Part shown: positions 1 to 64,000 of the stretch, piece after piece
Layout of the letters: every line of letters begins with the position of its first letter
Numbering within the stretch: position 1 is the first letter of the stretch
Origin: Candidatus Buchananbacteria bacterium
Lineage (GTDB): Bacteria; Patescibacteriota; Patescibacteriia; Buchananbacterales; UBA6539
NCBI GenBank assembly: GCA_013359225.1
Contig: JABWCG010000001.1
Location: forward strand, 70,410-134,409
DNA length: 64,000 nt
Direction: 5' to 3'
Translations under genes and position numbers: made by a program
The notes under the pieces: generated by a model
Seen by the model: only the letters and a program-made list of their open reading frames with translations
The model's database searches: none
What the model was told of the DNA's origin: nothing

Positions 1-2
1 TT

Positions 3-120
3 GCTGATGTATCCGGCAAGGTTGTTGCGAGCCATCCGCGTTCAGCGTCAAGCGGCGCTTCAGGGTTTAGCGGTGGGTTCAGCGGCGGCGGCTTTGGCGG
101 GGGAGGCGGCGGCAGTTGGT
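3..120 (+). CDS. 3' end of an upstream gene in frame 3, with a glycine-rich C-terminal tail (…SGFSGGFSGGGFGGGGGGSW*). Alternative reading: N-terminal extension of the next ORF.
   Basis: Frame-3 translation ends at TAA 118-120. GC-rich GGN codon run. The following ORF has its own ATG plus signal peptide at 127. Confidence 0.3.
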
Positions 121-126
121 AAATAC

Positions 127-1245
127 ATGCATCAAAAAATAAAATCAAAATTTTTTAGGTTAGTTGTCATTAGCGGCTTAGCTTTATTTTTTTTCGCGCC
201 GGCTGCTTTTGCGGCAACACAAAAAATTATTTTCGATCAGCGAGAGTTAACTAATTCAGATTCAGCCTCAGCTTGGCAAATTTTTAATAATACTGATGAG
301 TCGCTATATCTGCGAGATGGCGGTTTGCTGCTTCATAGCGACGGTGACGCCTATTTAGTATATACCGGTCAGTTTAATTATCAGCAGTATGATCGGATGA
401 AACTGACTATCGCCGTCAATCAGCCGGTACGGTTGACGGTGATTCCTGACGTTTCCACGACCGGATTTAACACCTATGAGCTGCGTCGGTATATCCAGCC
501 GGCATCTCAACCGACAACCGTTGATCTGTCATTGCGGTTGCCATTTTTCAAAAATTCCATTAGTGATCTGGGAATTAATTTTTTCAGCGAGCAGCCGGCT
601 GAAATTATTATTTCGCAGATAATTTTAGAGAAGTCTGGCCCCGCGGAATTGTTTGCGGTTGCGGTTAAAGATTATCTCAGAGTTTTTGAATATTCGCCGT
701 TTACTGTTAATGTTTTTGCCGCGCCAAGAATTTTTGGTCACCCAGCCGCTGCTTATGTAATGCCGATTATTATTGTTTTAATTTTGTTGATGGTATTTAG
801 TAAACGTTGGCGACGCTTAGCAATGGTGCTAATTTTGGTTATCTGGATTATTACAGATGCTCGTATGACTTATGAATTTTTTAGCTATCATTTGGCTGAT
901 TACCGCAGTTATGTAGCGCCGGTGGTAGCCGAAAAGCGCCTTCGAACCTATGGTGATTTTTACCAATTTGCCGATTGGACTACCGCGCATATGCAGCCGG
1001 GGGCTATGATTAATTTCTATAAATCTGGTAGTGCTCATTTTCCGCGCCTGCTGCAGTACCTTACATACCCGTTGGTGATTAACGACGAAGGAACAGAGGC
1101 AAAAACGTATTTGGTGTATAATAGGAAAGATATTGTTTACGATGAATCGTCGCGATTGTTATACCTAAATGGCGTTGCGATTACCGGCGCGGGGCAGGTG
1201 ACTGATCGTTATAATACTTATTCATTTATCTTTCAAGAGGAATGA
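127..1245 (+). CDS. Hypothetical secreted/membrane-anchored protein: N-terminal signal peptide, C-terminal TM segments.
   Basis: ATG at 127, followed by K-rich n-region and hydrophobic core (KSKFFRLVVISGLALFFFAPAAFAA). Hydrophobic stretches near the C-terminus. No recognisable catalytic motif. Confidence 0.45.
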   Translation: MHQKIKSKFFRLVVISGLALFFFAPAAFAATQKIIFDQRELTNSDSASAWQIFNNTDESLYLRDGGLLLHSDGDAYLVYTGQFNYQQYDRMKLTIAVNQPVRLTVIPDVSTTGFNTYELRRYIQPASQPTTVDLSLRLPFFKNSISDLGINFFSEQPAEIIISQIILEKSGPAELFAVAVKDYLRVFEYSPFTVNVFAAPRIFGHPAAAYVMPIIIVLILLMVFSKRWRRLAMVLILVIWIITDARMTYEFFSYHLADYRSYVAPVVAEKRLRTYGDFYQFADWTTAHMQPGAMINFYKSGSAHFPRLLQYLTYPLVINDEGTEAKTYLVYNRKDIVYDESSRLLYLNGVAITGAGQVTDRYNTYSFIFQEE

Positions 1246-2633
1246 TTTTAATGTGGTTTAAAATAATCATGGCATTATTGTTGGTTTGGCCTCGTGGATA
1301 TTTGTTGATTTATCTGATTGACCGAACCAAGAGTTTTAGTTTCGGCTTTAAGTTTTTTGTCGGTTGGCTGCTTGGTCTGGCTGGATTTACTTTGGATATT
1401 TTCGCCGCCCTGGTGTTTGGCGGCCAAACGCTTAATTGGCCGGTGCTGCTATTGTCGGCAACTTCTCAAATTGTCGGCTTTGGTTTCATGATATTTTTAT
1501 TTGAGAAAAAAATTCCGTTGCCACATTTGGGTGCATTAAAGCCTTTCGTGCTTAATCAAATTAATATCATTAGATCTTTTTCTGGAATTGAGAAAACAGT
1601 TTTGTTGTTATTGGTTTTAACACTGTTATTAAGAGTTGGCGCAAGCGTCTGGCAGACTGCTTTGATTCCAACCTATGATTTTGATGCCTGGAATAACTGG
1701 AATTTGCGAGCTAAAGTCATTTATACCGAATCGGTTATCCCGCTTGATCCGGCTAACCCTTTTTATTTAGGCGGTGGTATTAAAAGTTATCCGTTAAATG
1801 ACGCGCTGTTAAAAGTTTGGTTGGCAAAGGCGGCTGGGAATTTTGACGAAGGGGTTATTAATTCGGTTAGCGTCATTTATTACTGCTTATTATTGGCAAT
1901 ATTTTATGTAGCGCTGGGTAGCGTCGTGCCTCGCTTGGTTCGATTGGTGGCAACTTATGCGCTCAGCGGCGTACCGCTGTTATATTTCCACTCTCAGGTC
2001 GCTTACGCCGACTTATATTATTCAATATTTTTATTTGTCAGCCTGCTGTCATTATTTTATTTTTTGTCCAACAATGGGTTGTCGTTTTTCTACTTGTCGG
2101 GCATTATGGCGGCTTTTGCAATCTGGACTAAAAATGAGGGTTTGACTATTTTGTTGCCGGTGCTCCTGCTTATTTCTATGGGTTTGTGGTTTTCCAAAAA
2201 GGTTAAAACTAAGGATTTCTTGCTGCATTGGTTTTTTGCGGCATTAACGATTTTTCCCTGGCTGGCCTTTAGGATAATAAACCGGCTTGATATTTTGAGT
2301 GGCGATTCTAGCAGTTTTAAGCTAGTTTATAATGGTCAATTTGTTACTGAAGTAATGTCCTCAATTTTTTTGCGCAGTCATTTTAATCTGCTGTTTGTAC
2401 TATTTTTCGTTTTAATGTTATTGAAAATAAAAGATGTTTATCGCGATCAAGCATTACGGTTTTTGTTTGCGGTCATTACAACATTATTTTTGATCTATAA
2501 CGGCATTATTATTTTTACTGATAAGGCATATGATTTGAGCGCGGCCACTCGCGTCAATTTACATTTGGTACCATTAATAGTTGCGGCGTTGGCATTCTAC
2601 TATCATAAGTTTTTTGGTAGAATAAAATTATGA
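1242..2633 (+). CDS. Polytopic integral membrane protein (more than 10 predicted TM helices). Possibly a GT-C-like or lipid-carrier-utilising enzyme.
   Basis: ATGA overlap with the upstream gene. Highly hydrophobic throughout. Co-operonic with the downstream glycosyltransferase. Confidence 0.5.
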   Translation: MILMWFKIIMALLLVWPRGYLLIYLIDRTKSFSFGFKFFVGWLLGLAGFTLDIFAALVFGGQTLNWPVLLLSATSQIVGFGFMIFLFEKKIPLPHLGALKPFVLNQINIIRSFSGIEKTVLLLLVLTLLLRVGASVWQTALIPTYDFDAWNNWNLRAKVIYTESVIPLDPANPFYLGGGIKSYPLNDALLKVWLAKAAGNFDEGVINSVSVIYYCLLLAIFYVALGSVVPRLVRLVATYALSGVPLLYFHSQVAYADLYYSIFLFVSLLSLFYFLSNNGLSFFYLSGIMAAFAIWTKNEGLTILLPVLLLISMGLWFSKKVKTKDFLLHWFFAALTIFPWLAFRIINRLDILSGDSSSFKLVYNGQFVTEVMSSIFLRSHFNLLFVLFFVLMLLKIKDVYRDQALRFLFAVITTLFLIYNGIIIFTDKAYDLSAATRVNLHLVPLIVAALAFYYHKFFGRIKL

Positions 2634-3982
2634 CATCAAGAAAATTACACAATCATAAGGCTTGGATTATTTCGGTTGATATGGGGTATGGACACCAGCG
2701 CGCCGCCGCGCCATTGCGACACTTGGCGCAAAACGGTAGAATTGTGACTTGCAATACCTATCCGGGCATTCCGACCAAAGATCGGCGAATCTGGCAGGAG
2801 AGCCGCAAGTTTTATGAATTTATTTCCCGGTTTAAACAGGTGCCGGTGCTAGGCAGTAAAGCCTGGCAAGTGTATGACAGCCTGCAAAAAATTCCTAATT
2901 TTTATCCCAAACGTGATCTTTCTAAAATGAGTTTTCAGGTCAAAAAAATTTATGACCTGATTGAAAATGAAAATTGGGGCAAGCATCTTATTGATCAGCT
3001 GGCTAAAAAACCGCTGCCGCTTGTAACAACTTTTTTTGTTCCGGCGTTTATGGCGGAAGCTTTTAATTATCCCGGTGATATTTATTGTTTGACGACTGAT
3101 ACTGACATTAATCGCGCCTGGGCGCCCAAACATCCGGCGTCAAGCCGCATCAATTATTTTGCTCCGAATTATCGCGTGGTAGAGCGCTTGAAGTTGTATG
3201 GAGTACGCTCAGAACAGATTTTTTTAACAGGATTTCCGCTGCCGCTGGAGAATATCGGTAACGATAAATTAGATGTCTTAAAGGCAGATTTGACAAAGCG
3301 ATTGGTTAATTTAGATCCAAAGAAAAATTATTACAATTTATATCATGAAGTTGTTAAAAAATATTTAGGTATCAAAAAATTGCCGGCTAAAAGCGGCCAT
3401 CGCTTAACGTTGATGTTTGCGGTTGGCGGCGCGGGAGCGCAGCGAGAAATCGGCGCCCAAATTATTACCAGTTTACGAAATGAGGTTATAACCAAAAAAA
3501 TCAGGCTGGTGTTGGTTGCCGGAATACATAACAATGTCAGTAACTTTTTTAAGGCGGCAGCAACAAAGTGTGGTTTAAAACATGAGATTGGCCAGGGCGT
3601 TGAGATTATTTATGACAATACTAAAGATGGCTATTTTCGAAAGTTTAACAAAGCGTTGCGAACGACTGATATTCTTTGGACTAAGCCGTCGGAGCTGAGT
3701 TTCTATGTCGGTTTGGGCGTTCCGATTATTATTGCGCCGCCGATTGGTTCCCAGGAAGATTTTAATCGCAAATGGCTTCGGACTATTGGCGCGGCCGTCA
3801 GCCAAGATGATCCGAAACATGCTAATCAGTGGGTGTTTGATTGGGTTGACAGCGGCTGGTTTGCCGAAGCGGCTATGCAGGGTTTTGTTGAGGCGCCAAA
3901 ATTTGGAACGTATAATATTGAACAAATTATTTTCCACCGTTCAGAAAAAGCCAAGAAGCCAAAGATGGTTTTACAGTATTAA
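2630..3982 (+). CDS. Glycosyltransferase, GT-B fold (MGDG-synthase/GT28-like N-terminal motif).
   Basis: N-terminal SVDMGYGHQRAA resembles the G-rich loop/His motif of MGDG-synthase-like GT28 enzymes. ATGA overlap with the upstream membrane protein. Confidence 0.5.
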   Translation: MTSRKLHNHKAWIISVDMGYGHQRAAAPLRHLAQNGRIVTCNTYPGIPTKDRRIWQESRKFYEFISRFKQVPVLGSKAWQVYDSLQKIPNFYPKRDLSKMSFQVKKIYDLIENENWGKHLIDQLAKKPLPLVTTFFVPAFMAEAFNYPGDIYCLTTDTDINRAWAPKHPASSRINYFAPNYRVVERLKLYGVRSEQIFLTGFPLPLENIGNDKLDVLKADLTKRLVNLDPKKNYYNLYHEVVKKYLGIKKLPAKSGHRLTLMFAVGGAGAQREIGAQIITSLRNEVITKKIRLVLVAGIHNNVSNFFKAAATKCGLKHEIGQGVEIIYDNTKDGYFRKFNKALRTTDILWTKPSELSFYVGLGVPIIIAPPIGSQEDFNRKWLRTIGAAVSQDDPKHANQWVFDWVDSGWFAEAAMQGFVEAPKFGTYNIEQIIFHRSEKAKKPKMVLQY

Positions 3983-4008
3983 TGGTGATGAATATTTTAG
4001 GGGCGCGC

Positions 4009-4039
4009 GCAGTTTAGAAAAGTAAAACTGCTTTTTATT
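4009..4039 (+). terminator. Rho-independent terminator after the glycosyltransferase gene.
   Basis: Stem gcagttt/aaactgc with loop agaaaagta, followed by ttttt. Confidence 0.5.
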
Positions 4040-4043
4040 ATCT

Positions 4044-4072
4044 TTGACACTATTGTAAATGTGTGGTATTAG
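4044..4072 (+). promoter_or_regulatory. Sigma-70-type promoter for the suf operon.
   Basis: TTGACA (4044-4049), 14-nt spacer, then extended -10 TGgTATTAG (4064-4072). Confidence 0.5.
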
Positions 4073-4106
4073 TACTTAGTTGGAATTATTAATTTTTGTA
4101 TATCAG

Positions 4107-4856
4107 ATGGCAACTGTTGTGAAAAAAAATTTAGTAATAAAAAGGTTACGTGCCGGGGTTGATGGGAAAGAAATTTTGCATCAGCTTGATTTGGTTATTA
4201 AACCGGGCAAAGTTGTTGCATTAATGGGCCCTAATGGTTCTGGCAAATCTACATTGGCGCAGGTGTTAATGGGTAATGGTGATTATCAAGTGTTGGGTGG
4301 GCAAGTGTTGTGGCAGGGTAAAAACATATTAAAACTTAAGCCTGACGAGCGTGCCAAGTTGGGGCTATTTATGTCATTTCAGTACCCCTATGAGCTTTCA
4401 GGCATTAATATGTATGAATTTTTATCAACTTCTTTTGCGGCAATTCATGGAGAAAAAAAACATCGCGTGGAATTTGAAAACAGGCTGTACCAATCGCTAA
4501 AAATTTTGCAGTTGTCTGAAACCTATTTGAATCGCTCAGTCAACGAGGGGTTTAGCGGCGGCGAAAAAAAGAAATCAGAAATTTTGCAGCTGTTACTCTT
4601 GAATCCCAAGATTGCCATTTTAGACGAAACTGATTCCGGCCTGGACATTGATGCTTTGAAGCTGATTGCTAAAAGTATCAATGGCTTGCGCTCGGCAACA
4701 AAGGGTTTTTTAGTCATTACTCATTATCAGCGTTTACTTAATTATCTTAAGCCTGACGAAGTGTGGGTGATGTTAGGCGGTAAAATTGTCAAACAGGGAC
4801 CAGTAAATTTGGTCAAGGTTCTGGAAAAAAAAGGGTATGACTGGCTTAAGTCATAA
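4107..4856 (+). CDS. sufC: Fe-S cluster assembly ATPase SufC.
   Basis: Walker [10 protein letters not shown]. SufC-typical [15 protein letters not shown] and [14 protein letters not shown] motifs. ATG at 4107 is preferred over the TTG at 4080 in the ORF track. Confidence 0.9.
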
Positions 4857-4858
4857 AT

Positions 4859-6256
4859 ATGCCATCTAAGACGGTTAATATTAATCAAACTAAATATACT
4901 TTTCGGGATCGCCAGCAATATATTTTTAAGACACCCAAGGGTTTGACGCCGGAAGTGGTGAGAGAAATCTCACGCCAGCATTCCGAGCCGCCTTGGTTAT
5001 TGGATTTGCGATTGCGGGCGCTAGAGATTTTTTTGCAAAAGCCGATGCCGACTTGGGGGCTTGATTTGTCACAGATAAATTTTGACGAGATTACCTACTA
5101 TATCAGACCGTCGGAAAAACAATCAAACACCTGGAAAGAAGTTCCTAAGTATATCAAGACGACTTTTGACCGGCTCGGCGTGCCGCAAGCGGAACGAAAA
5201 TTTTTGGCCGGTGTCGGCGCTCAATACGAATCGGAAATTATTTATCATAACTTAAAAAAACAGTGGGCCGATTTGGGCGTGGTATTTTGTGATATGTCTG
5301 AAGCTGCTAATCTGTATCCCGATTTGGTCAAAAAACATTTTGGCACGGTCGTGCCGGCCGATGACAATAAATTTGCGGCGTTAAACACTGCCACGTGGTC
5401 GGGCGGGTCGTTTATTTATGTGCCCAAGGGTGTTGAAGTTGATTTGCCATTACAGGCTTATTTTCGGATTAATGCGCCGTCAATGGGGCAGTTTGAACGG
5501 ACATTAATTATTGTTGACGAGGGCGCCAGTGTTCACTACATTGAGGGCTGTACCGCGCCAATGTATTCTAAAGATTCTTTGCATGCGGCCGTGGTGGAAA
5601 TGGTGGCGCTGCCAAATGCGCGCGTTCGCTATACTACTATCCAAAATTGGTCGACTAATGTGTATAACCTGGTTACGAAGCGCGCTGTGGCGTATGAGAA
5701 TGCGCTGGTAGAATGGGTGGACGGTAATCTTGGTTCAAAAATGACGATGAAATATCCGGCCGTGTACCTTCGGGGACGACGAGCGAAGGCGGATATTTTA
5801 TCAATTGCGTTTGCCGGCAAGGGTCAGCAACAGGATGCCGGGGGGAAAGTCTTTCATTTTGCATCGGATACTTCGTCTAAGATCGTATCTAAATCAATTT
5901 CTAAAGACGGTGGACGGGCGGCGTATCGTGGCTTAGTTTACGTTGATAAAAATGCTGATCATTGTAAAGTCAAAGTGAATTGTGACGCCTTGATTTTAGA
6001 TGAAAAATCTAGATCCGACACTTATCCGACGATGAAGATTAGAAATAAAAAAGTAAGCATTGAACACGAAGCAACCGTATCTAAAATAAACGAAGGTCAA
6101 TTGTTTTATTTAATGTCTCGCGGTTTGACGCGCCAGGAAGCTGAGCGCATGGTTGTGGCCGGCTTTTTGGAAATTTTTGCTAAAGAGTTGCCACTTGAAT
6201 ATGCGGTTGAATTAAATCGTCTCATTGAAATGGAGATGGAGGGAAGCGTCGGATAG
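4859..6256 (+). CDS. sufB: Fe-S cluster assembly scaffold protein SufB.
   Basis: Position directly after sufC. SufB/D C-terminal beta-helix region (…[24 protein letters not shown]…LFYLMSRGL…). Length about 465 aa. Confidence 0.88.
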
Positions 6257-6257
6257 T

Positions 6258-7121
6258 ATGAGAAAGCCATCAGTTCAGCAATTAATTAAAAAACAAACCG
6301 GTCTTATGCCAGGTGCCGATCAAATTTTTGAAATTAAGGCCAAACCGGGAGCAGTTGTTTATTTAGCTAGTTTAAATTTAGATTTTAATAAGGAAATTTT
6401 TTTAGCGGTCAGTAATAAGAATATTACCATTATTGACGATCACGGCCTTGTAACTAAAAAAAGCCGAGCGTTGCGACTTAATATTTTGACTGGTTTTGAC
6501 AGCAACGTTGATTATGTTATCACTAGTCCGGGGGTTGATTCGTATCAGGCGTTTTATCAGTTTTATCCGGGCGAAGACGCCAGTTTGAATTGCTATGCCT
6601 TAGGTAAATTTCAGGACGAAAATTATCATTTGACTTTGGCGATCAATCAGCATTCATCCGGCAGTATTGGTAATATTATTTGTGCTTTTGATTTTAAAAA
6701 TCAGTCGCGAACAAGCGTTAGTTTAATTAATAATCATCAGGGCCGCGACACGGTTGGTGATATCAAATTTAGAGGGCTTGGTCGTGATGCGGCCAAGGCG
6801 TTGATTGAAGGAATGATCAGTATTGGTAAAAAGGGGAGTAACACTAATTCTTATCTGCAGCAGGATGTGTTGTTGGTTTCGCCGACAGCAAGCATTGATG
6901 CTAAGCCGAATTTAGAAATTTTAAATAATGAAGTCAAAGCTTCGCATGGTGCAACGTTAGCTAGCTTTGATCCGTCGGTGTTGTTTTATCTGGAAAGCCG
7001 CGGACTGGATGAGCGCCAAGCCCAGCAGTTGATTATTAATGGTTTTTTTAATTCGTTGATTGCCAAAGTTGATAACAAAATTATCATTAAACAGTTTAAA
7101 GAATTTTGGCCAACAGTATGA
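6258..7121 (+). CDS. sufD: SufD-like protein: a short SufB/D-family paralog.
   Basis: C-terminal SufBD motif (ASHGATLASFDPSVLFYLESRGLDERQAQQLIINGFF). Sits between sufB and sufS. ATG at 6258 is preferred over the TTG at 6225. Confidence 0.7.
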   Translation: MRKPSVQQLIKKQTGLMPGADQIFEIKAKPGAVVYLASLNLDFNKEIFLAVSNKNITIIDDHGLVTKKSRALRLNILTGFDSNVDYVITSPGVDSYQAFYQFYPGEDASLNCYALGKFQDENYHLTLAINQHSSGSIGNIICAFDFKNQSRTSVSLINNHQGRDTVGDIKFRGLGRDAAKALIEGMISIGKKGSNTNSYLQQDVLLVSPTASIDAKPNLEILNNEVKASHGATLASFDPSVLFYLESRGLDERQAQQLIINGFFNSLIAKVDNKIIIKQFKEFWPTV

Positions 7122-8344
7122 GTAGTATGTCTATAAAAAATATTAAAAAGGATTTTACCATTTTTGCTAAACATAAAAATTTGGTTTATTTAGATTCGGC
7201 TTCAACCAGCCAAAAACCGTTAGTGGTGATTGAAGCTGAAAGCGAGTGGTACAAAAATTATCATGCCAATATTAACCGCGGCGCCTATCGGCTGAGCGAA
7301 GCGGCGACGGGACTATACGAAATGACAAGGTCTCGCGTGGCGAGGTTTATTAATGCAGAGGCGCCAAATACAGTTGTTTTTACCAAAGGTGCCACAGAAG
7401 GGATTAACTTAGTCGCTTGGGCGTGGGCCAGACACAATTTACAAAAAGGAGATGTGATTTTACTTACGGAAATGGAACACCATGCCAATATAGTGCCCTG
7501 GCAAATGTTGGCTCAGGAGCACGGATTGGAATTAAGATTTTGGCCGATCACCGCAACAGGCGAATTGGCAATTAGTGATCTAGCTTCATTGTTTAAAGGG
7601 GTAAAGTTGTTGGCATTAACCCATGCTTCAAATGTTTTAGGAACCGTTAACCCGGTTGAAAAAATTGTTAAGTTAGCCAGTCAACAGGGGATTAAAGTTT
7701 TAGTTGATTCGGCGCAGGCGGCAGGTCACTTCAAAATTGACGTTAAAAAAATTAATCCGGACTTTTTGGTTTTTTCGGCCCATAAGATGTTTGGGCCAAC
7801 TGGTGTCGGCGTGCTGTATATCAAACCAGATCGACACAGTGAATTTGTGCCATACCAAACCGGCGGAGATATGGTGCGGGAAGTAACCAAAACCAAAACA
7901 ACCTTTGAAAAAATTCCGACAATGCTTGAGGCCGGTACCCAGGCCCTGGCCCAGGTTTTTAGTTTTGGTAAAGCTATTGAATATTTGCAGAAAATTAACA
8001 TTGAAGTTGTCGCCAAATATAATCAGGAGCTTATTAACCATGCCTGGCAAGAATTATCTAAAATTAAGGCAGTGACAATCTATGGCCCGAAGGATCGGAT
8101 TAGTTTGATTAGTTTTACCGTGAAAGATATTCATCCGCACGATTTAGCAACTCTGTTGGATCGCCATGGTATTGCTGTTCGGGCCGGACATCATTGCGCG
8201 ATGCCGCTTCATCAGGCGTTGGGGGTTAACGCGACTGTCAGAATTAGTTTGCAAATTTATAACGATAAAAAAGATATTGATTTGTTTATCAAAGCGCTTA
8301 AAGAAATTATTTTACAATGGTCTACCCATATCGCCAAAAAATAA
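7118..8344 (+). CDS. sufS: Cysteine desulfurase SufS (class V aminotransferase, group II).
   Basis: PLP-lysine motif SAHKMFGPTGVGVLY. Active-site Cys in RAGHHCAMP. ATGA overlap with sufD. Confidence 0.9.
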   Translation: MSSMSIKNIKKDFTIFAKHKNLVYLDSASTSQKPLVVIEAESEWYKNYHANINRGAYRLSEAATGLYEMTRSRVARFINAEAPNTVVFTKGATEGINLVAWAWARHNLQKGDVILLTEMEHHANIVPWQMLAQEHGLELRFWPITATGELAISDLASLFKGVKLLALTHASNVLGTVNPVEKIVKLASQQGIKVLVDSAQAAGHFKIDVKKINPDFLVFSAHKMFGPTGVGVLYIKPDRHSEFVPYQTGGDMVREVTKTKTTFEKIPTMLEAGTQALAQVFSFGKAIEYLQKINIEVVAKYNQELINHAWQELSKIKAVTIYGPKDRISLISFTVKDIHPHDLATLLDRHGIAVRAGHHCAMPLHQALGVNATVRISLQIYNDKKDIDLFIKALKEIILQWSTHIAKK

Positions 8345-8679
8345 TGGAGTTGTATCGCCGACCGCTCAATTACGGCACGGTGGCAAAGCCAACTAAAAAA
8401 TTTAAAGGCGCAAATCCCTTTTGTGGTGACGCATTAGAAATTTTTGTTGTGCTTGACCAGGATCAAAAAATCAAAACGGTAAAATGGCAAGGTCAGGGTT
8501 GTGTGATCTCACAAGTGGCTGCCTCCGTTTTGACGGAAATGATTAAGGGTAAGACTTTGGCGGCAGCGCAAAAAATTGAGTCGCAAGTGTTGATTGATCA
8601 CCTGGATTTGGAATTGTCGCCGACCAGACGTAAATGTGCTTTGTTGCCGTTATACACCATTAAGGAAATCCAAGATTGA
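8344..8679 (+). CDS. sufU: SufU/NifU-like zinc-dependent sulfurtransferase/scaffold.
   Basis: Start MELYRRPLNYG is typical of SufU/IscU. Conserved Cys in FCGD, GCVIS and RKCALLP. TAATG overlap with sufS. Confidence 0.75.
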   Translation: MELYRRPLNYGTVAKPTKKFKGANPFCGDALEIFVVLDQDQKIKTVKWQGQGCVISQVAASVLTEMIKGKTLAAAQKIESQVLIDHLDLELSPTRRKCALLPLYTIKEIQD

Positions 8680-8685
8680 TAAATA

Positions 8686-8716
8686 AAAACGCCCCTGAAA
8701 TATCAGAGGCGTTTTT
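8686..8716. terminator. Bidirectional rho-independent terminator between the suf operon and the tRNA.
   Basis: Stem aaaaacgcccctga/tcagaggcgttttt (one mismatch), loop aata, T-run on both sides. Confidence 0.6.
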
Positions 8717-8792
8717 GGTCGGGCTGGCGGGACTTGAACCCGCGACCTCAGCGTCCCGAACGCTGCGCGCTAGCCAACTGCGCTACAGCCCG
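8716..8792 (-). tRNA. tRNA-Pro, anticodon CGG.
   Basis: Reverse complement folds as a cloverleaf: acceptor CGGGCTG/CAGCCCG, D-arm GCGC/GCGC, anticodon stem CAGCG/CGCTG with loop TTCGGGA, T-arm GCGGG-TTCAAGT-CCCGC, discriminator A, encoded CCA. Confidence 0.85.
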
Positions 8793-8840
8793 TAGGTATA
8801 TTTTAGTCTAGTAAGTTTATCAAATAAAATCAAATTTTTT

Positions 8841-8886
8841 TAAAAAAGAATTCGGCCGCCGTCATCCAAGTGGAATCGGGCGGCCG
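8841..8886 (-). terminator. Candidate terminator for the minus-strand membrane-protein gene.
   Basis: GC stem cggccgcc/ggcggccg (8853-8860 / 8879-8886) flanked by an A-run on the plus strand (U-run on the minus transcript). The loop is unusually long at 18 nt. Confidence 0.4.
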
Positions 8887-8908
8887 TGGTGGTAGTGGGG
8901 TGGTGGGT

Positions 8909-9376
8909 TTATCGGATTTCGTAGTTACGTACCACGATGACGTTGCTTTTTCTGAAGCTGATCCGGTTGATGACCCAACCGGTCAGGATCAGAGAAAAGC
9001 AGGTTCCGTACCAGTACACCACTTGTCGCATCGTGGCTTCGTCGGTCATCTCCCAGAGAAGACCAAAGAATCCAAGCATGCAAAGCGGCATACCCCACTC
9101 GTGTTTTGGGTGATCCATCTGCCACCCGACCCAGGCTGCGATTTTTCGCAAAAACCCGACGGTCAGGTAGGCGATGGGGAGGAGGAATCCACCGAGCAGA
9201 TTGATCTGGCAGATCAGCTGAGCAGTGGGGTTGTCGGTGGAAATCGTGACACCGGCGGTGATGATGGAGGTGGCGAGTAGCGCCAAACAAATCTGGGGAA
9301 CCCAGAAGAGTTTGGAATACCATCCCCAAAAAGCAGCCAGCGCCACGTCAATCCCGTGACCAATCCGTTGGAACAT
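8909..9376 (-). CDS. Hypothetical small integral membrane protein (about 4 TM, 155 aa) in a high-GC islet.
   Basis: Minus-strand ORF with coherent TM helices. Overlapping plus-strand ORFs are low-complexity and look like GC artefacts. Local GC is about 55-58% against about 40% in the flanks. Confidence 0.5.
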   Translation of the reverse strand: MFQRIGHGIDVALAAFWGWYSKLFWVPQICLALLATSIITAGVTISTDNPTAQLICQINLLGGFLLPIAYLTVGFLRKIAAWVGWQMDHPKHEWGMPLCMLGFFGLLWEMTDEATMRQVVYWYGTCFSLILTGWVINRISFRKSNVIVVRNYEIR

Positions 9377-9639
9377 TGCAATTCTCCTTCGCGTTGAGCC
9401 GTTGAAAACGGCGTTGATTGTACACCCAATTTGACTTTAAGGAACTTATTTAGTATAGCATATTTTATATATTTTGTCAATATTTAGCGCTTTTGACCTA
9501 AATAGGATTTAAGAGGTAGAATAAAGTAGCCTTTATTTTGCAAAAAAAGCCTATTTTTAGCGAGAAAAAAGCGTTTAAAGGCTTAGTTGTACCAGATTAT
9601 AAAATCAACTTAAAAAGCTCAAAAATTACTTAATTCAAA

Positions 9640-10887
9640 ATGGACTTATTTGATCACAAATTAGCTAAAGATCTCAGCCAAAAAGCTCCTTTGGCTGATC
9701 GGCTTAGGCCGCAAACGTTGAGTGATTTTATTGGTCAAAAAGATGTCGTTGGTGAAGGCAAATTATTACGATCAGCCATTGAGTCTGACGAAATTCCTTC
9801 CATGATTTTTTGGGGACCGCCAGGGACTGGTAAAAGTACCCTGGCGCGCATTATCGCTAAGCTGACCAAGTCAGAATTCATGCAATTGTCAGCGGTGAGT
9901 TCCGGTGTTAAAGAATTTCGGGAAATTGTTAAAGTCGCCTCCGACCGGCGTAAGTTTAATGGCAAACGAACCATTTTATTTATTGATGAGATTCACCGTT
10001 GGAATAAAGCCCAGCAGGATGGACTTTTGCCATACGTTGAGCAGGGCCTTATCACCTTAATCGGTGCTACTACTGAAAATCCAAGTTTTGAAGTTGTTTC
10101 AGCTTTACTTTCGCGTTGTCGTGTTTTCGTTTTGAAACAATTAACCGAGCATGATTTGGAAATAATTATTGAACGGGGGATTAAAGAAGGTTTTGGTGAA
10201 TTAAAAATTAAAGCGGATGAAACCATTATTCGTTATTTGGCGAACCTCGCCAGCGGTGACGCCCGGGTGGCATTAAACGCTTTAGAATTTGCCGTGACTT
10301 CAACCAAGCCGGAAAACGGTAAGGTGGTGTTAAGTCGAGAGGTAATCAGAGAGTCTTTGCAGAAGTCCAGTTTTTTATATGATAAAGACGGTGAACAGCA
10401 TTACAATATTATTTCAGCACTTCATAAATCAGTTCGCGGCGGCGACGCGGACGCGGCGTTATATTGGCTGAGTCGGATGCTGGAGTCGGGCGAAGACCCG
10501 CTGTATGTCGCCAGGCGCTTGGTGCGCATGGCGGTTGAGGATATCGGCCTGGCTGATCCGCACGCCTTGGAACAGGCGGTGGCTTGCTATCAGGGCTGTC
10601 ATTTTATTGGTATGCCGGAGTGCGACGTGATTTTGGCGCAGTGTGTGGTATACCTAGCGCGGGCCAAAAAATCAGTGGAGGTATACCAGGCGTATGGCAA
10701 AGTAAAACAAGACGTCAAGGAAACAATGGACCAGCCGGTGCCGCTTCATTTGCGCAACGCGCCGACAAAGTTAATGAAAGACTTAGCGTATGGCAAAGGC
10801 TATAAGTATTCACCCGATTATGATTGGCAGGAATCGCAGGACTATTTACCGGAGAGTTTGAAAGATAAAAAATATTTAGATTCTTAA
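9640..10887 (+). CDS. rarA: Replication-associated recombination protein A (RarA/MgsA AAA+ ATPase).
   Basis: Walker A GPPGTGKSTLA. RarA-typical N-terminus (LADRLRPQTLSDFIGQ) and C-terminal MgsA helical domain. Confidence 0.9.
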   Translation: MDLFDHKLAKDLSQKAPLADRLRPQTLSDFIGQKDVVGEGKLLRSAIESDEIPSMIFWGPPGTGKSTLARIIAKLTKSEFMQLSAVSSGVKEFREIVKVASDRRKFNGKRTILFIDEIHRWNKAQQDGLLPYVEQGLITLIGATTENPSFEVVSALLSRCRVFVLKQLTEHDLEIIIERGIKEGFGELKIKADETIIRYLANLASGDARVALNALEFAVTSTKPENGKVVLSREVIRESLQKSSFLYDKDGEQHYNIISALHKSVRGGDADAALYWLSRMLESGEDPLYVARRLVRMAVEDIGLADPHALEQAVACYQGCHFIGMPECDVILAQCVVYLARAKKSVEVYQAYGKVKQDVKETMDQPVPLHLRNAPTKLMKDLAYGKGYKYSPDYDWQESQDYLPESLKDKKYLDS

Positions 10888-10890
10888 AGT

Positions 10891-11337
10891 ATGGTTCGAG
10901 AAAAAACAATTGGATTTATTATTTTTCGCCGCCAAGGAAAATCGGTTCGCTATTTGCTGCTACATCATGGAGGTGATTATTGGAATTTTCCTAAAGGGCG
11001 TCAAGAAGCCGGAGAGGATGAAGTTACTTCGGCCAGGCGCGAGCTTGAAGAAGAAACTGGTATAACTGCCATTAACATCATTCCAGATTTTCGTGACGAG
11101 TATGATTACGATTTTGATACGGAAATCAGATCGGGGGTTAAAGAACGAATATATAAGAAAGCAATTTTTTTTATGGCCCAAGCCGAAACCGACGAAGTAA
11201 AAATTTCTGATGAGCATATTGATCACGGGTGGTTTGATTATGACACGGCGTTAAAACGGTTGTTTTTCCAAAATGGCCAAAACTTGTTAAAGCGCGCGCA
11301 TAAGTTCCTTTTAAATAAACAGGATTTTGTGTTATAA
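10891..11337 (+). CDS. NUDIX hydrolase.
   Basis: Nudix box GRQEAGEDEVTSARRELEEETGI. Confidence 0.8.
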   Translation: MVREKTIGFIIFRRQGKSVRYLLLHHGGDYWNFPKGRQEAGEDEVTSARRELEEETGITAINIIPDFRDEYDYDFDTEIRSGVKERIYKKAIFFMAQAETDEVKISDEHIDHGWFDYDTALKRLFFQNGQNLLKRAHKFLLNKQDFVL

Positions 11338-11389
11338 TAAATGAGACGACACAGTTAATTTTAAGTTAGGTGTTTCGTTTAACTCATTT

Positions 11390-12433
11390 ATGGACATAAA
11401 GAAATACTTTAATGAGGCGTTGCGGCGCAAAGCGTCCGATCTTCATCTGGTGGCCGGAAATAAGCCAACCCTGCGGATAGACGGCATTCTTGATGTTTTA
11501 GATAAAGAAAACCTTGATCCGGCAGAATTGGAAATTGCCACTTTTTCTTTGATGAAAGAAAGTGAGATTGAGTTTTATAAAAAACACAAAGAACTTGATT
11601 TTGCTTTAGATATCGCCGGCGGACACTTCCGCGTAAACGTTCACCAACAAGAAGGGCAAATCGGTTTGGCCGCCCGCGTGATTCCGGAAAACATCCCAAG
11701 TCCCAAAGACATTTATTTTGATGAAACGATTTATCGCTTCAGTCACCTAAACCAGGGGCTCATTTTAGTTACCGGTCCGTCTGGTTCTGGTAAATCAACT
11801 ACTTTGGCGGTTTTAATCAACCTGATTAATAAAGAGCGCAAAGCCCATATTATCACCATTGAAGACCCGATTGAATTTATTTTCCACGAAGAACAAAGTA
11901 TTATTGAACAGCGCGAGCTGGGGCGCGATACGCATTCTTTCCAGGAAGCATTGAAGCGAGCATTGCGTCAGGATCCAAACGTGATCATGGTAGGTGAAAT
12001 GCGCGACCCGGAAACTATCTCTGCGACGCTCACCGCGGCGGAAACCGGCCACTTGGTATTATCAACTTTGCACACCAATAATGCGGCGGAAACCATTGAA
12101 CGCATTGTTGATACTTTTCCGGCCCATCGCCAGCAGCAGATTTTAATGCAGCTTGCCTCAACATTGCGCGCGGTCATCTGCCAACAGATGATGCCCAAGC
12201 GCGGCGGCGGGGTCGTTGTCGCCCGGGAGATTTTGATTAATACGCCGGCGATTGCCAACCTGATTCGGGAAGATAAAATCGCTCACATTCCGTCGGCAAT
12301 GCAGACCGGCCGTAGCGAAGGCATGGTGACGATGCGTTCATCAATCAAGAAACTTTTTGAGCAGGGGCTCATCGAAGAACAAGTGTACGTTAATCGTACC
12401 GGCAGTTCGGAAACCCTAAGCACCTATTATTAA
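11390..12433 (+). CDS. pilT: Type IV pilus retraction ATPase PilT (PilT/PilU family).
   Basis: Walker A GPSGSGKSTT. 347 aa, PilT-size rather than PilB-size. Conserved His/Asp boxes and PilT-like N-terminus (LHLVAGNKPTLRIDG). Confidence 0.85.
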   Translation: MDIKKYFNEALRRKASDLHLVAGNKPTLRIDGILDVLDKENLDPAELEIATFSLMKESEIEFYKKHKELDFALDIAGGHFRVNVHQQEGQIGLAARVIPENIPSPKDIYFDETIYRFSHLNQGLILVTGPSGSGKSTTLAVLINLINKERKAHIITIEDPIEFIFHEEQSIIEQRELGRDTHSFQEALKRALRQDPNVIMVGEMRDPETISATLTAAETGHLVLSTLHTNNAAETIERIVDTFPAHRQQQILMQLASTLRAVICQQMMPKRGGGVVVAREILINTPAIANLIREDKIAHIPSAMQTGRSEGMVTMRSSIKKLFEQGLIEEQVYVNRTGSSETLSTYY

Positions 12434-12446
12434 GATAAAAACGACT

Positions 12447-12785
12447 ATGACATCTGAGCGTTGGCAAGAAATTATTGGACACGTTAAAGACAATTTTGAA
12501 TTAATCAACCACGTGACTCAGGATTTGGACGAGGATGCTGGACCCGGTACAATAGAAATTTTGGAATTTCGTACCCCCGTGGGACAGATGAAGCTTGAGT
12601 GGACGACACAGCCGTTAATCATCGATAAGCGGACAATCGGCAGCAAGCGTATTGGCGGCGACGTCACGGTGGAATATAAGTATTCTGATACCGAACAGGT
12701 GCACAAGTTCAAGGCTTTTAAATTCGACGAGGCTCAAGAGGCATGGGTGGAATTGGCAATGGATAAAGGTAACATGTTTTTTTAA
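12447..12785 (+). CDS. Hypothetical protein.
   Basis: Clean ORF with ATG start. No recognisable motif. Confidence 0.4.
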   Translation: MTSERWQEIIGHVKDNFELINHVTQDLDEDAGPGTIEILEFRTPVGQMKLEWTTQPLIIDKRTIGSKRIGGDVTVEYKYSDTEQVHKFKAFKFDEAQEAWVELAMDKGNMFF

Positions 12786-12813
12786 AAAAGATAATTAATA
12801 AAATAAAAAATAT

Positions 12814-13158
12814 ATGATACGACGAAAACAAAAAATCGATGAATCCGAGGTATTAAAATTCGGATTTTTGGGCGGTATCGCTCAAGCCACTTATATTTTG
12901 CTTGTCGCACTGTTTATTCAGGTCATTAGCCTTGCTCGACCGGCAGGAAAGGGCGGAGTTGGCGATGTTATTTTGGTTTTGATTATGTTTGTTTTCAGTG
13001 CGGCGGCGTCGGCCATTATCGTTTTTGGCTACCCAGCGTACCTGGCGGTTCAAAAGCGCTTTGCTGAAAGTCTGATGACGGCGGTCACCACCCTGGTTAC
13101 TTTGGCAATCATCGGTATTTTAATGTTTATCTTACTTTCAATTGTTCAATTTCTATAA
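12814..13158 (+). CDS. Small membrane protein (3 TM).
   Basis: Hydrophobic helices. ATG start. Confidence 0.4.
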   Translation: MIRRKQKIDESEVLKFGFLGGIAQATYILLVALFIQVISLARPAGKGGVGDVILVLIMFVFSAAASAIIVFGYPAYLAVQKRFAESLMTAVTTLVTLAIIGILMFILLSIVQFL

Positions 13159-13571
13159 TGAATAAAAGAGTTGTTTTAGTAGCTATCGGAGGGGTATTTT
13201 TATTAGCAGCACTGGCGTTTGGTAGCAAATTTTTTGGTAAAAATGATCAAATCCCGTTATTAGATAATTCAGCGCCGGTAATTGTTGATGCTAATTCAGC
13301 CGATGAAACTTCCGCCAAGCCCGATGACTATCAGGCAAATGTTCAACAGACGCTCAAGCAGTATTGGCAGACAGGGGAGAGTGCCGGCATCAAAGACCGG
13401 TTGTTAGCATTTACAACTCCAAGTGATTTTTTAGATCTTCACTTAGACTTAGTTATTGCGTTTGAACTTATTGAGCAGGGGCAAAGCGGCAATGATCAGG
13501 AAAAGATTGCCGGTGCCAAGGCAAAATTAGAGGCTTTAAAAACACAATATCCGTGGATCGCTAATTATTAA
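13158..13571 (+). CDS. Hypothetical exported protein (N-terminal signal/TM anchor).
   Basis: TAATG overlap with the upstream gene. N-terminal hydrophobic segment. Confidence 0.4.
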   Translation: MNKRVVLVAIGGVFLLAALAFGSKFFGKNDQIPLLDNSAPVIVDANSADETSAKPDDYQANVQQTLKQYWQTGESAGIKDRLLAFTTPSDFLDLHLDLVIAFELIEQGQSGNDQEKIAGAKAKLEALKTQYPWIANY

Positions 13572-13582
13572 ATCATACATTT

Positions 13583-14065
13583 ATGAATAAGCAGCGAGGT
13601 TTAACTTTAATTGAATTAATGGTTGTTATTTTGATTATTGTTTTTATTGCCACTGTCGCGACGATTGCCGTTAAAAATGCTCGGACTAAAACCCGAGACA
13701 CTAAGCGAATTTATGATATTCAGCAGTATGCCAAAGCAATCCGGCTATATGCTCAGGAAAACCAGGGCCAGTACCCGCTTGAAAACGGTTATTTAGGGCG
13801 TAATGATGCTGTTAACACCGACCTGTCAAAATATCTTCCAAATTTGCCGTCTGACCCGTCTGACAAAGGGGGGACTACTGGCAGTGATTATTATTACTAC
13901 TACGTTGCAAATAATATTTGCAATGGCATTACCCACCCAACAGTCCATGTTCAGAATATTGAAACTTCGCAGGCGGATTTCAATAATAACGGCTGCCCTG
14001 AAGGTTTAGGTGGCAGTGAAAACGGTTACGCCAATGCCGCTGATTACCTTATTGTGATAGATTAG
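13583..14065 (+). CDS. Type IV pilin/pseudopilin with a prepilin-type N-terminal cleavage/methylation domain.
   Basis: Class III signal MNKQRG|LTLIELMVVILIIVFIA, with Glu at +5. Confidence 0.8.
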   Translation: MNKQRGLTLIELMVVILIIVFIATVATIAVKNARTKTRDTKRIYDIQQYAKAIRLYAQENQGQYPLENGYLGRNDAVNTDLSKYLPNLPSDPSDKGGTTGSDYYYYYVANNICNGITHPTVHVQNIETSQADFNNNGCPEGLGGSENGYANAADYLIVID

Positions 14066-14069
14066 TTTT

Positions 14070-14939
14070 ATGGATAAAAAAGAAAAAGGATTTGAAGATA
14101 AATTTTTGGGCTTGGATGAAGCGGCGGATGATGACCGTCCGGTAGTAGCTAAATCTTTAAAAGCCAAAAAAACAAAACAGCCGCGCCAGATAAAAAAAGG
14201 CAAGCGGAATAAAAAGAATATTTGGAAGCGTTTAGGTGTTGTGGTTATGATTTTTTTCGTTGGAGTTTTGGTAGTTTTATGTATCGCTGGGATTGTACGA
14301 GTGCCTGTTTTAAGCAACATTTTATATCAAACACCCTCACCGTCACGGGTGGTGTCCGACGTTGTTTTGGGAGAGATAGACCGGACAAAAAATGGGGTTA
14401 ACTTTGATAAGGAATCAAGCGTACTGTCAGTTAAAATCTCTGAAGAGTATCTTTCTTATTTTTTGCAGCAGCTTCAGCTTAAATCAAATGATCCGTCGTT
14501 TGACCAAAATATTCAGGTGGTTGTTGAAAGTGGAGAAATTGAATTTTACGCGACAATGCTGCGGCCGGTAAAAACCGAAATAACGTTGCGAGTTAAACCA
14601 GACATTGGTTCCGGATTGTCTTTGACAAAATTTTTTAAAGTTACTAAGTTTAAGGTTGGCAATCTGCGACTGCCGTCGTTTGTGGCAGAGCTATATTTGA
14701 AAGAATTGATTGAATCTAAATTAAAGACTTTGACTTCAGCTTTTGGCGGCGCCAGTAACTTGATTACCGCCAAGCCGCCTGTTAGCGTCAAAAATCTCGC
14801 ACTTGAGAATGGTTATGCAGAAATTGATATTTATTTTGATATGGCAAAAATTCAGGAAAATATGAAGCAGCTGCCTCAGCTATTGGAAGAGATTCAAAAG
14901 CGATATCCGGCGGCGGCATCTAAAACTATTCAACCATGA
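14070..14939 (+). CDS. Single-pass membrane protein: basic N-terminus, TM segment, extracytoplasmic domain.
   Basis: K/R-rich N-terminal 50 aa, then a TM helix. No known motif. Confidence 0.45.
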   Translation: MDKKEKGFEDKFLGLDEAADDDRPVVAKSLKAKKTKQPRQIKKGKRNKKNIWKRLGVVVMIFFVGVLVVLCIAGIVRVPVLSNILYQTPSPSRVVSDVVLGEIDRTKNGVNFDKESSVLSVKISEEYLSYFLQQLQLKSNDPSFDQNIQVVVESGEIEFYATMLRPVKTEITLRVKPDIGSGLSLTKFFKVTKFKVGNLRLPSFVAELYLKELIESKLKTLTSAFGGASNLITAKPPVSVKNLALENGYAEIDIYFDMAKIQENMKQLPQLLEEIQKRYPAAASKTIQP

Positions 14940-15700
14940 TTATCATTAACCGTTTAATTCCCTGGCTTTCTGCTTTTTTAATTTTGCTTATCTTGGAGCA
15001 GATTTTAGCGACGCCAAAGCAACTGCATTGGTTGATCGGCATGGCTTTAGCGTTGGTGATTTTGGGCGTCTGGCAGCTAATGGACCGGCAGATATTCAAT
15101 AAGCGCTTCGTTGAGTTAGTAACGACGCCAGTGCTGTTTTTGGGAAGTGGTATTTTGTTTTTGAGTTTTTTGCAAGGTAACTTACTGAAACAGGCGGTTA
15201 TCTTAATTCTGGCGTTACTGATTGGTATCTACCTTGAAGTGATATTGTTTCGTTTTCAAATCAGACCCCGGTATCAGCCTCATTCACTAGACAACATATC
15301 GACGCATTTAGGGTTGTTGGCATTATTTTTCTTAAGCAGCGGTTTGTTTAGTCTGATTGTTTTTTTGGGACTACCGTTGTGGTCAGCTGCTTTAATTTTT
15401 GGCGGCGGCTGTTTGTTGCTTACTAGTCAGCTGCTTTGGGTCAGTGAAACAACATTTGTTCGCAGTTGGCAATTTGTTTTTGTGATTTCTTTAGTGGCAA
15501 TGGAAGTATTTTTGGTTGTCGGCTTCATGCCCACTAGTATCAACGTCAATGCGTTAATCGTTTCCTTGGGGTACTATCTTATGGATGGTTTGGCGCGTAA
15601 TTGGCTTTTAGGGATTAAGGAAAAGAAAGTGATTAGACGCTATTTGCTTATTGCGGTATTTTCATTAATAATAATCTTAGCTACTGCTAAGTGGTTTTAA
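14936..15700 (+). CDS. Polytopic membrane protein (6-7 TM).
   Basis: ATGA overlap with the upstream gene. Hydrophobic throughout. Confidence 0.45.
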   Translation: MIIINRLIPWLSAFLILLILEQILATPKQLHWLIGMALALVILGVWQLMDRQIFNKRFVELVTTPVLFLGSGILFLSFLQGNLLKQAVILILALLIGIYLEVILFRFQIRPRYQPHSLDNISTHLGLLALFFLSSGLFSLIVFLGLPLWSAALIFGGGCLLLTSQLLWVSETTFVRSWQFVFVISLVAMEVFLVVGFMPTSINVNALIVSLGYYLMDGLARNWLLGIKEKKVIRRYLLIAVFSLIIILATAKWF

Positions 15701-15701
15701 C

Positions 15702-16868
15702 ATGATTAAAAAGATTTTAGACAAAAAGAATAGTCAGATTTCTCAGGTGGTTATTTTATCCATGATTTTTGGCTTTGGTTCAGGGGTAGTCGGCCAGATT
15801 GTGGCGGATGTTTATATTGATCCGTGGCGGCAGGATTATATCACGCAAGGTATTTATGACAATACGACTGATGTACCCGAGATTCCGCAACTGCGTCGCG
15901 TGGAACGATTCTTGGGTATTGAGCAGGATTTTGAAGTCAATAAATCAATTACAAAAGTTAATTCCGCATTAGTCGGAATTTATAAAAAGAAAGCGGTTTC
16001 TGGACAGGCAGCCCTAAATCAAGTGTATACGGCCGCTGACTTGGTGGCTAATGGCGTGGCATTGACCAGTGATGGTTGGCTTGCAACCCATCAAAAAGCC
16101 TTGGCGGACTTTGATTTAAAGAATTTAGTAGTCATATTCAACCATCAGTTGTTTGAGGTGAAACAAATGGTGCAGGACGAAACCACCGGTGTCGCATTTA
16201 TTAAAATTTCCGCTGACAACTTGGGCATTGTTACTCTCGGAGATTCGCGAGAGTCCACTCTTGGTCAGCTGGGGGTTGTGACTAATGTTTTGGGCGAAGT
16301 GACGGTGGTTAACGTTAAAGACAACGATTATCGTCAGTTAAGCACTCCTCAAGAGTATGTCTTTTCGTCCGAGCGCTATGATTACTCGCTGTTGATTTCC
16401 AAGGGGCTTGATAGCAATTATTTAGGTAGCCCGGTGGTAAATTTGGGCGGAGAAGTAATTGGCATTGTTTATGAAATACGAGACGATGGCCAGGCTTTGG
16501 CAGTGCCAATCAACCAGTTTAAATCAATTATTCTCGATGTGCTGCGCAGTAATACCGTTAACCGGCCGCTCTTGGGCGTGATGTATGTTGATTTAAGCAA
16601 GGTGGTTGGGTTGAATGTTGCCAATGGCAAAGATTTGAGTCGCGGAGCTTTGATTTACCAATCGCCGAACCGCAATACGCCGGCATTTTCAGCCGGATTT
16701 AAGGAAGGCGATATTATTTTGAGTATTGATGGTCAGTTGGTTGACGAGAACAGTAATTTGACGGAATTGATTCAGCAATATCAAGTTGGTGATGAAGTCA
16801 GCATTGAATATCTAAGAAGTGGCGTTACAGCCACAGTTGATGTAGTCTTATCAGCGGCAGTGCAGTAG
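15702..16868 (+). CDS. Trypsin-like (HtrA/DegP-family) protein with C-terminal PDZ domain. The Ser-protease motif is degenerate.
   Basis: HtrA-like core …YLGSPVVNLGGEVIGIV… where the canonical GNSGGPLVN is shortened to GSPVVN. PDZ-like C-terminus (GALIYQSP…GDIILSIDGQLV). N-terminal TM anchor. Confidence 0.6.
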   Translation: MIKKILDKKNSQISQVVILSMIFGFGSGVVGQIVADVYIDPWRQDYITQGIYDNTTDVPEIPQLRRVERFLGIEQDFEVNKSITKVNSALVGIYKKKAVSGQAALNQVYTAADLVANGVALTSDGWLATHQKALADFDLKNLVVIFNHQLFEVKQMVQDETTGVAFIKISADNLGIVTLGDSRESTLGQLGVVTNVLGEVTVVNVKDNDYRQLSTPQEYVFSSERYDYSLLISKGLDSNYLGSPVVNLGGEVIGIVYEIRDDGQALAVPINQFKSIILDVLRSNTVNRPLLGVMYVDLSKVVGLNVANGKDLSRGALIYQSPNRNTPAFSAGFKEGDIILSIDGQLVDENSNLTELIQQYQVGDEVSIEYLRSGVTATVDVVLSAAVQ

Positions 16869-16889
16869 TTAAAATTATTATATAAAAAT

Positions 16890-16924
16890 AACGCAGTCAG
16901 TTTCGGTTTGAAACAGGCTGCGTT
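16890..16924. terminator. Bidirectional rho-independent terminator between the convergent HtrA-like and purA-like genes.
   Basis: Stem aacgcag…ctgcgtt with inner gtttc/gaaac pairing. T-rich on both flanks. Confidence 0.55.
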
Positions 16925-16945
16925 TTGATTTTGGATTAGCCCTCC

Positions 16946-18250
16946 TTAGAGGGTGATAATTTGGCTTCGTTCGGGTCCGGTGCCAACCATGGTTAGCGGT
17001 ATCTGGTACGGCCGACTGATTGCCTCCAGATATCGTTGAGCGTTTTCGGGCAAGTCTGCCCAAGTGGTGACGCCGGTGATATCTTGAGTCCAGCCGGCAA
17101 ATTCGGTAAGTACCGGGGTGATGTGGTCCAGGTCTTCCACGACTGTCGGGAAAAAATCAACCACTTGGCCGCCGGCTCGATATTCGGTGCAAACCATCAG
17201 CGGGTGGATGTTGGTCAAGACATCTACCTTATTGATGACCAGTTTTGTGCCGCGGCCAACCGTAGCGCAGAATTCGCCGATCATGTTGTCACACCAGCCA
17301 ATGTCGCGCGGCCGCTTGGTAGTGACACCGTATTCGTGGCCGCGTTCGCGAATCAGCGTTGCAAGCCTTTCGGGCATTGGCGCCGTGAGTCCGTGTGGTC
17401 CAACACGAGTGATGTATGCCTTGATGACGACGTAATCTTCGGTAATCCAGCTTGGGTCAACACCGACTCCGGATTGAATTGATCCCGGCCAAGTGTTGGA
17501 AGCCGTGCCGTAGGGATAGATCCCTAAGTCGTGGTCCAGCATACCAGCCTGCGCACCTTCGCCGAGGATGACGCCCTCTTGATTGAGAATACTGTTCAGG
17601 TAGGGGATTTCGTTTCCGGCATACGCCAGAATCTGTTCGCGGCATGCTTCCACTTCTGCTACGACTTGATCGATGCTGATTGGTTCTTGTCCAAAGCAAC
17701 CGGTCAGAATCGCGTTGGTATAGTCAAGCGCCGGAGTGACTTGCCTGACGAATTGGTCCATGTTGCGCAGATGGCCGAGGCGAACGCCTTGATACATCCG
17801 GGCAAATCCGTAGGTCTGGCTAATCGCCTTTTTGGTGGTGCCTTTTTTCCCGGCTCCAGCTTCGCGCGCAGCTTCCAATGCCATATGAAACGACAAAGTG
17901 AGTTGTGCGCCTTCAGAGATCAGGAGATTGTCCGGGCTAACTGGAATGCCTTTGGCGCGTAAGCGCTCAATTTCTGCAAGTACGCGTTGCGGATTAATCA
18001 CCATGCCGCGGCCCATAACGCTCATTACGGGCCGTTCCAGACAGCGAATAACACCTGCCGGAATAGCATGAAGATCAATTTCGGTGTTACCAAAAACAAC
18101 ACTGTGGCCGGCATTATCGCCGCCCTGCCAACGAAACACCGCCTGGACCCTTGGGTCGGCGGTTAAGTGGTCAACAACGCGGGCCTTGCCGTTGTCGCCA
18201 AAAATCGGATCGCGCACGATCCAAACGCCACCGTAACCTGGTTTACCCAC
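16946..18250 (-). CDS. purA: Adenylosuccinate synthetase family protein (PurA-like). Divergent at several substrate-binding motifs and encoded in a high-GC islet.
   Basis: PurA-length (434 aa). Motifs FGDNGKAR (cf. QWGDEGKGK), WQGGDNAGHS (cf. GGHNAGHT), GEGAQAG (cf. FEGAQG), GTTKKAISQ (cf. GTTGRGIGP), VTTKRPRDIGW (cf. TTGRRRRTGW). GTG start with AAGGAG RBS. GC about 58%. Confidence 0.75.
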   Translation of the reverse strand: MGKPGYGGVWIVRDPIFGDNGKARVVDHLTADPRVQAVFRWQGGDNAGHSVVFGNTEIDLHAIPAGVIRCLERPVMSVMGRGMVINPQRVLAEIERLRAKGIPVSPDNLLISEGAQLTLSFHMALEAAREAGAGKKGTTKKAISQTYGFARMYQGVRLGHLRNMDQFVRQVTPALDYTNAILTGCFGQEPISIDQVVAEVEACREQILAYAGNEIPYLNSILNQEGVILGEGAQAGMLDHDLGIYPYGTASNTWPGSIQSGVGVDPSWITEDYVVIKAYITRVGPHGLTAPMPERLATLIRERGHEYGVTTKRPRDIGWCDNMIGEFCATVGRGTKLVINKVDVLTNIHPLMVCTEYRAGGQVVDFFPTVVEDLDHITPVLTEFAGWTQDITGVTTWADLPENAQRYLEAISRPYQIPLTMVGTGPERSQIITL

Positions 18251-18357
18251 ATTTTTTCTCCTTGTGAGGTTAGACCAAAATTAAAGCCAAAATAAAAAGG
18301 ACGTTTACCTCCACTGTTGATTTTGGCAGAAAGTGGCTGAGCGGTCAATTTACGAAC

Positions 18358-18657
18358 TTATTCAGGCTTGATAACCCTGGGTTCTTTTTTATCGATAAGA
18401 TCAGGGTGAGGGGAGTAGAGCTTATTTTTGATTTTCCACTTATCCACATACTGACCTATTCCTTTATTAGCTAGTTTATTTTTTGTTGTAGTTCTTCCCT
18501 GTGACCATTCTAATAGACTGTTGAAGTTAATTTTATATCGTCCCTGAACAACAATGTATTTTAAATCTTGGTGCTGGATTGCGCGTCTGATGGTCTTTTG
18601 ATCAACGCCAAAAAGACGGGACGCTTCAGAAACGGTTACTCGGATTACATTTGTCAT
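18358..18657 (-). CDS. Small helix-turn-helix DNA-binding protein (excisionase/HTH_17-like).
   Basis: N-terminal …VSEASRLFGVDQKTIRRAIQ… matches excisionase-family HTH. 99 aa. Lies upstream of, and co-oriented with, the purA-like gene. Confidence 0.55.
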   Translation of the reverse strand: MTNVIRVTVSEASRLFGVDQKTIRRAIQHQDLKYIVVQGRYKINFNSLLEWSQGRTTTKNKLANKGIGQYVDKWKIKNKLYSPHPDLIDKKEPRVIKPE

Positions 18658-18749
18658 AAAATATAATTTTTGTCCAGACTAGTCTGGACAATTTTAGATA
18701 TTTTCAATGAAGTAGCTTTAAATATATTCTACAATTTATGGTTTTTTAC

Positions 18750-18778
18750 TGCAACATATTTCTTTTTTAAACGTCTTA
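18750..18778 (+). promoter_or_regulatory. ECF-sigma-type promoter motif, distal copy.
   Basis: TGCAAC-N16-CGTCTTA. Identical architecture to the proximal copy. Confidence 0.45.
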
Positions 18779-18898
18779 TTTAGTAACACTTAGTACTCTT
18801 TTATTATTCTTTAATTTTTTAAAAATTAGCTTAAAAAGGGCTAATTTTGACTTTTTTAAAGAAAATCGTTATAGTATAGTCTGTTGCGGTTACCTAAC

Positions 18899-18927
18899 TG
18901 TAACGTTTTTTAAGCTCCTACGTCTTA
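18899..18927 (+). promoter_or_regulatory. ECF-sigma-type promoter motif, proximal copy, immediately upstream of the sigma-factor ATG.
   Basis: TGTAAC-N16-CGTCTTA. Resembles sigW/sigX-type AAC-N16/17-CGTC promoters. The predicted TSS is about 5-8 nt downstream, at or next to the ATG at 18932. Confidence 0.5.
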
Positions 18928-18931
18928 ATTA

Positions 18932-19495
18932 ATGAAATCCTCAAATTTCAAGGAAAAAGCCCTATTAATACGGATAAAAAAGAAGGACCCGCAGGCTTTT
19001 TCTGAAGTGTATGATTTGTACGTTACACCTATATATAGGTTTATTTATTTTAAGGTCGCAACCAAACAGGATGCTGAAGATTTGACCTCGGAAGTTTTTC
19101 TGAAGATCTGGCAATATGTAACCGAAACGGAAGAAGAAATCCAAAATCTGCGCGCACTATTGTACCGCACTGCCAGAAATTTGGTTATTGATTTTTATCG
19201 CCGCAATGCCAAACGGGACTTAACGCAGGATTTGGAAGTGCTGGAAACAATAAAAGATGAACGACAGCAAAGCCTCCTGACGCAGATTGATACGGCGTTT
19301 GACATGAAAAATATTGAAAGCATTTTGCGGCAGCTTAAAGATGAATATCGTGAAGTAATCATTTTACGTTTCATCGAAGAATTATCAATTACTGAAATTG
19401 CAAAAGTTTTAGAAAAATCAAAGGGTTCAGTTAGAGTGCTATTGCACCGGGCGCTAAAAGTCGCCAGAGAACTCCTCAACGAAGATGGAAAATAA
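18932..19495 (+). CDS. ECF-type sigma-70 family RNA polymerase sigma factor.
   Basis: Region 2 (…YRFIYFKVATKQDAEDLTSEVFLKIW…) and region 4 HTH (…ELSITEIAKVLEKSKGSVRVLLHRALK…). Confidence 0.85.
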   Translation: MKSSNFKEKALLIRIKKKDPQAFSEVYDLYVTPIYRFIYFKVATKQDAEDLTSEVFLKIWQYVTETEEEIQNLRALLYRTARNLVIDFYRRNAKRDLTQDLEVLETIKDERQQSLLTQIDTAFDMKNIESILRQLKDEYREVIILRFIEELSITEIAKVLEKSKGSVRVLLHRALKVARELLNEDGK

Positions 19496-20372
19496 CGTTA
19501 TTAACGAAATTAAAAATTTAAAACAACAAGTTGTTCCCCGAGCCGAATGGGTGAGTTCGACGCGGGATTTTTTGTTGCAGCAAATTGCAACTGATGCCGC
19601 TTCAGAAAAAGTTTCAGTTGGTATGACGGGATATTGGTCAATTTTTAACCAGACGTTTCGTCAGCGAATGTTTGAGCCGGCGCTGGTAATGATGTTGTTG
19701 TTAGTTTCTTTTGTTGGCAGCAGCCTGACAATCAATGCCGCTTTTTACAGTCTGCCGGGAGATAGTCTCTATAAAGTAAAATTAGCTTTAGAGCAAACGC
19801 ACGTGGCATTGGTGACTGACGAAGAAAAGAAAGTGGAGCTTAAGATGGAATTTGCTCAGAAGCGCGCAGTGGAATTTGATAAGATTGTTGCTCAGTCAGA
19901 TGTGTCCCCGGAAGCCAAGAAGAAAAAGATTGAAGAGGTGGTCAAGGAATTCAAAAATAATGTTGCTGAAGTAAATACTCATTTATCAAAAATTAACCAA
20001 GAAGCCCCAGAAGCGGATCGCAGTTTGAATGTTAAGATGGCATTAACGATTAGTGAAAAGACCGAAGAACTGGCGAAGAATATTGATAAGACCACTAGTA
20101 ACTTAGGTGAAGTTGATAAGAAAGAATTAGAAGGAATTTTAGCTGAGGCTGTACAGTCAGTTCAGGATGTTGGTTTGGCGGCTCAGCAACTAATTAATGA
20201 TGCGCAAATCCCAGCAGGAGATCAGGAAACCGGAGAAGTGCAGGGTGCAACTAACGATGCTGCTGAAACGCCTGAGACAGGGGATGCTAATAATACCGTT
20301 CAAGATGAAACAAAAACCGACGGCGCTACCGTCGAGGAGGTGGTTGAGCAAGTTGAGCCGGCAGGTAATTAA
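19485..20372 (+). CDS. Putative membrane-anchored anti-sigma factor.
   Basis: Overlaps the sigma-gene stop. Cytoplasmic N-terminal about 50 aa, one TM helix (ALVMMLLLVSFVGSSLTI), then an acidic coiled-coil-like extracytoplasmic domain. Confidence 0.5.
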   Translation: MENNVINEIKNLKQQVVPRAEWVSSTRDFLLQQIATDAASEKVSVGMTGYWSIFNQTFRQRMFEPALVMMLLLVSFVGSSLTINAAFYSLPGDSLYKVKLALEQTHVALVTDEEKKVELKMEFAQKRAVEFDKIVAQSDVSPEAKKKKIEEVVKEFKNNVAEVNTHLSKINQEAPEADRSLNVKMALTISEKTEELAKNIDKTTSNLGEVDKKELEGILAEAVQSVQDVGLAAQQLINDAQIPAGDQETGEVQGATNDAAETPETGDANNTVQDETKTDGATVEEVVEQVEPAGN

Positions 20373-20631
20373 TTTAGAAAACCCGGCCATTAATGGCTCG
20401 AGTTTTAAATAAAGTTCTTAATAATTTTTGGAGCAATTAGGGTCTAATCTCCCCTTGGACTGTTAAAGTAAAGGTCGGTTCGAGCTATTCGAAACTTTAA
20501 TGGACTAAGGATTCTGGAGTTAGATGGCCCCTTAAATAAGGGTCCGTATGATGTTATTAGGTTCGCCTAGGCGTAATATCATCTAAGCCTAACCGAGAAT
20601 ATTTAAGAGCTTAAGAAAGGAATAATTTAAC

Positions 20632-23600
20632 ATGATTAAAAGACTATTGACCTACGCTGTTGTTATTACAACCGTTGTCTGGTCAGTTGGTTTACTAGCC
20701 ACTCCGATTGCAGTTGGTGCTGCTGTCAGCGGTGACTTGATCAAGCTCCAGTGTGCTGCTGGTGCTGACGTCAACGATCCTTGCCGTGCAGTCTACTACT
20801 TGGGTGCTGATGGTAAGCGATATGTCTTCCCAAATGAGAAGACCTACAAAACCTGGTACTCAGACTTCAGCGGCGTTCAGACCGTTTCACAAACCGAAAT
20901 GAGTTCATACCCAATCGGTGGAAACGTTACGTACCGCCCAGGTGTCAAGCTAGTAAAAATTACTACTGATCCAAAAGTATATGCAGTCGGTTCCAATGGC
21001 ACCCTTCACTGGGTAACCACTGGCGAAATCGCCGAGGCTCTTTACGGAGCTACTTGGGCCACGATGGTCGAAGACGTTCCTGATGCCTTCTTCGTCAACT
21101 ACACTGTTGGTAGCGACATTAATGCTGCTGCTGACTACAACAAGCAGACTGAGATGGACAATGCTGCGACAATCAATGATGACAAGAACCTCGGTGGCGG
21201 CGCTTCAACTGGAACCAGCTTGAACGTTGCTTTGGCTTCTGACACCCCAGCTACCGGTTTAATTGTTGGTAATTCAATCAACAACAAATTCACCAAAGTG
21301 AATTTGACCGCTTCAGCTGACGGTGACATGGTCATTGACCAGCTCGTCGTCCGACGCGGTGGCACCATTGCTGCTGACAGTGCGTTCTCATCAATTGCTA
21401 TTATTGATGCTGCCACTGGCGCCAGAATTGGTAACACCAAAACCTTGAATTCACAGCATATGGCTGTCTTCAATGAAGACATCACCGTAGCCGCTGGTAC
21501 CACCAAGTCAATCTACTTGGCCGGTAACATGGCTGCTAGCCTAGCTACTAACGCTGGTGAAATCCCAACCCTCGACTTGTACTCAGTTACTTTGTCAGGT
21601 GGTGGCGCCGTTATCGGCAGCTTGCCAATCGTTGGTAATTACCAGACTTTGAACGGTACTATCACTATTGGTGCTTTGTCAGTTTCTGACGGCTCCAACA
21701 ACCCGGATGCTTCAACCCAGAAGATTGGTACAACTAACTACCTAGTTTCAGGTTTCAAGTTGGTTGCCAACTCAGTTGAAGACTTCCACGTCACTTCAAT
21801 CACCTTTGACCAGGGTGGTACTGCTGCAGACGATGACGTTAGCAACCTCGATCTTATCATCGACGACACTATCGTTAAGACTGTCGCTGCTCCATCAAAC
21901 GGCAAAGTGATGTTTGACTTGTCAGCCAGCCCAGTGTTGGTTGAAAAGGGTAAGACTGTTCAAGTCGACCTACAACTTGACATCGCCGACGGTTCAAGCC
22001 GAACTATTCGCTTTGACATTGAAGACGAGTCAGACATTGTAGCTCGCGGACAGCTTTACGGTGCAGAAGTTAAGGTATCTGACGGTGGCGCAGGTGCTGC
22101 ATCAGATGCTACCCCATTCTGGACTGCTCCAGTGACCACTGTTGATACTGGTTCTCTAAGAATTGGTGCTGCTACTTTGAGCGCTGCCAATATCCCAGAG
22201 GATTCAGATCAGGTTGTTTTGGGTAAGTTCGAATTCGAAGCTAAGGGTGAACCAGTTGAAATTTCTTCATTGCCGATTGGCTTTAGAATTGCTACTTCAA
22301 CAGGAAGTTTGGCAACTGACAGTGGAGTTGATTTGACCAACATCACTGTTTATGATGCGAACGGCGCGATTGTCGCTGGTCCATCTGACCCGACTTACAA
22401 GATTCACACCTCGGATTCCACCGCATTATTGCAAGTAACTTCAACCGACACCTTCACTGTTCCAACCGGTCTACACATTTACACCATTAAAGGTGACGTT
22501 GACTCAGACTTTGGCACCAACGACACAATCGTTGCCCATATTAAGCCAGGTCAGGTTACTGCTAAGGGTGAAACAACCGGTTTGACTGTGACCCCAACTC
22601 CAACCACCAGTGAATTGACCTCAGCTACCATGACTGTTCAGTCAGCCCAGTTAGCTGTTTCCGTTTCTTCATTGCCGGTTGCTCAGAGTGTGGTTGCTGG
22701 TACTAAAGGCTTCACCTTTGCCAACGTGGTCTTAGGTGCTGAATCTTCAGGAGAAGACATTAAAGTTACTTCTCTTAAGGTTCAGGTTGATTGTCTAGCT
22801 ACCTGCAGTCCTTCCCAGACTTCAAACTGGAGTCTCTACGATGGTGCGACCAAGTTGTCAGTCACCAACGATCCAGACTCACAGGTTGGAACCAAGACGA
22901 CTGCTGCTGATGATGCTACTTCAACCTTCAACCTCACCACTCCGTTGGTGATTGCGAAGGGTACTTCAAAGACTTTGACCGTCAAGGCTGATCTCAGCAC
23001 TGACGCCACTTCCGGCACAATCACTGTCGGTATTGAAGACACCACCAGCTCAACCATTACTGCTAAAGGTAACAACAGCGGTTTGGATGCTGCCTTAACT
23101 GTCAGCGTTTCAGACGGTCAGACAATGACCTTGAACTCAGGCGGTGCTTTGACCATCACCCGAGACACTACGTCTCCAAAAGATGGCCTATTGCCTGCTA
23201 ACTCCGAAGGTTTGACCTTCGCTGTGTTCAGCGCTGTTGCCCAGTACGAAGATGTAAATATTGAGAAGCTATACCTCACTGCAGTTCAGGCTAACAGCGG
23301 CGGTCTAGACCAGATCAATAAGGTTTACATCTACAACGGCAGCACCAAGTTGGCTGAAGTTACTCCAACTTCAACTGACGGTACTGACCGAACTGTCTTG
23401 ATCGATGTCACCAACAACCCAATCGTTGTTGCCAAGGACACTAGCGTTAAGTTGACCATCAAGGTTGACACCGCTAACTCCAACTACGAAGTCGGTTCAA
23501 AGGGTGCTTCTGGTCAGGGTCTATGGTTGAAGATTGCTTCCGCTGCTGATGTCACCGCTAAGGGTGCTCAGTCCGGAACAACTTTGGCCACAGCTGCGAA

Positions 23601-24354
23601 GACCATTAACAATGCTTCGTCAACTGCTCAGTACTTGTTCCGATCCGTCCCGACTCTTGCCACCAACGACTTATTGTCAAGTGGTAAGGTCTCAGGCGGT
23701 ACCTTAACTGCTGGTACTGAAGCTTCAAAGAGTTTGTACGCCTTCTCGGTGACTGCAGACTCAAAGGGTGACATTGCTTTGCATCGTGTCAACTTCAACA
23801 TTTCAACCAACGTCGCTACCATCACTAACATGATGATTACCGACGGTACTGAAAATGTTGCATACCAGTTGTCAGCCGGTTCAAGCTTTATCGGCACCAA
23901 CGATGCTGGCACTGATTCCTGGACTGGAGAAGCTCCGTTCTTCTTCGTCAACAATCAGACCGCCCCATCAGCGTACACCGGAACGAACGTTGTTCCTTAC
24001 GTCATTCCTGCCGGTACCACCAAGACCTTCACCCTTAAAGGTGATGTCCAGTGTGCCGCAGTTGGCGGAAGCGACTGTTCAACTTCAAGTGGAAGCGGAT
24101 CACTTAGTATCCAGATGCTCGGCGATACCTCATTGCTAGGTACCGTCCCAACTGGTGCTACTGCTCTTGCTGCCTCTGATGCTAAATTGGGTGACGCTGC
24201 ATTCGTCTGGTCAGATCTATGGCGAACCAGCATCCAGGGTATTTCATCAACAACCGCTTCAACCACCGAACAGTGGTCAAACGGTGCCTACGTTGCTTTG
24301 AGCAATGGCGGTAAGATGATTGCCACCTCTTCAGCTGTTACCTTCAGCCGCTAA
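20632..24354 (+). CDS. Large secreted repetitive surface protein (1240 aa). S-layer/cell-surface glycoprotein candidate.
   Basis: N-terminal signal/TM. About 30% Thr+Ser plus abundant Gly/Ala/Val. Recurring about 100-150-aa units that each end in …(V/I)TAKG(x)2SG…. About 240-nt leader. Strong terminator downstream. Confidence 0.7.
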   Translation: MIKRLLTYAVVITTVVWSVGLLATPIAVGAAVSGDLIKLQCAAGADVNDPCRAVYYLGADGKRYVFPNEKTYKTWYSDFSGVQTVSQTEMSSYPIGGNVTYRPGVKLVKITTDPKVYAVGSNGTLHWVTTGEIAEALYGATWATMVEDVPDAFFVNYTVGSDINAAADYNKQTEMDNAATINDDKNLGGGASTGTSLNVALASDTPATGLIVGNSINNKFTKVNLTASADGDMVIDQLVVRRGGTIAADSAFSSIAIIDAATGARIGNTKTLNSQHMAVFNEDITVAAGTTKSIYLAGNMAASLATNAGEIPTLDLYSVTLSGGGAVIGSLPIVGNYQTLNGTITIGALSVSDGSNNPDASTQKIGTTNYLVSGFKLVANSVEDFHVTSITFDQGGTAADDDVSNLDLIIDDTIVKTVAAPSNGKVMFDLSASPVLVEKGKTVQVDLQLDIADGSSRTIRFDIEDESDIVARGQLYGAEVKVSDGGAGAASDATPFWTAPVTTVDTGSLRIGAATLSAANIPEDSDQVVLGKFEFEAKGEPVEISSLPIGFRIATSTGSLATDSGVDLTNITVYDANGAIVAGPSDPTYKIHTSDSTALLQVTSTDTFTVPTGLHIYTIKGDVDSDFGTNDTIVAHIKPGQVTAKGETTGLTVTPTPTTSELTSATMTVQSAQLAVSVSSLPVAQSVVAGTKGFTFANVVLGAESSGEDIKVTSLKVQVDCLATCSPSQTSNWSLYDGATKLSVTNDPDSQVGTKTTAADDATSTFNLTTPLVIAKGTSKTLTVKADLSTDATSGTITVGIEDTTSSTITAKGNNSGLDAALTVSVSDGQTMTLNSGGALTITRDTTSPKDGLLPANSEGLTFAVFSAVAQYEDVNIEKLYLTAVQANSGGLDQINKVYIYNGSTKLAEVTPTSTDGTDRTVLIDVTNNPIVVAKDTSVKLTIKVDTANSNYEVGSKGASGQGLWLKIASAADVTAKGAQSGTTLATAAKTINNASSTAQYLFRSVPTLATNDLLSSGKVSGGTLTAGTEASKSLYAFSVTADSKGDIALHRVNFNISTNVATITNMMITDGTENVAYQLSAGSSFIGTNDAGTDSWTGEAPFFFVNNQTAPSAYTGTNVVPYVIPAGTTKTFTLKGDVQCAAVGGSDCSTSSGSGSLSIQMLGDTSLLGTVPTGATALAASDAKLGDAAFVWSDLWRTSIQGISSTTASTTEQWSNGAYVALSNGGKMIATSSAVTFSR

Positions 24355-24388
24355 TAGCGAAGCGAGAAGACTAACTAGTCTGTAACCT

Positions 24389-24420
24389 AAAAAGTCCCCT
24401 GCGAAAGTGGGGGACTTTTA
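24389..24420 (+). terminator. Rho-independent terminator after the surface-protein gene.
   Basis: Perfect 10-bp stem aaaagtcccc/ggggactttt, followed by a T-rich tract. Confidence 0.7.
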
Positions 24421-24464
24421 GGTTTGATTATTTCTGATTTTTTTGCTAAATTTAACTTATATTT

Positions 24465-26168
24465 ATGTTGAAATCGCTTTTAAAAATTAAATATCTTTTG
24501 CCAGCTATAGTCTTTGTGATAGCGGCGATTTTAATTTTTGGCGGCCTCACGCGAGCTGACGTTCAGCATGATGATGCAACGTATTCTTTCCGTTCGCTGG
24601 GCTATTTGGATTTTATGAATTCGCAGTTGCAAACCACGCCGTTACAGTGGTTTGAAACCGTTCCGACTTGGTCAAAACTGTCATTTCATGACCATCCACC
24701 ATTAACCTTTGCCCTGCAACATGTTTCTTTCAAGTTGTTTGGCCCGTCGCTGTTTGCGTCGCGCTTGCCTTCTGCGCTGGCCGGAGTGTTTTCGGTTGTT
24801 CTGTTATTTCTTATTGCTAAAAAACAGTATGATTTTAAAACGGCAGCTTTGGCCAGCGCTTTGTTGGGAGTACTAGCAATTCATTCCTGGATGAGTCAGA
24901 TTTCTTATTTAGAACCAGTTGCCGTTTTTCTGATTTTACTGACAGTATATTTATTTATCCTTGCTTTAGAAAAAGAAATATGGTGGCTTGGCTTTGGCGC
25001 CAGTTTGGGTTTAACGCTTTTAACTAAATACACAGTATTATTCATCATTCCGGCGCTGGCAATATATCTTTTATTGTATCACCGTAAAATATTTTTTAAT
25101 AAGTATTTTATTGTTTCTATGGTGTTGGCAGTTCTGATTTTTTCGCCGGTGGTGTACTACAATATCAAAATGTATCAAGCTCGCGGACACTTTGATTTGC
25201 AGCTTTCAGTGTTATTAAATCAGGATCGTTCTGATTGGCCGGGCATATCGCGCAACAGTGCCGGTGTTAATTTTCTTAACAACCTGACGACAATTTTTAA
25301 AGATTTATTTGCTGTTATCTCTTTACCAATGTATTTGATGCTTTGCTTTTTAACAATATATGGCGCCATTATGAGCTTTATTGAGCGTCAAAAAAACAAA
25401 ACCAATTTTATTTTTTTGCTGTTGTTGCTATTTGTAACAATTTTAATTGCCGTCACCGGCGCTGTTGTCCGATTCGATTATCTGCTGCTACCCTTTGTGG
25501 TGGTTATTGCTAGTTGGGCATCGTTTGATATTTATCAGCGTTATATCGCATCTCGGCCTGACCGGAAAGGACGAACGATTATTATCTTGCTGGCTTTGGG
25601 TGCAGTAATAGTATTTGAACTGTTTTACAACATTAATACTAATCTGCTCGCCATACCGCTTGGTGAGCGGGGTAGAGCATACTCGGAATACCGCTGGGAA
25701 AACGGCGGATTTAATGAGTTGGAAGAATATTTGATTAGTCAGGGTCTACATTTTGAAATCACCAATCACGTCGATTCTTTGAGCGACACGATGTTTCAGG
25801 CTGATCAGTTGTCCGGGCAAAAGGTTTTTGTCTATGATCCAAACTTGAATTGGTTTTCAACAATGTGGTATTTTTCAAAGTGGTCGGTGTACAATAGAGA
25901 GTTTTTTATTTCGGCAGCGGATTTGATGCGTATCTTGCCGAACACTAATTGGTTTGATTTCTTTAAGGAGCAGGGAGCTGAAACTATCTATTATATTCGG
26001 GGGGCAAATAAGGTTGTATTCGGCCCGGGTGAAGTAGAGGCGGTGAATCAGCAGTCGGCCAGCGCCTTGGAAAATATTTTTATTTCTTCTGGGGCCAAGG
26101 CGGATTTAGTCCGTAATGCAAATGATGATTTAGCTTTTAAAGTTTATAAAATTAATTTACAAGAGTAA
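24465..26168 (+). CDS. Glycosyltransferase family 39 (PMT/ArnT-like GT-C, polyprenyl-phosphate-sugar-dependent), paralog 1.
   Basis: Polytopic. N-terminal region …LSFHDHPPLTFALQHVSFKLFG…RLPSALAGV… is typical of GT39/GT83 proteins. Large C-terminal soluble domain. Confidence 0.65.
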   Translation: MLKSLLKIKYLLPAIVFVIAAILIFGGLTRADVQHDDATYSFRSLGYLDFMNSQLQTTPLQWFETVPTWSKLSFHDHPPLTFALQHVSFKLFGPSLFASRLPSALAGVFSVVLLFLIAKKQYDFKTAALASALLGVLAIHSWMSQISYLEPVAVFLILLTVYLFILALEKEIWWLGFGASLGLTLLTKYTVLFIIPALAIYLLLYHRKIFFNKYFIVSMVLAVLIFSPVVYYNIKMYQARGHFDLQLSVLLNQDRSDWPGISRNSAGVNFLNNLTTIFKDLFAVISLPMYLMLCFLTIYGAIMSFIERQKNKTNFIFLLLLLFVTILIAVTGAVVRFDYLLLPFVVVIASWASFDIYQRYIASRPDRKGRTIIILLALGAVIVFELFYNINTNLLAIPLGERGRAYSEYRWENGGFNELEEYLISQGLHFEITNHVDSLSDTMFQADQLSGQKVFVYDPNLNWFSTMWYFSKWSVYNREFFISAADLMRILPNTNWFDFFKEQGAETIYYIRGANKVVFGPGEVEAVNQQSASALENIFISSGAKADLVRNANDDLAFKVYKINLQE

Positions 26169-26169
26169 T

Positions 26170-26865
26170 ATGAAATTAAAATTAGCAAACAGTATTGGAG
26201 GGGCTTTGGTATTAATTGCCGTTATTGCCATTGGTGCATACTATTTTTTACCAAAAGATTTTTTGAAATTTACCGATTCGGCCAAAAACTATTTTGAATT
26301 AACTGTTTTGCGAGACGATTTGTCAGCTGAAGACTTGGCAAAGTATCAAGAACAATTTGATTTGGTGGTGGCCCAAATTCAGAGTAATCAGGATTATGTC
26401 GATCCGTGGTTTGATTTGGCTAGAATTAAAAAGTATGTGGGCGATTACCGCGGGTCTGAAGCCGCTTTAATTAAGGCGGGCGAAATTAGGCCAAATAACA
26501 GCACTTCTTTTACTAATTTGGCTGATTTGTATGCTAATTTCCTTGGGGAATATGATAAGGCCGAAATCGCTTACCAGACCGCCATTGCGAACTCTTTGGG
26601 AGAATGGGGTAACGATAAATTGTACCGTGAGTATGCTTATTTTGTGGAAAACCATCTCAAAGACCCTGCTCGGGCAACCTCAATTTTAGTTGACGGTTTA
26701 GAGGATAATCCTCAAAGTATTGATTTGATGACGGTATTAGCAGATCTTTATAAGCGTCAGGGTGACGTTGATAACGCGCTCAAGTATTATCGTGAGGCTT
26801 TGAAGATTGACCCAGAAGATGACGCGATTCGCCAAGAAATTAGCAATCTGCAAAACGCAAAGTAA
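26170..26865 (+). CDS. TPR-repeat protein with N-terminal TM anchor.
   Basis: Several 34-aa TPR-like repeats (…AEIAYQTAI…, …ALKYYREALKIDPED…). Confidence 0.7.
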   Translation: MKLKLANSIGGALVLIAVIAIGAYYFLPKDFLKFTDSAKNYFELTVLRDDLSAEDLAKYQEQFDLVVAQIQSNQDYVDPWFDLARIKKYVGDYRGSEAALIKAGEIRPNNSTSFTNLADLYANFLGEYDKAEIAYQTAIANSLGEWGNDKLYREYAYFVENHLKDPARATSILVDGLEDNPQSIDLMTVLADLYKRQGDVDNALKYYREALKIDPEDDAIRQEISNLQNAK

Positions 26866-26877
26866 GATATTTATTTC

Positions 26878-28539
26878 ATGAATAAAAAATTATTCAGCTA
26901 CTTACTGCTTGGCTTAATAATTTTTACCGCTGGTTTTTTACGTTTTTATCAGTTGGATCATTCTGATGTTATTAATGATGAAGCGATTATTGGTTTTCGC
27001 TCAATCGGGTATATTGATTTTTTCTCGTCGCCATATCAGACCACTCCTTGGGAGTGGTTTTCTGATGTCCCGGCCTGGGCGAGACTGTCATTTCATGATC
27101 ATCCGCCTTTAACGTTTGTGTTGCAGCACATTTCGTTTAAGCTGTTTGGACAAAACCTCTTTGCTTTGCGCTTGCCGTTTGCCCTGGCTGGTGTTGCTTC
27201 TGTTGTGTTGCTTTATCTGATCGCCAAAAATTTGTACGGCAAAAAGTCGGGCATCATTGCCGCCTTATTGCTAGCCGTTAGCAGCTACCACGTATGGGTA
27301 AGCCGAACCGGACTGCAGGAGGCGTTAGTTATTTTCTTTATCTTGTTAACGTTGTTCTTATTTTTGAAAGCTTTGGAAAATGGCCAACATTGGTGGTGGG
27401 GGATTAGTTTAGGGCTTGCGATGCTGACTAAATACACGACATTCATTTTGCCGCTGGGTTTTATTTGTTATTTATTTTTTTTCAAGCGGTCAGTTCTAGT
27501 TAATAAAAAATTTTGGCTGGCAATTTGTTTAGCGGCTTTAATTTTTAGCCCGGTCATTTTTTACAATATAAAAATGTACCAAACAGTTGGGCATTTTGAT
27601 TTGCAATTTTCGTATTTGTTTGGTCAGCAAGTTGCGGAGTGGCAGTCGTTACCTGGCAAAGAACAAATGGGAGATTTTATTGACCGCTTAAAAAATATCA
27701 TACCCGCGATCTACCAGGGATTCTTGTGGCCGATGTTTTTTATGCTGATTGCATCGTTTGGATTTTTAGGATTAAAGATTTTTAAATCAAGAGTTGATAA
27801 CGACGCTAAAAAAAATTGGTTGCCGGTTATTGCGATTATTTTCTATCTTTTATTCTTCTTATTAATTGGCCCGTCGAAAAGATTTGTGGTTATCTTGGTT
27901 CCTTTTGTTATTTTATTAATCGCTTGGTTTATCGGCAGTTTGCCACGAGCCGCAAGAATTATTTTATTGATAATTTTAATCCCGCTTGAAATATTTTTCA
28001 GTTGCAATACTTTATTGGCATATAACCCGATTGGTACAAGAGGCTTAACGTATTCTTATTTAGATATTGAAAATTATAATTGGGGGTATAATCAGCTTGA
28101 TTCGTACTTATCAAATATTTTGGCTGATAAAAAACCAGCATTTAGCCTGGAAACCAAGTATCCATTTTTAGAAACTATTCGTAAAAAATCGCTTAATGAA
28201 GCTAAAAATAAGTCGGAATTAGCGGCGTTAATTGTTTATGATCCAAATTTTTATGACCTTGCGACTTTTTGGACTTTTCATCGAAGATTAGTATATGCGT
28301 CTTGGCCAATTGTCAGCGCTGACGTGTATCTGCAGCAAGGAAAAGATTTTTGGCAATCCCAGGGGATTAGTGACGTTTATTTTTTCAAGATCAAAGACCC
28401 GCTGATTTTAAGCCAGTCAGTTACCGTTTTTTCCACCGCCGCTGAGGAGCTGGCGAATAGTTTTGATAGTATCCAGCCGGATATTATAAAGCGGCCTGAC
28501 GGCCGCGAGGTTTTTGAGGTGTACCACTGGCAATTTTAA
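26878..28539 (+). CDS. Glycosyltransferase family 39 (PMT/ArnT-like), paralog 2.
   Basis: …LSFHDHPPLTFVLQHISFKLFGQNLFALRLPFALAGV… is near-identical in motif layout to paralog 1. Confidence 0.65.
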   Translation: MNKKLFSYLLLGLIIFTAGFLRFYQLDHSDVINDEAIIGFRSIGYIDFFSSPYQTTPWEWFSDVPAWARLSFHDHPPLTFVLQHISFKLFGQNLFALRLPFALAGVASVVLLYLIAKNLYGKKSGIIAALLLAVSSYHVWVSRTGLQEALVIFFILLTLFLFLKALENGQHWWWGISLGLAMLTKYTTFILPLGFICYLFFFKRSVLVNKKFWLAICLAALIFSPVIFYNIKMYQTVGHFDLQFSYLFGQQVAEWQSLPGKEQMGDFIDRLKNIIPAIYQGFLWPMFFMLIASFGFLGLKIFKSRVDNDAKKNWLPVIAIIFYLLFFLLIGPSKRFVVILVPFVILLIAWFIGSLPRAARIILLIILIPLEIFFSCNTLLAYNPIGTRGLTYSYLDIENYNWGYNQLDSYLSNILADKKPAFSLETKYPFLETIRKKSLNEAKNKSELAALIVYDPNFYDLATFWTFHRRLVYASWPIVSADVYLQQGKDFWQSQGISDVYFFKIKDPLILSQSVTVFSTAAEELANSFDSIQPDIIKRPDGREVFEVYHWQF

Positions 28540-29672
28540 TTTTCGTAGACCGCTTTTGTTTTAGCGGTCATTTCTGATAAACTGAATTTCTCTGACATGT
28601 CGGCTTTTGCTTGGGCCGATATTTTTTTTGACAAATTTTCATCTTCTAAGATATTGTCAATTGCTTTTGCCAGTGCGTCGGGGTCTCCAGACTTAACCAC
28701 TAACGCATTTTTTTCATCAGTTAGTAATTCGGGAATACCTCCGACATTGGTGCTGGCAATAGGCAACCCGGCTTTCATGGCTTCAATAATTGAGTAGGGC
28801 AGACCCTCTTTGACAGACGAGCAGACATAAACATCAAACGCTGCTAGATATTGGGAAGCCTGTTCTTTTTCTCCGGCCAGCAAAAAGACGTCTTCTAGCT
28901 TCAGGTTTTTAATTTCGGTTGTTAATTGATTTCTTTGTTGGCCGTCGCCAATGACTACAAAAATGGTTTCTGGATGAAGTTTTGTTACAATATTAGCGGC
29001 TTGAATGAGCGTTTTTAGATCTTTGGTTAAATAAAAATTAGCGATTGTCCCGACAACTTTTTTATTGTCCGGCAAGTGTAGTTGTCGGCGCGCTTCTAGA
29101 CGCGGCAATAATTCAATGGTGTCCAAGCCGTTATGAACAGTGACAAGTTTATTAAGCGGGGCAATTTGGTTTTTGATAGCGCTTTTGCGATCGTAATCGG
29201 ATACGCAAATCAGAGTGTCTTTAAATCGAGCAGAAAATTTTTCGGCCACAAGATAAACAAATTTTTTCCACATCGGCATTGGCTCATTAAAGACAAAACC
29301 ATGGACTGTATATACTACTTTTTTAATTTTTGCACGTTTGGCAGCTAAGGCGCCAATAACTCCGGCCTTGCTACTGTTAAGATGAACGATGTCTGGACGT
29401 ATGGTCTTGATGAGTTTCTTAATTTCAAAATATGCGCGAACATCTTGCCAGGGGTTAATTTCTCGCACCAGATTTTTTAGGGTGTAACTTTTTATCTTTT
29501 TTTCGTCTAATTTAGTGAATAGATTTTTTCCGCGTCCGTCGAATTTTCCGGCGGCCACGGTGATTTCGTAGTTTTCCGGCATCAGCTGGCTGGCTAAATC
29601 AAAAATGTAGCGCTGTGCGCCGCCCCATTCCGCTTGTGTTACGATAAATAGAATTCTGTTTTTTTTAGCCAT
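28536..29672 (-). CDS. Glycosyltransferase family 4.
   Basis: GT-B with EX7E region (EGLPYSIIEAMKAGLPIASTNVGGIPELL). Convergent 4-nt stop overlap with the upstream GT39 gene. Confidence 0.8.
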   Translation of the reverse strand: MAKKNRILFIVTQAEWGGAQRYIFDLASQLMPENYEITVAAGKFDGRGKNLFTKLDEKKIKSYTLKNLVREINPWQDVRAYFEIKKLIKTIRPDIVHLNSSKAGVIGALAAKRAKIKKVVYTVHGFVFNEPMPMWKKFVYLVAEKFSARFKDTLICVSDYDRKSAIKNQIAPLNKLVTVHNGLDTIELLPRLEARRQLHLPDNKKVVGTIANFYLTKDLKTLIQAANIVTKLHPETIFVVIGDGQQRNQLTTEIKNLKLEDVFLLAGEKEQASQYLAAFDVYVCSSVKEGLPYSIIEAMKAGLPIASTNVGGIPELLTDEKNALVVKSGDPDALAKAIDNILEDENLSKKISAQAKADMSEKFSLSEMTAKTKAVYEN

Positions 29673-29694
29673 AAATTACTTATATTGAGCTTGA

Positions 29695-29718
29695 CCCCGT
29701 CACTCGCGAGTGACGGGG
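29695..29718. repeat. Perfect 24-nt GC-rich palindrome (ccccgtcactcg|cgagtgacgggg) flanked by direct TTGACC hexamers, in a divergent intergenic region.
   Basis: Read directly from the sequence. Lies 23 nt upstream of the minus-strand GT4 start and 75 nt upstream of the plus-strand epimerase start. Confidence 0.6.
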
Positions 29719-29792
29719 TTGACCAAAAGATGATTTTATATAATAATATTAAGGTAATTTTCCCTATTAATCAAGTCTTATTTTGCTAAATT

Positions 29793-30749
29793 ATGGTAAT
29801 TCTAGTGACCGGTGGAGCCGGTTTTATTGGCTCTCAAGTGACCAAGTCATTGCTGGAGCGAGGGGATCAGGTAATCATTGTAGACAATTTCAATAATTAT
29901 TACGAGCCCTTATTGAAGGAAGATCGTCTTAATCAGCTACTGGCCGGTTTTAAGCCAGTAGTTTACCGTTTAGATATTGCTGATCAGGTAAAATTGTCGG
30001 AAGTTTTTAAAAATCATAAGATTGATAAAATTTGTCACTTGGCGGCTCAGGCAGGTGTCCGTTATTCCCTGGAAAATCCTGGAGTGTATATTAAGAGCAA
30101 TATTATTGGCACCCATAACCTTTTGGAATTAGCGCGTGAATACAAGATTAAAGATTTTGTGTTTGCTTCTTCGTCTTCGGTGTATGGTGATAATGAAAAA
30201 ATACCTTTCGCCGAAACTGATGTTGTTGACCGGCCAATTTCATTATACGCTGCAACCAAAAAAGCCAATGAGCTTGAAGCATACACTTATCATAAATTAT
30301 TTGGGCTTAATGTTTTTGGTTTGCGGTTTTTTACTGTTTACGGGCCGTGGGGCCGACCGGACATGGCCTATTTTTTATTTACTAAGTCGATTTTGAGCAG
30401 CGAAGAGATAAAAGTTTTTAATCAAGGCAAGATGAAGCGTGATTTCACTTATATTGATGATATTGTCGCCGGTGTTGTTAAGGCGTTAGACCGAGTCGCT
30501 GGATATGAAATAATTAATTTAGGCAACAATCAACCGATTACGCTTGAGGAGTTTATTGGCGTGATTGAAAACGAACTTGGTAAGACCGCTAAGAAAAAAT
30601 ATGATGACCGCCAACCAGGTGACGTGATTGAAACGTACGCTGACATTACTAAAGCTAAAAGAGTTTTAGATTGGCAGCCATCAACTAGTATTAAAGCTGG
30701 ATTAAAAAAATTTATTGGGTGGTATAAGTCTTATTATCAAGTAGATTAA
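29793..30749 (+). CDS. NAD-dependent nucleotide-sugar 4-epimerase (UDP-GlcA/UDP-GlcNAcA 4-epimerase-like; TviC/WbpP/Cap1J family).
   Basis: GGAGFIGS Rossmann motif, YxxxK in YAATKKANE, and NYY(E/D)P signature. Confidence 0.8.
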   Translation: MVILVTGGAGFIGSQVTKSLLERGDQVIIVDNFNNYYEPLLKEDRLNQLLAGFKPVVYRLDIADQVKLSEVFKNHKIDKICHLAAQAGVRYSLENPGVYIKSNIIGTHNLLELAREYKIKDFVFASSSSVYGDNEKIPFAETDVVDRPISLYAATKKANELEAYTYHKLFGLNVFGLRFFTVYGPWGRPDMAYFLFTKSILSSEEIKVFNQGKMKRDFTYIDDIVAGVVKALDRVAGYEIINLGNNQPITLEEFIGVIENELGKTAKKKYDDRQPGDVIETYADITKAKRVLDWQPSTSIKAGLKKFIGWYKSYYQVD

Positions 30750-30752
30750 TCT

Positions 30753-32009
30753 ATGATAAAAGAAAAAATTTGCGTTGTTGGTTTGGGCTATGTCGGCTTG
30801 CCGTTGGCCTGTTTATTGTCGAAACATTTTGAGGTAAGCGGTTTTGATATCAATGAGAAAAAAATTAAAGATTTAGAAAACGGGTTTGACGAAACCGGCG
30901 AAGTTGATGATTTAAAAAAGTATCAGATTAATTATTCTTCAGATCCGGCCGTCATCGGCGAAGCCACATTTATTATTGTTGCCGTTCCAACGCCAATCAC
31001 TGAAACTAATGAACCGGATTTGTCACCCGTTGAAAGTGCGTCAAAAATTGTTGGCCAACATCTCAAACCTGGTGCGGTGGTGGTGTATGAAAGCACGGTG
31101 TACCCCGGCTGTACGGAAGAAATTTGCCTTCCAATTTTGGAACAGGAGTCTGGCTTGAAGCTTGGACGTGATTTCGAAATCGGTTATTCGCCTGAACGGA
31201 TTAATCCAGGAGATAAAGTACACACGGTCGACAAGATTGAAAAAATAATTTCTGCGAGCACACCCGAAGCGCTGGAGCGCTTGAAAAAAGTGTACGGCTT
31301 GATTACTAAAGTTTTTGAAGCCTCGTCAATTAAAGTGGCTGAGGCGGCCAAAGTGATTGAGAACGTTCAGCGCAGCCTTAATATTGCTTTAATGAATGAG
31401 CTGGCATTAATTTTTGACAAACTGGGTATTAGCACCAAAGATGTTTTAGCCGCCGCCGGCACCAAGTGGAATTTTCATAAATACCAACCCGGCTTGGTTG
31501 GCGGCCACTGTATTGGCGTAGATCCCTATTATTTAACACATAAAGCCCAGCAGGTCGGGTATGATCCAAAAATTATTTTGTCGGGGCAAGAAGTTAATGA
31601 ATCGATGGCCGGACTGGTAGCAGATAAATTTGCTGGTAAGAAAAATGTTTTGATTATGGGCATCACTTTTAAGGAAAACGTCCCTGATTCCCGTAATACT
31701 AAAGCCTTAAATGTTATCAAGCGATTAACCGCCCAGGGCATTAAAGTTTTCTGGCATGACCCGGTTTTTACCGCCAAACATAAACCGGAAGTTTTTTCGA
31801 CGTTGCCATATTTGAAGTCGTTTGATGAAATAACTGAAAAGTTTGATGGAATTTTAATTTTCAGTCCCCACGCTGTTTTTGCCGAACCTAAGTATGCACT
31901 GACAAATCTAAGAAATATTTGCAAAGATAACTCGGTCATTTTTGATGTCAAAGGTTTTTACGATAAGACCTCGGCACAAAATTTAGGTTTTACTTATTTA
32001 ACGTTATAA
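30753..32009 (+). CDS. Nucleotide-sugar 6-dehydrogenase (UDP-GlcNAc/UDP-Glc dehydrogenase; TviB/WbpO/WecC-like).
   Basis: N-terminal VVGLGYVGLP. Catalytic Cys in GGHCIGVDPYYL. Confidence 0.85.
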   Translation: MIKEKICVVGLGYVGLPLACLLSKHFEVSGFDINEKKIKDLENGFDETGEVDDLKKYQINYSSDPAVIGEATFIIVAVPTPITETNEPDLSPVESASKIVGQHLKPGAVVVYESTVYPGCTEEICLPILEQESGLKLGRDFEIGYSPERINPGDKVHTVDKIEKIISASTPEALERLKKVYGLITKVFEASSIKVAEAAKVIENVQRSLNIALMNELALIFDKLGISTKDVLAAAGTKWNFHKYQPGLVGGHCIGVDPYYLTHKAQQVGYDPKIILSGQEVNESMAGLVADKFAGKKNVLIMGITFKENVPDSRNTKALNVIKRLTAQGIKVFWHDPVFTAKHKPEVFSTLPYLKSFDEITEKFDGILIFSPHAVFAEPKYALTNLRNICKDNSVIFDVKGFYDKTSAQNLGFTYLTL

Positions 32010-32010
32010 C

Positions 32011-33129
32011 ATGAGAGTTTTGATTTTTTCTTTAGCTTACTTGCCGTTTGTCGGCGGTGCGGAGCTGGCGGTAAAAGAAATAACCGATCGACTGCGCGAT
32101 ATTGAATTTGATATGTTGACGGTTGATTTGGACGGTAAACAACAACCAATTCAACAGATCGGCAATGTTAAAGTTCACCGCGTCGGGAAAGGCAAGCTGG
32201 CCAAGTATTTGTTTCCGTTTGCCGGCTTTACCCAAGCGGTGAAAATGCATCAAATCCAGCCGTATGATGCCGTATGGGCGATTATGGCTAACCAATCTGG
32301 TTTGATTGCTTTAAGATTTAAGAAAAAATTTCCGAGCGTCAAGTATCTGCTGACTTTGCAGGAAGGGGATTCGCTTAAACGAATCTGGAGCCGGACTTTT
32401 TTTATGCGACCCTTTTATAAAAAAATTTATCGGACCGCTGATCATATTCAATCAATTAGTACTTTTTTGGAAGAGCGCGCCTTAAAGTATGGATATGCCG
32501 GCGCTAAAAGTGTTGTCCCAAATGGTGTTGATCTGGAGAAGTTTAAGAAAGAATTTTCGGCTGAAGAGCTCGCAGCACTGCGCCAGCAACTTAATTTGTC
32601 TAAAGATGACAAGGTGATTATTACTACCTCTCGATTGGTCCACAAAAATGGCGTTGATACGTTGATTCAAGCGGTTAAAGATCTGCCGGTGAAATTGTTG
32701 ATTCTAGGTAGTGGTGAATTAGAAATTCAGTTAAAAAGTTTGGCGCAAGAAATCGGCGTGCGAGATAAAATTTTATTTTTAGGCCATATTGATCAGCAGG
32801 ATTTACCAAAGTATTTAAAGCTTTCCAATGTATATGTTCGCGCTTCCAGGTCTGAAGGCCTGGGCTCGGCGTTTTTGGAAGCGATGGCGGCGGGATTGCC
32901 GGTGATTGGTACGAATGTCGGCGGGATACCGGATTTTTTGAAAGACGGTGAAAACGGATTTTTTTGCGAAGTGAACAATCCGCGCGATCTGGCAAACAAG
33001 ATTCAGCTATTGTTGGGCGATGAGAATTTGAGTAGTTATGTGGCCGAGAATGGTCGGGCGATGGTATTTGAGAAGTACGACTGGCGGCAAATTGCGGATG
33101 AGATGAAAAACATTTTTAACCACTTATGA
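32011..33129 (+). CDS. Glycosyltransferase family 4.
   Basis: SEGLGSAFLEAMAAGLPVIGTNVGGIPDFL. Confidence 0.8.
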   Translation: MRVLIFSLAYLPFVGGAELAVKEITDRLRDIEFDMLTVDLDGKQQPIQQIGNVKVHRVGKGKLAKYLFPFAGFTQAVKMHQIQPYDAVWAIMANQSGLIALRFKKKFPSVKYLLTLQEGDSLKRIWSRTFFMRPFYKKIYRTADHIQSISTFLEERALKYGYAGAKSVVPNGVDLEKFKKEFSAEELAALRQQLNLSKDDKVIITTSRLVHKNGVDTLIQAVKDLPVKLLILGSGELEIQLKSLAQEIGVRDKILFLGHIDQQDLPKYLKLSNVYVRASRSEGLGSAFLEAMAAGLPVIGTNVGGIPDFLKDGENGFFCEVNNPRDLANKIQLLLGDENLSSYVAENGRAMVFEKYDWRQIADEMKNIFNHL

Positions 33130-34244
33130 AACATATTTTAATCGCCGCTGAAATTTTTCCGCCGGATATCGGCGGTCCGGCGACATATACTGTCAAAATC
33201 GCTGAAGCTTTGCAGCAAAAAGGTTTTGACGTGGATGTTGTTTGCTATAGTGATAATTCGCAAACAGACGATTTTTCTTTTGCCGTTCACCGTATTTTAC
33301 GAAGCCGGTTTAAGCTGCTTCATTATTTTAATTATTATCGAGCATTGAAAAAATTGGCAAAAAATACAGATGTGATTTATGCCATGGGTCCGGTTAGTTC
33401 CGGCCGGCCGGCGTTGAAAGTTGCCAAAGAACTCAAGAAAAAGTTAGTGGTTAAGGTGGTGGGCGATTACGCCTGGGAGCGGGCCCGTAATTTGAATGAA
33501 ACGCAGCTGTCTATTGATGAATTCCAAACTAAATTTTTTAATGGGAAGATCGGGATGTTGCAAAAGACCGAAAGACAGGTTTGCCGGCAAGCTGATGCCG
33601 TTATTACGCCGAGTGAGTATCTTAAAAAGATTGTAGAGGGTTGGGGGGTGGAAGGATCAAAGATTAAGGTGGTTTATAATTCTTTTGATGCTACTATTTT
33701 AAACCAGACAAAAAAGATAGATGGCAAGAAAATAGTTTCCGCTGCGCGATTGGTTCCTTGGAAAGGCTTTGAAGCCTTGATTGATTTAATGGGAGAATTA
33801 CCGAAAGATTTTAAACTAGAAATTTTTGGCGATGGGCCAGATCAAAAAAAATTAAAGCAAAAAATTATAAATTCTAAGTTAGAAGATAGGGTTTTGTTGG
33901 CGGGACAAGTTTCGCGCGACCAATTGTTTCAAGCGCTGGCTGGAAAAATTTTTGTGTTAAACACTGGTTACGAAGGTTTGTCGCATACTATTTTAGAAGC
34001 ATTTGCTGTTGGTATCCCAGTTATTGCAACGGCTGTCGGTGGAAATCCGGAGTTGATCTCGGATAATGTGAATGGCTTATTGGTTGAATATAACAATAAA
34101 GATCAGATTAAAGAAGCGATTTTAAAATTGAGCGGAGATGAAATTTTGCAAAATAAATTTGTTGAAAATGCTAAAAAGGTTTTAGAAAAATTTTCGGCGC
34201 AAAAAATGATTAATGATACTGTCACGGTCTTAAATTCACTATGA
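33126..34244 (+). CDS. Glycosyltransferase family 4.
   Basis: EGLSHTILEAFAVGIPVIATAVGGNPELI. ATGA overlap. Confidence 0.8.
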   Translation: MKHILIAAEIFPPDIGGPATYTVKIAEALQQKGFDVDVVCYSDNSQTDDFSFAVHRILRSRFKLLHYFNYYRALKKLAKNTDVIYAMGPVSSGRPALKVAKELKKKLVVKVVGDYAWERARNLNETQLSIDEFQTKFFNGKIGMLQKTERQVCRQADAVITPSEYLKKIVEGWGVEGSKIKVVYNSFDATILNQTKKIDGKKIVSAARLVPWKGFEALIDLMGELPKDFKLEIFGDGPDQKKLKQKIINSKLEDRVLLAGQVSRDQLFQALAGKIFVLNTGYEGLSHTILEAFAVGIPVIATAVGGNPELISDNVNGLLVEYNNKDQIKEAILKLSGDEILQNKFVENAKKVLEKFSAQKMINDTVTVLNSL

Positions 34245-35329
34245 AAGTTTTAATGATTTCCATTGATCGCGGACTGCTTGGCACCAATCAGCTTGGTGAT
34301 GTGATTGAACGTCATGCCAAGTATGGCCATAGTGTTGAGAAATTAGATATTTTGATTTTTACCCTGAAAGGTAATAAGCCATACCAAATTTCTAAAAATG
34401 TCACAGCCTACCCAACCAATTCAAATGCTAAATTGCTGTATGGGCTTGATGCCAAGAAAGTAGCCCAAAGTCTGTTTGAAAAAAATCACTATGACTTAAT
34501 AGTAACTCAAGATCCGTTTATCACCGGCCTGGTTGGCGTTTTGCTTAAAACAAAATATAAATCTAAATTGCTGGTTCATTTTCATGGTGATTTTTGGGAA
34601 AACCGTCATTGGCTGAAAGAGAGCAAATTAAATCCGTTATTTTTAATGATTTCTAAGTTCGTCGTCAGCCGCGCGGATGGTGTTCGGGTGATGAGCGAGG
34701 GTCAAAAAGAAAAGTTGTTGAAAGCCGGGGTGGATGAGAAAAAAATTAGGGTAATTTCAACACCAGTTGATTTGGCAAAATATCAGACTAATTCTCAAAA
34801 ACAACACGATCATCCAACGGTGCTGCATGTTAGCCGTTATGACGAAGTCAAAGATTTCAAAACTTTGGCCAGCGCTTGGGAGTTGGTCGCAACTCATTTG
34901 CCCGATGTTAGTTTTATTCAGGTGGGTGCTGGAGGTAGGTTGCGAGAAATTTTTACTGATGTTTTGGTGAAATTAATCCCGAGGACCAATCATCATGAAT
35001 TAGTTAATTTTTATTATCGTTCAGACGTTGTAGTGTTATCTTCAACTTCCGAAAGTTTTGGCAAAGTGTTAGTTGAAGCAAATGCGTGTGGCAAGCCGGT
35101 TGTGTCAACTGCCACTACTGGTGCTAAAGAAATCATTCAGGATGGCTACAATGGATTTTTAGTGCCAATCGGCAACGCTAAGGCCTTGGCCGAAAAAATT
35201 GTTGAACTGTTAAAGAATCCCGAATTGGCAAAAACTATGGGTGAAAATGGTAAAAAATTAGTCACTGAAAAATTTGGCGATAACACGGATAAAATTATTA
35301 ATTTTTGGAAAGAGATTATTAGAGTATGA
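34241..35329 (+). CDS. Glycosyltransferase family 4.
   Basis: ESFGKVLVEANACGKPVVSTATTGAKEII. ATGA overlap. Confidence 0.8.
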   Translation: MKVLMISIDRGLLGTNQLGDVIERHAKYGHSVEKLDILIFTLKGNKPYQISKNVTAYPTNSNAKLLYGLDAKKVAQSLFEKNHYDLIVTQDPFITGLVGVLLKTKYKSKLLVHFHGDFWENRHWLKESKLNPLFLMISKFVVSRADGVRVMSEGQKEKLLKAGVDEKKIRVISTPVDLAKYQTNSQKQHDHPTVLHVSRYDEVKDFKTLASAWELVATHLPDVSFIQVGAGGRLREIFTDVLVKLIPRTNHHELVNFYYRSDVVVLSSTSESFGKVLVEANACGKPVVSTATTGAKEIIQDGYNGFLVPIGNAKALAEKIVELLKNPELAKTMGENGKKLVTEKFGDNTDKIINFWKEIIRV

Positions 35330-36363
35330 AGCTACTAATGATTACTAGAAAGGTTGACCGGACTGAACATTTAGCGGGATTTATTTATAATTGGGTTAAA
35401 AAGCTTGGTAGTCAGCTTGAGGAATTGCGTGTGATTAGTTGGCAGGAAGGCGACAGTTCCGGCTTGCCTAATAATATTAGAGTCTTTCATTTACCGACTC
35501 GACAAAATAAAATTATTAAAATAATCCAGTTTAAAAAATTAGTATGGGAAAATTTAAAGGACGTTGACGGCGTCTTTTGCCACCAGATGCCGATTTATAC
35601 CATTATTGCCGGGCCATTGGCCAAGTTACGCGGTAAAAAAGTGGTGAGCTGGTATATGCATCGCCAAATTGACTGGCGGGTTTGGCTGATGGAAAAAATT
35701 AGTGATGTTATTTTGTCGGCTTCAAAACAGAGTTTTCGGCTAGCTTCAAGAAAATTAGTTACCACCGGCCATGGCATTGATGTTGAAATATTTAGTCCGG
35801 CTAAACATCGGCGCGGCAACTTTTTTAATATTATTAGCGTAGGCAGAATTTCACCGACGAAAGATTACGAATCAATGATCAAGGCAATTGACATTTTGGT
35901 TGACCAGGGGATTACGGATTTAAAACTGACTATTATCGGGGACGCCGGACTTGCGGCCCATCAAAGCTATTTTGAAGATTTGAAATTAATGGTTGAGCGG
36001 ATGAATCTCGGCGGCAAAGTGGAATTTTTGGGCCCCCGGCCGAATACCGAGGTGCCGAGATTTTTGCAACAGTCAGATTTGTTTATCAATATGAGTGGTA
36101 CCGGCAGCCTGGATAAGGCGGTGCTTGAAGCAATGGCCTGTGGTTGTTTGGTGTTGACGAGCAATGAAGCGTTTAAGGATATTCTGGACCCCCGGCTAAT
36201 TGCCAAACAAAACGACCCTAAAAATCTGGCAGAAAAAATTAAAACGCTAAAGATGTTGTCGGATTCAGAATTAATAGTTATTTCCAATGGTTTAATTGCG
36301 GAAGTTAGTACTAATCATAATCTAGATAATTTGGTAAAAAAAATTGTTGATCAATTTCGGTAA
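35326..36363 (+). CDS. Glycosyltransferase family 4.
   Basis: GSLDKAVLEAMACGCLVLTSNEAF. ATGA overlap. Confidence 0.7.
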   Translation: MKLLMITRKVDRTEHLAGFIYNWVKKLGSQLEELRVISWQEGDSSGLPNNIRVFHLPTRQNKIIKIIQFKKLVWENLKDVDGVFCHQMPIYTIIAGPLAKLRGKKVVSWYMHRQIDWRVWLMEKISDVILSASKQSFRLASRKLVTTGHGIDVEIFSPAKHRRGNFFNIISVGRISPTKDYESMIKAIDILVDQGITDLKLTIIGDAGLAAHQSYFEDLKLMVERMNLGGKVEFLGPRPNTEVPRFLQQSDLFINMSGTGSLDKAVLEAMACGCLVLTSNEAFKDILDPRLIAKQNDPKNLAEKIKTLKMLSDSELIVISNGLIAEVSTNHNLDNLVKKIVDQFR

Positions 36364-36366
36364 TAT

Positions 36367-37269
36367 ATGAATTGGCAGGCGTTAAAACTTGAATTCTTCC
36401 ATATTCGTAAAGCTTTTTTTAGTTATCATCAGGGCTGGGACTATGTCCGGGCTAAGTGGTTTTTAGCGCCAAAAATTTTGGATCTGCCAAAGATTTTAGA
36501 ACGGCCGATTAACAGCAAGGATTTATCAGTTCATTTATTAACTTGCCATCGTGATTTATTGATGAGTATCTGGTCGCTCGCTAGCTGGTATCAATCAGCG
36601 ACAATTTTTGGTCAATTAATAATTCATAATGATGGCACGTTGACAAAAGACGATAAGCAGCTGCTGCTTAGTTTTTTCCCATCAGCTAAAATTGTTGAGA
36701 CGTCAAATTTTTTAAAAGAGCATGATGATATTGTTACTCGGTATCCGGCGCTTTATGAATTCCGTTCGCAATATAAAAATTTTTCTTTTAAAAAATTAGT
36801 TGATCCGTATTTTACCTCTTCAACACCGATGAACTTGATTATTGATTCGGATTTGTTCTGGTTTAAGGCTCCAAAGGAAATTGAAGATCAGATTCTTGCC
36901 GGCGGGGCTGTGTCGTTGATGCAGGCTAATAATTCACCGACTGATGTTACATTTAAAAATGATTTTGCCGTTGATAGGCGTTTAACGATGGCGAATGCCG
37001 GCATTATTTTTTACGCTAAGTCTAACTTTAACTTTGAAAAATTGAATATGTTTCTTGGTAGTCTGGACACGACTGATCCCAAAAGTCTTCACTTTGCTGA
37101 CCAGCTTGGATATGCCATTTGTCTGGACAATCTGGAATTGCTTTCGCCCGAGGTATATCCGATTAAGGGGAAGGTAACATCCCGGGTGTCAATCAAACAC
37201 TATACCGGTCCGCGCCGAGTGTTGTTTTATCTAGAAGCTATTACTACTATCGCTAAAAATATTTTATGA
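36367..37269 (+). CDS. Hypothetical protein, possibly a GT-A-like nucleotide-sugar transferase.
   Basis: Only a DSD (DxD-like) segment (LIIDSDLFWF). No other motif recognised. Confidence 0.3.
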   Translation: MNWQALKLEFFHIRKAFFSYHQGWDYVRAKWFLAPKILDLPKILERPINSKDLSVHLLTCHRDLLMSIWSLASWYQSATIFGQLIIHNDGTLTKDDKQLLLSFFPSAKIVETSNFLKEHDDIVTRYPALYEFRSQYKNFSFKKLVDPYFTSSTPMNLIIDSDLFWFKAPKEIEDQILAGGAVSLMQANNSPTDVTFKNDFAVDRRLTMANAGIIFYAKSNFNFEKLNMFLGSLDTTDPKSLHFADQLGYAICLDNLELLSPEVYPIKGKVTSRVSIKHYTGPRRVLFYLEAITTIAKNIL

Positions 37270-37895
37270 TTGAAGACAAAAATAAAGATTTTTCTACTCA
37301 AGACTATTTCGCCAAGGTATATGTCAATAAAGACCGTTGGGTTAGTTACTATTGGCAGACTAAATTAGTGAGTGATTTGATTACCTCTGGCAGTGTTTTG
37401 GAAATCGGCGTTGGCAATGCATTGGTGGCTGATTATTTAAAACATCGGTATCAAGTTTCAACCTTAGACATTAATGATAAATTAAATCCGGATTATATTG
37501 GTTCGGTTGAAGACCTTTCTTTTTTAGCAGAAAAGAAATTTGATGTTGTTGTTTGTGCCGAAGTTTTGGAACATTTGCCGTTTGAAAAATTTAAGCAGAG
37601 CCTGCAGCAAATGCATTCAGTATCAAGACGCCATGTCGTTATTTCACTGCCGTACTGGGGGTACACATTCTATGTGAGAATAAAATTGCCAAAATTAGGA
37701 AAACACACGTTTCAATTTAAACTTAATGGTTTTAAACGTCATCGGTTTAATGGACAGCATTATTGGGAAATCGGTAAAAGGGGGTATTCAGTTAAAAAAA
37801 TTAAAGATGAAATAGTTAATTCCGGATTTAAAATTAAAACGTCATTTTGGGATGTTGATGACCCATACCATTATTATTTTGTCTTAGAAAAATGA
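37266..37895 (+). CDS. Class I SAM-dependent methyltransferase.
   Basis: Motif I VLEIGVGNA. Acidic-loop and post-II motifs (FDVVVCAEVLEHLP). Confidence 0.7.
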   Translation: MIEDKNKDFSTQDYFAKVYVNKDRWVSYYWQTKLVSDLITSGSVLEIGVGNALVADYLKHRYQVSTLDINDKLNPDYIGSVEDLSFLAEKKFDVVVCAEVLEHLPFEKFKQSLQQMHSVSRRHVVISLPYWGYTFYVRIKLPKLGKHTFQFKLNGFKRHRFNGQHYWEIGKRGYSVKKIKDEIVNSGFKIKTSFWDVDDPYHYYFVLEK

Positions 37896-39037
37896 AAAAA
37901 ATAATCTATATTGCCAATGTTCGAATTCCGACCGAGAAAGCGCATGGTTTGCAGATTATGAAAATGTGCGAGGCGTTTGCGGCATCGGGTAGGGAAGTGG
38001 AGCTGATAACCCCGGCCAGGTTAAACGCCGGATTTAAAAACGTTGATCCGTTTTCATTTTTTAAGGTTCGTAACATTTTTCGCATTCATCGTATTATAAC
38101 AATTGATCCGCGATTTTTATTGAAATTCCCCGCTGGGTTTTATATTAAATTTCAATCGTTGTTTTTTATTTTTGGGTTAGTAGCTTATCTGTTAATGAAA
38201 TTAGACCGCCATAGTAGTATTATTTACACTCGCGATCATTATTTATTGCCGGTCTTGAAATATTTTTCTGATCAGTTAGTTTTTGAAATTCACGATATGC
38301 CAAGCAAGCCAAAAAAATATATTTCAGTTTTTGAACAATGTTTTAAAATAGTCGCCATTACTCAGGGATTAAAAGAGGAGTTGGTTAATCTTGGTATCTC
38401 GGAACAAAAAATAATTGTCGCGCCTGACGCTGTGGACCTTAAGGATTTTGAAATAGCTGACGATAAAAATGAGGTTCGTCAAAAATTAGGCTTGCCGCTG
38501 AATCAAAAGTTGGCTGTTTATACCGGTCATTTGTATGATTGGAAGGGCGCTGACACCTTGGCTCATGCGGTAAAATATTTTAATGAAGATGCGTCGGCAG
38601 TTTTTGTAGGAGGTACAGACAGTGATATTAAACATTTCAAGAATCAATTCAGCAACAATGATAAAATCATTATTGTTGGCAGAGTTGACCATAAATTAAT
38701 ACCGTCTTATTTAAAAGCGGCTGATGTTTTGGTGTTGCCGAATTCTGCCAAAAGTAAAATATCAAAGTTATATACATCGCCGATGAAACTTTTTGAATAT
38801 ATGGCTTCTGGCGCGCCGATCGTTGCTTCAAGCCTGCCTTCAATCAGGGAGGTGGTTGGTGAACAAGAAGTACAATTTTTTGAGCCAGATAGCGCTGTTA
38901 GTTTGGCTGAAGCGATAAAAAAGGTTTTGGCCGACATATCGCTGGGCGAACGACTGGCCCAACAAGCTCGGCGGGTTGTATCGCAGTTTACCTGGGATCA
39001 ACGAGCGAAAAAAATAATTTCTACTTTCAATGAATAA
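37892..39037 (+). CDS. Glycosyltransferase family 4.
   Basis: GT-B. C-terminal …SPMKLFEYMASGAPIVAS…. Confidence 0.75.
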   Translation: MKKIIYIANVRIPTEKAHGLQIMKMCEAFAASGREVELITPARLNAGFKNVDPFSFFKVRNIFRIHRIITIDPRFLLKFPAGFYIKFQSLFFIFGLVAYLLMKLDRHSSIIYTRDHYLLPVLKYFSDQLVFEIHDMPSKPKKYISVFEQCFKIVAITQGLKEELVNLGISEQKIIVAPDAVDLKDFEIADDKNEVRQKLGLPLNQKLAVYTGHLYDWKGADTLAHAVKYFNEDASAVFVGGTDSDIKHFKNQFSNNDKIIIVGRVDHKLIPSYLKAADVLVLPNSAKSKISKLYTSPMKLFEYMASGAPIVASSLPSIREVVGEQEVQFFEPDSAVSLAEAIKKVLADISLGERLAQQARRVVSQFTWDQRAKKIISTFNE

Positions 39038-39821
39038 GATTAAACTAAAATTTAAAAAATCTCTTTTATTAAGTTTTTTTGGCGGTAATTTTTTTGATAA
39101 AAGTAAACTGTTTATTTTGCCGTTTTGGATAAGTTTAGAAAAGAAATTTAAATTTGTTCCTAATTTCAGCTTGTGGGTAACCGTCAGTTTAACGGCTCGC
39201 TCAGCTAAAATTAAAATAACAGATGCTTACGATTATGACACATTATACGATGTCTTTGTTAATCGTGAATATTCTTTGCCAAATGATTTTTCCCCAAAAA
39301 CGATTTTTGATCTTGGCGGCCATGTGGGGTATACGGCAGTATATTTTCATTTGATGTATCCGGATGCAACGATATATGTTTTTGAGCCAAGCCATGATAA
39401 CTTTGTCAAATTAAAAGATAATACATCAGCGATTGCGGCAATCAAAATTTTTAATGTTGCAGTGGCCGCCACATCCGGTCAATTACCGTTTTACCATAAC
39501 CCCAAAAAATCAACTTCGTCATCGCTAGTCATTCGGGGTAATGATGGACCGTCGGAAACGGTTGAGGCAAAAACTATTGATCAGCTAATGGATGAATTAA
39601 ATATTTCTAAAATTGATCTTCTGAAATTTGATATTGAGGGCAGTGAGTACGATGTTTTTAAGGGTTCTAATCGTTTGTCTGACATTGCAGTTTTGATTGG
39701 GGAGCTCCACCCCAATCTGATTGGGGTGTCGGTTGATGATTTCTATCATTTATTTAACGGTTTTGAAGTGACAATCGATCAAAAAACCCGTGAAAAGTCT
39801 AAATTTTTAGCCAAAAAGTAG
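39030..39821 (+). CDS. FkbM-family methyltransferase.
   Basis: IFDLGGHVGYTAVYF…LKFDIEGSEYDVFKG. Confidence 0.7.
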   Translation: MNKIKLKFKKSLLLSFFGGNFFDKSKLFILPFWISLEKKFKFVPNFSLWVTVSLTARSAKIKITDAYDYDTLYDVFVNREYSLPNDFSPKTIFDLGGHVGYTAVYFHLMYPDATIYVFEPSHDNFVKLKDNTSAIAAIKIFNVAVAATSGQLPFYHNPKKSTSSSLVIRGNDGPSETVEAKTIDQLMDELNISKIDLLKFDIEGSEYDVFKGSNRLSDIAVLIGELHPNLIGVSVDDFYHLFNGFEVTIDQKTREKSKFLAKK

Positions 39822-39845
39822 TATTTTGATACTTATTGACACTTT

Positions 39846-40121
39846 ATGACACTTATTGATATAATAAGTGATATGTCAGAAGAAATTAAACCAAACGCTG
39901 TTTACACCACCGAAGAGGCAGAAAAACTGCTTAAAGTGAGTAACAGCACTATTAAACGGATGCTTAAACGTGGTCTGATTAAAGCCAATAAGGTTGGTCG
40001 ACAGTACCGGATTTTGGGCAAGGAGATTCTGCGGTTGGTATCGCCGGAAATTGAACAGCAGGCAATTAAGTCTTATTTGAGTATTAAAGGTAAGGTCGTT
40101 AATAAAATAAACAAATGGTAA
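39846..40121 (+). CDS. Small excisionase-like helix-turn-helix protein (HTH_17), embedded in the glycan operon.
   Basis: …YTTEEAEKLLKVSNSTIKRMLKRGLIKANKVGRQYRI…. 91 aa. Its 3' end overlaps the ABC exporter start. Confidence 0.55.
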   Translation: MTLIDIISDMSEEIKPNAVYTTEEAEKLLKVSNSTIKRMLKRGLIKANKVGRQYRILGKEILRLVSPEIEQQAIKSYLSIKGKVVNKINKW

Positions 40122-41923
40122 TGGCTACGCTGGCTTTAAAAGACAATCGGGTTTTGAAATTAATCAAGTTGTCAAAAAAGGCTTATGCCGATTTTAAATG
40201 GCAAATTGTACTTTTGACATTTTTTGGTTTCGTCGGCGGCGTGCTTGAAGGTATCGGTATTAATGCATTAGTACCGCTTTTTTCTTTCTCGCTTGGTTTA
40301 GGCGAAGGGCAAGATGACATTATTTCAAAAACGATCAAAAATATTTTTGAATTTTTTGGAATTAATTTTTCGGTTAAGTACCTATTGGTTTTGATTATTA
40401 TTTTATTTATTCTTAAAGCCTTAGTAACCGTATTTTTAGAATATTTACGTTTATATATAACTTCCGATTATGAAGTTAGAACTCGTAGCCGGTTATTTGA
40501 AAAAATCATCAAAGCCAATTGGCCGTATCATATTAAACAGCGAGCAGGAAATTTAGAAACCATTTTATTGATTGATGTGCCGGCTTCCGGCGGCCTGCTA
40601 AGTCAAATTAGTAGCACGATAATTATTTGCACTAGTTTGATTGTGTACGTTTTTGTGGCAGTCAACATTTCTTTAGTGATTACCCTGATTACGCTTGTGG
40701 TTGGTGCAATAATGTTTTTGGTGCTAAAACCATTAATCTATAAAACAAAAATTTTTGCCGGGCAGCGGGTTAATCTTAATAAAGATATTGCGCATCATAT
40801 CGGCGAAAATATTCAGGGTATCAAAACGGTTAAATCAATGGTTGCTTCTACGGCAGTATGGTCAAAAGGTGTTTTGTTGTTTGAAGAGCTAAAAAGATTA
40901 ACCATCAAATTAGGGATCTTAAAGAGTTTTAATGCTTCATTGATTCAGCCGGTTGGCGTAATTTTTGTTTCCTTGCTGTTTGCTTTTACTTATCAATCAG
41001 AAACTTTCAATCTGGCAATGCTGATCGCTATCGTTTACCTGATTCAACAAATTTTTGTTTATGTCCAGCAATTGCAGCGGACTTTGCAATCAATGAACGA
41101 ATTTCTGCCTCATTTAAATACGGTTATTCAGTATCAGGATTTAGCGGATAAGAATATCGAAGCCGATCAGGGGTCAAAAAACTTTTCATTTGAATCGGAA
41201 CTGGTTTTTTCTCAGGTTGGTTTTTCTTATAATAAAGAAAAACAAATTTTGAAGAATGTAAATTTGAATATCAAGAAAGGTGAAATGCTGGGACTTATTG
41301 GACCTTCGGGGGTCGGCAAAACGACTTTGGTTGATTTGGTTTTAAGGCTTTTACCGCTTCAACAGGGAGCTATTACCATTGATGGTGGTAGCATCAATGA
41401 CATTAAGCTTGACGAATGGCGAAAAAACATCGGCTATGTATCGCAGGACATTTTTTTAGTTAATGCCACGATTGCTGATAATATCAGATTTTATGACAAC
41501 CAGGTAACCCAAGATCAGATTATTTCTGCTGCTAAAATGGCTAATATATATGATTTTATTGATGGTTTACCAGAGAAATTCAATACGATGGTCGGGGATC
41601 GCGGCTTAATGCTTTCAGCCGGCCAGCGCCAGCGCCTGGTTATTGCCAGGATTTTGGCCAGAAATCCTCAAATCTTAATCCTTGATGAGGCGACTAGCGC
41701 TTTGGACAACGAATCAGAGGCGCAAATTCAATCAGTGATTAGAAATTTGAAAGGTAAAATAACGGTTTTAGCGATTGCTCATCGACTTTCAACTATTATG
41801 GATTCGGATCGCCTTGTGGTCTTGGACGCCGGTAATATTGTTGAAGAGGGCGTGCCGGGGGATTTGTTGAAACAAAAAGATTCTTATTTATTTAAAGTGT
41901 ATAATATTAGAAATAATAATTAG
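40115..41923 (+). CDS. ABC transporter, fused permease/ATPase (MsbA/PglK-like type I exporter). Candidate lipid-linked-oligosaccharide flippase.
   Basis: 6-TM N-terminal domain. Walker A GPSGVGKTT, signature LSAGQRQR, Walker B ILILDEATSALD. Confidence 0.85.
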   Translation: MVMATLALKDNRVLKLIKLSKKAYADFKWQIVLLTFFGFVGGVLEGIGINALVPLFSFSLGLGEGQDDIISKTIKNIFEFFGINFSVKYLLVLIIILFILKALVTVFLEYLRLYITSDYEVRTRSRLFEKIIKANWPYHIKQRAGNLETILLIDVPASGGLLSQISSTIIICTSLIVYVFVAVNISLVITLITLVVGAIMFLVLKPLIYKTKIFAGQRVNLNKDIAHHIGENIQGIKTVKSMVASTAVWSKGVLLFEELKRLTIKLGILKSFNASLIQPVGVIFVSLLFAFTYQSETFNLAMLIAIVYLIQQIFVYVQQLQRTLQSMNEFLPHLNTVIQYQDLADKNIEADQGSKNFSFESELVFSQVGFSYNKEKQILKNVNLNIKKGEMLGLIGPSGVGKTTLVDLVLRLLPLQQGAITIDGGSINDIKLDEWRKNIGYVSQDIFLVNATIADNIRFYDNQVTQDQIISAAKMANIYDFIDGLPEKFNTMVGDRGLMLSAGQRQRLVIARILARNPQILILDEATSALDNESEAQIQSVIRNLKGKITVLAIAHRLSTIMDSDRLVVLDAGNIVEEGVPGDLLKQKDSYLFKVYNIRNNN

Positions 41924-41926
41924 CGT

Positions 41927-42910
41927 ATGTTTGACGGAAAAACAATTCTAATCACCGGCGGAACCGGATCATTTGGCCGAACATTTACCAAATATCTTTT
42001 GGATAATTTTAATCCCAAAAAGATTATTATTTTTAGTCGTGATGAATTTAAGCAGCACCAGATGAATATGGATTTTAATGATCAGCGGATTCGATTTTTC
42101 ATCGGTGACGTTCGTGATTTATCGCGACTGCAGCGAGCGCTTAAAGGCGTTGATATTGTTATTCATGCGTCGGCCTTAAAACAAGTGCCGGCGATGGAGT
42201 ATAATCCGTTTGAGGCCATCAAAACTAATGTGCTTGGGTCTCAAAATGTGATTGAAGCAGCTATTGATCAGCAGGTGCCTAAGGTGCTTTTAATTTCAAC
42301 CGACAAAGCTGCTCACCCGATTAATTTGTATGGGGCAACAAAATTATCAGCAGAAAAAATCTTTATTGCCAGTAATTCATATGCGCCAAAGAAAACCGTT
42401 TTTGCCGCCGTTCGATATGGCAATGTCATCGGGAGCCGCGGCAGCGTGATTGATCTGATCAAGCGGGGAGAATTCAGCAGCGAGGCAGTAAAGATTACTG
42501 ACCCAGAAATGACAAGATTTTGGATCACTTTGCGTCAGGCCTGCGAACTGGTGGTTTTTGCTTTAGAAAACATGGAAGGCGGCGAAATTTTTGTCCCCAA
42601 AATTCCAAGCATGAAAATCGCCGATATGTTTAAAGCGGTGTTGCCGAAGGCCAAACAGGAAGTAATTGGTATTCGTCCGGGTGAAAAACTCCATGAGGCT
42701 TTATTAACTCAGGATGAGGCCAGGCATTCAGTTGAACTGGAAAAATATTTTGTTATTTTGCCAGAATTTCATTTTTTCTCTAAGGATGAAGATTTGTACG
42801 CTAAATATTATGACTCAGGCAAAAAACTTGAACCAAATTTTCAGTACACTAGTGACAAGAATCATGATTGGCTGACTGATGAACAGATGAAAGATCTGGT
42901 TAAAAATTAG
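41927..42910 (+). CDS. pseB: UDP-N-acetylglucosamine 4,6-dehydratase (PseB/FlaA1/CapD family).
   Basis: Near-collinear with H. pylori FlaA1 (TILITGGTGSFG…FFIGDVRD…IHAAALKQVP…EYNP…). Confidence 0.85.
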   Translation: MFDGKTILITGGTGSFGRTFTKYLLDNFNPKKIIIFSRDEFKQHQMNMDFNDQRIRFFIGDVRDLSRLQRALKGVDIVIHASALKQVPAMEYNPFEAIKTNVLGSQNVIEAAIDQQVPKVLLISTDKAAHPINLYGATKLSAEKIFIASNSYAPKKTVFAAVRYGNVIGSRGSVIDLIKRGEFSSEAVKITDPEMTRFWITLRQACELVVFALENMEGGEIFVPKIPSMKIADMFKAVLPKAKQEVIGIRPGEKLHEALLTQDEARHSVELEKYFVILPEFHFFSKDEDLYAKYYDSGKKLEPNFQYTSDKNHDWLTDEQMKDLVKN

Positions 42911-42917
42911 AGTTATT

Positions 42918-44018
42918 ATGATCCCATACGGCAGACAAACAATTGATGAAAAAGACATTGCGGCAGTTGTTAAGGTTTTAAAATCAGATTGGCTGACTCA
43001 GGGTCCGAAAGTTTTAGAGTTTGAAACAGCGTTGGCAAAATATTGCGGTGCCAAATATGCCGTGGTTGCCAGCAATGGTACGGCGGCGTTGTTGCTGGCT
43101 TATCTGGCCGGCGGCATTAAAAAAGGTGATGAGGTAATTACGACGCCAAATACGTTTGTTGCGACGAGTAATATGCTTTTGGTTTTAGGTGCCAGACCGG
43201 TTTTTTGTGATATTCGTCTTGACACCTATAATATCGACGAATCAAAAATTGAAAAATTGATCACTAAAAAAACCAAAGCCATTGTTCCTGTTCATTTTGG
43301 CGGCCAACCGGTGGCATTAGACGTTATTAGAAAAATTGCCCGGCGACACAAACTGCTCGTGATTGAAGACGCCTGCCATAGTTTAGGGGCAAAATATAAG
43401 AATAAAAAAATCGGCAGCATTTCTGATATGACCGTTTTTAGTTTTCATCCAGTTAAAAGTATTGCTACTGGCGAAGGTGGGGCGGTTTTGACCAACGATA
43501 AAAATGTATACCATCAGCTAAAGCTATTGCGTAGCCACGGTATCACCAAGGATGCTAAAGGTTTTAATGTTATGACTGAGTTGGGCCATAACTTTCGTTT
43601 GACGGACATTCAGGCAGCTTTGGGAATTAGCCAATTGAAGAAGATAAATCAATTTGTCGCTAAGCGACGACTGTTAGTTAAAAAATATCAGCAACGGTTA
43701 AAAGGCATCGATCAGATAATTTTACCCCAAGAAATTAAAGGTAATTTTAGCAGTTGGCATTTGTATGTTATCAGAACTAAAAAGGCTTCTGACCGTTTGC
43801 CGCTGTATAATTATTTGTTGAGTAAGGGGGTTGGTGTTAATTTTCATTACCCGGCCGTCTATAGTCAGCCCTATTATCGTCGCCACAGATATCAAAAAAC
43901 TAAACTGGAAAACGATGAGTTGTACACTAAGACAGCTATTACCTTGCCGCTTTTTCCAACTTTACGCGACCGGGATCATCAGTATGTGTGCAATCAGATT
44001 AAAAATTTTTTTAATTAG
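42918..44018 (+). CDS. pseC: DegT/DnrJ/EryC1-family PLP aminotransferase (PseC-like UDP-4-keto-6-deoxy-sugar transaminase).
   Basis: DegT motifs (…DWLTQGPKV…, …FSFHPVKSIATGEGG… with PLP Lys). Confidence 0.85.
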   Translation: MIPYGRQTIDEKDIAAVVKVLKSDWLTQGPKVLEFETALAKYCGAKYAVVASNGTAALLLAYLAGGIKKGDEVITTPNTFVATSNMLLVLGARPVFCDIRLDTYNIDESKIEKLITKKTKAIVPVHFGGQPVALDVIRKIARRHKLLVIEDACHSLGAKYKNKKIGSISDMTVFSFHPVKSIATGEGGAVLTNDKNVYHQLKLLRSHGITKDAKGFNVMTELGHNFRLTDIQAALGISQLKKINQFVAKRRLLVKKYQQRLKGIDQIILPQEIKGNFSSWHLYVIRTKKASDRLPLYNYLLSKGVGVNFHYPAVYSQPYYRRHRYQKTKLENDELYTKTAITLPLFPTLRDRDHQYVCNQIKNFFN

Positions 44019-44020
44019 TT

Positions 44021-44695
44021 ATGAACCAAAAAGGCGAAAAAATTTTAGCAGTCATTATCGCCCGGGGAGGTTCAAAGTCAATTCCGGGGAAAAACTTGCT
44101 TGATTTTAAAGGTAAGCCCCTGGTGGCTTGGCCGATTGAATTGGCTAAATCAGTTTCACAGATTGATCGGGTGATTATTTCAACTGATAGTGCCGACATT
44201 GCTGAAACAGCCAAGAAGTATGGCGCCGAGGTACCATTTATGCGTCCGGCTGAGCTTGCGACGGACGACGCGCCAACCCTGCCAGTTTTGCAGCATGCCG
44301 TAAAATTTTTAGAAGAAAACCAAAATTTTAAAGCTGATATTATTTTGTTGTTTTATCCCACTTCACCAATGTTAAGCCGCTCTCGGGTTGAAGAAGCCTT
44401 GTTGATGCTGGAAAGTTCTGATTGTAACAGTGTAGTGAGCGTCGTAGAAGACCATGGGCGGTTCTGGGAAAAAACGGAAGGTGCTTTTAAAGTTTTTTAT
44501 CCCAAAGATCGTCTTAACCGTCAGTATTTTCAGCCACTATATAGAGAAAATGGCGCAATTTATTTTTCGCGCTATGTGGTATTAATGAATCAGAATAAAA
44601 TCATTGACGAATCAGCTGTTAAATTATTGGTGATGGCGCCGGATGAATCAGTTGATATTGATAATTGGGCTGATTTAGCAAAGGCAAAGAGGTGA
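44021..44695 (+). CDS. Acylneuraminate/pseudaminate cytidylyltransferase (CMP-NulO synthetase, PseF/NeuA family).
   Basis: AVIIARGGSKSIPGKNL N-terminal signature. Confidence 0.8.
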   Translation: MNQKGEKILAVIIARGGSKSIPGKNLLDFKGKPLVAWPIELAKSVSQIDRVIISTDSADIAETAKKYGAEVPFMRPAELATDDAPTLPVLQHAVKFLEENQNFKADIILLFYPTSPMLSRSRVEEALLMLESSDCNSVVSVVEDHGRFWEKTEGAFKVFYPKDRLNRQYFQPLYRENGAIYFSRYVVLMNQNKIIDESAVKLLVMAPDESVDIDNWADLAKAKR

Positions 44696-44702
44696 AAAGA
44701 TT

Positions 44703-45314
44703 ATGGATTTTGACGGGTTAATTACTTTTTCAGGAGGATTAAAGCAGAGCAAAGACGGTTCCTGGCGAACTACTAATTTTAATGAAGCGGGCGATAAATC
44801 GGGGGTGCTTGGCGATCGATTACGAATTTTAGCGGCAGCGCATTTAGCAAAAATATACCCGCAGGCGACAGTATTCGTTTTGGGGGGCAGAGGTTATCAG
44901 ACTATTAATCCGCAAGCACCAAAGATTTCTGATGTCATGGAGCGCGAACTTGTTGAATTAGGTGTCGCTAAGAATCGGATAATTAAAGATGGCGAATCAG
45001 GCAGTTCATATGAGCAATTACGGTATGTGAATAGTCTAGTAAAAAACCAGCGTTTGAAAAAAATTGGACTTATTTCTAATCGGTATCATTTGCCAAGGTT
45101 GAAAACGATGATTGAGCATCTGGCTGATTTGTCAGATTTGCAAAACGCTGCACTTGAATTTTTGTCGGCTGAAGATGTGTTGATAGAAAAAAATCCTGAT
45201 CGCTGGAAAAAAGAAATTGACGAAGCGTATCAAACCCCGGCAGTCAAGAAGCGAATTCAGCTTGAAGAGCAGGGGATTACCGATTTAAAAAGCGGTCAAT
45301 ACCGCCTTAAATAA
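44703..45314 (+). CDS. DUF218 (YdcF/ElyC/SanA-family) protein.
   Basis: …VFVLGGRG… and …SNRYHLPR… segments match the DUF218 core. Confidence 0.5.
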   Translation: MDFDGLITFSGGLKQSKDGSWRTTNFNEAGDKSGVLGDRLRILAAAHLAKIYPQATVFVLGGRGYQTINPQAPKISDVMERELVELGVAKNRIIKDGESGSSYEQLRYVNSLVKNQRLKKIGLISNRYHLPRLKTMIEHLADLSDLQNAALEFLSAEDVLIEKNPDRWKKEIDEAYQTPAVKKRIQLEEQGITDLKSGQYRLK

Positions 45315-45316
45315 TT

Positions 45317-46387
45317 ATGAAAATTCCAGATTTAAAAATTATTAGTCCGTTAGGCGAGCGCTTGATTGGCCTCACTCAGCCGGTTTTTATTGTGGCTGAA
45401 ATGTCGGGTAATCATAATCAATCAATTAACCAAGCTAAAAGAATTATTGATGCGGCGGCTCAGGCCGGCGTTGACGCGGTAAAATTGCAGACTTATACTC
45501 CAGACACTATCACTATTGATTCTGACAAAGAATATTTTCAAGTTAAAGTCAACGATACCTGGAAGGGTCAGACACTTTATCAGTTGTATCAAAAAACGTA
45601 TACCCCCTGGGAATGGCATGAAGAATTGCGAGATTACGCGGTGAAACAGGGGTTGATATTTTTCTCAACACCCTTTGATGACACGGCAGTTGATTTTTTG
45701 GAAGGCTTGAATGTTCCCTTGTATAAAATTGCTTCTTTTGAGTTAGTTGACGTACCACTGCTAAAAAAGATTGCTTCAACTAAAAAGCCGGTGATTATTT
45801 CGCGGGGAATGTCTAATGAAGCGGAGATTAATTTGGCGATTAAAACGCTTAAGGATTTTGGGTGTCCGAGCATTTCGTTGCTACACTGTGTCAGCGCCTA
45901 TCCGGCTAAAACCGAAGAAATGAATTTGGCAACGATTGCCGATTTAACCCAGAGGTTTGGCGTCGTTCCCGGTCTATCGGACCATAGCTTGAGTCCGCAT
46001 GTTCCGGCTGTAGCTTTAGGTCTTGGCGCCAAAGTAATTGAAAAACATCTGACGCTTAACCGTGCTGACGGCGGGCCTGACGCCGCTTTTTCGCTTGAGC
46101 CGCAGGAATTTAAAAATCTAGTTGGTACCCTAAGAGATTTAGAAAGGGGCCTGGGCCAGGCGCGCTATGACGTTTTGCCGCAGGAGCAAGAAAATATCAT
46201 TTTTAGAAAATCCTTATTTGTTGTTGCGGATGTTAGGAAGGGGGAAACGTTAAATAAGCAGAATGTGCGCTCAATCAGGCCAGGGCACGGGCTTGAGCCG
46301 AAATATTATGATGAAGTTTTGGGCAAAGAAGCGGCCGTTGATATCAAGCGCGGTACGCCGTTAGCCTGGGGTTTAATTAAAAAGTAG
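45317..46387 (+). CDS. NeuB-family nonulosonic acid synthase (pseudaminic/N-acetylneuraminic acid synthase) with C-terminal SAF domain.
   Basis: …PVFIVAEMSGNHNQSINQAKRIIDAAAQAGVDAVKLQTY…. C-terminal SAF-like region. 356 aa. Confidence 0.85.
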   Translation: MKIPDLKIISPLGERLIGLTQPVFIVAEMSGNHNQSINQAKRIIDAAAQAGVDAVKLQTYTPDTITIDSDKEYFQVKVNDTWKGQTLYQLYQKTYTPWEWHEELRDYAVKQGLIFFSTPFDDTAVDFLEGLNVPLYKIASFELVDVPLLKKIASTKKPVIISRGMSNEAEINLAIKTLKDFGCPSISLLHCVSAYPAKTEEMNLATIADLTQRFGVVPGLSDHSLSPHVPAVALGLGAKVIEKHLTLNRADGGPDAAFSLEPQEFKNLVGTLRDLERGLGQARYDVLPQEQENIIFRKSLFVVADVRKGETLNKQNVRSIRPGHGLEPKYYDEVLGKEAAVDIKRGTPLAWGLIKK

Positions 46388-46389
46388 CT

Positions 46390-46848
46390 ATGACTGAATC
46401 ATCACTGAAAGTACGCCCAGCCGTTCAAGCGGATTCACGCCGAGTGTGGGAAATTCGTAATCATCCGCAGGTTCGCGAAGTTTCTGGCAACCCACAGGCT
46501 TTTAGTTTTGAATCGCACAATGCGTGGTTTGAAAATAAATATTTCAGCGCTGGCGATAACCGTTGTTACGTATTGGAGGTTGCCGAGGTAGTTTCTGGCT
46601 ATTGTCGTCTTGATTTTGATCAGCAAAAAAAGTGGTATGTTATTTCAATTGCCCTTGATCCAGAGTTGCAGGGGAGGGGTTTAGGCAATTATCTGTTGCA
46701 AGAGGTGATTAAGAATTTTGACCGGCAAGTTAAAATTTTTGCGGAAATAAAAAAAACTAATGCTCCTTCGCTAAAACTTTTTGAAAAGAATGGCTTTAAG
46801 ATTTTTGATGAAGACGAAAATAATTTTTATCTGAACTATGGAGAATAA
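46390..46848 (+). CDS. GNAT-family N-acetyltransferase (PseH-like).
   Basis: Start LKVRPAVQADSRRVWEIRNHPQVR resembles PseH. GNAT motif A (QGRGLGNYLL). Confidence 0.65.
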   Translation: MTESSLKVRPAVQADSRRVWEIRNHPQVREVSGNPQAFSFESHNAWFENKYFSAGDNRCYVLEVAEVVSGYCRLDFDQQKKWYVISIALDPELQGRGLGNYLLQEVIKNFDRQVKIFAEIKKTNAPSLKLFEKNGFKIFDEDENNFYLNYGE

Positions 46849-48367
46849 TAATGAATTTAATTTATCGGGCCGACGGGTTTTGATTTTTATCCAGCGTGGA
46901 TGGGGGTTACGGGTCGGTCATTTTTTGGCTAAGAAATTGCAGGCTCAAGGTTGTACTTTGGCGGCGTTAACCTACAAGAAAAGCACTCATCAGTCCGCGC
47001 TTAATCAGACTGAAGTTAAATATGAGATGATTATTAATAACGATGAAGTAATGGAAGACCCCGGAAAATATTTAGCGACTGATGATTATACTTTAGAACA
47101 AATTTGCAGCGATTTAGGGATTGATTCTGTCTGGCCGATTATTGGCACTCTGCGTTGGCACGTTAAAAGTTATCGCGACGCTTATTATTACGGCTATAAG
47201 CAGAATGTTAGCGATGAAGAAATTATCCTTTATGTTAAGGCGGTATATAAATATGTTAATAAAATTTTGGATGAGTTTAAACCGGAAGTTATTATTGCTC
47301 CAAACTTTTTGGAGTTATCGCACATCTTTGTAAATATTTTAGCCGCTAAACGAGGAATCACGATGATGGCGGCAACGGATTGTAAGATTCAGGGCAAAAG
47401 TATTTTTTCGTATAGTTATCTAAATGATCGCGGCCCATTTTATGATTATGTTGACGGATTAAACGATAAAAAGTTCACCAGTCACAACGTGCCCGCTGCT
47501 CAAAAATATATTAAAGAGTTTAGAGAATCGTTTAAAGTGCCAAAATATTCACAGCGCATTAATAAGCGGTATGCTTCGTGGCGGGGCAAAATCAAGCGTG
47601 AATTAAAAGTTTTTTATGATATTTTTAATTATTTTAAATATGGCAAAGTTAATGCCCTGAAAAATATTGGTCCTAGTATTGATTACCGCACACCAAGAAT
47701 TATTCTTCGTGATCATCTGGCCAAGCGGCGTTATCGCCGGGCAGCCGACCATTTCCATTATTATCCCTTTAATAAATTAGACAAGTTTGTCTATTTCCCG
47801 TTGCAGTTCCAGCCCGAAGCTACGATCGATGTTATGGCGGCACGGTTTAATAATCAGATTGAAACTGCCCGGCAAGTTGCAATGTCATTGCCTGATGATT
47901 ATACTCTGGCAGTAAAGGATCATCCCGCGATGCTTGGCATGCGAAGCCGGTCCTATTTGGAGAAGCTAAGCCGAACGCCGAACGTCAAATTAATTGATTA
48001 TCGCATCCCGACTAAAGACATTTTGCAAAAAACTGCTTTAATTATTAGTCCAAGCAGCACTACAGTGGCTGAGGCGGCGTTTTATAATAAACCGGCAATT
48101 CAGTTGGGAGATTTGGGGACAACTTTAAAATTGCCTAACGTATTTTGGCACAATAATTTGGCAACGTTATCAGGTAAAATTAAAGAAATCATCAAGCTTG
48201 ATTTGCACACTGATGAATACGAACGCCGGCTTGAGAATTATGTTGCTGCGGCGATTGACACAGGTTTTGATTTTGATTATGTAAGTGCCTGGGAAGAGGG
48301 TAAGGGAAATCTGGAAGAGTTGTGGCCGGTCTATCGGCGTGAGATTATTAATTGTTTAAAGCCATAA
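46838..48367 (+). CDS. GT-B-fold protein of unknown specificity (TagF/KpsS-Capsule_synth/PseG-like features). Candidate UDP-sugar hydrolase or CMP-ulosonic-acid transferase.
   Basis: N-terminal RVLIFIQRGWGLRVGHFLAKKL (GT-B N-domain G-loop/His). C-terminal …ALIISPSSTTVAEAAFYNKPAI… is shared with the ORF at 49102. Confidence 0.4.
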   Translation: MENNNEFNLSGRRVLIFIQRGWGLRVGHFLAKKLQAQGCTLAALTYKKSTHQSALNQTEVKYEMIINNDEVMEDPGKYLATDDYTLEQICSDLGIDSVWPIIGTLRWHVKSYRDAYYYGYKQNVSDEEIILYVKAVYKYVNKILDEFKPEVIIAPNFLELSHIFVNILAAKRGITMMAATDCKIQGKSIFSYSYLNDRGPFYDYVDGLNDKKFTSHNVPAAQKYIKEFRESFKVPKYSQRINKRYASWRGKIKRELKVFYDIFNYFKYGKVNALKNIGPSIDYRTPRIILRDHLAKRRYRRAADHFHYYPFNKLDKFVYFPLQFQPEATIDVMAARFNNQIETARQVAMSLPDDYTLAVKDHPAMLGMRSRSYLEKLSRTPNVKLIDYRIPTKDILQKTALIISPSSTTVAEAAFYNKPAIQLGDLGTTLKLPNVFWHNNLATLSGKIKEIIKLDLHTDEYERRLENYVAAAIDTGFDFDYVSAWEEGKGNLEELWPVYRREIINCLKP

Positions 48368-48371
48368 GCAT

Positions 48372-49127
48372 ATGAATTTTATGGTTCGACCGTCAAAATC
48401 ATTTTTATTTGACCTGCTGGAGTCTAAATTGTGCCGCTTGTCCGGAGAAGTTGGGTTAGATGCAGCGTGTGATAATATGAAAAACCGGCGGATGTTTAAA
48501 ACCAAAAAATATATTGGCTTAGATATTAATCTTGAGACTTTAATTAAGGTGTCATCGAAATCAACTGTCCTTCAATCGCAGCAGCTGTATTCGGTGCATG
48601 CGGATATGGCGAATCTGAATGGTCTGACAAAAAACAGCTGTGATGTTGTCGTTTCAACTAATACCATCTATCAGATTCCTAAGAACCTTCAAGCTAATGT
48701 AATTTTAAATCTTTGTGAGATGGTCAACAGTCGCGGTACATTCATTTGTGAATTATCACTTAATGATCAATTCGATGAGCTGTTGGCGATTATTAAAAAA
48801 TATTTTGTCAAAATGCAGATATATTACTATAAAAATTGGTTAAGTCAAAAATATGAAAAAATTTTTGAACGAGATGGCTACTTGGGGTCCCATCCCATTG
48901 CGAGTAAAAAATTTTTTAGATTTTTAGCTTGGCTGATTAGTCGGGGTGAATTTTTGACGTATCGTAATCGTCGGGGGAAAAAACACGCCGTTATTATTGC
49001 TACCGCGCGGCACGAAGCAAAGGATGAAGTTTTTAGTTTGTCAGGCGTGCCAATTGTCGCCGGGAATATTTATTCTTTATTTGAATATCAAAGGAATATA
49101 AATGATAATGATGATAAAAAAAATTAA
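48372..49127 (+). CDS. Hypothetical protein, possibly a class I methyltransferase-like protein.
   Basis: Weak motif-I-like YIGLDIN and CDVVVSTNTIYQIP. Low confidence. Confidence 0.3.
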   Translation: MNFMVRPSKSFLFDLLESKLCRLSGEVGLDAACDNMKNRRMFKTKKYIGLDINLETLIKVSSKSTVLQSQQLYSVHADMANLNGLTKNSCDVVVSTNTIYQIPKNLQANVILNLCEMVNSRGTFICELSLNDQFDELLAIIKKYFVKMQIYYYKNWLSQKYEKIFERDGYLGSHPIASKKFFRFLAWLISRGEFLTYRNRRGKKHAVIIATARHEAKDEVFSLSGVPIVAGNIYSLFEYQRNINDNDDKKN

Positions 49128-50415
49128 AGTTAAATTAAGAGACAGCTTTAAGTTTTTGCTTGTTAAGTTGACGGTTGTCATTAATCAACCTGCGCTGACG
49201 GCATTGGTGTTGGCCATGTTTGCCAGCCGATTGGGGCAGAAAAACCAGTACCGAGTTTTGGTAATGGGTCGTAGTATTTTTACCGACGACATCAGGTCAA
49301 TGGTTGAATTCAGCGGACAGATTGAGTATCAGGTTATTCATTTATCATTCTTTCAGGTGATTTTTGATCACTTCGTTTCTCGAACTGATCGGACAAAAAT
49401 AACTGAAAGTAACTACCACAACGTTACCGACGGCGTGATTGGCCGACAGCGATATCGTGCATATTTGGAAAAAATGTTTGAACCGCTAAAGCAGAGACTT
49501 GGTTTTCAGGCGGTTATTTCTGGTAATATCGGTTATATTGTCCAACAAGAATTGGCTAAAATTTGTCTTGAAAAAAATGTTGCCTTTGTGGTGCTTCATA
49601 AGGAGGCGGTAGTGGTATCTCAGGCGTATGGCAATTTTTTGAATGTGTATAAGCACCATCATTTTATGGGGCACAAAGTTATGTTTTATAATAAGCAGTG
49701 TATGCAGGGATTTTTAGATTTGCACATCCCCGGACTGACTCCGGACAAGGCTGTTTGTGTCGGTATCCCGCGGTTTGATAATTATTTTTTGAGAAAGGAA
49801 CCTGACGAGCGGGTGGTAAATCAAGTGGTGTTTTTCAGTTTTTTGCCAAGGTACTCTTCGCGGTTTTTGACCACAAATGAGGCAACTTTACAAAACATTG
49901 AGACAAGAGCTATTGAATTCTTTAAAATTGTTTATGAATGTGCTCAGCGCCATCCGGAAGTGCATTTCATTGTTAAGACCAAAATGTCTTTCCAGTATGT
50001 TGATTTCCCAACAAAAATTTTACGCACTTTTTATCCTGATGGTATAAAAAATCTTTCAATTGTTAATACTGGCGACCCATCAGAATTAATACATAATGCA
50101 TTGGCAGTAATTGGGTTTAATTCAACAACACTCATTGAAGCATTGATTGCCGGTAAACCTATTATTTCTCCATACTTTGGTGATATTATAACCGATCGGG
50201 ATTGGAGTTTTTTCCAGAAATATAGTAGTTTGGTTTGTTATGCCCAAACTAGTGAAGACCTAGAAAATTGTTTATTTAACAAAAGCAATAATTTGGGTTA
50301 TAGTGATGATACTAAAAAAGCATTTTTGGAAGAATATATTTCAATTTCTCACGGCGGTGCCAGTAAATTCGCCGAAGCAGAGATTATTAAAACTATTACT
50401 AATTTGTCTAAATAA
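49102..50415 (+). CDS. GT-B-fold protein, paralogous in its C-terminal domain to the ORF at 46838.
   Basis: …ALAVIGFNSTTLIEALIAGKPIISPYFG… parallels the ORF at 46838. Otherwise unassigned. Confidence 0.4.
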   Translation: MIMMIKKIKVKLRDSFKFLLVKLTVVINQPALTALVLAMFASRLGQKNQYRVLVMGRSIFTDDIRSMVEFSGQIEYQVIHLSFFQVIFDHFVSRTDRTKITESNYHNVTDGVIGRQRYRAYLEKMFEPLKQRLGFQAVISGNIGYIVQQELAKICLEKNVAFVVLHKEAVVVSQAYGNFLNVYKHHHFMGHKVMFYNKQCMQGFLDLHIPGLTPDKAVCVGIPRFDNYFLRKEPDERVVNQVVFFSFLPRYSSRFLTTNEATLQNIETRAIEFFKIVYECAQRHPEVHFIVKTKMSFQYVDFPTKILRTFYPDGIKNLSIVNTGDPSELIHNALAVIGFNSTTLIEALIAGKPIISPYFGDIITDRDWSFFQKYSSLVCYAQTSEDLENCLFNKSNNLGYSDDTKKAFLEEYISISHGGASKFAEAEIIKTITNLSK

Positions 50416-50423
50416 TCAATTTT

Positions 50424-51500
50424 ATGTTTAACTTTAAAAATAACCCACTTGGTAAAATAAAAATTGGCAACAAGTTTGTTGGTCAAGACGCGCCGACTTT
50501 TTTTATTGCTGAAATTGGCAATAATCATAATGGAGATTATTACTTAGCTAAGAAGAGTATTGAGGAAGCGGTAAAGGCCGGTGCCGATGCGGTAAAAATT
50601 CAGAAACGCACGGTTAAGGACGTTTTTGCCCGAGAGCTTCTGGAAAAGCCTCAGACTAAAGACCAGATTTACGGCAAGACGTATGGTGAATATCGCCAGC
50701 GGCTTGAATTAAATGACGACGATATTGTTAAACTTAAACAGTACGCCGATGAACTTGGAGTAATATTTTTTGCCACGCCGTTTGATAAAATCAGTGCCGA
50801 CTTTTTGGAGAGCATCGGTTCTGATTTGTATAAAATTGCTTCATTTGATGTTACTAATTTGCCGTTATTGGAGCATGTTGCTAAAAAAGGTAAGCCAATT
50901 ATCTTGTCGGTTGGTATGTCGGACTGGGATGAAGTAGATGAGGCGGTTGAAACCATCTTAAAATATAATGATCAATTGATCATTAAACACTGCGTGTCAG
51001 TATATCCGACCCCAGATGAAAAGATTAATTTAACCACTATGACAAAATTGCGCGAGCGCTATAATCCTTTGCCGATTGGCTATTCCGGCCACGAGCAAGA
51101 TATTTTGCCGACTTTGGCGGCAGTAGCCTTAGGTGCAAAGACCATTGAGCGGCATTTTACGTTAGATAAACATCTGCCGGGTCCCGATCACGCCACAGTC
51201 AGTATTGAGCCAGAGGAATTTAAAAGTATGGTAGACAGCGCCCGCCGAATTGAAAAGGCCCTTGGTGATGGCTTGTCTAAACTACTTGAAGATGAATTAA
51301 AAGCCAGAGAAAAACATGGTAAAAGTATTGTTAGTGCTACTGACATTAAGGCCGGGCAGGTGATTACGCCGGAAATGGTTACTATTAAGAGTCCTGGATA
51401 TGGTTTGAAACCAAACATGGTTGGGCAGTTGATTGGCAAAACGGCAAAAGTCGATATTGAGTCAGACTCGGTAATTACTAAAGAGCTAATTAATTGGTGA
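50424..51500 (+). CDS. Second NeuB-family nonulosonic acid synthase.
   Basis: …TFFIAEIGNNHNGDYYLAKKSIEEAVKAGADAVKIQKRT…. C-terminal SAF domain. 358 aa. Confidence 0.85.
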   Translation: MFNFKNNPLGKIKIGNKFVGQDAPTFFIAEIGNNHNGDYYLAKKSIEEAVKAGADAVKIQKRTVKDVFARELLEKPQTKDQIYGKTYGEYRQRLELNDDDIVKLKQYADELGVIFFATPFDKISADFLESIGSDLYKIASFDVTNLPLLEHVAKKGKPIILSVGMSDWDEVDEAVETILKYNDQLIIKHCVSVYPTPDEKINLTTMTKLRERYNPLPIGYSGHEQDILPTLAAVALGAKTIERHFTLDKHLPGPDHATVSIEPEEFKSMVDSARRIEKALGDGLSKLLEDELKAREKHGKSIVSATDIKAGQVITPEMVTIKSPGYGLKPNMVGQLIGKTAKVDIESDSVITKELINW

Positions 51501-51502
51501 TT

Positions 51503-52294
51503 ATGACGTATTTAGAAACCCTTTTTGATTTAAAAGATAAAGTGGCAGTAGTGACTGGCGGTTTGGGAATTTTAGGGACTCAGTACTGCGAAGCCTTGTT
51601 GAAATCCGGTGCAAAGGTGGCGGTGATTGATATTAACGAAGTAAAGAGTGATCACTACCTTGCTAATGCTGCTAATGGTGGTGCACTAAAGTTTTTTAAG
51701 GCGGATATTACTAATCGGTTAGAAATGGAACAAGCGTTACATGATATTGAAACGGATTGGTCAACTCCAGAAATTTTGATCAACAATGCTGCGCTGGATT
51801 TTCCTCCCAGCCCGGGCGTCAAGGAAACATTTGAGAATTATCCACTTGATAAATGGAACTCAGTGATTAATGTTAATTTAACTGGTGTGTTGGTGTGCTG
51901 CCAGGTGTTTGGCGGCGCGATGGCGCAAAAGAACGGCGGTAGCATTATTAATATTTCGTCCATTTATGGTATTGTTTCACCGGATCAAAGGATCTATAAA
52001 GACTTTGTTAAGCCGGTTTCTTATAGTGTCACTAAGTCGGGAATAATCAATTTTACTAAATATCTTGCAACATACTGGGCTGCAAAGAACGTGCGGGTAA
52101 ACACCCTAATTCCTGGTGGTGTTTTAGGTAGTCAGGACAAAGGGTTTATTGAAAAATATCAGTCGAAAGTGCCTCTAAATCGTATGGCACAAAAAGATGA
52201 ATATAACGGAGCAATTTTATTCTTAGCCTCCCGAGCTTCGTCGTATATGACCGGCTCCAGCCTGGTCGTTGACGGGGGATTAACCGCTTGGTAA
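51503..52294 (+). CDS. Short-chain dehydrogenase/reductase (SDR).
   Basis: TGGLGILG cofactor motif. YxxxK in YSVTKSG. ATG at 51503 is preferred over the GTG at 51494. Confidence 0.8.
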   Translation: MTYLETLFDLKDKVAVVTGGLGILGTQYCEALLKSGAKVAVIDINEVKSDHYLANAANGGALKFFKADITNRLEMEQALHDIETDWSTPEILINNAALDFPPSPGVKETFENYPLDKWNSVINVNLTGVLVCCQVFGGAMAQKNGGSIINISSIYGIVSPDQRIYKDFVKPVSYSVTKSGIINFTKYLATYWAAKNVRVNTLIPGGVLGSQDKGFIEKYQSKVPLNRMAQKDEYNGAILFLASRASSYMTGSSLVVDGGLTAW

Positions 52295-52301
52295 TGATTA
52301 T

Positions 52302-53060
52302 ATGATTAAAGAATTAAAGCGAAACAATTTAACAATTAAAATGGATGTTGAAACTGATTTTGAGCAACATCGATTTGATACTTTTATTGATAAAGAGCCA
52401 GAAACAATCACCTGGATCGAAACGTTGGTTAAGCCGGGCGAGGTTTTTTTTGACGTTGGTGCAAACATCGGAGTGTATTCTTTGTACGCCGCAACGTTTT
52501 TTAACAAAAATATTTCGGTATACTGCTTTGAACCAGTGTTTCATAATTTCAACAAACTGTGTAAAAATTTGGCTGCTAATGGTTTTGATAAGATTTGCAA
52601 CCCATATGCAATTGCCATTGCCGACGAAACTAAAGTTGATTACATTGATTTAGCGTCGGTAGTTTCCGGTTCGGCAAGCCATGCAATGGCGAATTCGCCA
52701 GAATATGTGATGAAAGACTTTAATTCGCAATTTCGTCAGGGGGTATTTTGTGTCAGTCTTGATGATTTAATCAATCAGTACGGTTTTGCAGTGCCAAATC
52801 ATATTAAGATTGACGTTGATGGTTTTGAGGAAAAAGTCATTGCAGGCGCGGCTGATGTTTTACGTCGCCCCGAATTAAAATCAATTTTAATTGAAATCAC
52901 CGACATTGACGGTGCTGTTGAACGAATTAGTCAAAAAATTATTGCATCTGGATTCAATACTAATCATCCGGTTAATTCTCAGCCTAATCATTCAAGGTTT
53001 CGCCGAGAAAAGTCGGGCAACGGTCATATTAAAAATATTATTTTTGTCCGGGATAATTAA
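52302..53060 (+). CDS. FkbM-family methyltransferase.
   Basis: FFDVGANIGVYSL…IKIDVDGFEEKV. Confidence 0.7.
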   Translation: MIKELKRNNLTIKMDVETDFEQHRFDTFIDKEPETITWIETLVKPGEVFFDVGANIGVYSLYAATFFNKNISVYCFEPVFHNFNKLCKNLAANGFDKICNPYAIAIADETKVDYIDLASVVSGSASHAMANSPEYVMKDFNSQFRQGVFCVSLDDLINQYGFAVPNHIKIDVDGFEEKVIAGAADVLRRPELKSILIEITDIDGAVERISQKIIASGFNTNHPVNSQPNHSRFRREKSGNGHIKNIIFVRDN

Positions 53061-53066
53061 GAGAGT

Positions 53067-54515
53067 ATGCAGTACCCCAAAAAAATCTTGCATTGGGTTA
53101 ATGACACCGAAATTGAAGGGCATTCAAAAGATTTTTTTAGTAAGTTAAACCCGGCCAATGAGCAAAAATTAGCTGATGTGGCCAGCGGCACTCAGGCGGA
53201 TGTTGAATCAGCCGTTGAGTCGGCAGTTGCGGCATTTGATATATGGCACTCCAAACCGGTTGTTGAGCGGGCAAACATTTTACAATCAGCGGCAAAGTTG
53301 TTGGAGGAGAAAAAAAGTGAATTGGCAGAAATTATCAGTCAGGAATGCGGCAAGTCATTAACTGATGCTCTTGGCGAAATTAATGCGGCTATTGAGTGCG
53401 GCCGGTTTATTGCCGAACAAACTCAAAGTTTTGCTCCTGAATTTATCAAAAGTAAGAACCCTGGCCGGACCGTATTTTTAACTCGTAATCCGGTCGGCGT
53501 TGCCGCTTTGATCGTTCCATTTAATAATCCGGCAGCAAGCCTAGCTTGGAAGATTTTTCCGGCCTTGTTTTGCGGCAACACGGTAGTTATCAAAGCTCAT
53601 GAAGATACGCCGTATGTTGCAGTTTGGTTTGCTAAAATTTTTAAAGAAGCCGGATTGCCAAACGGGGTAATATCGGTTGTTCAGGGTCTGGGGCAAGAGG
53701 TTGGTGCAGCGCTGGTTGCTGATAGTCGTGTTGACCTTATCAGTTTTACCGGCAGTGTACAGACTGGCAGGCTGATTATTAAAAATTCTGCCGACCGCTT
53801 AGCAAAAGTTTCAATTGAAGCTGGTGGCAAAAATCCGCTTGTAATTTGTGATGACGCCGATATTGATCTGGCGGTTGCAACAAGCATACAATCAGCTTTT
53901 GTGGATGGCGGCCAGCGTTGTGCTGCTGCTAGCAGAATAGTTATTTTTGAATCGGTGTACGAACAGTTTAAAGAAAAATTTTTGTCGGCGGTAAAGCAGT
54001 TGGTAGTTGGTGTTGCGCCGGGTGCTAATTATGGAGCCATTATTAATGAACGGCGTTTGAATCAGATTCTAGGATTTGTTTCCCGGGCCCGCGAGCAGGG
54101 AATAAAAATTTTAGCAGGCGGCAACAGAATTAGCGGCACAGGATTCTTTATGGAACCAACAGTCTTGGAGGGTGCTAGATTGGAAGATGAGATATCGTGT
54201 TTTGAAGTATTTGGTCCGGTAGTTAATTTATATCAAGTTAAAGATTTAACTGAAGCAATTAGGGTCTCTAATGCGACGCCTTTTGGCCTATCGGGTGCAA
54301 TTCACACCAAAGATCCTGATCGAGTGCAGAAATTTGTTGCTGGGTATCATAGCGGCGTTGTTCGAGTGAACGGTCCGACTCATGGTAGTGAACCGCACAT
54401 GCCATTTGGAGGTGTTAAATTGTCAGGTAACGGTTGGCGCGAACCAGGGCTTAAGGCGTTTGATTTTTATACTGATTGGCGCCAGGTTAGTATTGATAAC
54501 CAAAAATATGAATAA
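53067..54515 (+). CDS. NAD(P)-dependent aldehyde dehydrogenase family protein.
   Basis: Catalytic Cys region GQRCAAASR and Glu region (…LEAGGKNP…). 482 aa. Confidence 0.85.
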   Translation: MQYPKKILHWVNDTEIEGHSKDFFSKLNPANEQKLADVASGTQADVESAVESAVAAFDIWHSKPVVERANILQSAAKLLEEKKSELAEIISQECGKSLTDALGEINAAIECGRFIAEQTQSFAPEFIKSKNPGRTVFLTRNPVGVAALIVPFNNPAASLAWKIFPALFCGNTVVIKAHEDTPYVAVWFAKIFKEAGLPNGVISVVQGLGQEVGAALVADSRVDLISFTGSVQTGRLIIKNSADRLAKVSIEAGGKNPLVICDDADIDLAVATSIQSAFVDGGQRCAAASRIVIFESVYEQFKEKFLSAVKQLVVGVAPGANYGAIINERRLNQILGFVSRAREQGIKILAGGNRISGTGFFMEPTVLEGARLEDEISCFEVFGPVVNLYQVKDLTEAIRVSNATPFGLSGAIHTKDPDRVQKFVAGYHSGVVRVNGPTHGSEPHMPFGGVKLSGNGWREPGLKAFDFYTDWRQVSIDNQKYE

Positions 54516-55233
54516 AGTTATTGCATTAATTCCGGCCCGGTCAGGCTCTAAGCGAATACCAAATAAAAATATTAAAGAGCTACACGGCCATCCTTTGATT
54601 GCTTATACTATTAAAGCTGCTTTAAATTCAAAGATTTTTAGCCGGGTTATTGTTTCAACTGATAGTGAAGAAATCAGAGACATTGCTTTGCGGTATGGCG
54701 CCCAAGCGCCATTTTTGCGACCAAAGGATATGGCGTCTGATACCGCTTCGGACATTGAATGGGTTTCCCATGCCCTTGGAGAATTGGGTGATGATTTGAC
54801 AGATTGTTTTTCAATTTTGAGGCCAACTAGTCCATTTCGTCAGCCTGAAACTATCCAGCGGGCTTGGAAAAAATTTTTAGAGCATCCGAACTACGATTCA
54901 TTGCGGGCAATTGAAAAGGTTAGTCAGCACCCGGGCAAAATGTGGCGTCAGGAAGGTGATTATATTAAACCTTTAATGGAAAATCCAGATAAAAATGATA
55001 CCCCATGGCATTCAAAACAATATCATGCATTGCCGGAAGTGTATGTCCAAAATGCCAGCTTGGAAATTGCCTGGACAAAAGTACCGCTTGAACATGGCAC
55101 AATTGCCGGCGAAAAAATCGTGCCATTTTTTACTGAAGGCTATGAAGGTTTTGATATCAATAAATTTGAGGACTGGATCATCGCGGAGTATTTAATTAAT
55201 AATAATTTAGCACAATTACCAAGTATCAAATAG
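54508..55233 (+). CDS. Second acylneuraminate cytidylyltransferase-family protein (CMP-NulO/CMP-Kdo-like synthetase).
   Basis: MNKVIALIPARSGSKRIPNKNI. ATGAATAA overlap with the ALDH stop. The ORF-track start at 54382 is an upstream alternative-start artefact. Confidence 0.8.
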   Translation: MNKVIALIPARSGSKRIPNKNIKELHGHPLIAYTIKAALNSKIFSRVIVSTDSEEIRDIALRYGAQAPFLRPKDMASDTASDIEWVSHALGELGDDLTDCFSILRPTSPFRQPETIQRAWKKFLEHPNYDSLRAIEKVSQHPGKMWRQEGDYIKPLMENPDKNDTPWHSKQYHALPEVYVQNASLEIAWTKVPLEHGTIAGEKIVPFFTEGYEGFDINKFEDWIIAEYLINNNLAQLPSIK

Positions 55234-55234
55234 T

Positions 55235-57100
55235 ATGAGTAAACTATTTTTTGTTCCGACTAGTGAAATTAACCGAATTAAAGAAAATATTTCTGATAAT
55301 ATAGCCTTGGTTGGGGTGTTGGCCAATATCTTTAGGATTAATACGCTTTCAATGATTAAGGAAGCGGGCTCCGGACATGTTGGAACCAGCTTTAGTTGTT
55401 TGGATATTATGACATGGTTATTTACCAAAGAAATGAAAGCAGATGACGTTTATTTTTCTTCAAAAGGTCACGATGCACCGGGATTGTATGCGGTATTAAT
55501 CGGCTTAGGTCAACTTGATTATGAGTTCATTCACAAGTTGCGCCGGCTTAATGGCCTGCCTGGCCATCCGGATGTCGGAACACCACATATCCAGGCCAAT
55601 ACGGGATCGCTTGGCATGGGTATTTCCAAGGCTCGAGGCATGGCGATAGCAAACCGGCTTAATGGCGTGTCGTCAAAAATTTTTGTTTTAAGCGGTGACG
55701 GTGAATTGCAAGAGGGTCAGATTTGGGAGTCGTTACAGCCAACAGCCAATGGTAAATTCGGTGAGATCACGCTGATTGTTGATCATAATAAAATCCAGTC
55801 AGATATTTTTGTAAAGGATGTCTCCGATTTAGGAGAGTTGGAAAAAAAATTTGCGGCGTTTGGTTGGGAAGTTGCTAGGTGTGACGGCCATGATATTGCG
55901 GCGTTAAAAAATATTTTTGAGAAATTTAATATTATTACTGATCGGCCAAAAGTTTTGATCGCCGACACTGTCAAGGGCAAGGGTGTTGGTCTTATGGAAG
56001 GCGAGCGCGGCTTTGCTGATGGACTTTATAAATTTCACAGCGGTGCGCCAAGTGATGAAATATATTCAGTAGCAATTACCGAGTTAATTGGCAAAGTAAA
56101 TGATACATTACGAGCCTTAAACTTGGATCAATTACGGCTTGAGAGTAATGAATTGATGCCGCGAACATCACCGACTAATCCGCAGCGTTTAGTTGCCTCG
56201 TTTAGCGATGCGTTGGTTAAACTAGGCGAAGAAAACGAAAACATTGTGGCTTTAGATGGCGATTTGGCGCTTGATTGTGGATTATTACCGTTTAAGGCTA
56301 AGTATCCAAGCCGTTTTATTGAATGCGGTATCGCCGAGCAAGATATGGTTTCAGCGGCCGGCGGCTTAGCTTTGAAAGGTAAACTGCCGATTGTTAATTC
56401 ATTTGCTTGTTTTCTTTCAACCAGACCCAATGAGCAGATTTATAATAATGCAACTGAAAAAACCAAGATAATTTATGTCGGCTCTCTGGCTGGTTTATTG
56501 CCGTCGGGACCGGGGCATTCTCACCAGTCGGTTCGCGATGTTTCAATTTTAGGATCAATTCCCGGTTTAACCATGATTCAGCCAAGCTGCGAAACGGAAA
56601 CAGCGCTGGCTCTGGAGTGGGCAGTTAAGCAAAATAATAGCAGCAGTTATTTGCGGCTAGTCAGCATTCCGGTTGCCGTACCATATCAGTTGCCGCCTGA
56701 CTATGTATTAACAAAGGGCAGGGGAGTTAAATTGATTGAGGGTTCGCAGGCAATTATTTTTGCTTATGGCCCAGTGATGCTGGCGCAGGCATATCAGGCG
56801 GCTATTAAATTAAAACAAGAGGACGGACTTTCGGTTGCGGTTATTAACTTGCCATGGCTTAATGAAATTGATCAGGCTTGGCTGGAAGAAATTACTGCGA
56901 AATTCGAAAAGGTATTTAGTATTGATGATCATTATGTGAAATTTGGTCAGGGCGCGCTACTGTCGCAAGTATTAGGCAAAAAAATAACGTACTTAGGATT
57001 AACAGAAATTCCAAAGTGCGGTTGGAACGATGAAGTTTTAGCGTATCACGGTCTGGATGCGCAGGGGATTGCCAAAACAATTCGTGCGACGCTTCAGTGA
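55235..57100 (+). CDS. tkt: Transketolase (full-length, N- and C-terminal domains fused).
   Basis: TPP-binding region (…GSGHVGTSFSCLDIM…, …GDGELQEGQIWE…) and C-terminal transketolase domain. 621 aa. Confidence 0.8.
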   Translation: MSKLFFVPTSEINRIKENISDNIALVGVLANIFRINTLSMIKEAGSGHVGTSFSCLDIMTWLFTKEMKADDVYFSSKGHDAPGLYAVLIGLGQLDYEFIHKLRRLNGLPGHPDVGTPHIQANTGSLGMGISKARGMAIANRLNGVSSKIFVLSGDGELQEGQIWESLQPTANGKFGEITLIVDHNKIQSDIFVKDVSDLGELEKKFAAFGWEVARCDGHDIAALKNIFEKFNIITDRPKVLIADTVKGKGVGLMEGERGFADGLYKFHSGAPSDEIYSVAITELIGKVNDTLRALNLDQLRLESNELMPRTSPTNPQRLVASFSDALVKLGEENENIVALDGDLALDCGLLPFKAKYPSRFIECGIAEQDMVSAAGGLALKGKLPIVNSFACFLSTRPNEQIYNNATEKTKIIYVGSLAGLLPSGPGHSHQSVRDVSILGSIPGLTMIQPSCETETALALEWAVKQNNSSSYLRLVSIPVAVPYQLPPDYVLTKGRGVKLIEGSQAIIFAYGPVMLAQAYQAAIKLKQEDGLSVAVINLPWLNEIDQAWLEEITAKFEKVFSIDDHYVKFGQGALLSQVLGKKITYLGLTEIPKCGWNDEVLAYHGLDAQGIAKTIRATLQ

Positions 57101-57104
57101 TGAT

Positions 57105-58496
57105 TTATTGACCCTGTCTGGTCAGAATGGTTTTAATTGTTTTAAGAGAAATGCTTAGATCAACCGCGAGCGAACGATTTTTGATATAATATAAATCGTA
57201 TTGTAATTTTTGATAACTTTCTTCAACTGAACCACCATACGCCGGACCCATTACTTGAGCCCAACCGGTTAAGCCCGGTTTAACTAGCAATCTTTCTTTG
57301 TAGAAAGGAATTTGATTCTGGAGCTGATTAACAAATTCCGGTCGTTCTGGACGCGGACCGATTAAACTCATTTCCCCGCGTAAAACATTAAACAACTGTG
57401 GAATTTCGTCCAGTCGGGTCTTGCGCATGAATTTACCGACCCTGGTAATTCGTGGATCATTTTTAGCGGCCCATTGGGGGCCGTTTTTTTCGGCTTCAAT
57501 AATCATGGTTCGGAATTTAGTTGCTTTAAAATCTTTGCCGTTTTTGCCGGTTCTGATCTGGCTGAAAAACACTGGACCCTTGCTACTGAGTTTGATAGCC
57601 AGCGCAATAAAAGGGATGATCGGCAGTGAAATAACGAGAATTATCAAAGACGCAACAACATCAAAAAGCCGTTTGATAATTTCGTAAACCCTTTTATTAT
57701 TTTCCGCTAAGTTTTCTAAAAACCAAATTTGTTCGATGGTGTTGATTGGTACGCGCCCCATAATTTTTTCGTAAAAGGTGGCAATATCAAAAAAACTTAT
57801 TTTGAGCGGCAGGCAGGAAAATAGTCCTTTCATTAGTGCCGGATTTTCTCTTGGGTGAACCGTTGAAACGATGGTACTTATTTTATGTTCAAGGCAAATT
57901 TGATGTAACTCTTCCAGATCTTTTTTGATGGCAATTTTTTGCAGTGATTCAGGGACAGCTTGATCGTCAATGGTGATAATGGTTTTTACCCGCAATCCAA
58001 GCTGCGGGGTTTTTTCAATCTGATTGATAATGTCTTGAGCCAAAGAATTTAAGCCGATAATTAGCAGGTTATTTGATATTTTTGATGACTTGGTAATGAA
58101 ATCAAACAGAGTATGCCAGGCGTATATTAGAACGAGGGCAGTAATTGAATTGACCGCCAGTGTAGTTTGGGGACGAATGGTAAACAGCCGGTCTTGTCCG
58201 AGATAGAAAAAGACGACGGCAAAAAACCCACCAATAATGATATCGCGAACAATTCTGACAATCAGTCCGGCGCGGCCCTGGCGAAAACTCAATTCATAGA
58301 TATCGTCAATATAAAATGCCAACAGCCAGATGCCGTATACTACTGTGAATGGCAGGATGTGCCGCGACCAAAGCCACGGTTCATAGTTGCCAAAATACCT
58401 GATAACTAAAGTTAACCAAAGCGAAAAATAGAGGATAGCAATATCCCCGATCATTAAGATGTATTTTCTGGTTTTAATTGCGGTATCTTTTCCCAT
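57105..58496 (-). CDS. Initiating polyprenyl-phosphate sugar-1-phosphate transferase (WbaP/PglB-type bacterial sugar transferase).
   Basis: N-terminal TM bundle. C-terminal domain KRLFDVVASLIILVISLPI…PVFFSQIRTGKNGK…EIPQLFNVLRGEMSLIGPRP. Confidence 0.85.
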   Translation of the reverse strand: MGKDTAIKTRKYILMIGDIAILYFSLWLTLVIRYFGNYEPWLWSRHILPFTVVYGIWLLAFYIDDIYELSFRQGRAGLIVRIVRDIIIGGFFAVVFFYLGQDRLFTIRPQTTLAVNSITALVLIYAWHTLFDFITKSSKISNNLLIIGLNSLAQDIINQIEKTPQLGLRVKTIITIDDQAVPESLQKIAIKKDLEELHQICLEHKISTIVSTVHPRENPALMKGLFSCLPLKISFFDIATFYEKIMGRVPINTIEQIWFLENLAENNKRVYEIIKRLFDVVASLIILVISLPIIPFIALAIKLSSKGPVFFSQIRTGKNGKDFKATKFRTMIIEAEKNGPQWAAKNDPRITRVGKFMRKTRLDEIPQLFNVLRGEMSLIGPRPERPEFVNQLQNQIPFYKERLLVKPGLTGWAQVMGPAYGGSVEESYQKLQYDLYYIKNRSLAVDLSISLKTIKTILTRQGQ

Positions 58497-58573
58497 GAGG
58501 TTTGATTAATTAGCTAAATCATACGATAAAATAGGCAAAAAGTCAATGTTGCAAATCTTGATTAATTGGGGCT

Positions 58574-58600
58574 TGACTGGTAGAATTAAAATGCTATTTT
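58574..58600 (+). promoter_or_regulatory. Candidate sigma-70 promoter for the Wzy_C-TPR gene.
   Basis: TTGACT (58574-58579), 15-nt spacer, then extended -10 TGcTATTTT. Confidence 0.35.
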
Positions 58601-58627
58601 AGCGGGTTATTTTTTAATTTCTATTAT

Positions 58628-61114
58628 ATGAATTTAGACAAATCGAAAGTAAGCGCGTATCTTTTGAATATTATCAAGATTGGAGCTTTGGTTATTGTTT
58701 TTCTCCCGCTGGTAATGAATAGTCAGTATTTTTTTCCGTTCATTGTTTTTAAGAATGTTTTGTTCAGAATTACGACTGAGATAATTTTGGTAGCTTATTT
58801 AATTTTAGCGCAATTTAATCCCAGCTATCGGCCAAAATTTCCGGCTATTGCAATTGCGGTATTTGCCTTGTTGGGTATTTCAGCGTTGTCCACGCTGACG
58901 GGTATCGGTATTTACAGTAGTTTCTGGGGAAACTATGAGCGCATGTCTGGACTATTCCATCAACTTCACCTGGTGGCTTTCTTTTTTGTACTATTCAATG
59001 TGTTTAGAAGTAAAAAAGATTGGTATTCATTATTTACCTTTTCAATTTTTGCCAGTATGCTGATGGCATTTTTAGGATTGGCTCAGTGGCTTGAAGTGCC
59101 ATTTTTGTTGCGTTCCTCAGGAGGTACCCGCTTAACCGGTACGATCGGTAACGCTACTTTTTTTGCCGCCTATTTGATTTTTAACATCTTTTTTGTTCTA
59201 TATTTCTTCGCCAAGGATCGACGGTTCGACCTCAAGCTTTTTGGTGCAAGTTTTTTGGCGTTTGATGCCTACTTATTCATCGGTGCTATTCTATATAAAT
59301 TGTCCGGTGATAGTGATTGGGGGTTCTTGAATGTTTTACGCGTGCCCTTAATTGAGAAATCAATTGAGTATCCGGTTTTCTTGTGGAGTTTTATTATCTT
59401 TCAGTTGGCGCTTTTGGGAACCTGGCTGTGGCGTAATCGGCCGCAAGTGGTCAGGGGATTATTGGGAATAGTTTTTTTGTTTGAATTCTTTATTCTCTAT
59501 AACACGGAAACTCGTGGTGCATTGATCGGGTTAGCGGCTGGCTTGGTGTTGTTGGTTGCCGCTTCAATATTCAAGCCAGGGCTTGATCGGCGTTTAAAAA
59601 TTGCCGGCGTTACGTTCGTGGTTTTAATTTTGCTTTCGCCGTTGATTTTGGTTGCTAATAAGAATTCTAATTTTGTTCAGTCTGATGATACACTGCGCAG
59701 GTTAGCAACAATTTCGTTAACAGATATTACAACAGAATCTCGTATTTTAACCTGGCAGGCAAGTTGGCGCGGCTGGTCTGAGAGCGTCAAATCATTTTTG
59801 ATTGGCTACGGCCCAGAAAATTATTATTACACGTATAATAAGTATTTCCCGGTTGAAATTTATAAAGACAACGGTTCGCAGATTTGGTTTGACAGAGCTC
59901 ATAATGTCATTTTCGATTATGGCGTGACTACCGGTATTTTAGGATTGGGTGCGTATTTGACAATGCTAGGCTTAGCTATTTGGGCGTTGTTTAAACAGTA
60001 TCGTCAGGGTGGCAGTTTTAGTAGTAGCTGGCTTTTTATCGGTTTGATTGTTGCTTATTTCATTCAAAACATTTTTGTCTTTGATACGATGAATACGGAA
60101 ATCCCACTTTATGCAACGCTAGCCTTTGTTGTCTTTTTGTCGCAGTCAAAATCCGCTGAGTCTTTTAGTGAAACTGATGATCTTGGGTATAAACCGATTA
60201 ACTATTTAGCGGTAACCGGCTTGGTATTATTGCTTGGTTTGGGTATTTTTGGCATTAACGTTAAAACCTTGCGTGCTAATCACTATATCTATGAAGCATT
60301 AACTACAAATAACTTGGCCGTCGGAGCAGAGGACGGCTCGTTTGATTTATTAAAAAAATCAGTTGAAGAGTCGGTCGTTGGTAAGTTTGAAGCCAGACAG
60401 CAGCTTTCTAATTTTGTGGCCGGGCTGGTGAGAAACAGTGAAGTTTCCGCCTCTCAAATCAAGCAAGTTTTGAATTATACCGATCAGCAACTGCAAAAAA
60501 GCGTCGCGGAAGAACCGTTGAATATCAGACAGTACCTTTTCTTGTCGACGTATTACAATGCCACCACCAGGGTTAACCAAAATAATCCGCAGCGGGTGTT
60601 GGATTTATTGGAGCCTGCCGTGTATTTAAGTCCGACGCGGCCTCATGTGTATTATGAAATTGCTCAGGCGTACGCTTTCCAGAATAATTTTGAAAAGGCT
60701 GAGGAATATTTCAAAAAAGGGCTGGAATTAGCGCCGTGGGTTAAGGAAGACTATTGGAATGTCTTAACTATTTACATTGTTTTTGAAAAGTATGAGCAAT
60801 CTGATAGTTATATTGAATATATGAAATCCCAGCTTGATTGGGAGCCCGGATTGAATGATTATAAGAAGCTAGCCGATCTTTATTCCCGGGTCAAAAATTA
60901 TGATCGGATGATTAAATATCAGGAAAAGGTAGCTGAGCTTGAGCCAAGCGCCGCTAATTATGCCAAGTTGGCGGCAATGTATGCGGCCATTGGCGAAAAC
61001 CAAAAAGCTAAGGAGCTAACACAGCGGGCGGTGAATCTCAACCCTGATTTTGCTGCAGAAGCGCAAAAGTTTTTAGAGCTCCTGGAGCAAGGTGAATTGC
61101 TCGATCAACAATAA
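58628..61114 (+). CDS. Wzy_C-superfamily (O-antigen ligase/polymerase or PglL-like O-oligosaccharyltransferase) membrane protein, fused to C-terminal TPR repeats.
   Basis: About 12 TM helices with a large periplasmic loop (Wzy_C-like region around …YNTETRGALIGLAAGL…). C-terminal about 250 aa of TPR-like repeats (…YYEIAQAYAFQNNFEKAEEYFKKGLELAP…). Confidence 0.65.
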   Translation: MNLDKSKVSAYLLNIIKIGALVIVFLPLVMNSQYFFPFIVFKNVLFRITTEIILVAYLILAQFNPSYRPKFPAIAIAVFALLGISALSTLTGIGIYSSFWGNYERMSGLFHQLHLVAFFFVLFNVFRSKKDWYSLFTFSIFASMLMAFLGLAQWLEVPFLLRSSGGTRLTGTIGNATFFAAYLIFNIFFVLYFFAKDRRFDLKLFGASFLAFDAYLFIGAILYKLSGDSDWGFLNVLRVPLIEKSIEYPVFLWSFIIFQLALLGTWLWRNRPQVVRGLLGIVFLFEFFILYNTETRGALIGLAAGLVLLVAASIFKPGLDRRLKIAGVTFVVLILLSPLILVANKNSNFVQSDDTLRRLATISLTDITTESRILTWQASWRGWSESVKSFLIGYGPENYYYTYNKYFPVEIYKDNGSQIWFDRAHNVIFDYGVTTGILGLGAYLTMLGLAIWALFKQYRQGGSFSSSWLFIGLIVAYFIQNIFVFDTMNTEIPLYATLAFVVFLSQSKSAESFSETDDLGYKPINYLAVTGLVLLLGLGIFGINVKTLRANHYIYEALTTNNLAVGAEDGSFDLLKKSVEESVVGKFEARQQLSNFVAGLVRNSEVSASQIKQVLNYTDQQLQKSVAEEPLNIRQYLFLSTYYNATTRVNQNNPQRVLDLLEPAVYLSPTRPHVYYEIAQAYAFQNNFEKAEEYFKKGLELAPWVKEDYWNVLTIYIVFEKYEQSDSYIEYMKSQLDWEPGLNDYKKLADLYSRVKNYDRMIKYQEKVAELEPSAANYAKLAAMYAAIGENQKAKELTQRAVNLNPDFAAEAQKFLELLEQGELLDQQ

Positions 61115-61115
61115 A

Positions 61116-63365
61116 ATGAATACATTTAAGAAAGCAGTATTATCTTCGCTTATTGCCGCCGTGCAATTGGTAGGCCTGATGCCAGCACTAACCATGCCGG
61201 TTTGGGCGGCGGAAACCGACCAGTTTAAGGCTGGAGAATTTTTGGTTAAGTTTAAGGGTAATGATGAAATTTATCGGATTAAAACGTCAGCTGACTCAGA
61301 CATTAATCAGATTATCGGCAAGCTTGGAAATCATGCTGAGCTTGAGTATGTTGAACCAAACTACACTTTTGACTATGCCGCATTCCCCAACGATCCGGAC
61401 TATCGGTTTCAATGGTATCACTCTGCAATTGATACTAGGAATTTGTGGTCTAAGGAATTGTTGCTCAGAGAACAGCGTAACATTAAGAGTGAGTCGGTGA
61501 TTGCTGTTTTGGATACGGGAGTTGATTTGGATCACCCTGATTTAGTTTCAAAAATTTGGAAAAATACCGATGAGATTCCCGGAAACGGTCGGGACGATGA
61601 TGCTAATGGCTACGTTGATGATGTTAACGGCTGGGATTTTGTTGATGCCGACGCTGACAGCAATCCATCTTTTGCCCAGGGTTACGTTGAAGATGCGGTT
61701 AAACACGGAACGTTAGTTGCCGGTTTGGCGGCCGCGAGCGTCAACAATGGTGAAGGTATTGCGGGCGTAAGCTGGTATAGCAAAATAATGCCATTGCGGG
61801 TTTTGGACAGCAGCGGTTCTGGCGATGTTTTTTCAGTCGTTCAGGCGATTGATTATGCGGTTAAAAACGGTGCGGATGTTATTAATATGAGTTTTGTCGG
61901 TCAGAATGCGAGCCAAAGTCTGCTATCAGCAATTAAGCGCGCGTACAATAGTAATGTATTGGTAGTGGCTGCGGCCGGGAACACTGATCCGAGTGTAAAT
62001 GGTGTTGATATGAGCATCACTAAATCATATCCGGTTTGTTATGACGGCGATAACGGTGAAAATATTGTTATCGGCGTGGCATCGGTTGGAAAGAATCTAG
62101 TGAAATCAAATTTTTCTAACTATGGTGACTGTATTGATATTGTTGCACCGGGTGACAGTTTTTATACCACGCAGGTCTATGATCAGAAGGTAAACGGGTT
62201 TAATCAAAAGTATTCAGGTTATTGGTCTGGTACCTCGCTCTCAGCTCCCTTGGTGAGTGGTGTTTTGGCGACAATGAAAGAAATTCGCCCTGAGTTGTCC
62301 GCTCCGCAAATCAGGGATCTTTTGCTTGATAATACAATTGATGTGTATGCGTATAACGCTGAGTATAAGGGCAAGCTCGGCCAAGGGTTGCTAAACGCCA
62401 GCCAGGTGCTTGAAGCGACGCTTAAAGAACGTCCGGCACCGGGGATGGCTGGTGAAGGCGGCTATATTGTTGTTGGGCTGGGATCTGGCTCATTTCCTCA
62501 GATTAAAGTGCTGAAACCGGATGGCTCGGTGTTTAAAGAGTTTTATGCCTATAGTCCCTATTTTAAAGGACAAATTAATGTTGCGGTCGGTGATGTTGAC
62601 GGCGATGGTGTTGACGAAATCATCACCGGCGCCGGTTCGCTCGGGGGTCCCCATGTTCGGGTGTTTAATGTTGAGGGTCAGCTAGAGTCAGAATTTTTTG
62701 CTTATAATTCAAAGTTACGCACTGGTGTTACTGTTGCGGTCGGTGATGTTGACGGCGATGGTGTTGACGAAATCATCACCGGCGCCGGACGAGGGACTGG
62801 GCCGGAGGTAAAAGTTTTTGATGCAACCGGAAAAATAAAAAACACTTTTTTGGCCTATGGCGAGAATTTCAAAGGGGGAGTAAAAATTGCCGTTGGCGAT
62901 GTTGATAAAGATGGTGTTGATGAAATCATCACCGGCGCCGGTTCGGGCGGCGGTCCCCATGTTCGGGTATTTGAATCTAACGGAACTTTGTTAGCTCAAT
63001 TTTTTGCCTATAACCAGAATTTCCGGGGCGGCATTAATATTGCGTCCGGTGATATTCATGGTGACGGTCAGGCTGAAATTATGGTTAGTGTGGAGGAAAA
63101 TTCAGTGCCGACGGTTCGGGTGTTTAATTATCAAGGACTGATGCTTTCAAACTTCTTTGTTGATGAACCTAATTTTTTGAAGGGAATTTACGTTGGTGCG
63201 GGAGACCTTGACGGGGACGGTCTTTCCGAAATTGTGGCTGGAAAAAACGTCGGTGGCAATGCGGAAGTAAAAGTTTTTGATTGGCTGGGTAATACTAAAC
63301 ATACGTTAATGGCTCACGTTGAAAGCTATCGTGGCGGCGCCAGGCCGACTATCATCAGTAATTAA
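61116..63365 (+). CDS. Secreted S8-family (subtilisin-like) serine peptidase with C-terminal FG-GAP/VCBS-like repeats.
   Basis: Signal peptide. Catalytic triad motifs AVLDTGVD, HGTLVAG, GTSLSAP. At least 5 repeats of …VAVGDVDGDGVDEIITGAGxxGGPxVRVF…. ATG at 61116 is preferred over the GTG at 61092. Confidence 0.8.
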   Translation: MNTFKKAVLSSLIAAVQLVGLMPALTMPVWAAETDQFKAGEFLVKFKGNDEIYRIKTSADSDINQIIGKLGNHAELEYVEPNYTFDYAAFPNDPDYRFQWYHSAIDTRNLWSKELLLREQRNIKSESVIAVLDTGVDLDHPDLVSKIWKNTDEIPGNGRDDDANGYVDDVNGWDFVDADADSNPSFAQGYVEDAVKHGTLVAGLAAASVNNGEGIAGVSWYSKIMPLRVLDSSGSGDVFSVVQAIDYAVKNGADVINMSFVGQNASQSLLSAIKRAYNSNVLVVAAAGNTDPSVNGVDMSITKSYPVCYDGDNGENIVIGVASVGKNLVKSNFSNYGDCIDIVAPGDSFYTTQVYDQKVNGFNQKYSGYWSGTSLSAPLVSGVLATMKEIRPELSAPQIRDLLLDNTIDVYAYNAEYKGKLGQGLLNASQVLEATLKERPAPGMAGEGGYIVVGLGSGSFPQIKVLKPDGSVFKEFYAYSPYFKGQINVAVGDVDGDGVDEIITGAGSLGGPHVRVFNVEGQLESEFFAYNSKLRTGVTVAVGDVDGDGVDEIITGAGRGTGPEVKVFDATGKIKNTFLAYGENFKGGVKIAVGDVDKDGVDEIITGAGSGGGPHVRVFESNGTLLAQFFAYNQNFRGGINIASGDIHGDGQAEIMVSVEENSVPTVRVFNYQGLMLSNFFVDEPNFLKGIYVGAGDLDGDGLSEIVAGKNVGGNAEVKVFDWLGNTKHTLMAHVESYRGGARPTIISN

Positions 63366-63367
63366 TT

Positions 63368-63832
63368 ATGACATTATTTAATCAAACGTTATCATTTGTA
63401 AGGCGGTATCCTTCTTTCAAGCAGTTTCTTAAATTTTGCATTGTCGGCGGAACTGCTGCAATGATAAATTTTTCTGTTTATTATTCGTTTACTGCCTGGC
63501 TTGAAGTTTGGTATGTGTATTCAGCGATTTGGGCTTTTTTAATTTCGGCTGTTTTTAATTTTACCTCTAATAAATTGTGGACATTTCGTAATAATGAAAT
63601 TGGTCTGCAAGTAGTAAAACAATTGGTTAAGTTTGCAATCGTAATGACCCTTGGTTTGGCAATTAACACTTCAATCATTTATGGTCTGACTGATTTAGTC
63701 AAAATTAACTGGTTGTTATCCTGGGTGGTTGCTACCGGGGTGGTTACTTTTTGGAATTTTGGGTTTAACCGATTATGGACGTTTCGTAAGCGAAAAAACG
63801 AGGCACCGGAATTGCCCTCGACCCAAATTTAG
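63368..63832 (+). CDS. GtrA-family membrane protein (polysaccharide synthesis / flippase accessory).
   Basis: 4-TM, about 150 aa. GtrA-like …FLKFCIVGGTAAMINF… and conserved WTFR segments. Confidence 0.7.
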   Translation: MTLFNQTLSFVRRYPSFKQFLKFCIVGGTAAMINFSVYYSFTAWLEVWYVYSAIWAFLISAVFNFTSNKLWTFRNNEIGLQVVKQLVKFAIVMTLGLAINTSIIYGLTDLVKINWLLSWVVATGVVTFWNFGFNRLWTFRKRKNEAPELPSTQI

Positions 63833-63888
63833 GTTATACTTTTTAGTGTACTTCTAATAAATTTTGAGCTGGTAAAATATCATAAAAT

Positions 63889-64000
63889 ATGCCGAAAAAA
63901 GCAATTTTTGAGAAAAAAAATATTCTAATTACGGGAGGAGCTGGCTTTATTGGTTCTCATCTTTGTGATGAGTTGGTAAAAGACAGCAAGGTGATTTGTA
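63889..64000 (+). CDS. NAD-dependent epimerase/dehydratase (UDP-GlcA decarboxylase/UXS-like). 5' fragment truncated by the window end.
   Basis: ILITGGAGFIGSHLCDEL Rossmann motif. Extended -10 (TGgTAAAAT) about 10 nt upstream. Confidence 0.6.
   Translation, partial: MPKKAIFEKKNILITGGAGFIGSHLCDELVKDSKVIC

What the first reader, a model, noticed from the sequence alone, without database searches (positions are those of the whole stretch)
41927..55233. Two separate nonulosonic/ulosonic-acid modules: a pseudaminic-type set plus a second NeuB-family synthase with its own CMP-transferase
Module 1: PseB (41927), PseC (42918), CMP-transferase (44021), NeuB-family synthase (45317) and PseH-like GNAT (46390) cover the pseudaminic acid pathway. 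A GT-B protein (46838) could be the missing PseG hydrolase. Module 2: a second NeuB-family synthase (50424) and a second cytidylyltransferase (54508) are bracketed by an SDR, an FkbM methyltransferase and an aldehyde dehydrogenase. There is no recognisable 2-epimerase (NeuC/LegG) or LegB/LegC pair. Its substrate is therefore unclear, and it may produce an unusual (possibly methylated or oxidised) 3-deoxy-2-ulosonic acid. Two NulO pathways in one small genome are notable.
Basis: partly seen in the sequence, partly recalled or inferred. Interest (0 to 1): 0.75.

Follow-up and report, generated by a model that had tools for sequence, protein, structure and literature searches.

The report
Two sugar-acid modules, one uncharacterised cassette
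A tiny-genome (CPR) bacterium carries an ordinary pseudaminic-acid gene set next to a second, separate sugar-acid cassette. That cassette recurs across several phyla, contains an unusual transketolase-like enzyme, and probably makes a surface sugar acid that has not yet been described.

Summary
All the genes named lie at the stated coordinates, intact and tightly packed on the + strand of a Candidatus Buchananbacteria contig.

**Module 1** is a pseudaminic-acid set. PseB, PseC and PseI pass NCBIfam equivalog cut-offs. The cytidylyltransferase and the GNAT are sub-threshold. No PseG was found.

The 509-aa protein at 46838 is not PseG. Its high-confidence model is closest to retaining beta-Kdo transferases (WbbB, KpsC, KrKA).

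**Module 2** is not a duplicate of module 1:
- The second synthase is 38% identical to the first and lies outside the PseI clade.
- Its cytidylyltransferase falls in a clade found only next to a transketolase-like gene and an aldehyde dehydrogenase.

It is one variant of a cassette (NeuB, KdsC-like phosphatase, SDR, ALDH, cytidylyltransferase, TK-like). That cassette occurs in the same gene order in Curtissbacteria, in loci labelled Vampirovibrio and Spirochaetales, and in other metagenomic contigs.

The TK-like family keeps all cofactor and catalytic residues, but its substrate-channel residues are replaced.

No description of the cassette was found in the searchable literature.

My inference is that it makes a CMP-activated, oxidatively tailored 3-deoxy-2-ulosonic acid, probably a dicarboxylic (ulosaric) acid, which this variant also methylates.

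The parts
41927..42910 (+). PseB, UDP-GlcNAc 4,6-dehydratase (inverting); module 1
   Evidence: TIGR03589 467.7 bits, above the 407.75 cut-off; Polysacc_synt_2
42918..44018 (+). PseC aminotransferase; module 1
   Evidence: TIGR03588 459.5 bits, above the 423.5 cut-off
44021..44695 (+). CT1, PseF-like CMP-sugar synthetase; module 1
   Evidence: CTP_transf_3; PseF model 162.2, below the 205.7 cut-off; groups with the cytidylyltransferase of a PseB/PseC/PseI locus, L007, in the NJ tree
44703..45314 (+). DUF218 protein of unknown role; sits next to the PseI-like synthase in three CPR loci
   Evidence: PF02698 53.4 bits; homologues immediately upstream of the PseI-like synthase in L001 and L020; the AF2 single-sequence model is unusable
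45317..46387 (+). PseI, pseudaminic acid synthase; module 1
   Evidence: TIGR03586 474.5 bits, above the 340.25 cut-off; best PDB match is C. jejuni PseI 8h2c, 293 bits; lies in the PseI clade
46390..46848 (+). GNAT N-acetyltransferase, PseH-like (sub-threshold)
   Evidence: Acetyltransf_1; PseH model 54.1, below the 93.1 cut-off; fused to a GT509 homologue in P0358
46838..48367 (+). GT509, putative CMP-ulosonic-acid transferase with a retaining beta-Kdo-transferase-like GT-B fold; not PseG
48372..49127 (+). SAM-dependent methyltransferase
   Evidence: Methyltransf_11/31; 41% identical homologue in the same position in L001
49102..50415 (+). GT437, second putative nonulosonic-acid transferase
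   Evidence: BFO_1060 family, 54.6 bits over model positions 54-364 of 365; TIGR04396 39.2 bits. BFO_1060 is a homologue, in another T. forsythia strain, of the genetically proven Pse/Leg-derivative transferases Tanf_01245 and TFUB4_00887 (PMC5420450)
50424..51500 (+). NeuB2, NeuB-family synthase of module 2
   Evidence: NeuB+SAF; below both the NeuB_NnaB and PseI cut-offs; catalytic residues conserved against NmNeuB; CPR clade at 62-72% identity; outside the PseI clade
51494..52294 (+). SDR oxidoreductase of the cassette
   Evidence: adh_short_C2; best NCBIfam matches are PRK09186, D-mannonate oxidoreductase and gluconate 5-dehydrogenase, all sub-threshold; co-occurs with the TK-like gene in 7 of 9 TK-seeded loci
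52302..53060 (+). FkbM-family methyltransferase, a CPR-variant addition
   Evidence: TIGR01444 94.1 bits; also present in L005, L020, L022 and L103
53067..54515 (+). Aldehyde dehydrogenase of the cassette
   Evidence: Aldedh 497.6 bits; best NCBIfam matches are alpha-ketoglutaric semialdehyde DH and 2,5-dioxovalerate DH, sub-threshold; next to the TK-like gene in 9 of 9 TK-seeded loci
54508..55233 (+). CT2, cytidylyltransferase of the cassette (longest ORF starts at 54382)
   Evidence: CTP_transf_3 97.9 bits; PseF model 152.9, below the 205.7 cut-off; lies in a clade of TK/ALDH-linked cytidylyltransferases
55235..57100 (+). Transketolase-like ThDP enzyme of the cassette, with non-canonical substrate-channel residues
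   Evidence: Transketolase_N/pyr/C; below all NCBIfam TK cut-offs. Across 120 homologues the cofactor and catalytic residues are invariant, while human Ser345 is Asp, His416 is Leu, Asp424 is Pro and Arg474 is Ser/Thr/Asn
57105..58496 (-). Polyprenyl glycosylphosphotransferase (initiating enzyme), convergent with the operon
   Evidence: TIGR03025 408.1 bits, above the 295.55 cut-off; same position in L001 and L020

Best explanation
**What is shown.** The region is the distal part of a large surface-glycan operon of a Candidatus Buchananbacteria (CPR) genome. It encodes two independent CMP-ulosonic-acid modules and two ulosonic-acid-type transferases.

**Module 1 (41927-46848).** This makes CMP-pseudaminic acid or a close derivative by the PseB, PseC, PseH-like, PseI and PseF-like route. 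The UDP-sugar hydrolase step (PseG) is unassigned.

**Module 2 (50424-57100).** This is the local variant of a six-gene cassette conserved across phyla: NeuB-family synthase, KdsC/Kdn-9-P-type phosphatase, SDR, aldehyde dehydrogenase, cytidylyltransferase and a transketolase-like ThDP enzyme. The variant here lacks the phosphatase and has gained an FkbM methyltransferase.

**Inferred mechanism.** The cassette builds a 3-deoxy-2-ulosonic acid. NeuB2 makes it from PEP and an aldehyde. In some relatives a pyruvate aldolase may do this step instead. The remaining steps convert one terminus into a second carboxylate:
- the SDR makes the penultimate (omega-1) ketone, as gluconate 5-dehydrogenase and KduD do;
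- the TK-like enzyme cleaves off the CH2OH-CO two-carbon head, leaving an aldehyde;
- the ALDH oxidises that aldehyde to the acid.

Whether this trimming happens after the condensation (on the ulosonic acid or its CMP ester) or before it (making an aldehyde-acid that NeuB2 then condenses) cannot be decided here.

Either order gives a CMP-activated 3-deoxy-2-ulosaric (dicarboxylic) acid. In this variant it is also O-methylated, and GT437 or GT509 transfers it to the glycan.

Shown: the gene content, the conservation of the cassette, and the non-Pse identity of its synthase and cytidylyltransferase. Inferred: the chemistry.
For: **Organism and intact genes.**

**Not a duplication.**
- NeuB1 and NeuB2 are 38% identical; CT1 and CT2 are 36% identical.
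- NeuB1 lies in the PseI clade with C. jejuni PseI. NeuB2 lies in a different superclade.
- CT2 lies in a clade of TK/ALDH-linked cytidylyltransferases.

**Cassette conservation.**
- The order NeuB-HAD-SDR-ALDH-CT-TK is identical in L056, L101 (protein named Spirochaetales), L102 (Vampirovibrio), L106 (Curtissbacteria) and L108.
- Rearranged variants occur in L001, L003, L005, L020, L022, L105 and L107.
- In nine loci found through the TK-like protein alone: ALDH 9/9, cytidylyltransferase 9/9, SDR 7/9, HAD 7/9, NeuB 6/9.

**Phosphatase.** In the four loci scanned (L001, L056, L101, L102) it best matches the KdsC and Kdn-9-P phosphatase models. Only L001's reaches a curated cut-off.

**TK-like family.**
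- 57-63% identity across CPR, cyanobacteria, Vampirovibrio, Spirochaetales, SAR324 and Gemmatimonadales.
- Cofactor and catalytic residues are invariant. Substrate-channel residues are replaced in 120 of 120 members.

**Hints at a dicarboxylate.**
- Where NeuB is absent, the nearby C-C-forming enzymes are an Eda (KHG/KDPG) aldolase in L103 and an HpaI/GarL-like aldolase in L104. Their known substrates include 4-hydroxy-2-keto-dicarboxylates (substrate knowledge is established biochemistry).
- The ALDH's best family matches are 2-keto-acid semialdehyde dehydrogenases. The SDR's are sugar-acid omega-1 dehydrogenases.
- An acid-sugar dehydratase plus a PanE-like reductase are inserted in L001 and L107.

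**Coupling and transfer.**
- A CT-SDR fusion in L103 suggests the SDR works next to the activation step.
- Transferase candidates of the Kdo-transferase fold or Capsule_synth type travel with the cassette.
Against: - No enzyme was assayed. The chemistry is inferred from family resemblances that are all below curated cut-offs.
- The window variant lacks the KdsC-like phosphatase.
- A TK-type cleavage needs an acceptor for the two-carbon unit, and none is evident.
- L006 has the NeuB2-clade synthase with the dehydratase, reductase and cytidylyltransferase but no SDR, ALDH or TK within 8-10 kb. The dehydratase therefore does not strictly require the ALDH product.
- In L100, L103 and L104 no NeuB lies within 9 kb. 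The condensing step is therefore not fixed.
- The replaced TK residues are accompanied by new invariant Lys, Arg and His residues. 'No anionic substrate' cannot be concluded.
- Ser at the position of NmNeuB Arg314 is shared with many non-cassette NeuB homologues and says nothing about the substrate.
Confidence: 0.45

Rival explanations
1. Module 2 makes an ordinary Kdn- or Kdo-like monocarboxylic ulosonic acid by NeuB, phosphatase and cytidylyltransferase. The transketolase-like enzyme only supplies the aldose phosphate. The SDR and ALDH do side jobs such as epimerisation through a keto intermediate, or precursor and redox housekeeping.
For: - The core of NeuB-family synthase, KdsC-family phosphatase and cytidylyltransferase matches the Bacteroides Kdn pathway, from established knowledge. 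The phosphatases also match the Kdn-9-P phosphatase model below its cut-off.
- Heptose-pathway genes (SIS, GHMP kinase, NTP transferase-HAD) lie next to the cassette in L003 and L106. A supply role for a transketolase there is conceivable.
Against: - The TK-like family has lost the residues that bind sugar phosphate in canonical transketolases, in 120 of 120 members.
- It occurs in cyanobacteria, which already have a canonical transketolase (established knowledge; distribution).
- ALDH is the most tightly linked partner of the TK-like gene (9/9). That is unexpected for a side role.
Confidence: 0.25
2. The TK-like enzyme works in the synthetic direction. The SDR oxidises the terminal CH2OH of the ulosonic acid to an aldehyde, and the TK-like enzyme adds a two-carbon ketol unit. 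The product is a higher-carbon (C10-C11) CMP-ulosonic acid.
For: - Transketolases are reversible carboligases (established knowledge).
- CMP-activated ulosonic acids with extended backbones, and no assigned genes, have just been reported in Magnetospirillum (bioRxiv 10.64898/2026.04.20.719630).
Against: - The ALDH, which is always present, would have no role or would compete for the same aldehyde.
- The Magnetospirillum sugars are di-N-acetylated C10 species, and that paper does not mention a transketolase.
Confidence: 0.12
3. Module 2 makes a known nonulosonic acid (legionaminic or N-acetylneuraminic acid) from precursors encoded elsewhere in the genome. The TK, ALDH and SDR genes are unrelated neighbours.
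For: - NeuB2 scores best against the NeuB_NnaB model (335.9 bits).
- It sits in a broad superclade that includes synthases flanked by LegB/LegC-like genes.
- Only 64 kb of a 601-kb contig was visible.
Against: - The score is below the model's cut-off of 399.65.
- Synteny of NeuB, SDR, ALDH, cytidylyltransferase and TK is conserved across phyla and across gene-order rearrangements.
- No LegB/C/G or NeuC was found in any scanned ORF of the window.
Confidence: 0.06
4. Module 2 is a simple duplication of the pseudaminic-acid synthase and cytidylyltransferase, or a decayed copy.
For: Both cytidylyltransferases score best against the PseF model.
Against: - Only 36-38% identity between the two copies.
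- They fall in different clades.
- PseI model score of 264, below the 340 cut-off.
- Intact ORFs with conserved catalytic residues.
- NeuB2 orthologues at 62-72% identity are spread across Patescibacteria.
Confidence: 0.01

Closest known systems
Pseudaminic acid pathway (PseB, PseC, PseH, PseG, PseI, PseF of Campylobacter/Helicobacter)
   Same: Module 1 has PseB, PseC and PseI above NCBIfam equivalog cut-offs. It also has a PseF-like cytidylyltransferase and a PseH-like GNAT in one operon.
   Different: No PseG homologue is present. The cytidylyltransferase and GNAT are sub-threshold. A conserved DUF218 gene sits between the cytidylyltransferase and the synthase.
Kdn pathway of Bacteroides thetaiotaomicron (Kdn-9-P synthase, Kdn-9-P phosphatase, CMP-Kdn synthetase) and the Kdo pathway (KdsA/KdsC/KdsB)
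   Same: The cassette core is a NeuB-family synthase, a KdsC/Kdn-9-P-type HAD phosphatase and a CTP_transf_3 cytidylyltransferase.
   Different: An SDR, an aldehyde dehydrogenase and a transketolase-like enzyme are obligatory extras. The window variant lacks the phosphatase and adds a methyltransferase. All family scores are below the equivalog cut-offs.
Canonical transketolase (human TKT, PDB 4kxu/6rjb; short ~620-aa type)
   Same: The three-domain architecture is the same. The ThDP, Mg and catalytic residues (His37, His77, His110, Asp155, Asn185, His258, Glu366) are invariant.
   Different: Residues that hold the sugar phosphate and define acceptor stereochemistry are replaced throughout the family: Ser345 to Asp, His416 to Leu, Asp424 to Pro, Arg474 to Ser/Thr/Asn. 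The gene always sits in glycan loci next to ALDH and a cytidylyltransferase.
Retaining beta-Kdo transferases (WbbB GT99, KpsC GT107, KrKA) and the Tannerella forsythia Pse/Leg-derivative transferases (BFO_1060 family)
   Different: Sequence identity to the solved structures is only 12-17%. GT509 has a large N-terminal half with no sequence-family match. Donor and acceptor are unknown.
Kdo8N tailoring in Shewanella (KdnB oxidises C8 of Kdo to the aldehyde, KdnA transaminates). This comparison is from my own knowledge.
   Same: The concept is the same: the distal end of a finished ulosonic acid is modified through an aldehyde intermediate.
   Different: Different enzyme families are involved (an iron alcohol dehydrogenase and an aminotransferase, against SDR, TK-like and ALDH here). 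The predicted outcome is a carboxylate rather than an amine.

Membership tests
Pseudaminic acid pathway (module 1) | PseB inverting 4,6-dehydratase | tested here: met
   TIGR03589 467.7 bits, above the 407.75 cut-off
Pseudaminic acid pathway (module 1) | PseC aminotransferase | tested here: met
   TIGR03588 459.5 bits, above the 423.5 cut-off
Pseudaminic acid pathway (module 1) | PseH N-acetyltransferase | tested here: inconclusive
   The GNAT at 46390 scores 54.1, below the 93.1 cut-off of TIGR03585, which is nevertheless its best match
Pseudaminic acid pathway (module 1) | PseG UDP-sugar hydrolase | tested here: not met
   No TIGR03590 match in any of the ten proteins from 41927 to 51500. 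No GT28-type domain in any Pfam-scanned ORF. GT509 is Kdo-transferase-like by fold.
Pseudaminic acid pathway (module 1) | PseI synthase | tested here: met
   TIGR03586 474.5 bits, above the 340.25 cut-off; clade with C. jejuni PseI
Pseudaminic acid pathway (module 1) | PseF cytidylyltransferase | tested here: inconclusive
   162.2, below the 205.7 cut-off; groups with the cytidylyltransferase of a Pse locus
PseI/PseF duplication (module 2) | The second synthase and cytidylyltransferase fall inside the PseI/PseF clades | tested here: not met
   PseI model 264.3, below the 340.25 cut-off; separate clades in the NJ trees
Neu5Ac or legionaminic acid pathway (module 2) | NeuB/LegI equivalog score, plus NeuC/LegG hydrolysing 2-epimerase and LegB/LegC | tested here: not met
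   NeuB_NnaB 335.9, below the 399.65 cut-off. No epimerase_2, LegB or LegC match in any scanned ORF of the window. The rest of the genome was not visible.
Kdn/Kdo-type phosphorylated ulosonic acid pathway (module 2 core) | PEP-dependent synthase, KdsC-family ulosonate-phosphate phosphatase and CMP-transferase | tested here: inconclusive
   The synthase and cytidylyltransferase are present in the window, but the phosphatase is absent. KdsC/Kdn-9-P-type phosphatases were confirmed in the four related loci scanned, L001, L056, L101 and L102. L022, L106, L107 and L108 carry a short Hydrolase_3-type HAD of similar size.
Canonical transketolase | ThDP/Mg-binding and catalytic histidines | tested here: met
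   Invariant in 120 of 120 homologues
Canonical transketolase | Substrate phosphate-binding residues and acceptor-defining Asp (human Arg318, Ser345, His416, Asp424, Arg474) | tested here: not met
   Ser345 to Asp, His416 to Leu, Asp424 to Pro in 120 of 120. Arg474 to Ser/Thr/Asn. The Arg318 region carries an indel with a Lys/Arg nearby. All NCBIfam TK models are below cut-off.
Retaining beta-Kdo / ulosonic-acid transferases (GT509) | GT-B variant fold shared with WbbB and KpsC, and an HP motif | tested here: met

The most novel reading that the evidence does not exclude
The cassette NeuB, KdsC-like phosphatase, SDR, ALDH, cytidylyltransferase and TK-like enzyme encodes the first known route to a CMP-activated 3-deoxy-2-ulosaric acid, a sugar of the Dha type. 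The key step is a transketolase-like enzyme that cuts a two-carbon unit off a sugar acid. That would define a new class of bacterial surface sugar present in CPR bacteria, cyanobacteria and other phyla. It would also provide candidate enzymes for Dha biosynthesis. Both the pathway to Dha and its activated form are still unknown in plants and algae (PMC3355719, PMC12168206).
Probability: 0.17. Interest if true: 0.85.

Novelty: new variant of a known kind. Interest (0 to 1): 0.62.

Why it matters
**New surface chemistry.** CPR bacteria have tiny genomes, yet this one spends tens of kilobases on surface glycans, including two acidic CMP-activated sugars. This points to cell-surface chemistry that matters for their host-attached lifestyle.

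**A concrete target.** The second module belongs to a cassette conserved across phyla whose product is unknown. The cassette recruits a remodelled transketolase, an enzyme type not previously linked to ulosonic-acid biosynthesis. It offers six small genes that could be expressed in E. coli to look for a new nucleotide sugar and new ThDP chemistry.

**A possible answer to an old question.** If the product is a dicarboxylic ulosaric acid, the cassette would give the first enzymatic precedent for how sugars such as Dha are made and activated.

Tried and rejected
1. **Arg314 as a substrate marker.** I considered the replacement of NmNeuB Arg314 (probed by the 4ipi and 4ipj mutant structures) by Ser in NeuB2 as a sign of a non-N-acetylated substrate. 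I rejected it. The NJ tree shows Ser, Gly or Asn at this position throughout a large superclade, including synthases flanked by LegB/LegC-like genes. A search for residues specific to TK-linked NeuBs found only three weak positions.

2. **The dehydratase argument.** I used the acid-sugar dehydratase plus PanE-like reductase of L001 as evidence that an ALDH-made carboxylate is needed. L006 weakened this: it has these genes with NeuB2 and a cytidylyltransferase, but no SDR, ALDH or TK nearby.

3. **DUF218 as a PseG substitute.** The single-sequence AF2 model was unusable (pLDDT 46.7) and there was no PDB sequence match. This remains unresolved.

5. **The genome-contig scan.** With the single protein as query it returned only two close loci. 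The metagenome scan returned mostly 40-49% relatives.

6. **Literature.** Searches for NeuB or nonulosonic acids together with transketolase or Patescibacteria found nothing relevant.

8. **Transcription signals.** No convincing internal terminators or promoters split the two modules.

Full report
**Source and setting.** The second synthase is 100% identical to a protein of a Candidatus Buchananbacteria (Patescibacteria/CPR) metagenome-assembled genome, on a 601-kb contig. Nearly all genes in the window lie on the + strand. From about 24.4 kb to the end, the window is one long surface-glycan locus. It contains:
- two PMT_2 glycosyltransferases, several GT4 enzymes, a UDP-glucose dehydrogenase and an epimerase;
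- methyltransferases and a HepA/MsbA-like ABC exporter;
- the region of the finding;
- a convergent polyprenyl glycosylphosphotransferase;
- a Wzy_C-TPR protein, a subtilase and a GtrA-like protein.

The first 20 kb are housekeeping genes (SUF, MgsA, a PilT-like ATPase, adenylosuccinate synthetase).

**Check of the observation.** Neighbours are separated by 0-9 nt or overlap slightly, as in an operon.
- PseB, PseC and PseI exceed the NCBIfam equivalog cut-offs.
- The first cytidylyltransferase and the GNAT match PseF and PseH best, but below cut-off.
- The second NeuB-family protein is below both the NeuB_NnaB cut-off (335.9 against 399.65) and the PseI cut-off (264.3 against 340.25).
- The SDR, the FkbM methyltransferase, the aldehyde dehydrogenase and the second cytidylyltransferase are as described.

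**Is module 2 a duplicate or a pseudogene? No.**
- The two synthases share 38% identity and the two cytidylyltransferases 36%.
- NeuB2 keeps the residues that align with the metal-binding histidines and catalytic acids of the N. meningitidis enzyme.
- In a neighbour-joining tree of 117 NeuB-family sequences, NeuB1 sits with C. jejuni PseI and with synthases from PseB/PseC loci. NeuB2 sits in a different superclade. The tree used the fetched loci plus PDB anchors and is rough, without bootstrap.
- In the cytidylyltransferase tree, CT1 groups with the enzyme of a Pse locus. CT2 lies in a tight clade whose members all sit next to a TK-like gene and an ALDH.
- NeuB2 orthologues at 62-72% identity are widespread in Patescibacteria.

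**The protein at 46838 is not PseG.**
- It has no PseG (TIGR03590) match and only weak Capsule_synth and BFO_1060 matches.
- An AlphaFold model built on 44 homologues has pLDDT 91.4.
- An HP pair is conserved in its family.
- The 437-aa protein at 49102 matches almost the full BFO_1060 domain model. BFO_1060 is a strain homologue of two Tannerella forsythia proteins shown genetically to be required for transfer of Pse and Leg derivatives (PMC5420450).

The locus therefore has two candidate ulosonic-acid transferases, which fits two CMP-activated acids. The PseG step is unassigned. The DUF218 gene is a candidate only by position, because it also sits next to the PseI-like synthase in L001 and L020. 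I could not test it. One relative (P0358) fuses the GNAT to a GT509 homologue. This keeps a link between these two steps open, but it is a single case involving overlapping genes.

**Module 2 is a conserved cassette.**

Contexts of NeuB2 homologues:
- L020 has the same set and order as the window: NeuB, SDR, FkbM, ALDH, CT, TK.
- L001 reads NeuB, SDR, acid-sugar dehydratase, PanE-like reductase, CT, ALDH, KdsC-like HAD, TK.
- L003 reads NeuB, HAD, SDR, TK, ALDH.
- L005 and L022 have the cytidylyltransferase and FkbM upstream, followed by NeuB, (HAD), SDR, and ALDH and TK in either order.

Contexts of the TK-like protein:
- Its homologues are 57-63% identical across CPR lineages, cyanobacteria, Vampirovibrio, Spirochaetales, SAR324 and Gemmatimonadales.
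- I looked up nine of them without regard to NeuB. ALDH and a CTP_transf_3 gene were present in nine of nine, an SDR in seven, a HAD phosphatase in seven and NeuB in six.
- The order NeuB, HAD, SDR, ALDH, CT, TK is identical in L056, L101, L102, L106 and L108.
- The four HADs scanned (L001, L056, L101, L102) best match the KdsC and Kdn-9-P phosphatase models. Only L001's reaches a curated cut-off.
- A conserved 552-564-aa protein distantly related to Capsule_synth proteins travels with the non-CPR cassettes. Capsule_synth genes precede the cassette in L102 and L108.

I found no description of this cassette in the searchable literature.

**The transketolase-like enzyme.**
- It has the three transketolase domains but is below every NCBIfam transketolase cut-off.
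- I aligned 120 family members to human TKT. The human sequence was recalled from memory and checked against the PDB alignment.
- All 120 keep His37, His77, His110, Asp155, Asn185, His258 and Glu366.
- All 120 have Asp for Ser345, Leu for His416 and Pro for Asp424. Arg474 is Ser, Thr or Asn.
- From established structural work on transketolases, those replaced residues bind the substrate phosphate and fix acceptor stereochemistry.
- The family also has its own invariant Lys132, His428, His430 and Arg434.

It is therefore a catalytically competent ThDP ketol-transfer enzyme with a rebuilt substrate channel. Its presence in cyanobacteria, which need a canonical transketolase for the Calvin cycle (established knowledge), argues that it is a dedicated paralogue and not the housekeeping enzyme.

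**How it probably works (inference).**

The core of NeuB, KdsC-type phosphatase and cytidylyltransferase is the logic of the Kdn and Kdo pathways: condense PEP with an aldose phosphate, dephosphorylate, then activate with CTP.

The three extra enzymes fit together best as a trimming and oxidation unit:
- The SDR's nearest families oxidise the penultimate hydroxyl of sugar acids (gluconate 5-dehydrogenase, KduD, mannonate oxidoreductase). That reaction creates a CH2OH-CO head.
- A CH2OH-CO head is the motif a transketolase attacks. Cleavage removes two carbons and leaves an aldehyde.
- The ALDH's nearest families oxidise semialdehydes of 2-keto acids, so it would convert that aldehyde into a carboxylate.

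The result is a 3-deoxy-2-ulosaric (dicarboxylic) acid.

The same three enzymes could instead act before the condensation. In that order, an aldose phosphate is oxidised to the aldonate, dephosphorylated, oxidised at omega-1 and cleaved to an aldehyde-acid, which NeuB2 then condenses with PEP. I cannot decide between the two orders. Both give the same class of product.

Further hints at a dicarboxylate:
- Where NeuB is missing, the nearby C-C-forming enzymes are an Eda-type KHG/KDPG aldolase (L103) and an HpaI/GarL-type aldolase (L104). Their natural substrates include 4-hydroxy-2-keto-dicarboxylates.
- L001 and L107 add an enolase-superfamily acid-sugar dehydratase and a 2-keto-acid reductase. 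These need an aldonate-type carboxylate end.

A CT-SDR fusion in L103 suggests the SDR acts next to the activation step. In the window the FkbM enzyme would add a methyl group.

**Weak points.**
- All family matches used for the chemistry are sub-threshold.
- No acceptor for the two-carbon unit is evident.
- The window variant has no phosphatase.
- L006 shows the dehydratase, reductase and cytidylyltransferase trio with NeuB2 but without SDR, ALDH or TK in 8-10 kb.

**Comparison with what is known.**
- Module 1 is a new member of the Pse pathway with one defining step (PseG) not met.
- Module 2 works like a Kdn/Kdo-type pathway at its core, but it is not a member of the Neu5Ac, Leg, Pse, Kdn or Kdo equivalog families by score or by gene content.
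- The TK-like enzyme fails the substrate-binding test for canonical transketolases.
- Ulosaric acids do exist in nature. Dha occurs in plant RG-II, in prasinophyte thecae and in the LPS core of Rhizobiaceae (PMC3355719; a reference in PMC5713287). The pathway to Dha and its activated form are still listed as unknown in 2025 (PMC12168206).
- I do not claim the product is Dha. Chain length and stereochemistry are open.

**Verdict.** The interesting part is not the coexistence of two pathways. It is that the second belongs to an undescribed cassette, conserved across phyla, with a remodelled transketolase. I rate it a new variant of a known kind (a CMP-ulosonic-acid biosynthesis module), with interest 0.62. 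The most novel reading the evidence does not exclude is a first route to CMP-ulosaric acids, to which I give about 0.17 probability.

Noticed in passing
window 44703-45314; L001 3299-3904; L020 from about 56: A DUF218 gene sits immediately upstream of the PseI-like synthase in three CPR loci, none of which shows a PseG. It may replace the missing UDP-sugar hydrolase step, or do something else entirely.
   Followed up: partly
protein P0358 (666 aa), relative of window 46390-48367: The PseH-like GNAT (51% identical to the window's) is fused to a GT509 homologue in one metagenomic protein. In the window the two genes overlap by 11 nt.
   Followed up: partly
L001 11882-14710; L006 9102-13411; L107 15134-18238: An enolase-superfamily acid-sugar dehydratase, a PanE/ApbA-like 2-keto-acid reductase and a cytidylyltransferase recur together as a sub-module next to NeuB2-type synthases, with or without the TK/ALDH genes.
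   Followed up: partly
L103 3854-5449 and 8195-8890: In a complete Sungiibacteriota genome the cassette carries a cytidylyltransferase-SDR fusion protein (531 aa). It has an Eda-type KHG/KDPG aldolase where NeuB usually sits.
   Followed up: partly
L102 10979-13815; L108 1-4161 and 10920-13747: In the non-CPR loci L102 and L108 the cassette is followed by CysD/CysN-APS kinase (PAPS synthesis) genes. L108 also has sulfotransferase genes upstream. This suggests a sulfated glycan.
   Followed up: no
window 39836-39865: A perfect sigma-70 consensus (TTGACA, 18 nt, TATAAT, preceded by TG) overlaps the start of the small HTH ORF (39846-40121), just upstream of the ABC exporter and the Pse genes. It may be an internal promoter, and the ORF start may be miscalled.
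   Followed up: no
window 18932-24354: An ECF sigma factor and a DUF5667 protein are followed by a 1240-aa ORF with no Pfam match. This region has higher GC (0.47-0.49, against about 0.40 elsewhere). The ORF may encode a large surface protein that is a target of the glycosylation locus.
   Followed up: no
window 24465-28539: Two PMT_2 (protein O-mannosyltransferase-like) membrane glycosyltransferases flank a TPR protein at the head of the glycan locus.
   Followed up: no
window 36367-37269: A 300-aa ORF inside the glycan operon has no Pfam or NCBIfam match.
   Followed up: partly
L056 16304-17962; L100 11663-13357; L101 2720-4378: A conserved 552-564-aa protein (43-50% mutual identity) travels with the non-CPR cassettes. 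It has no Pfam or NCBIfam match where tested (L056, L101) and is only distantly related to the Capsule_synth protein of L102. It may be the cognate transferase.
   Followed up: partly
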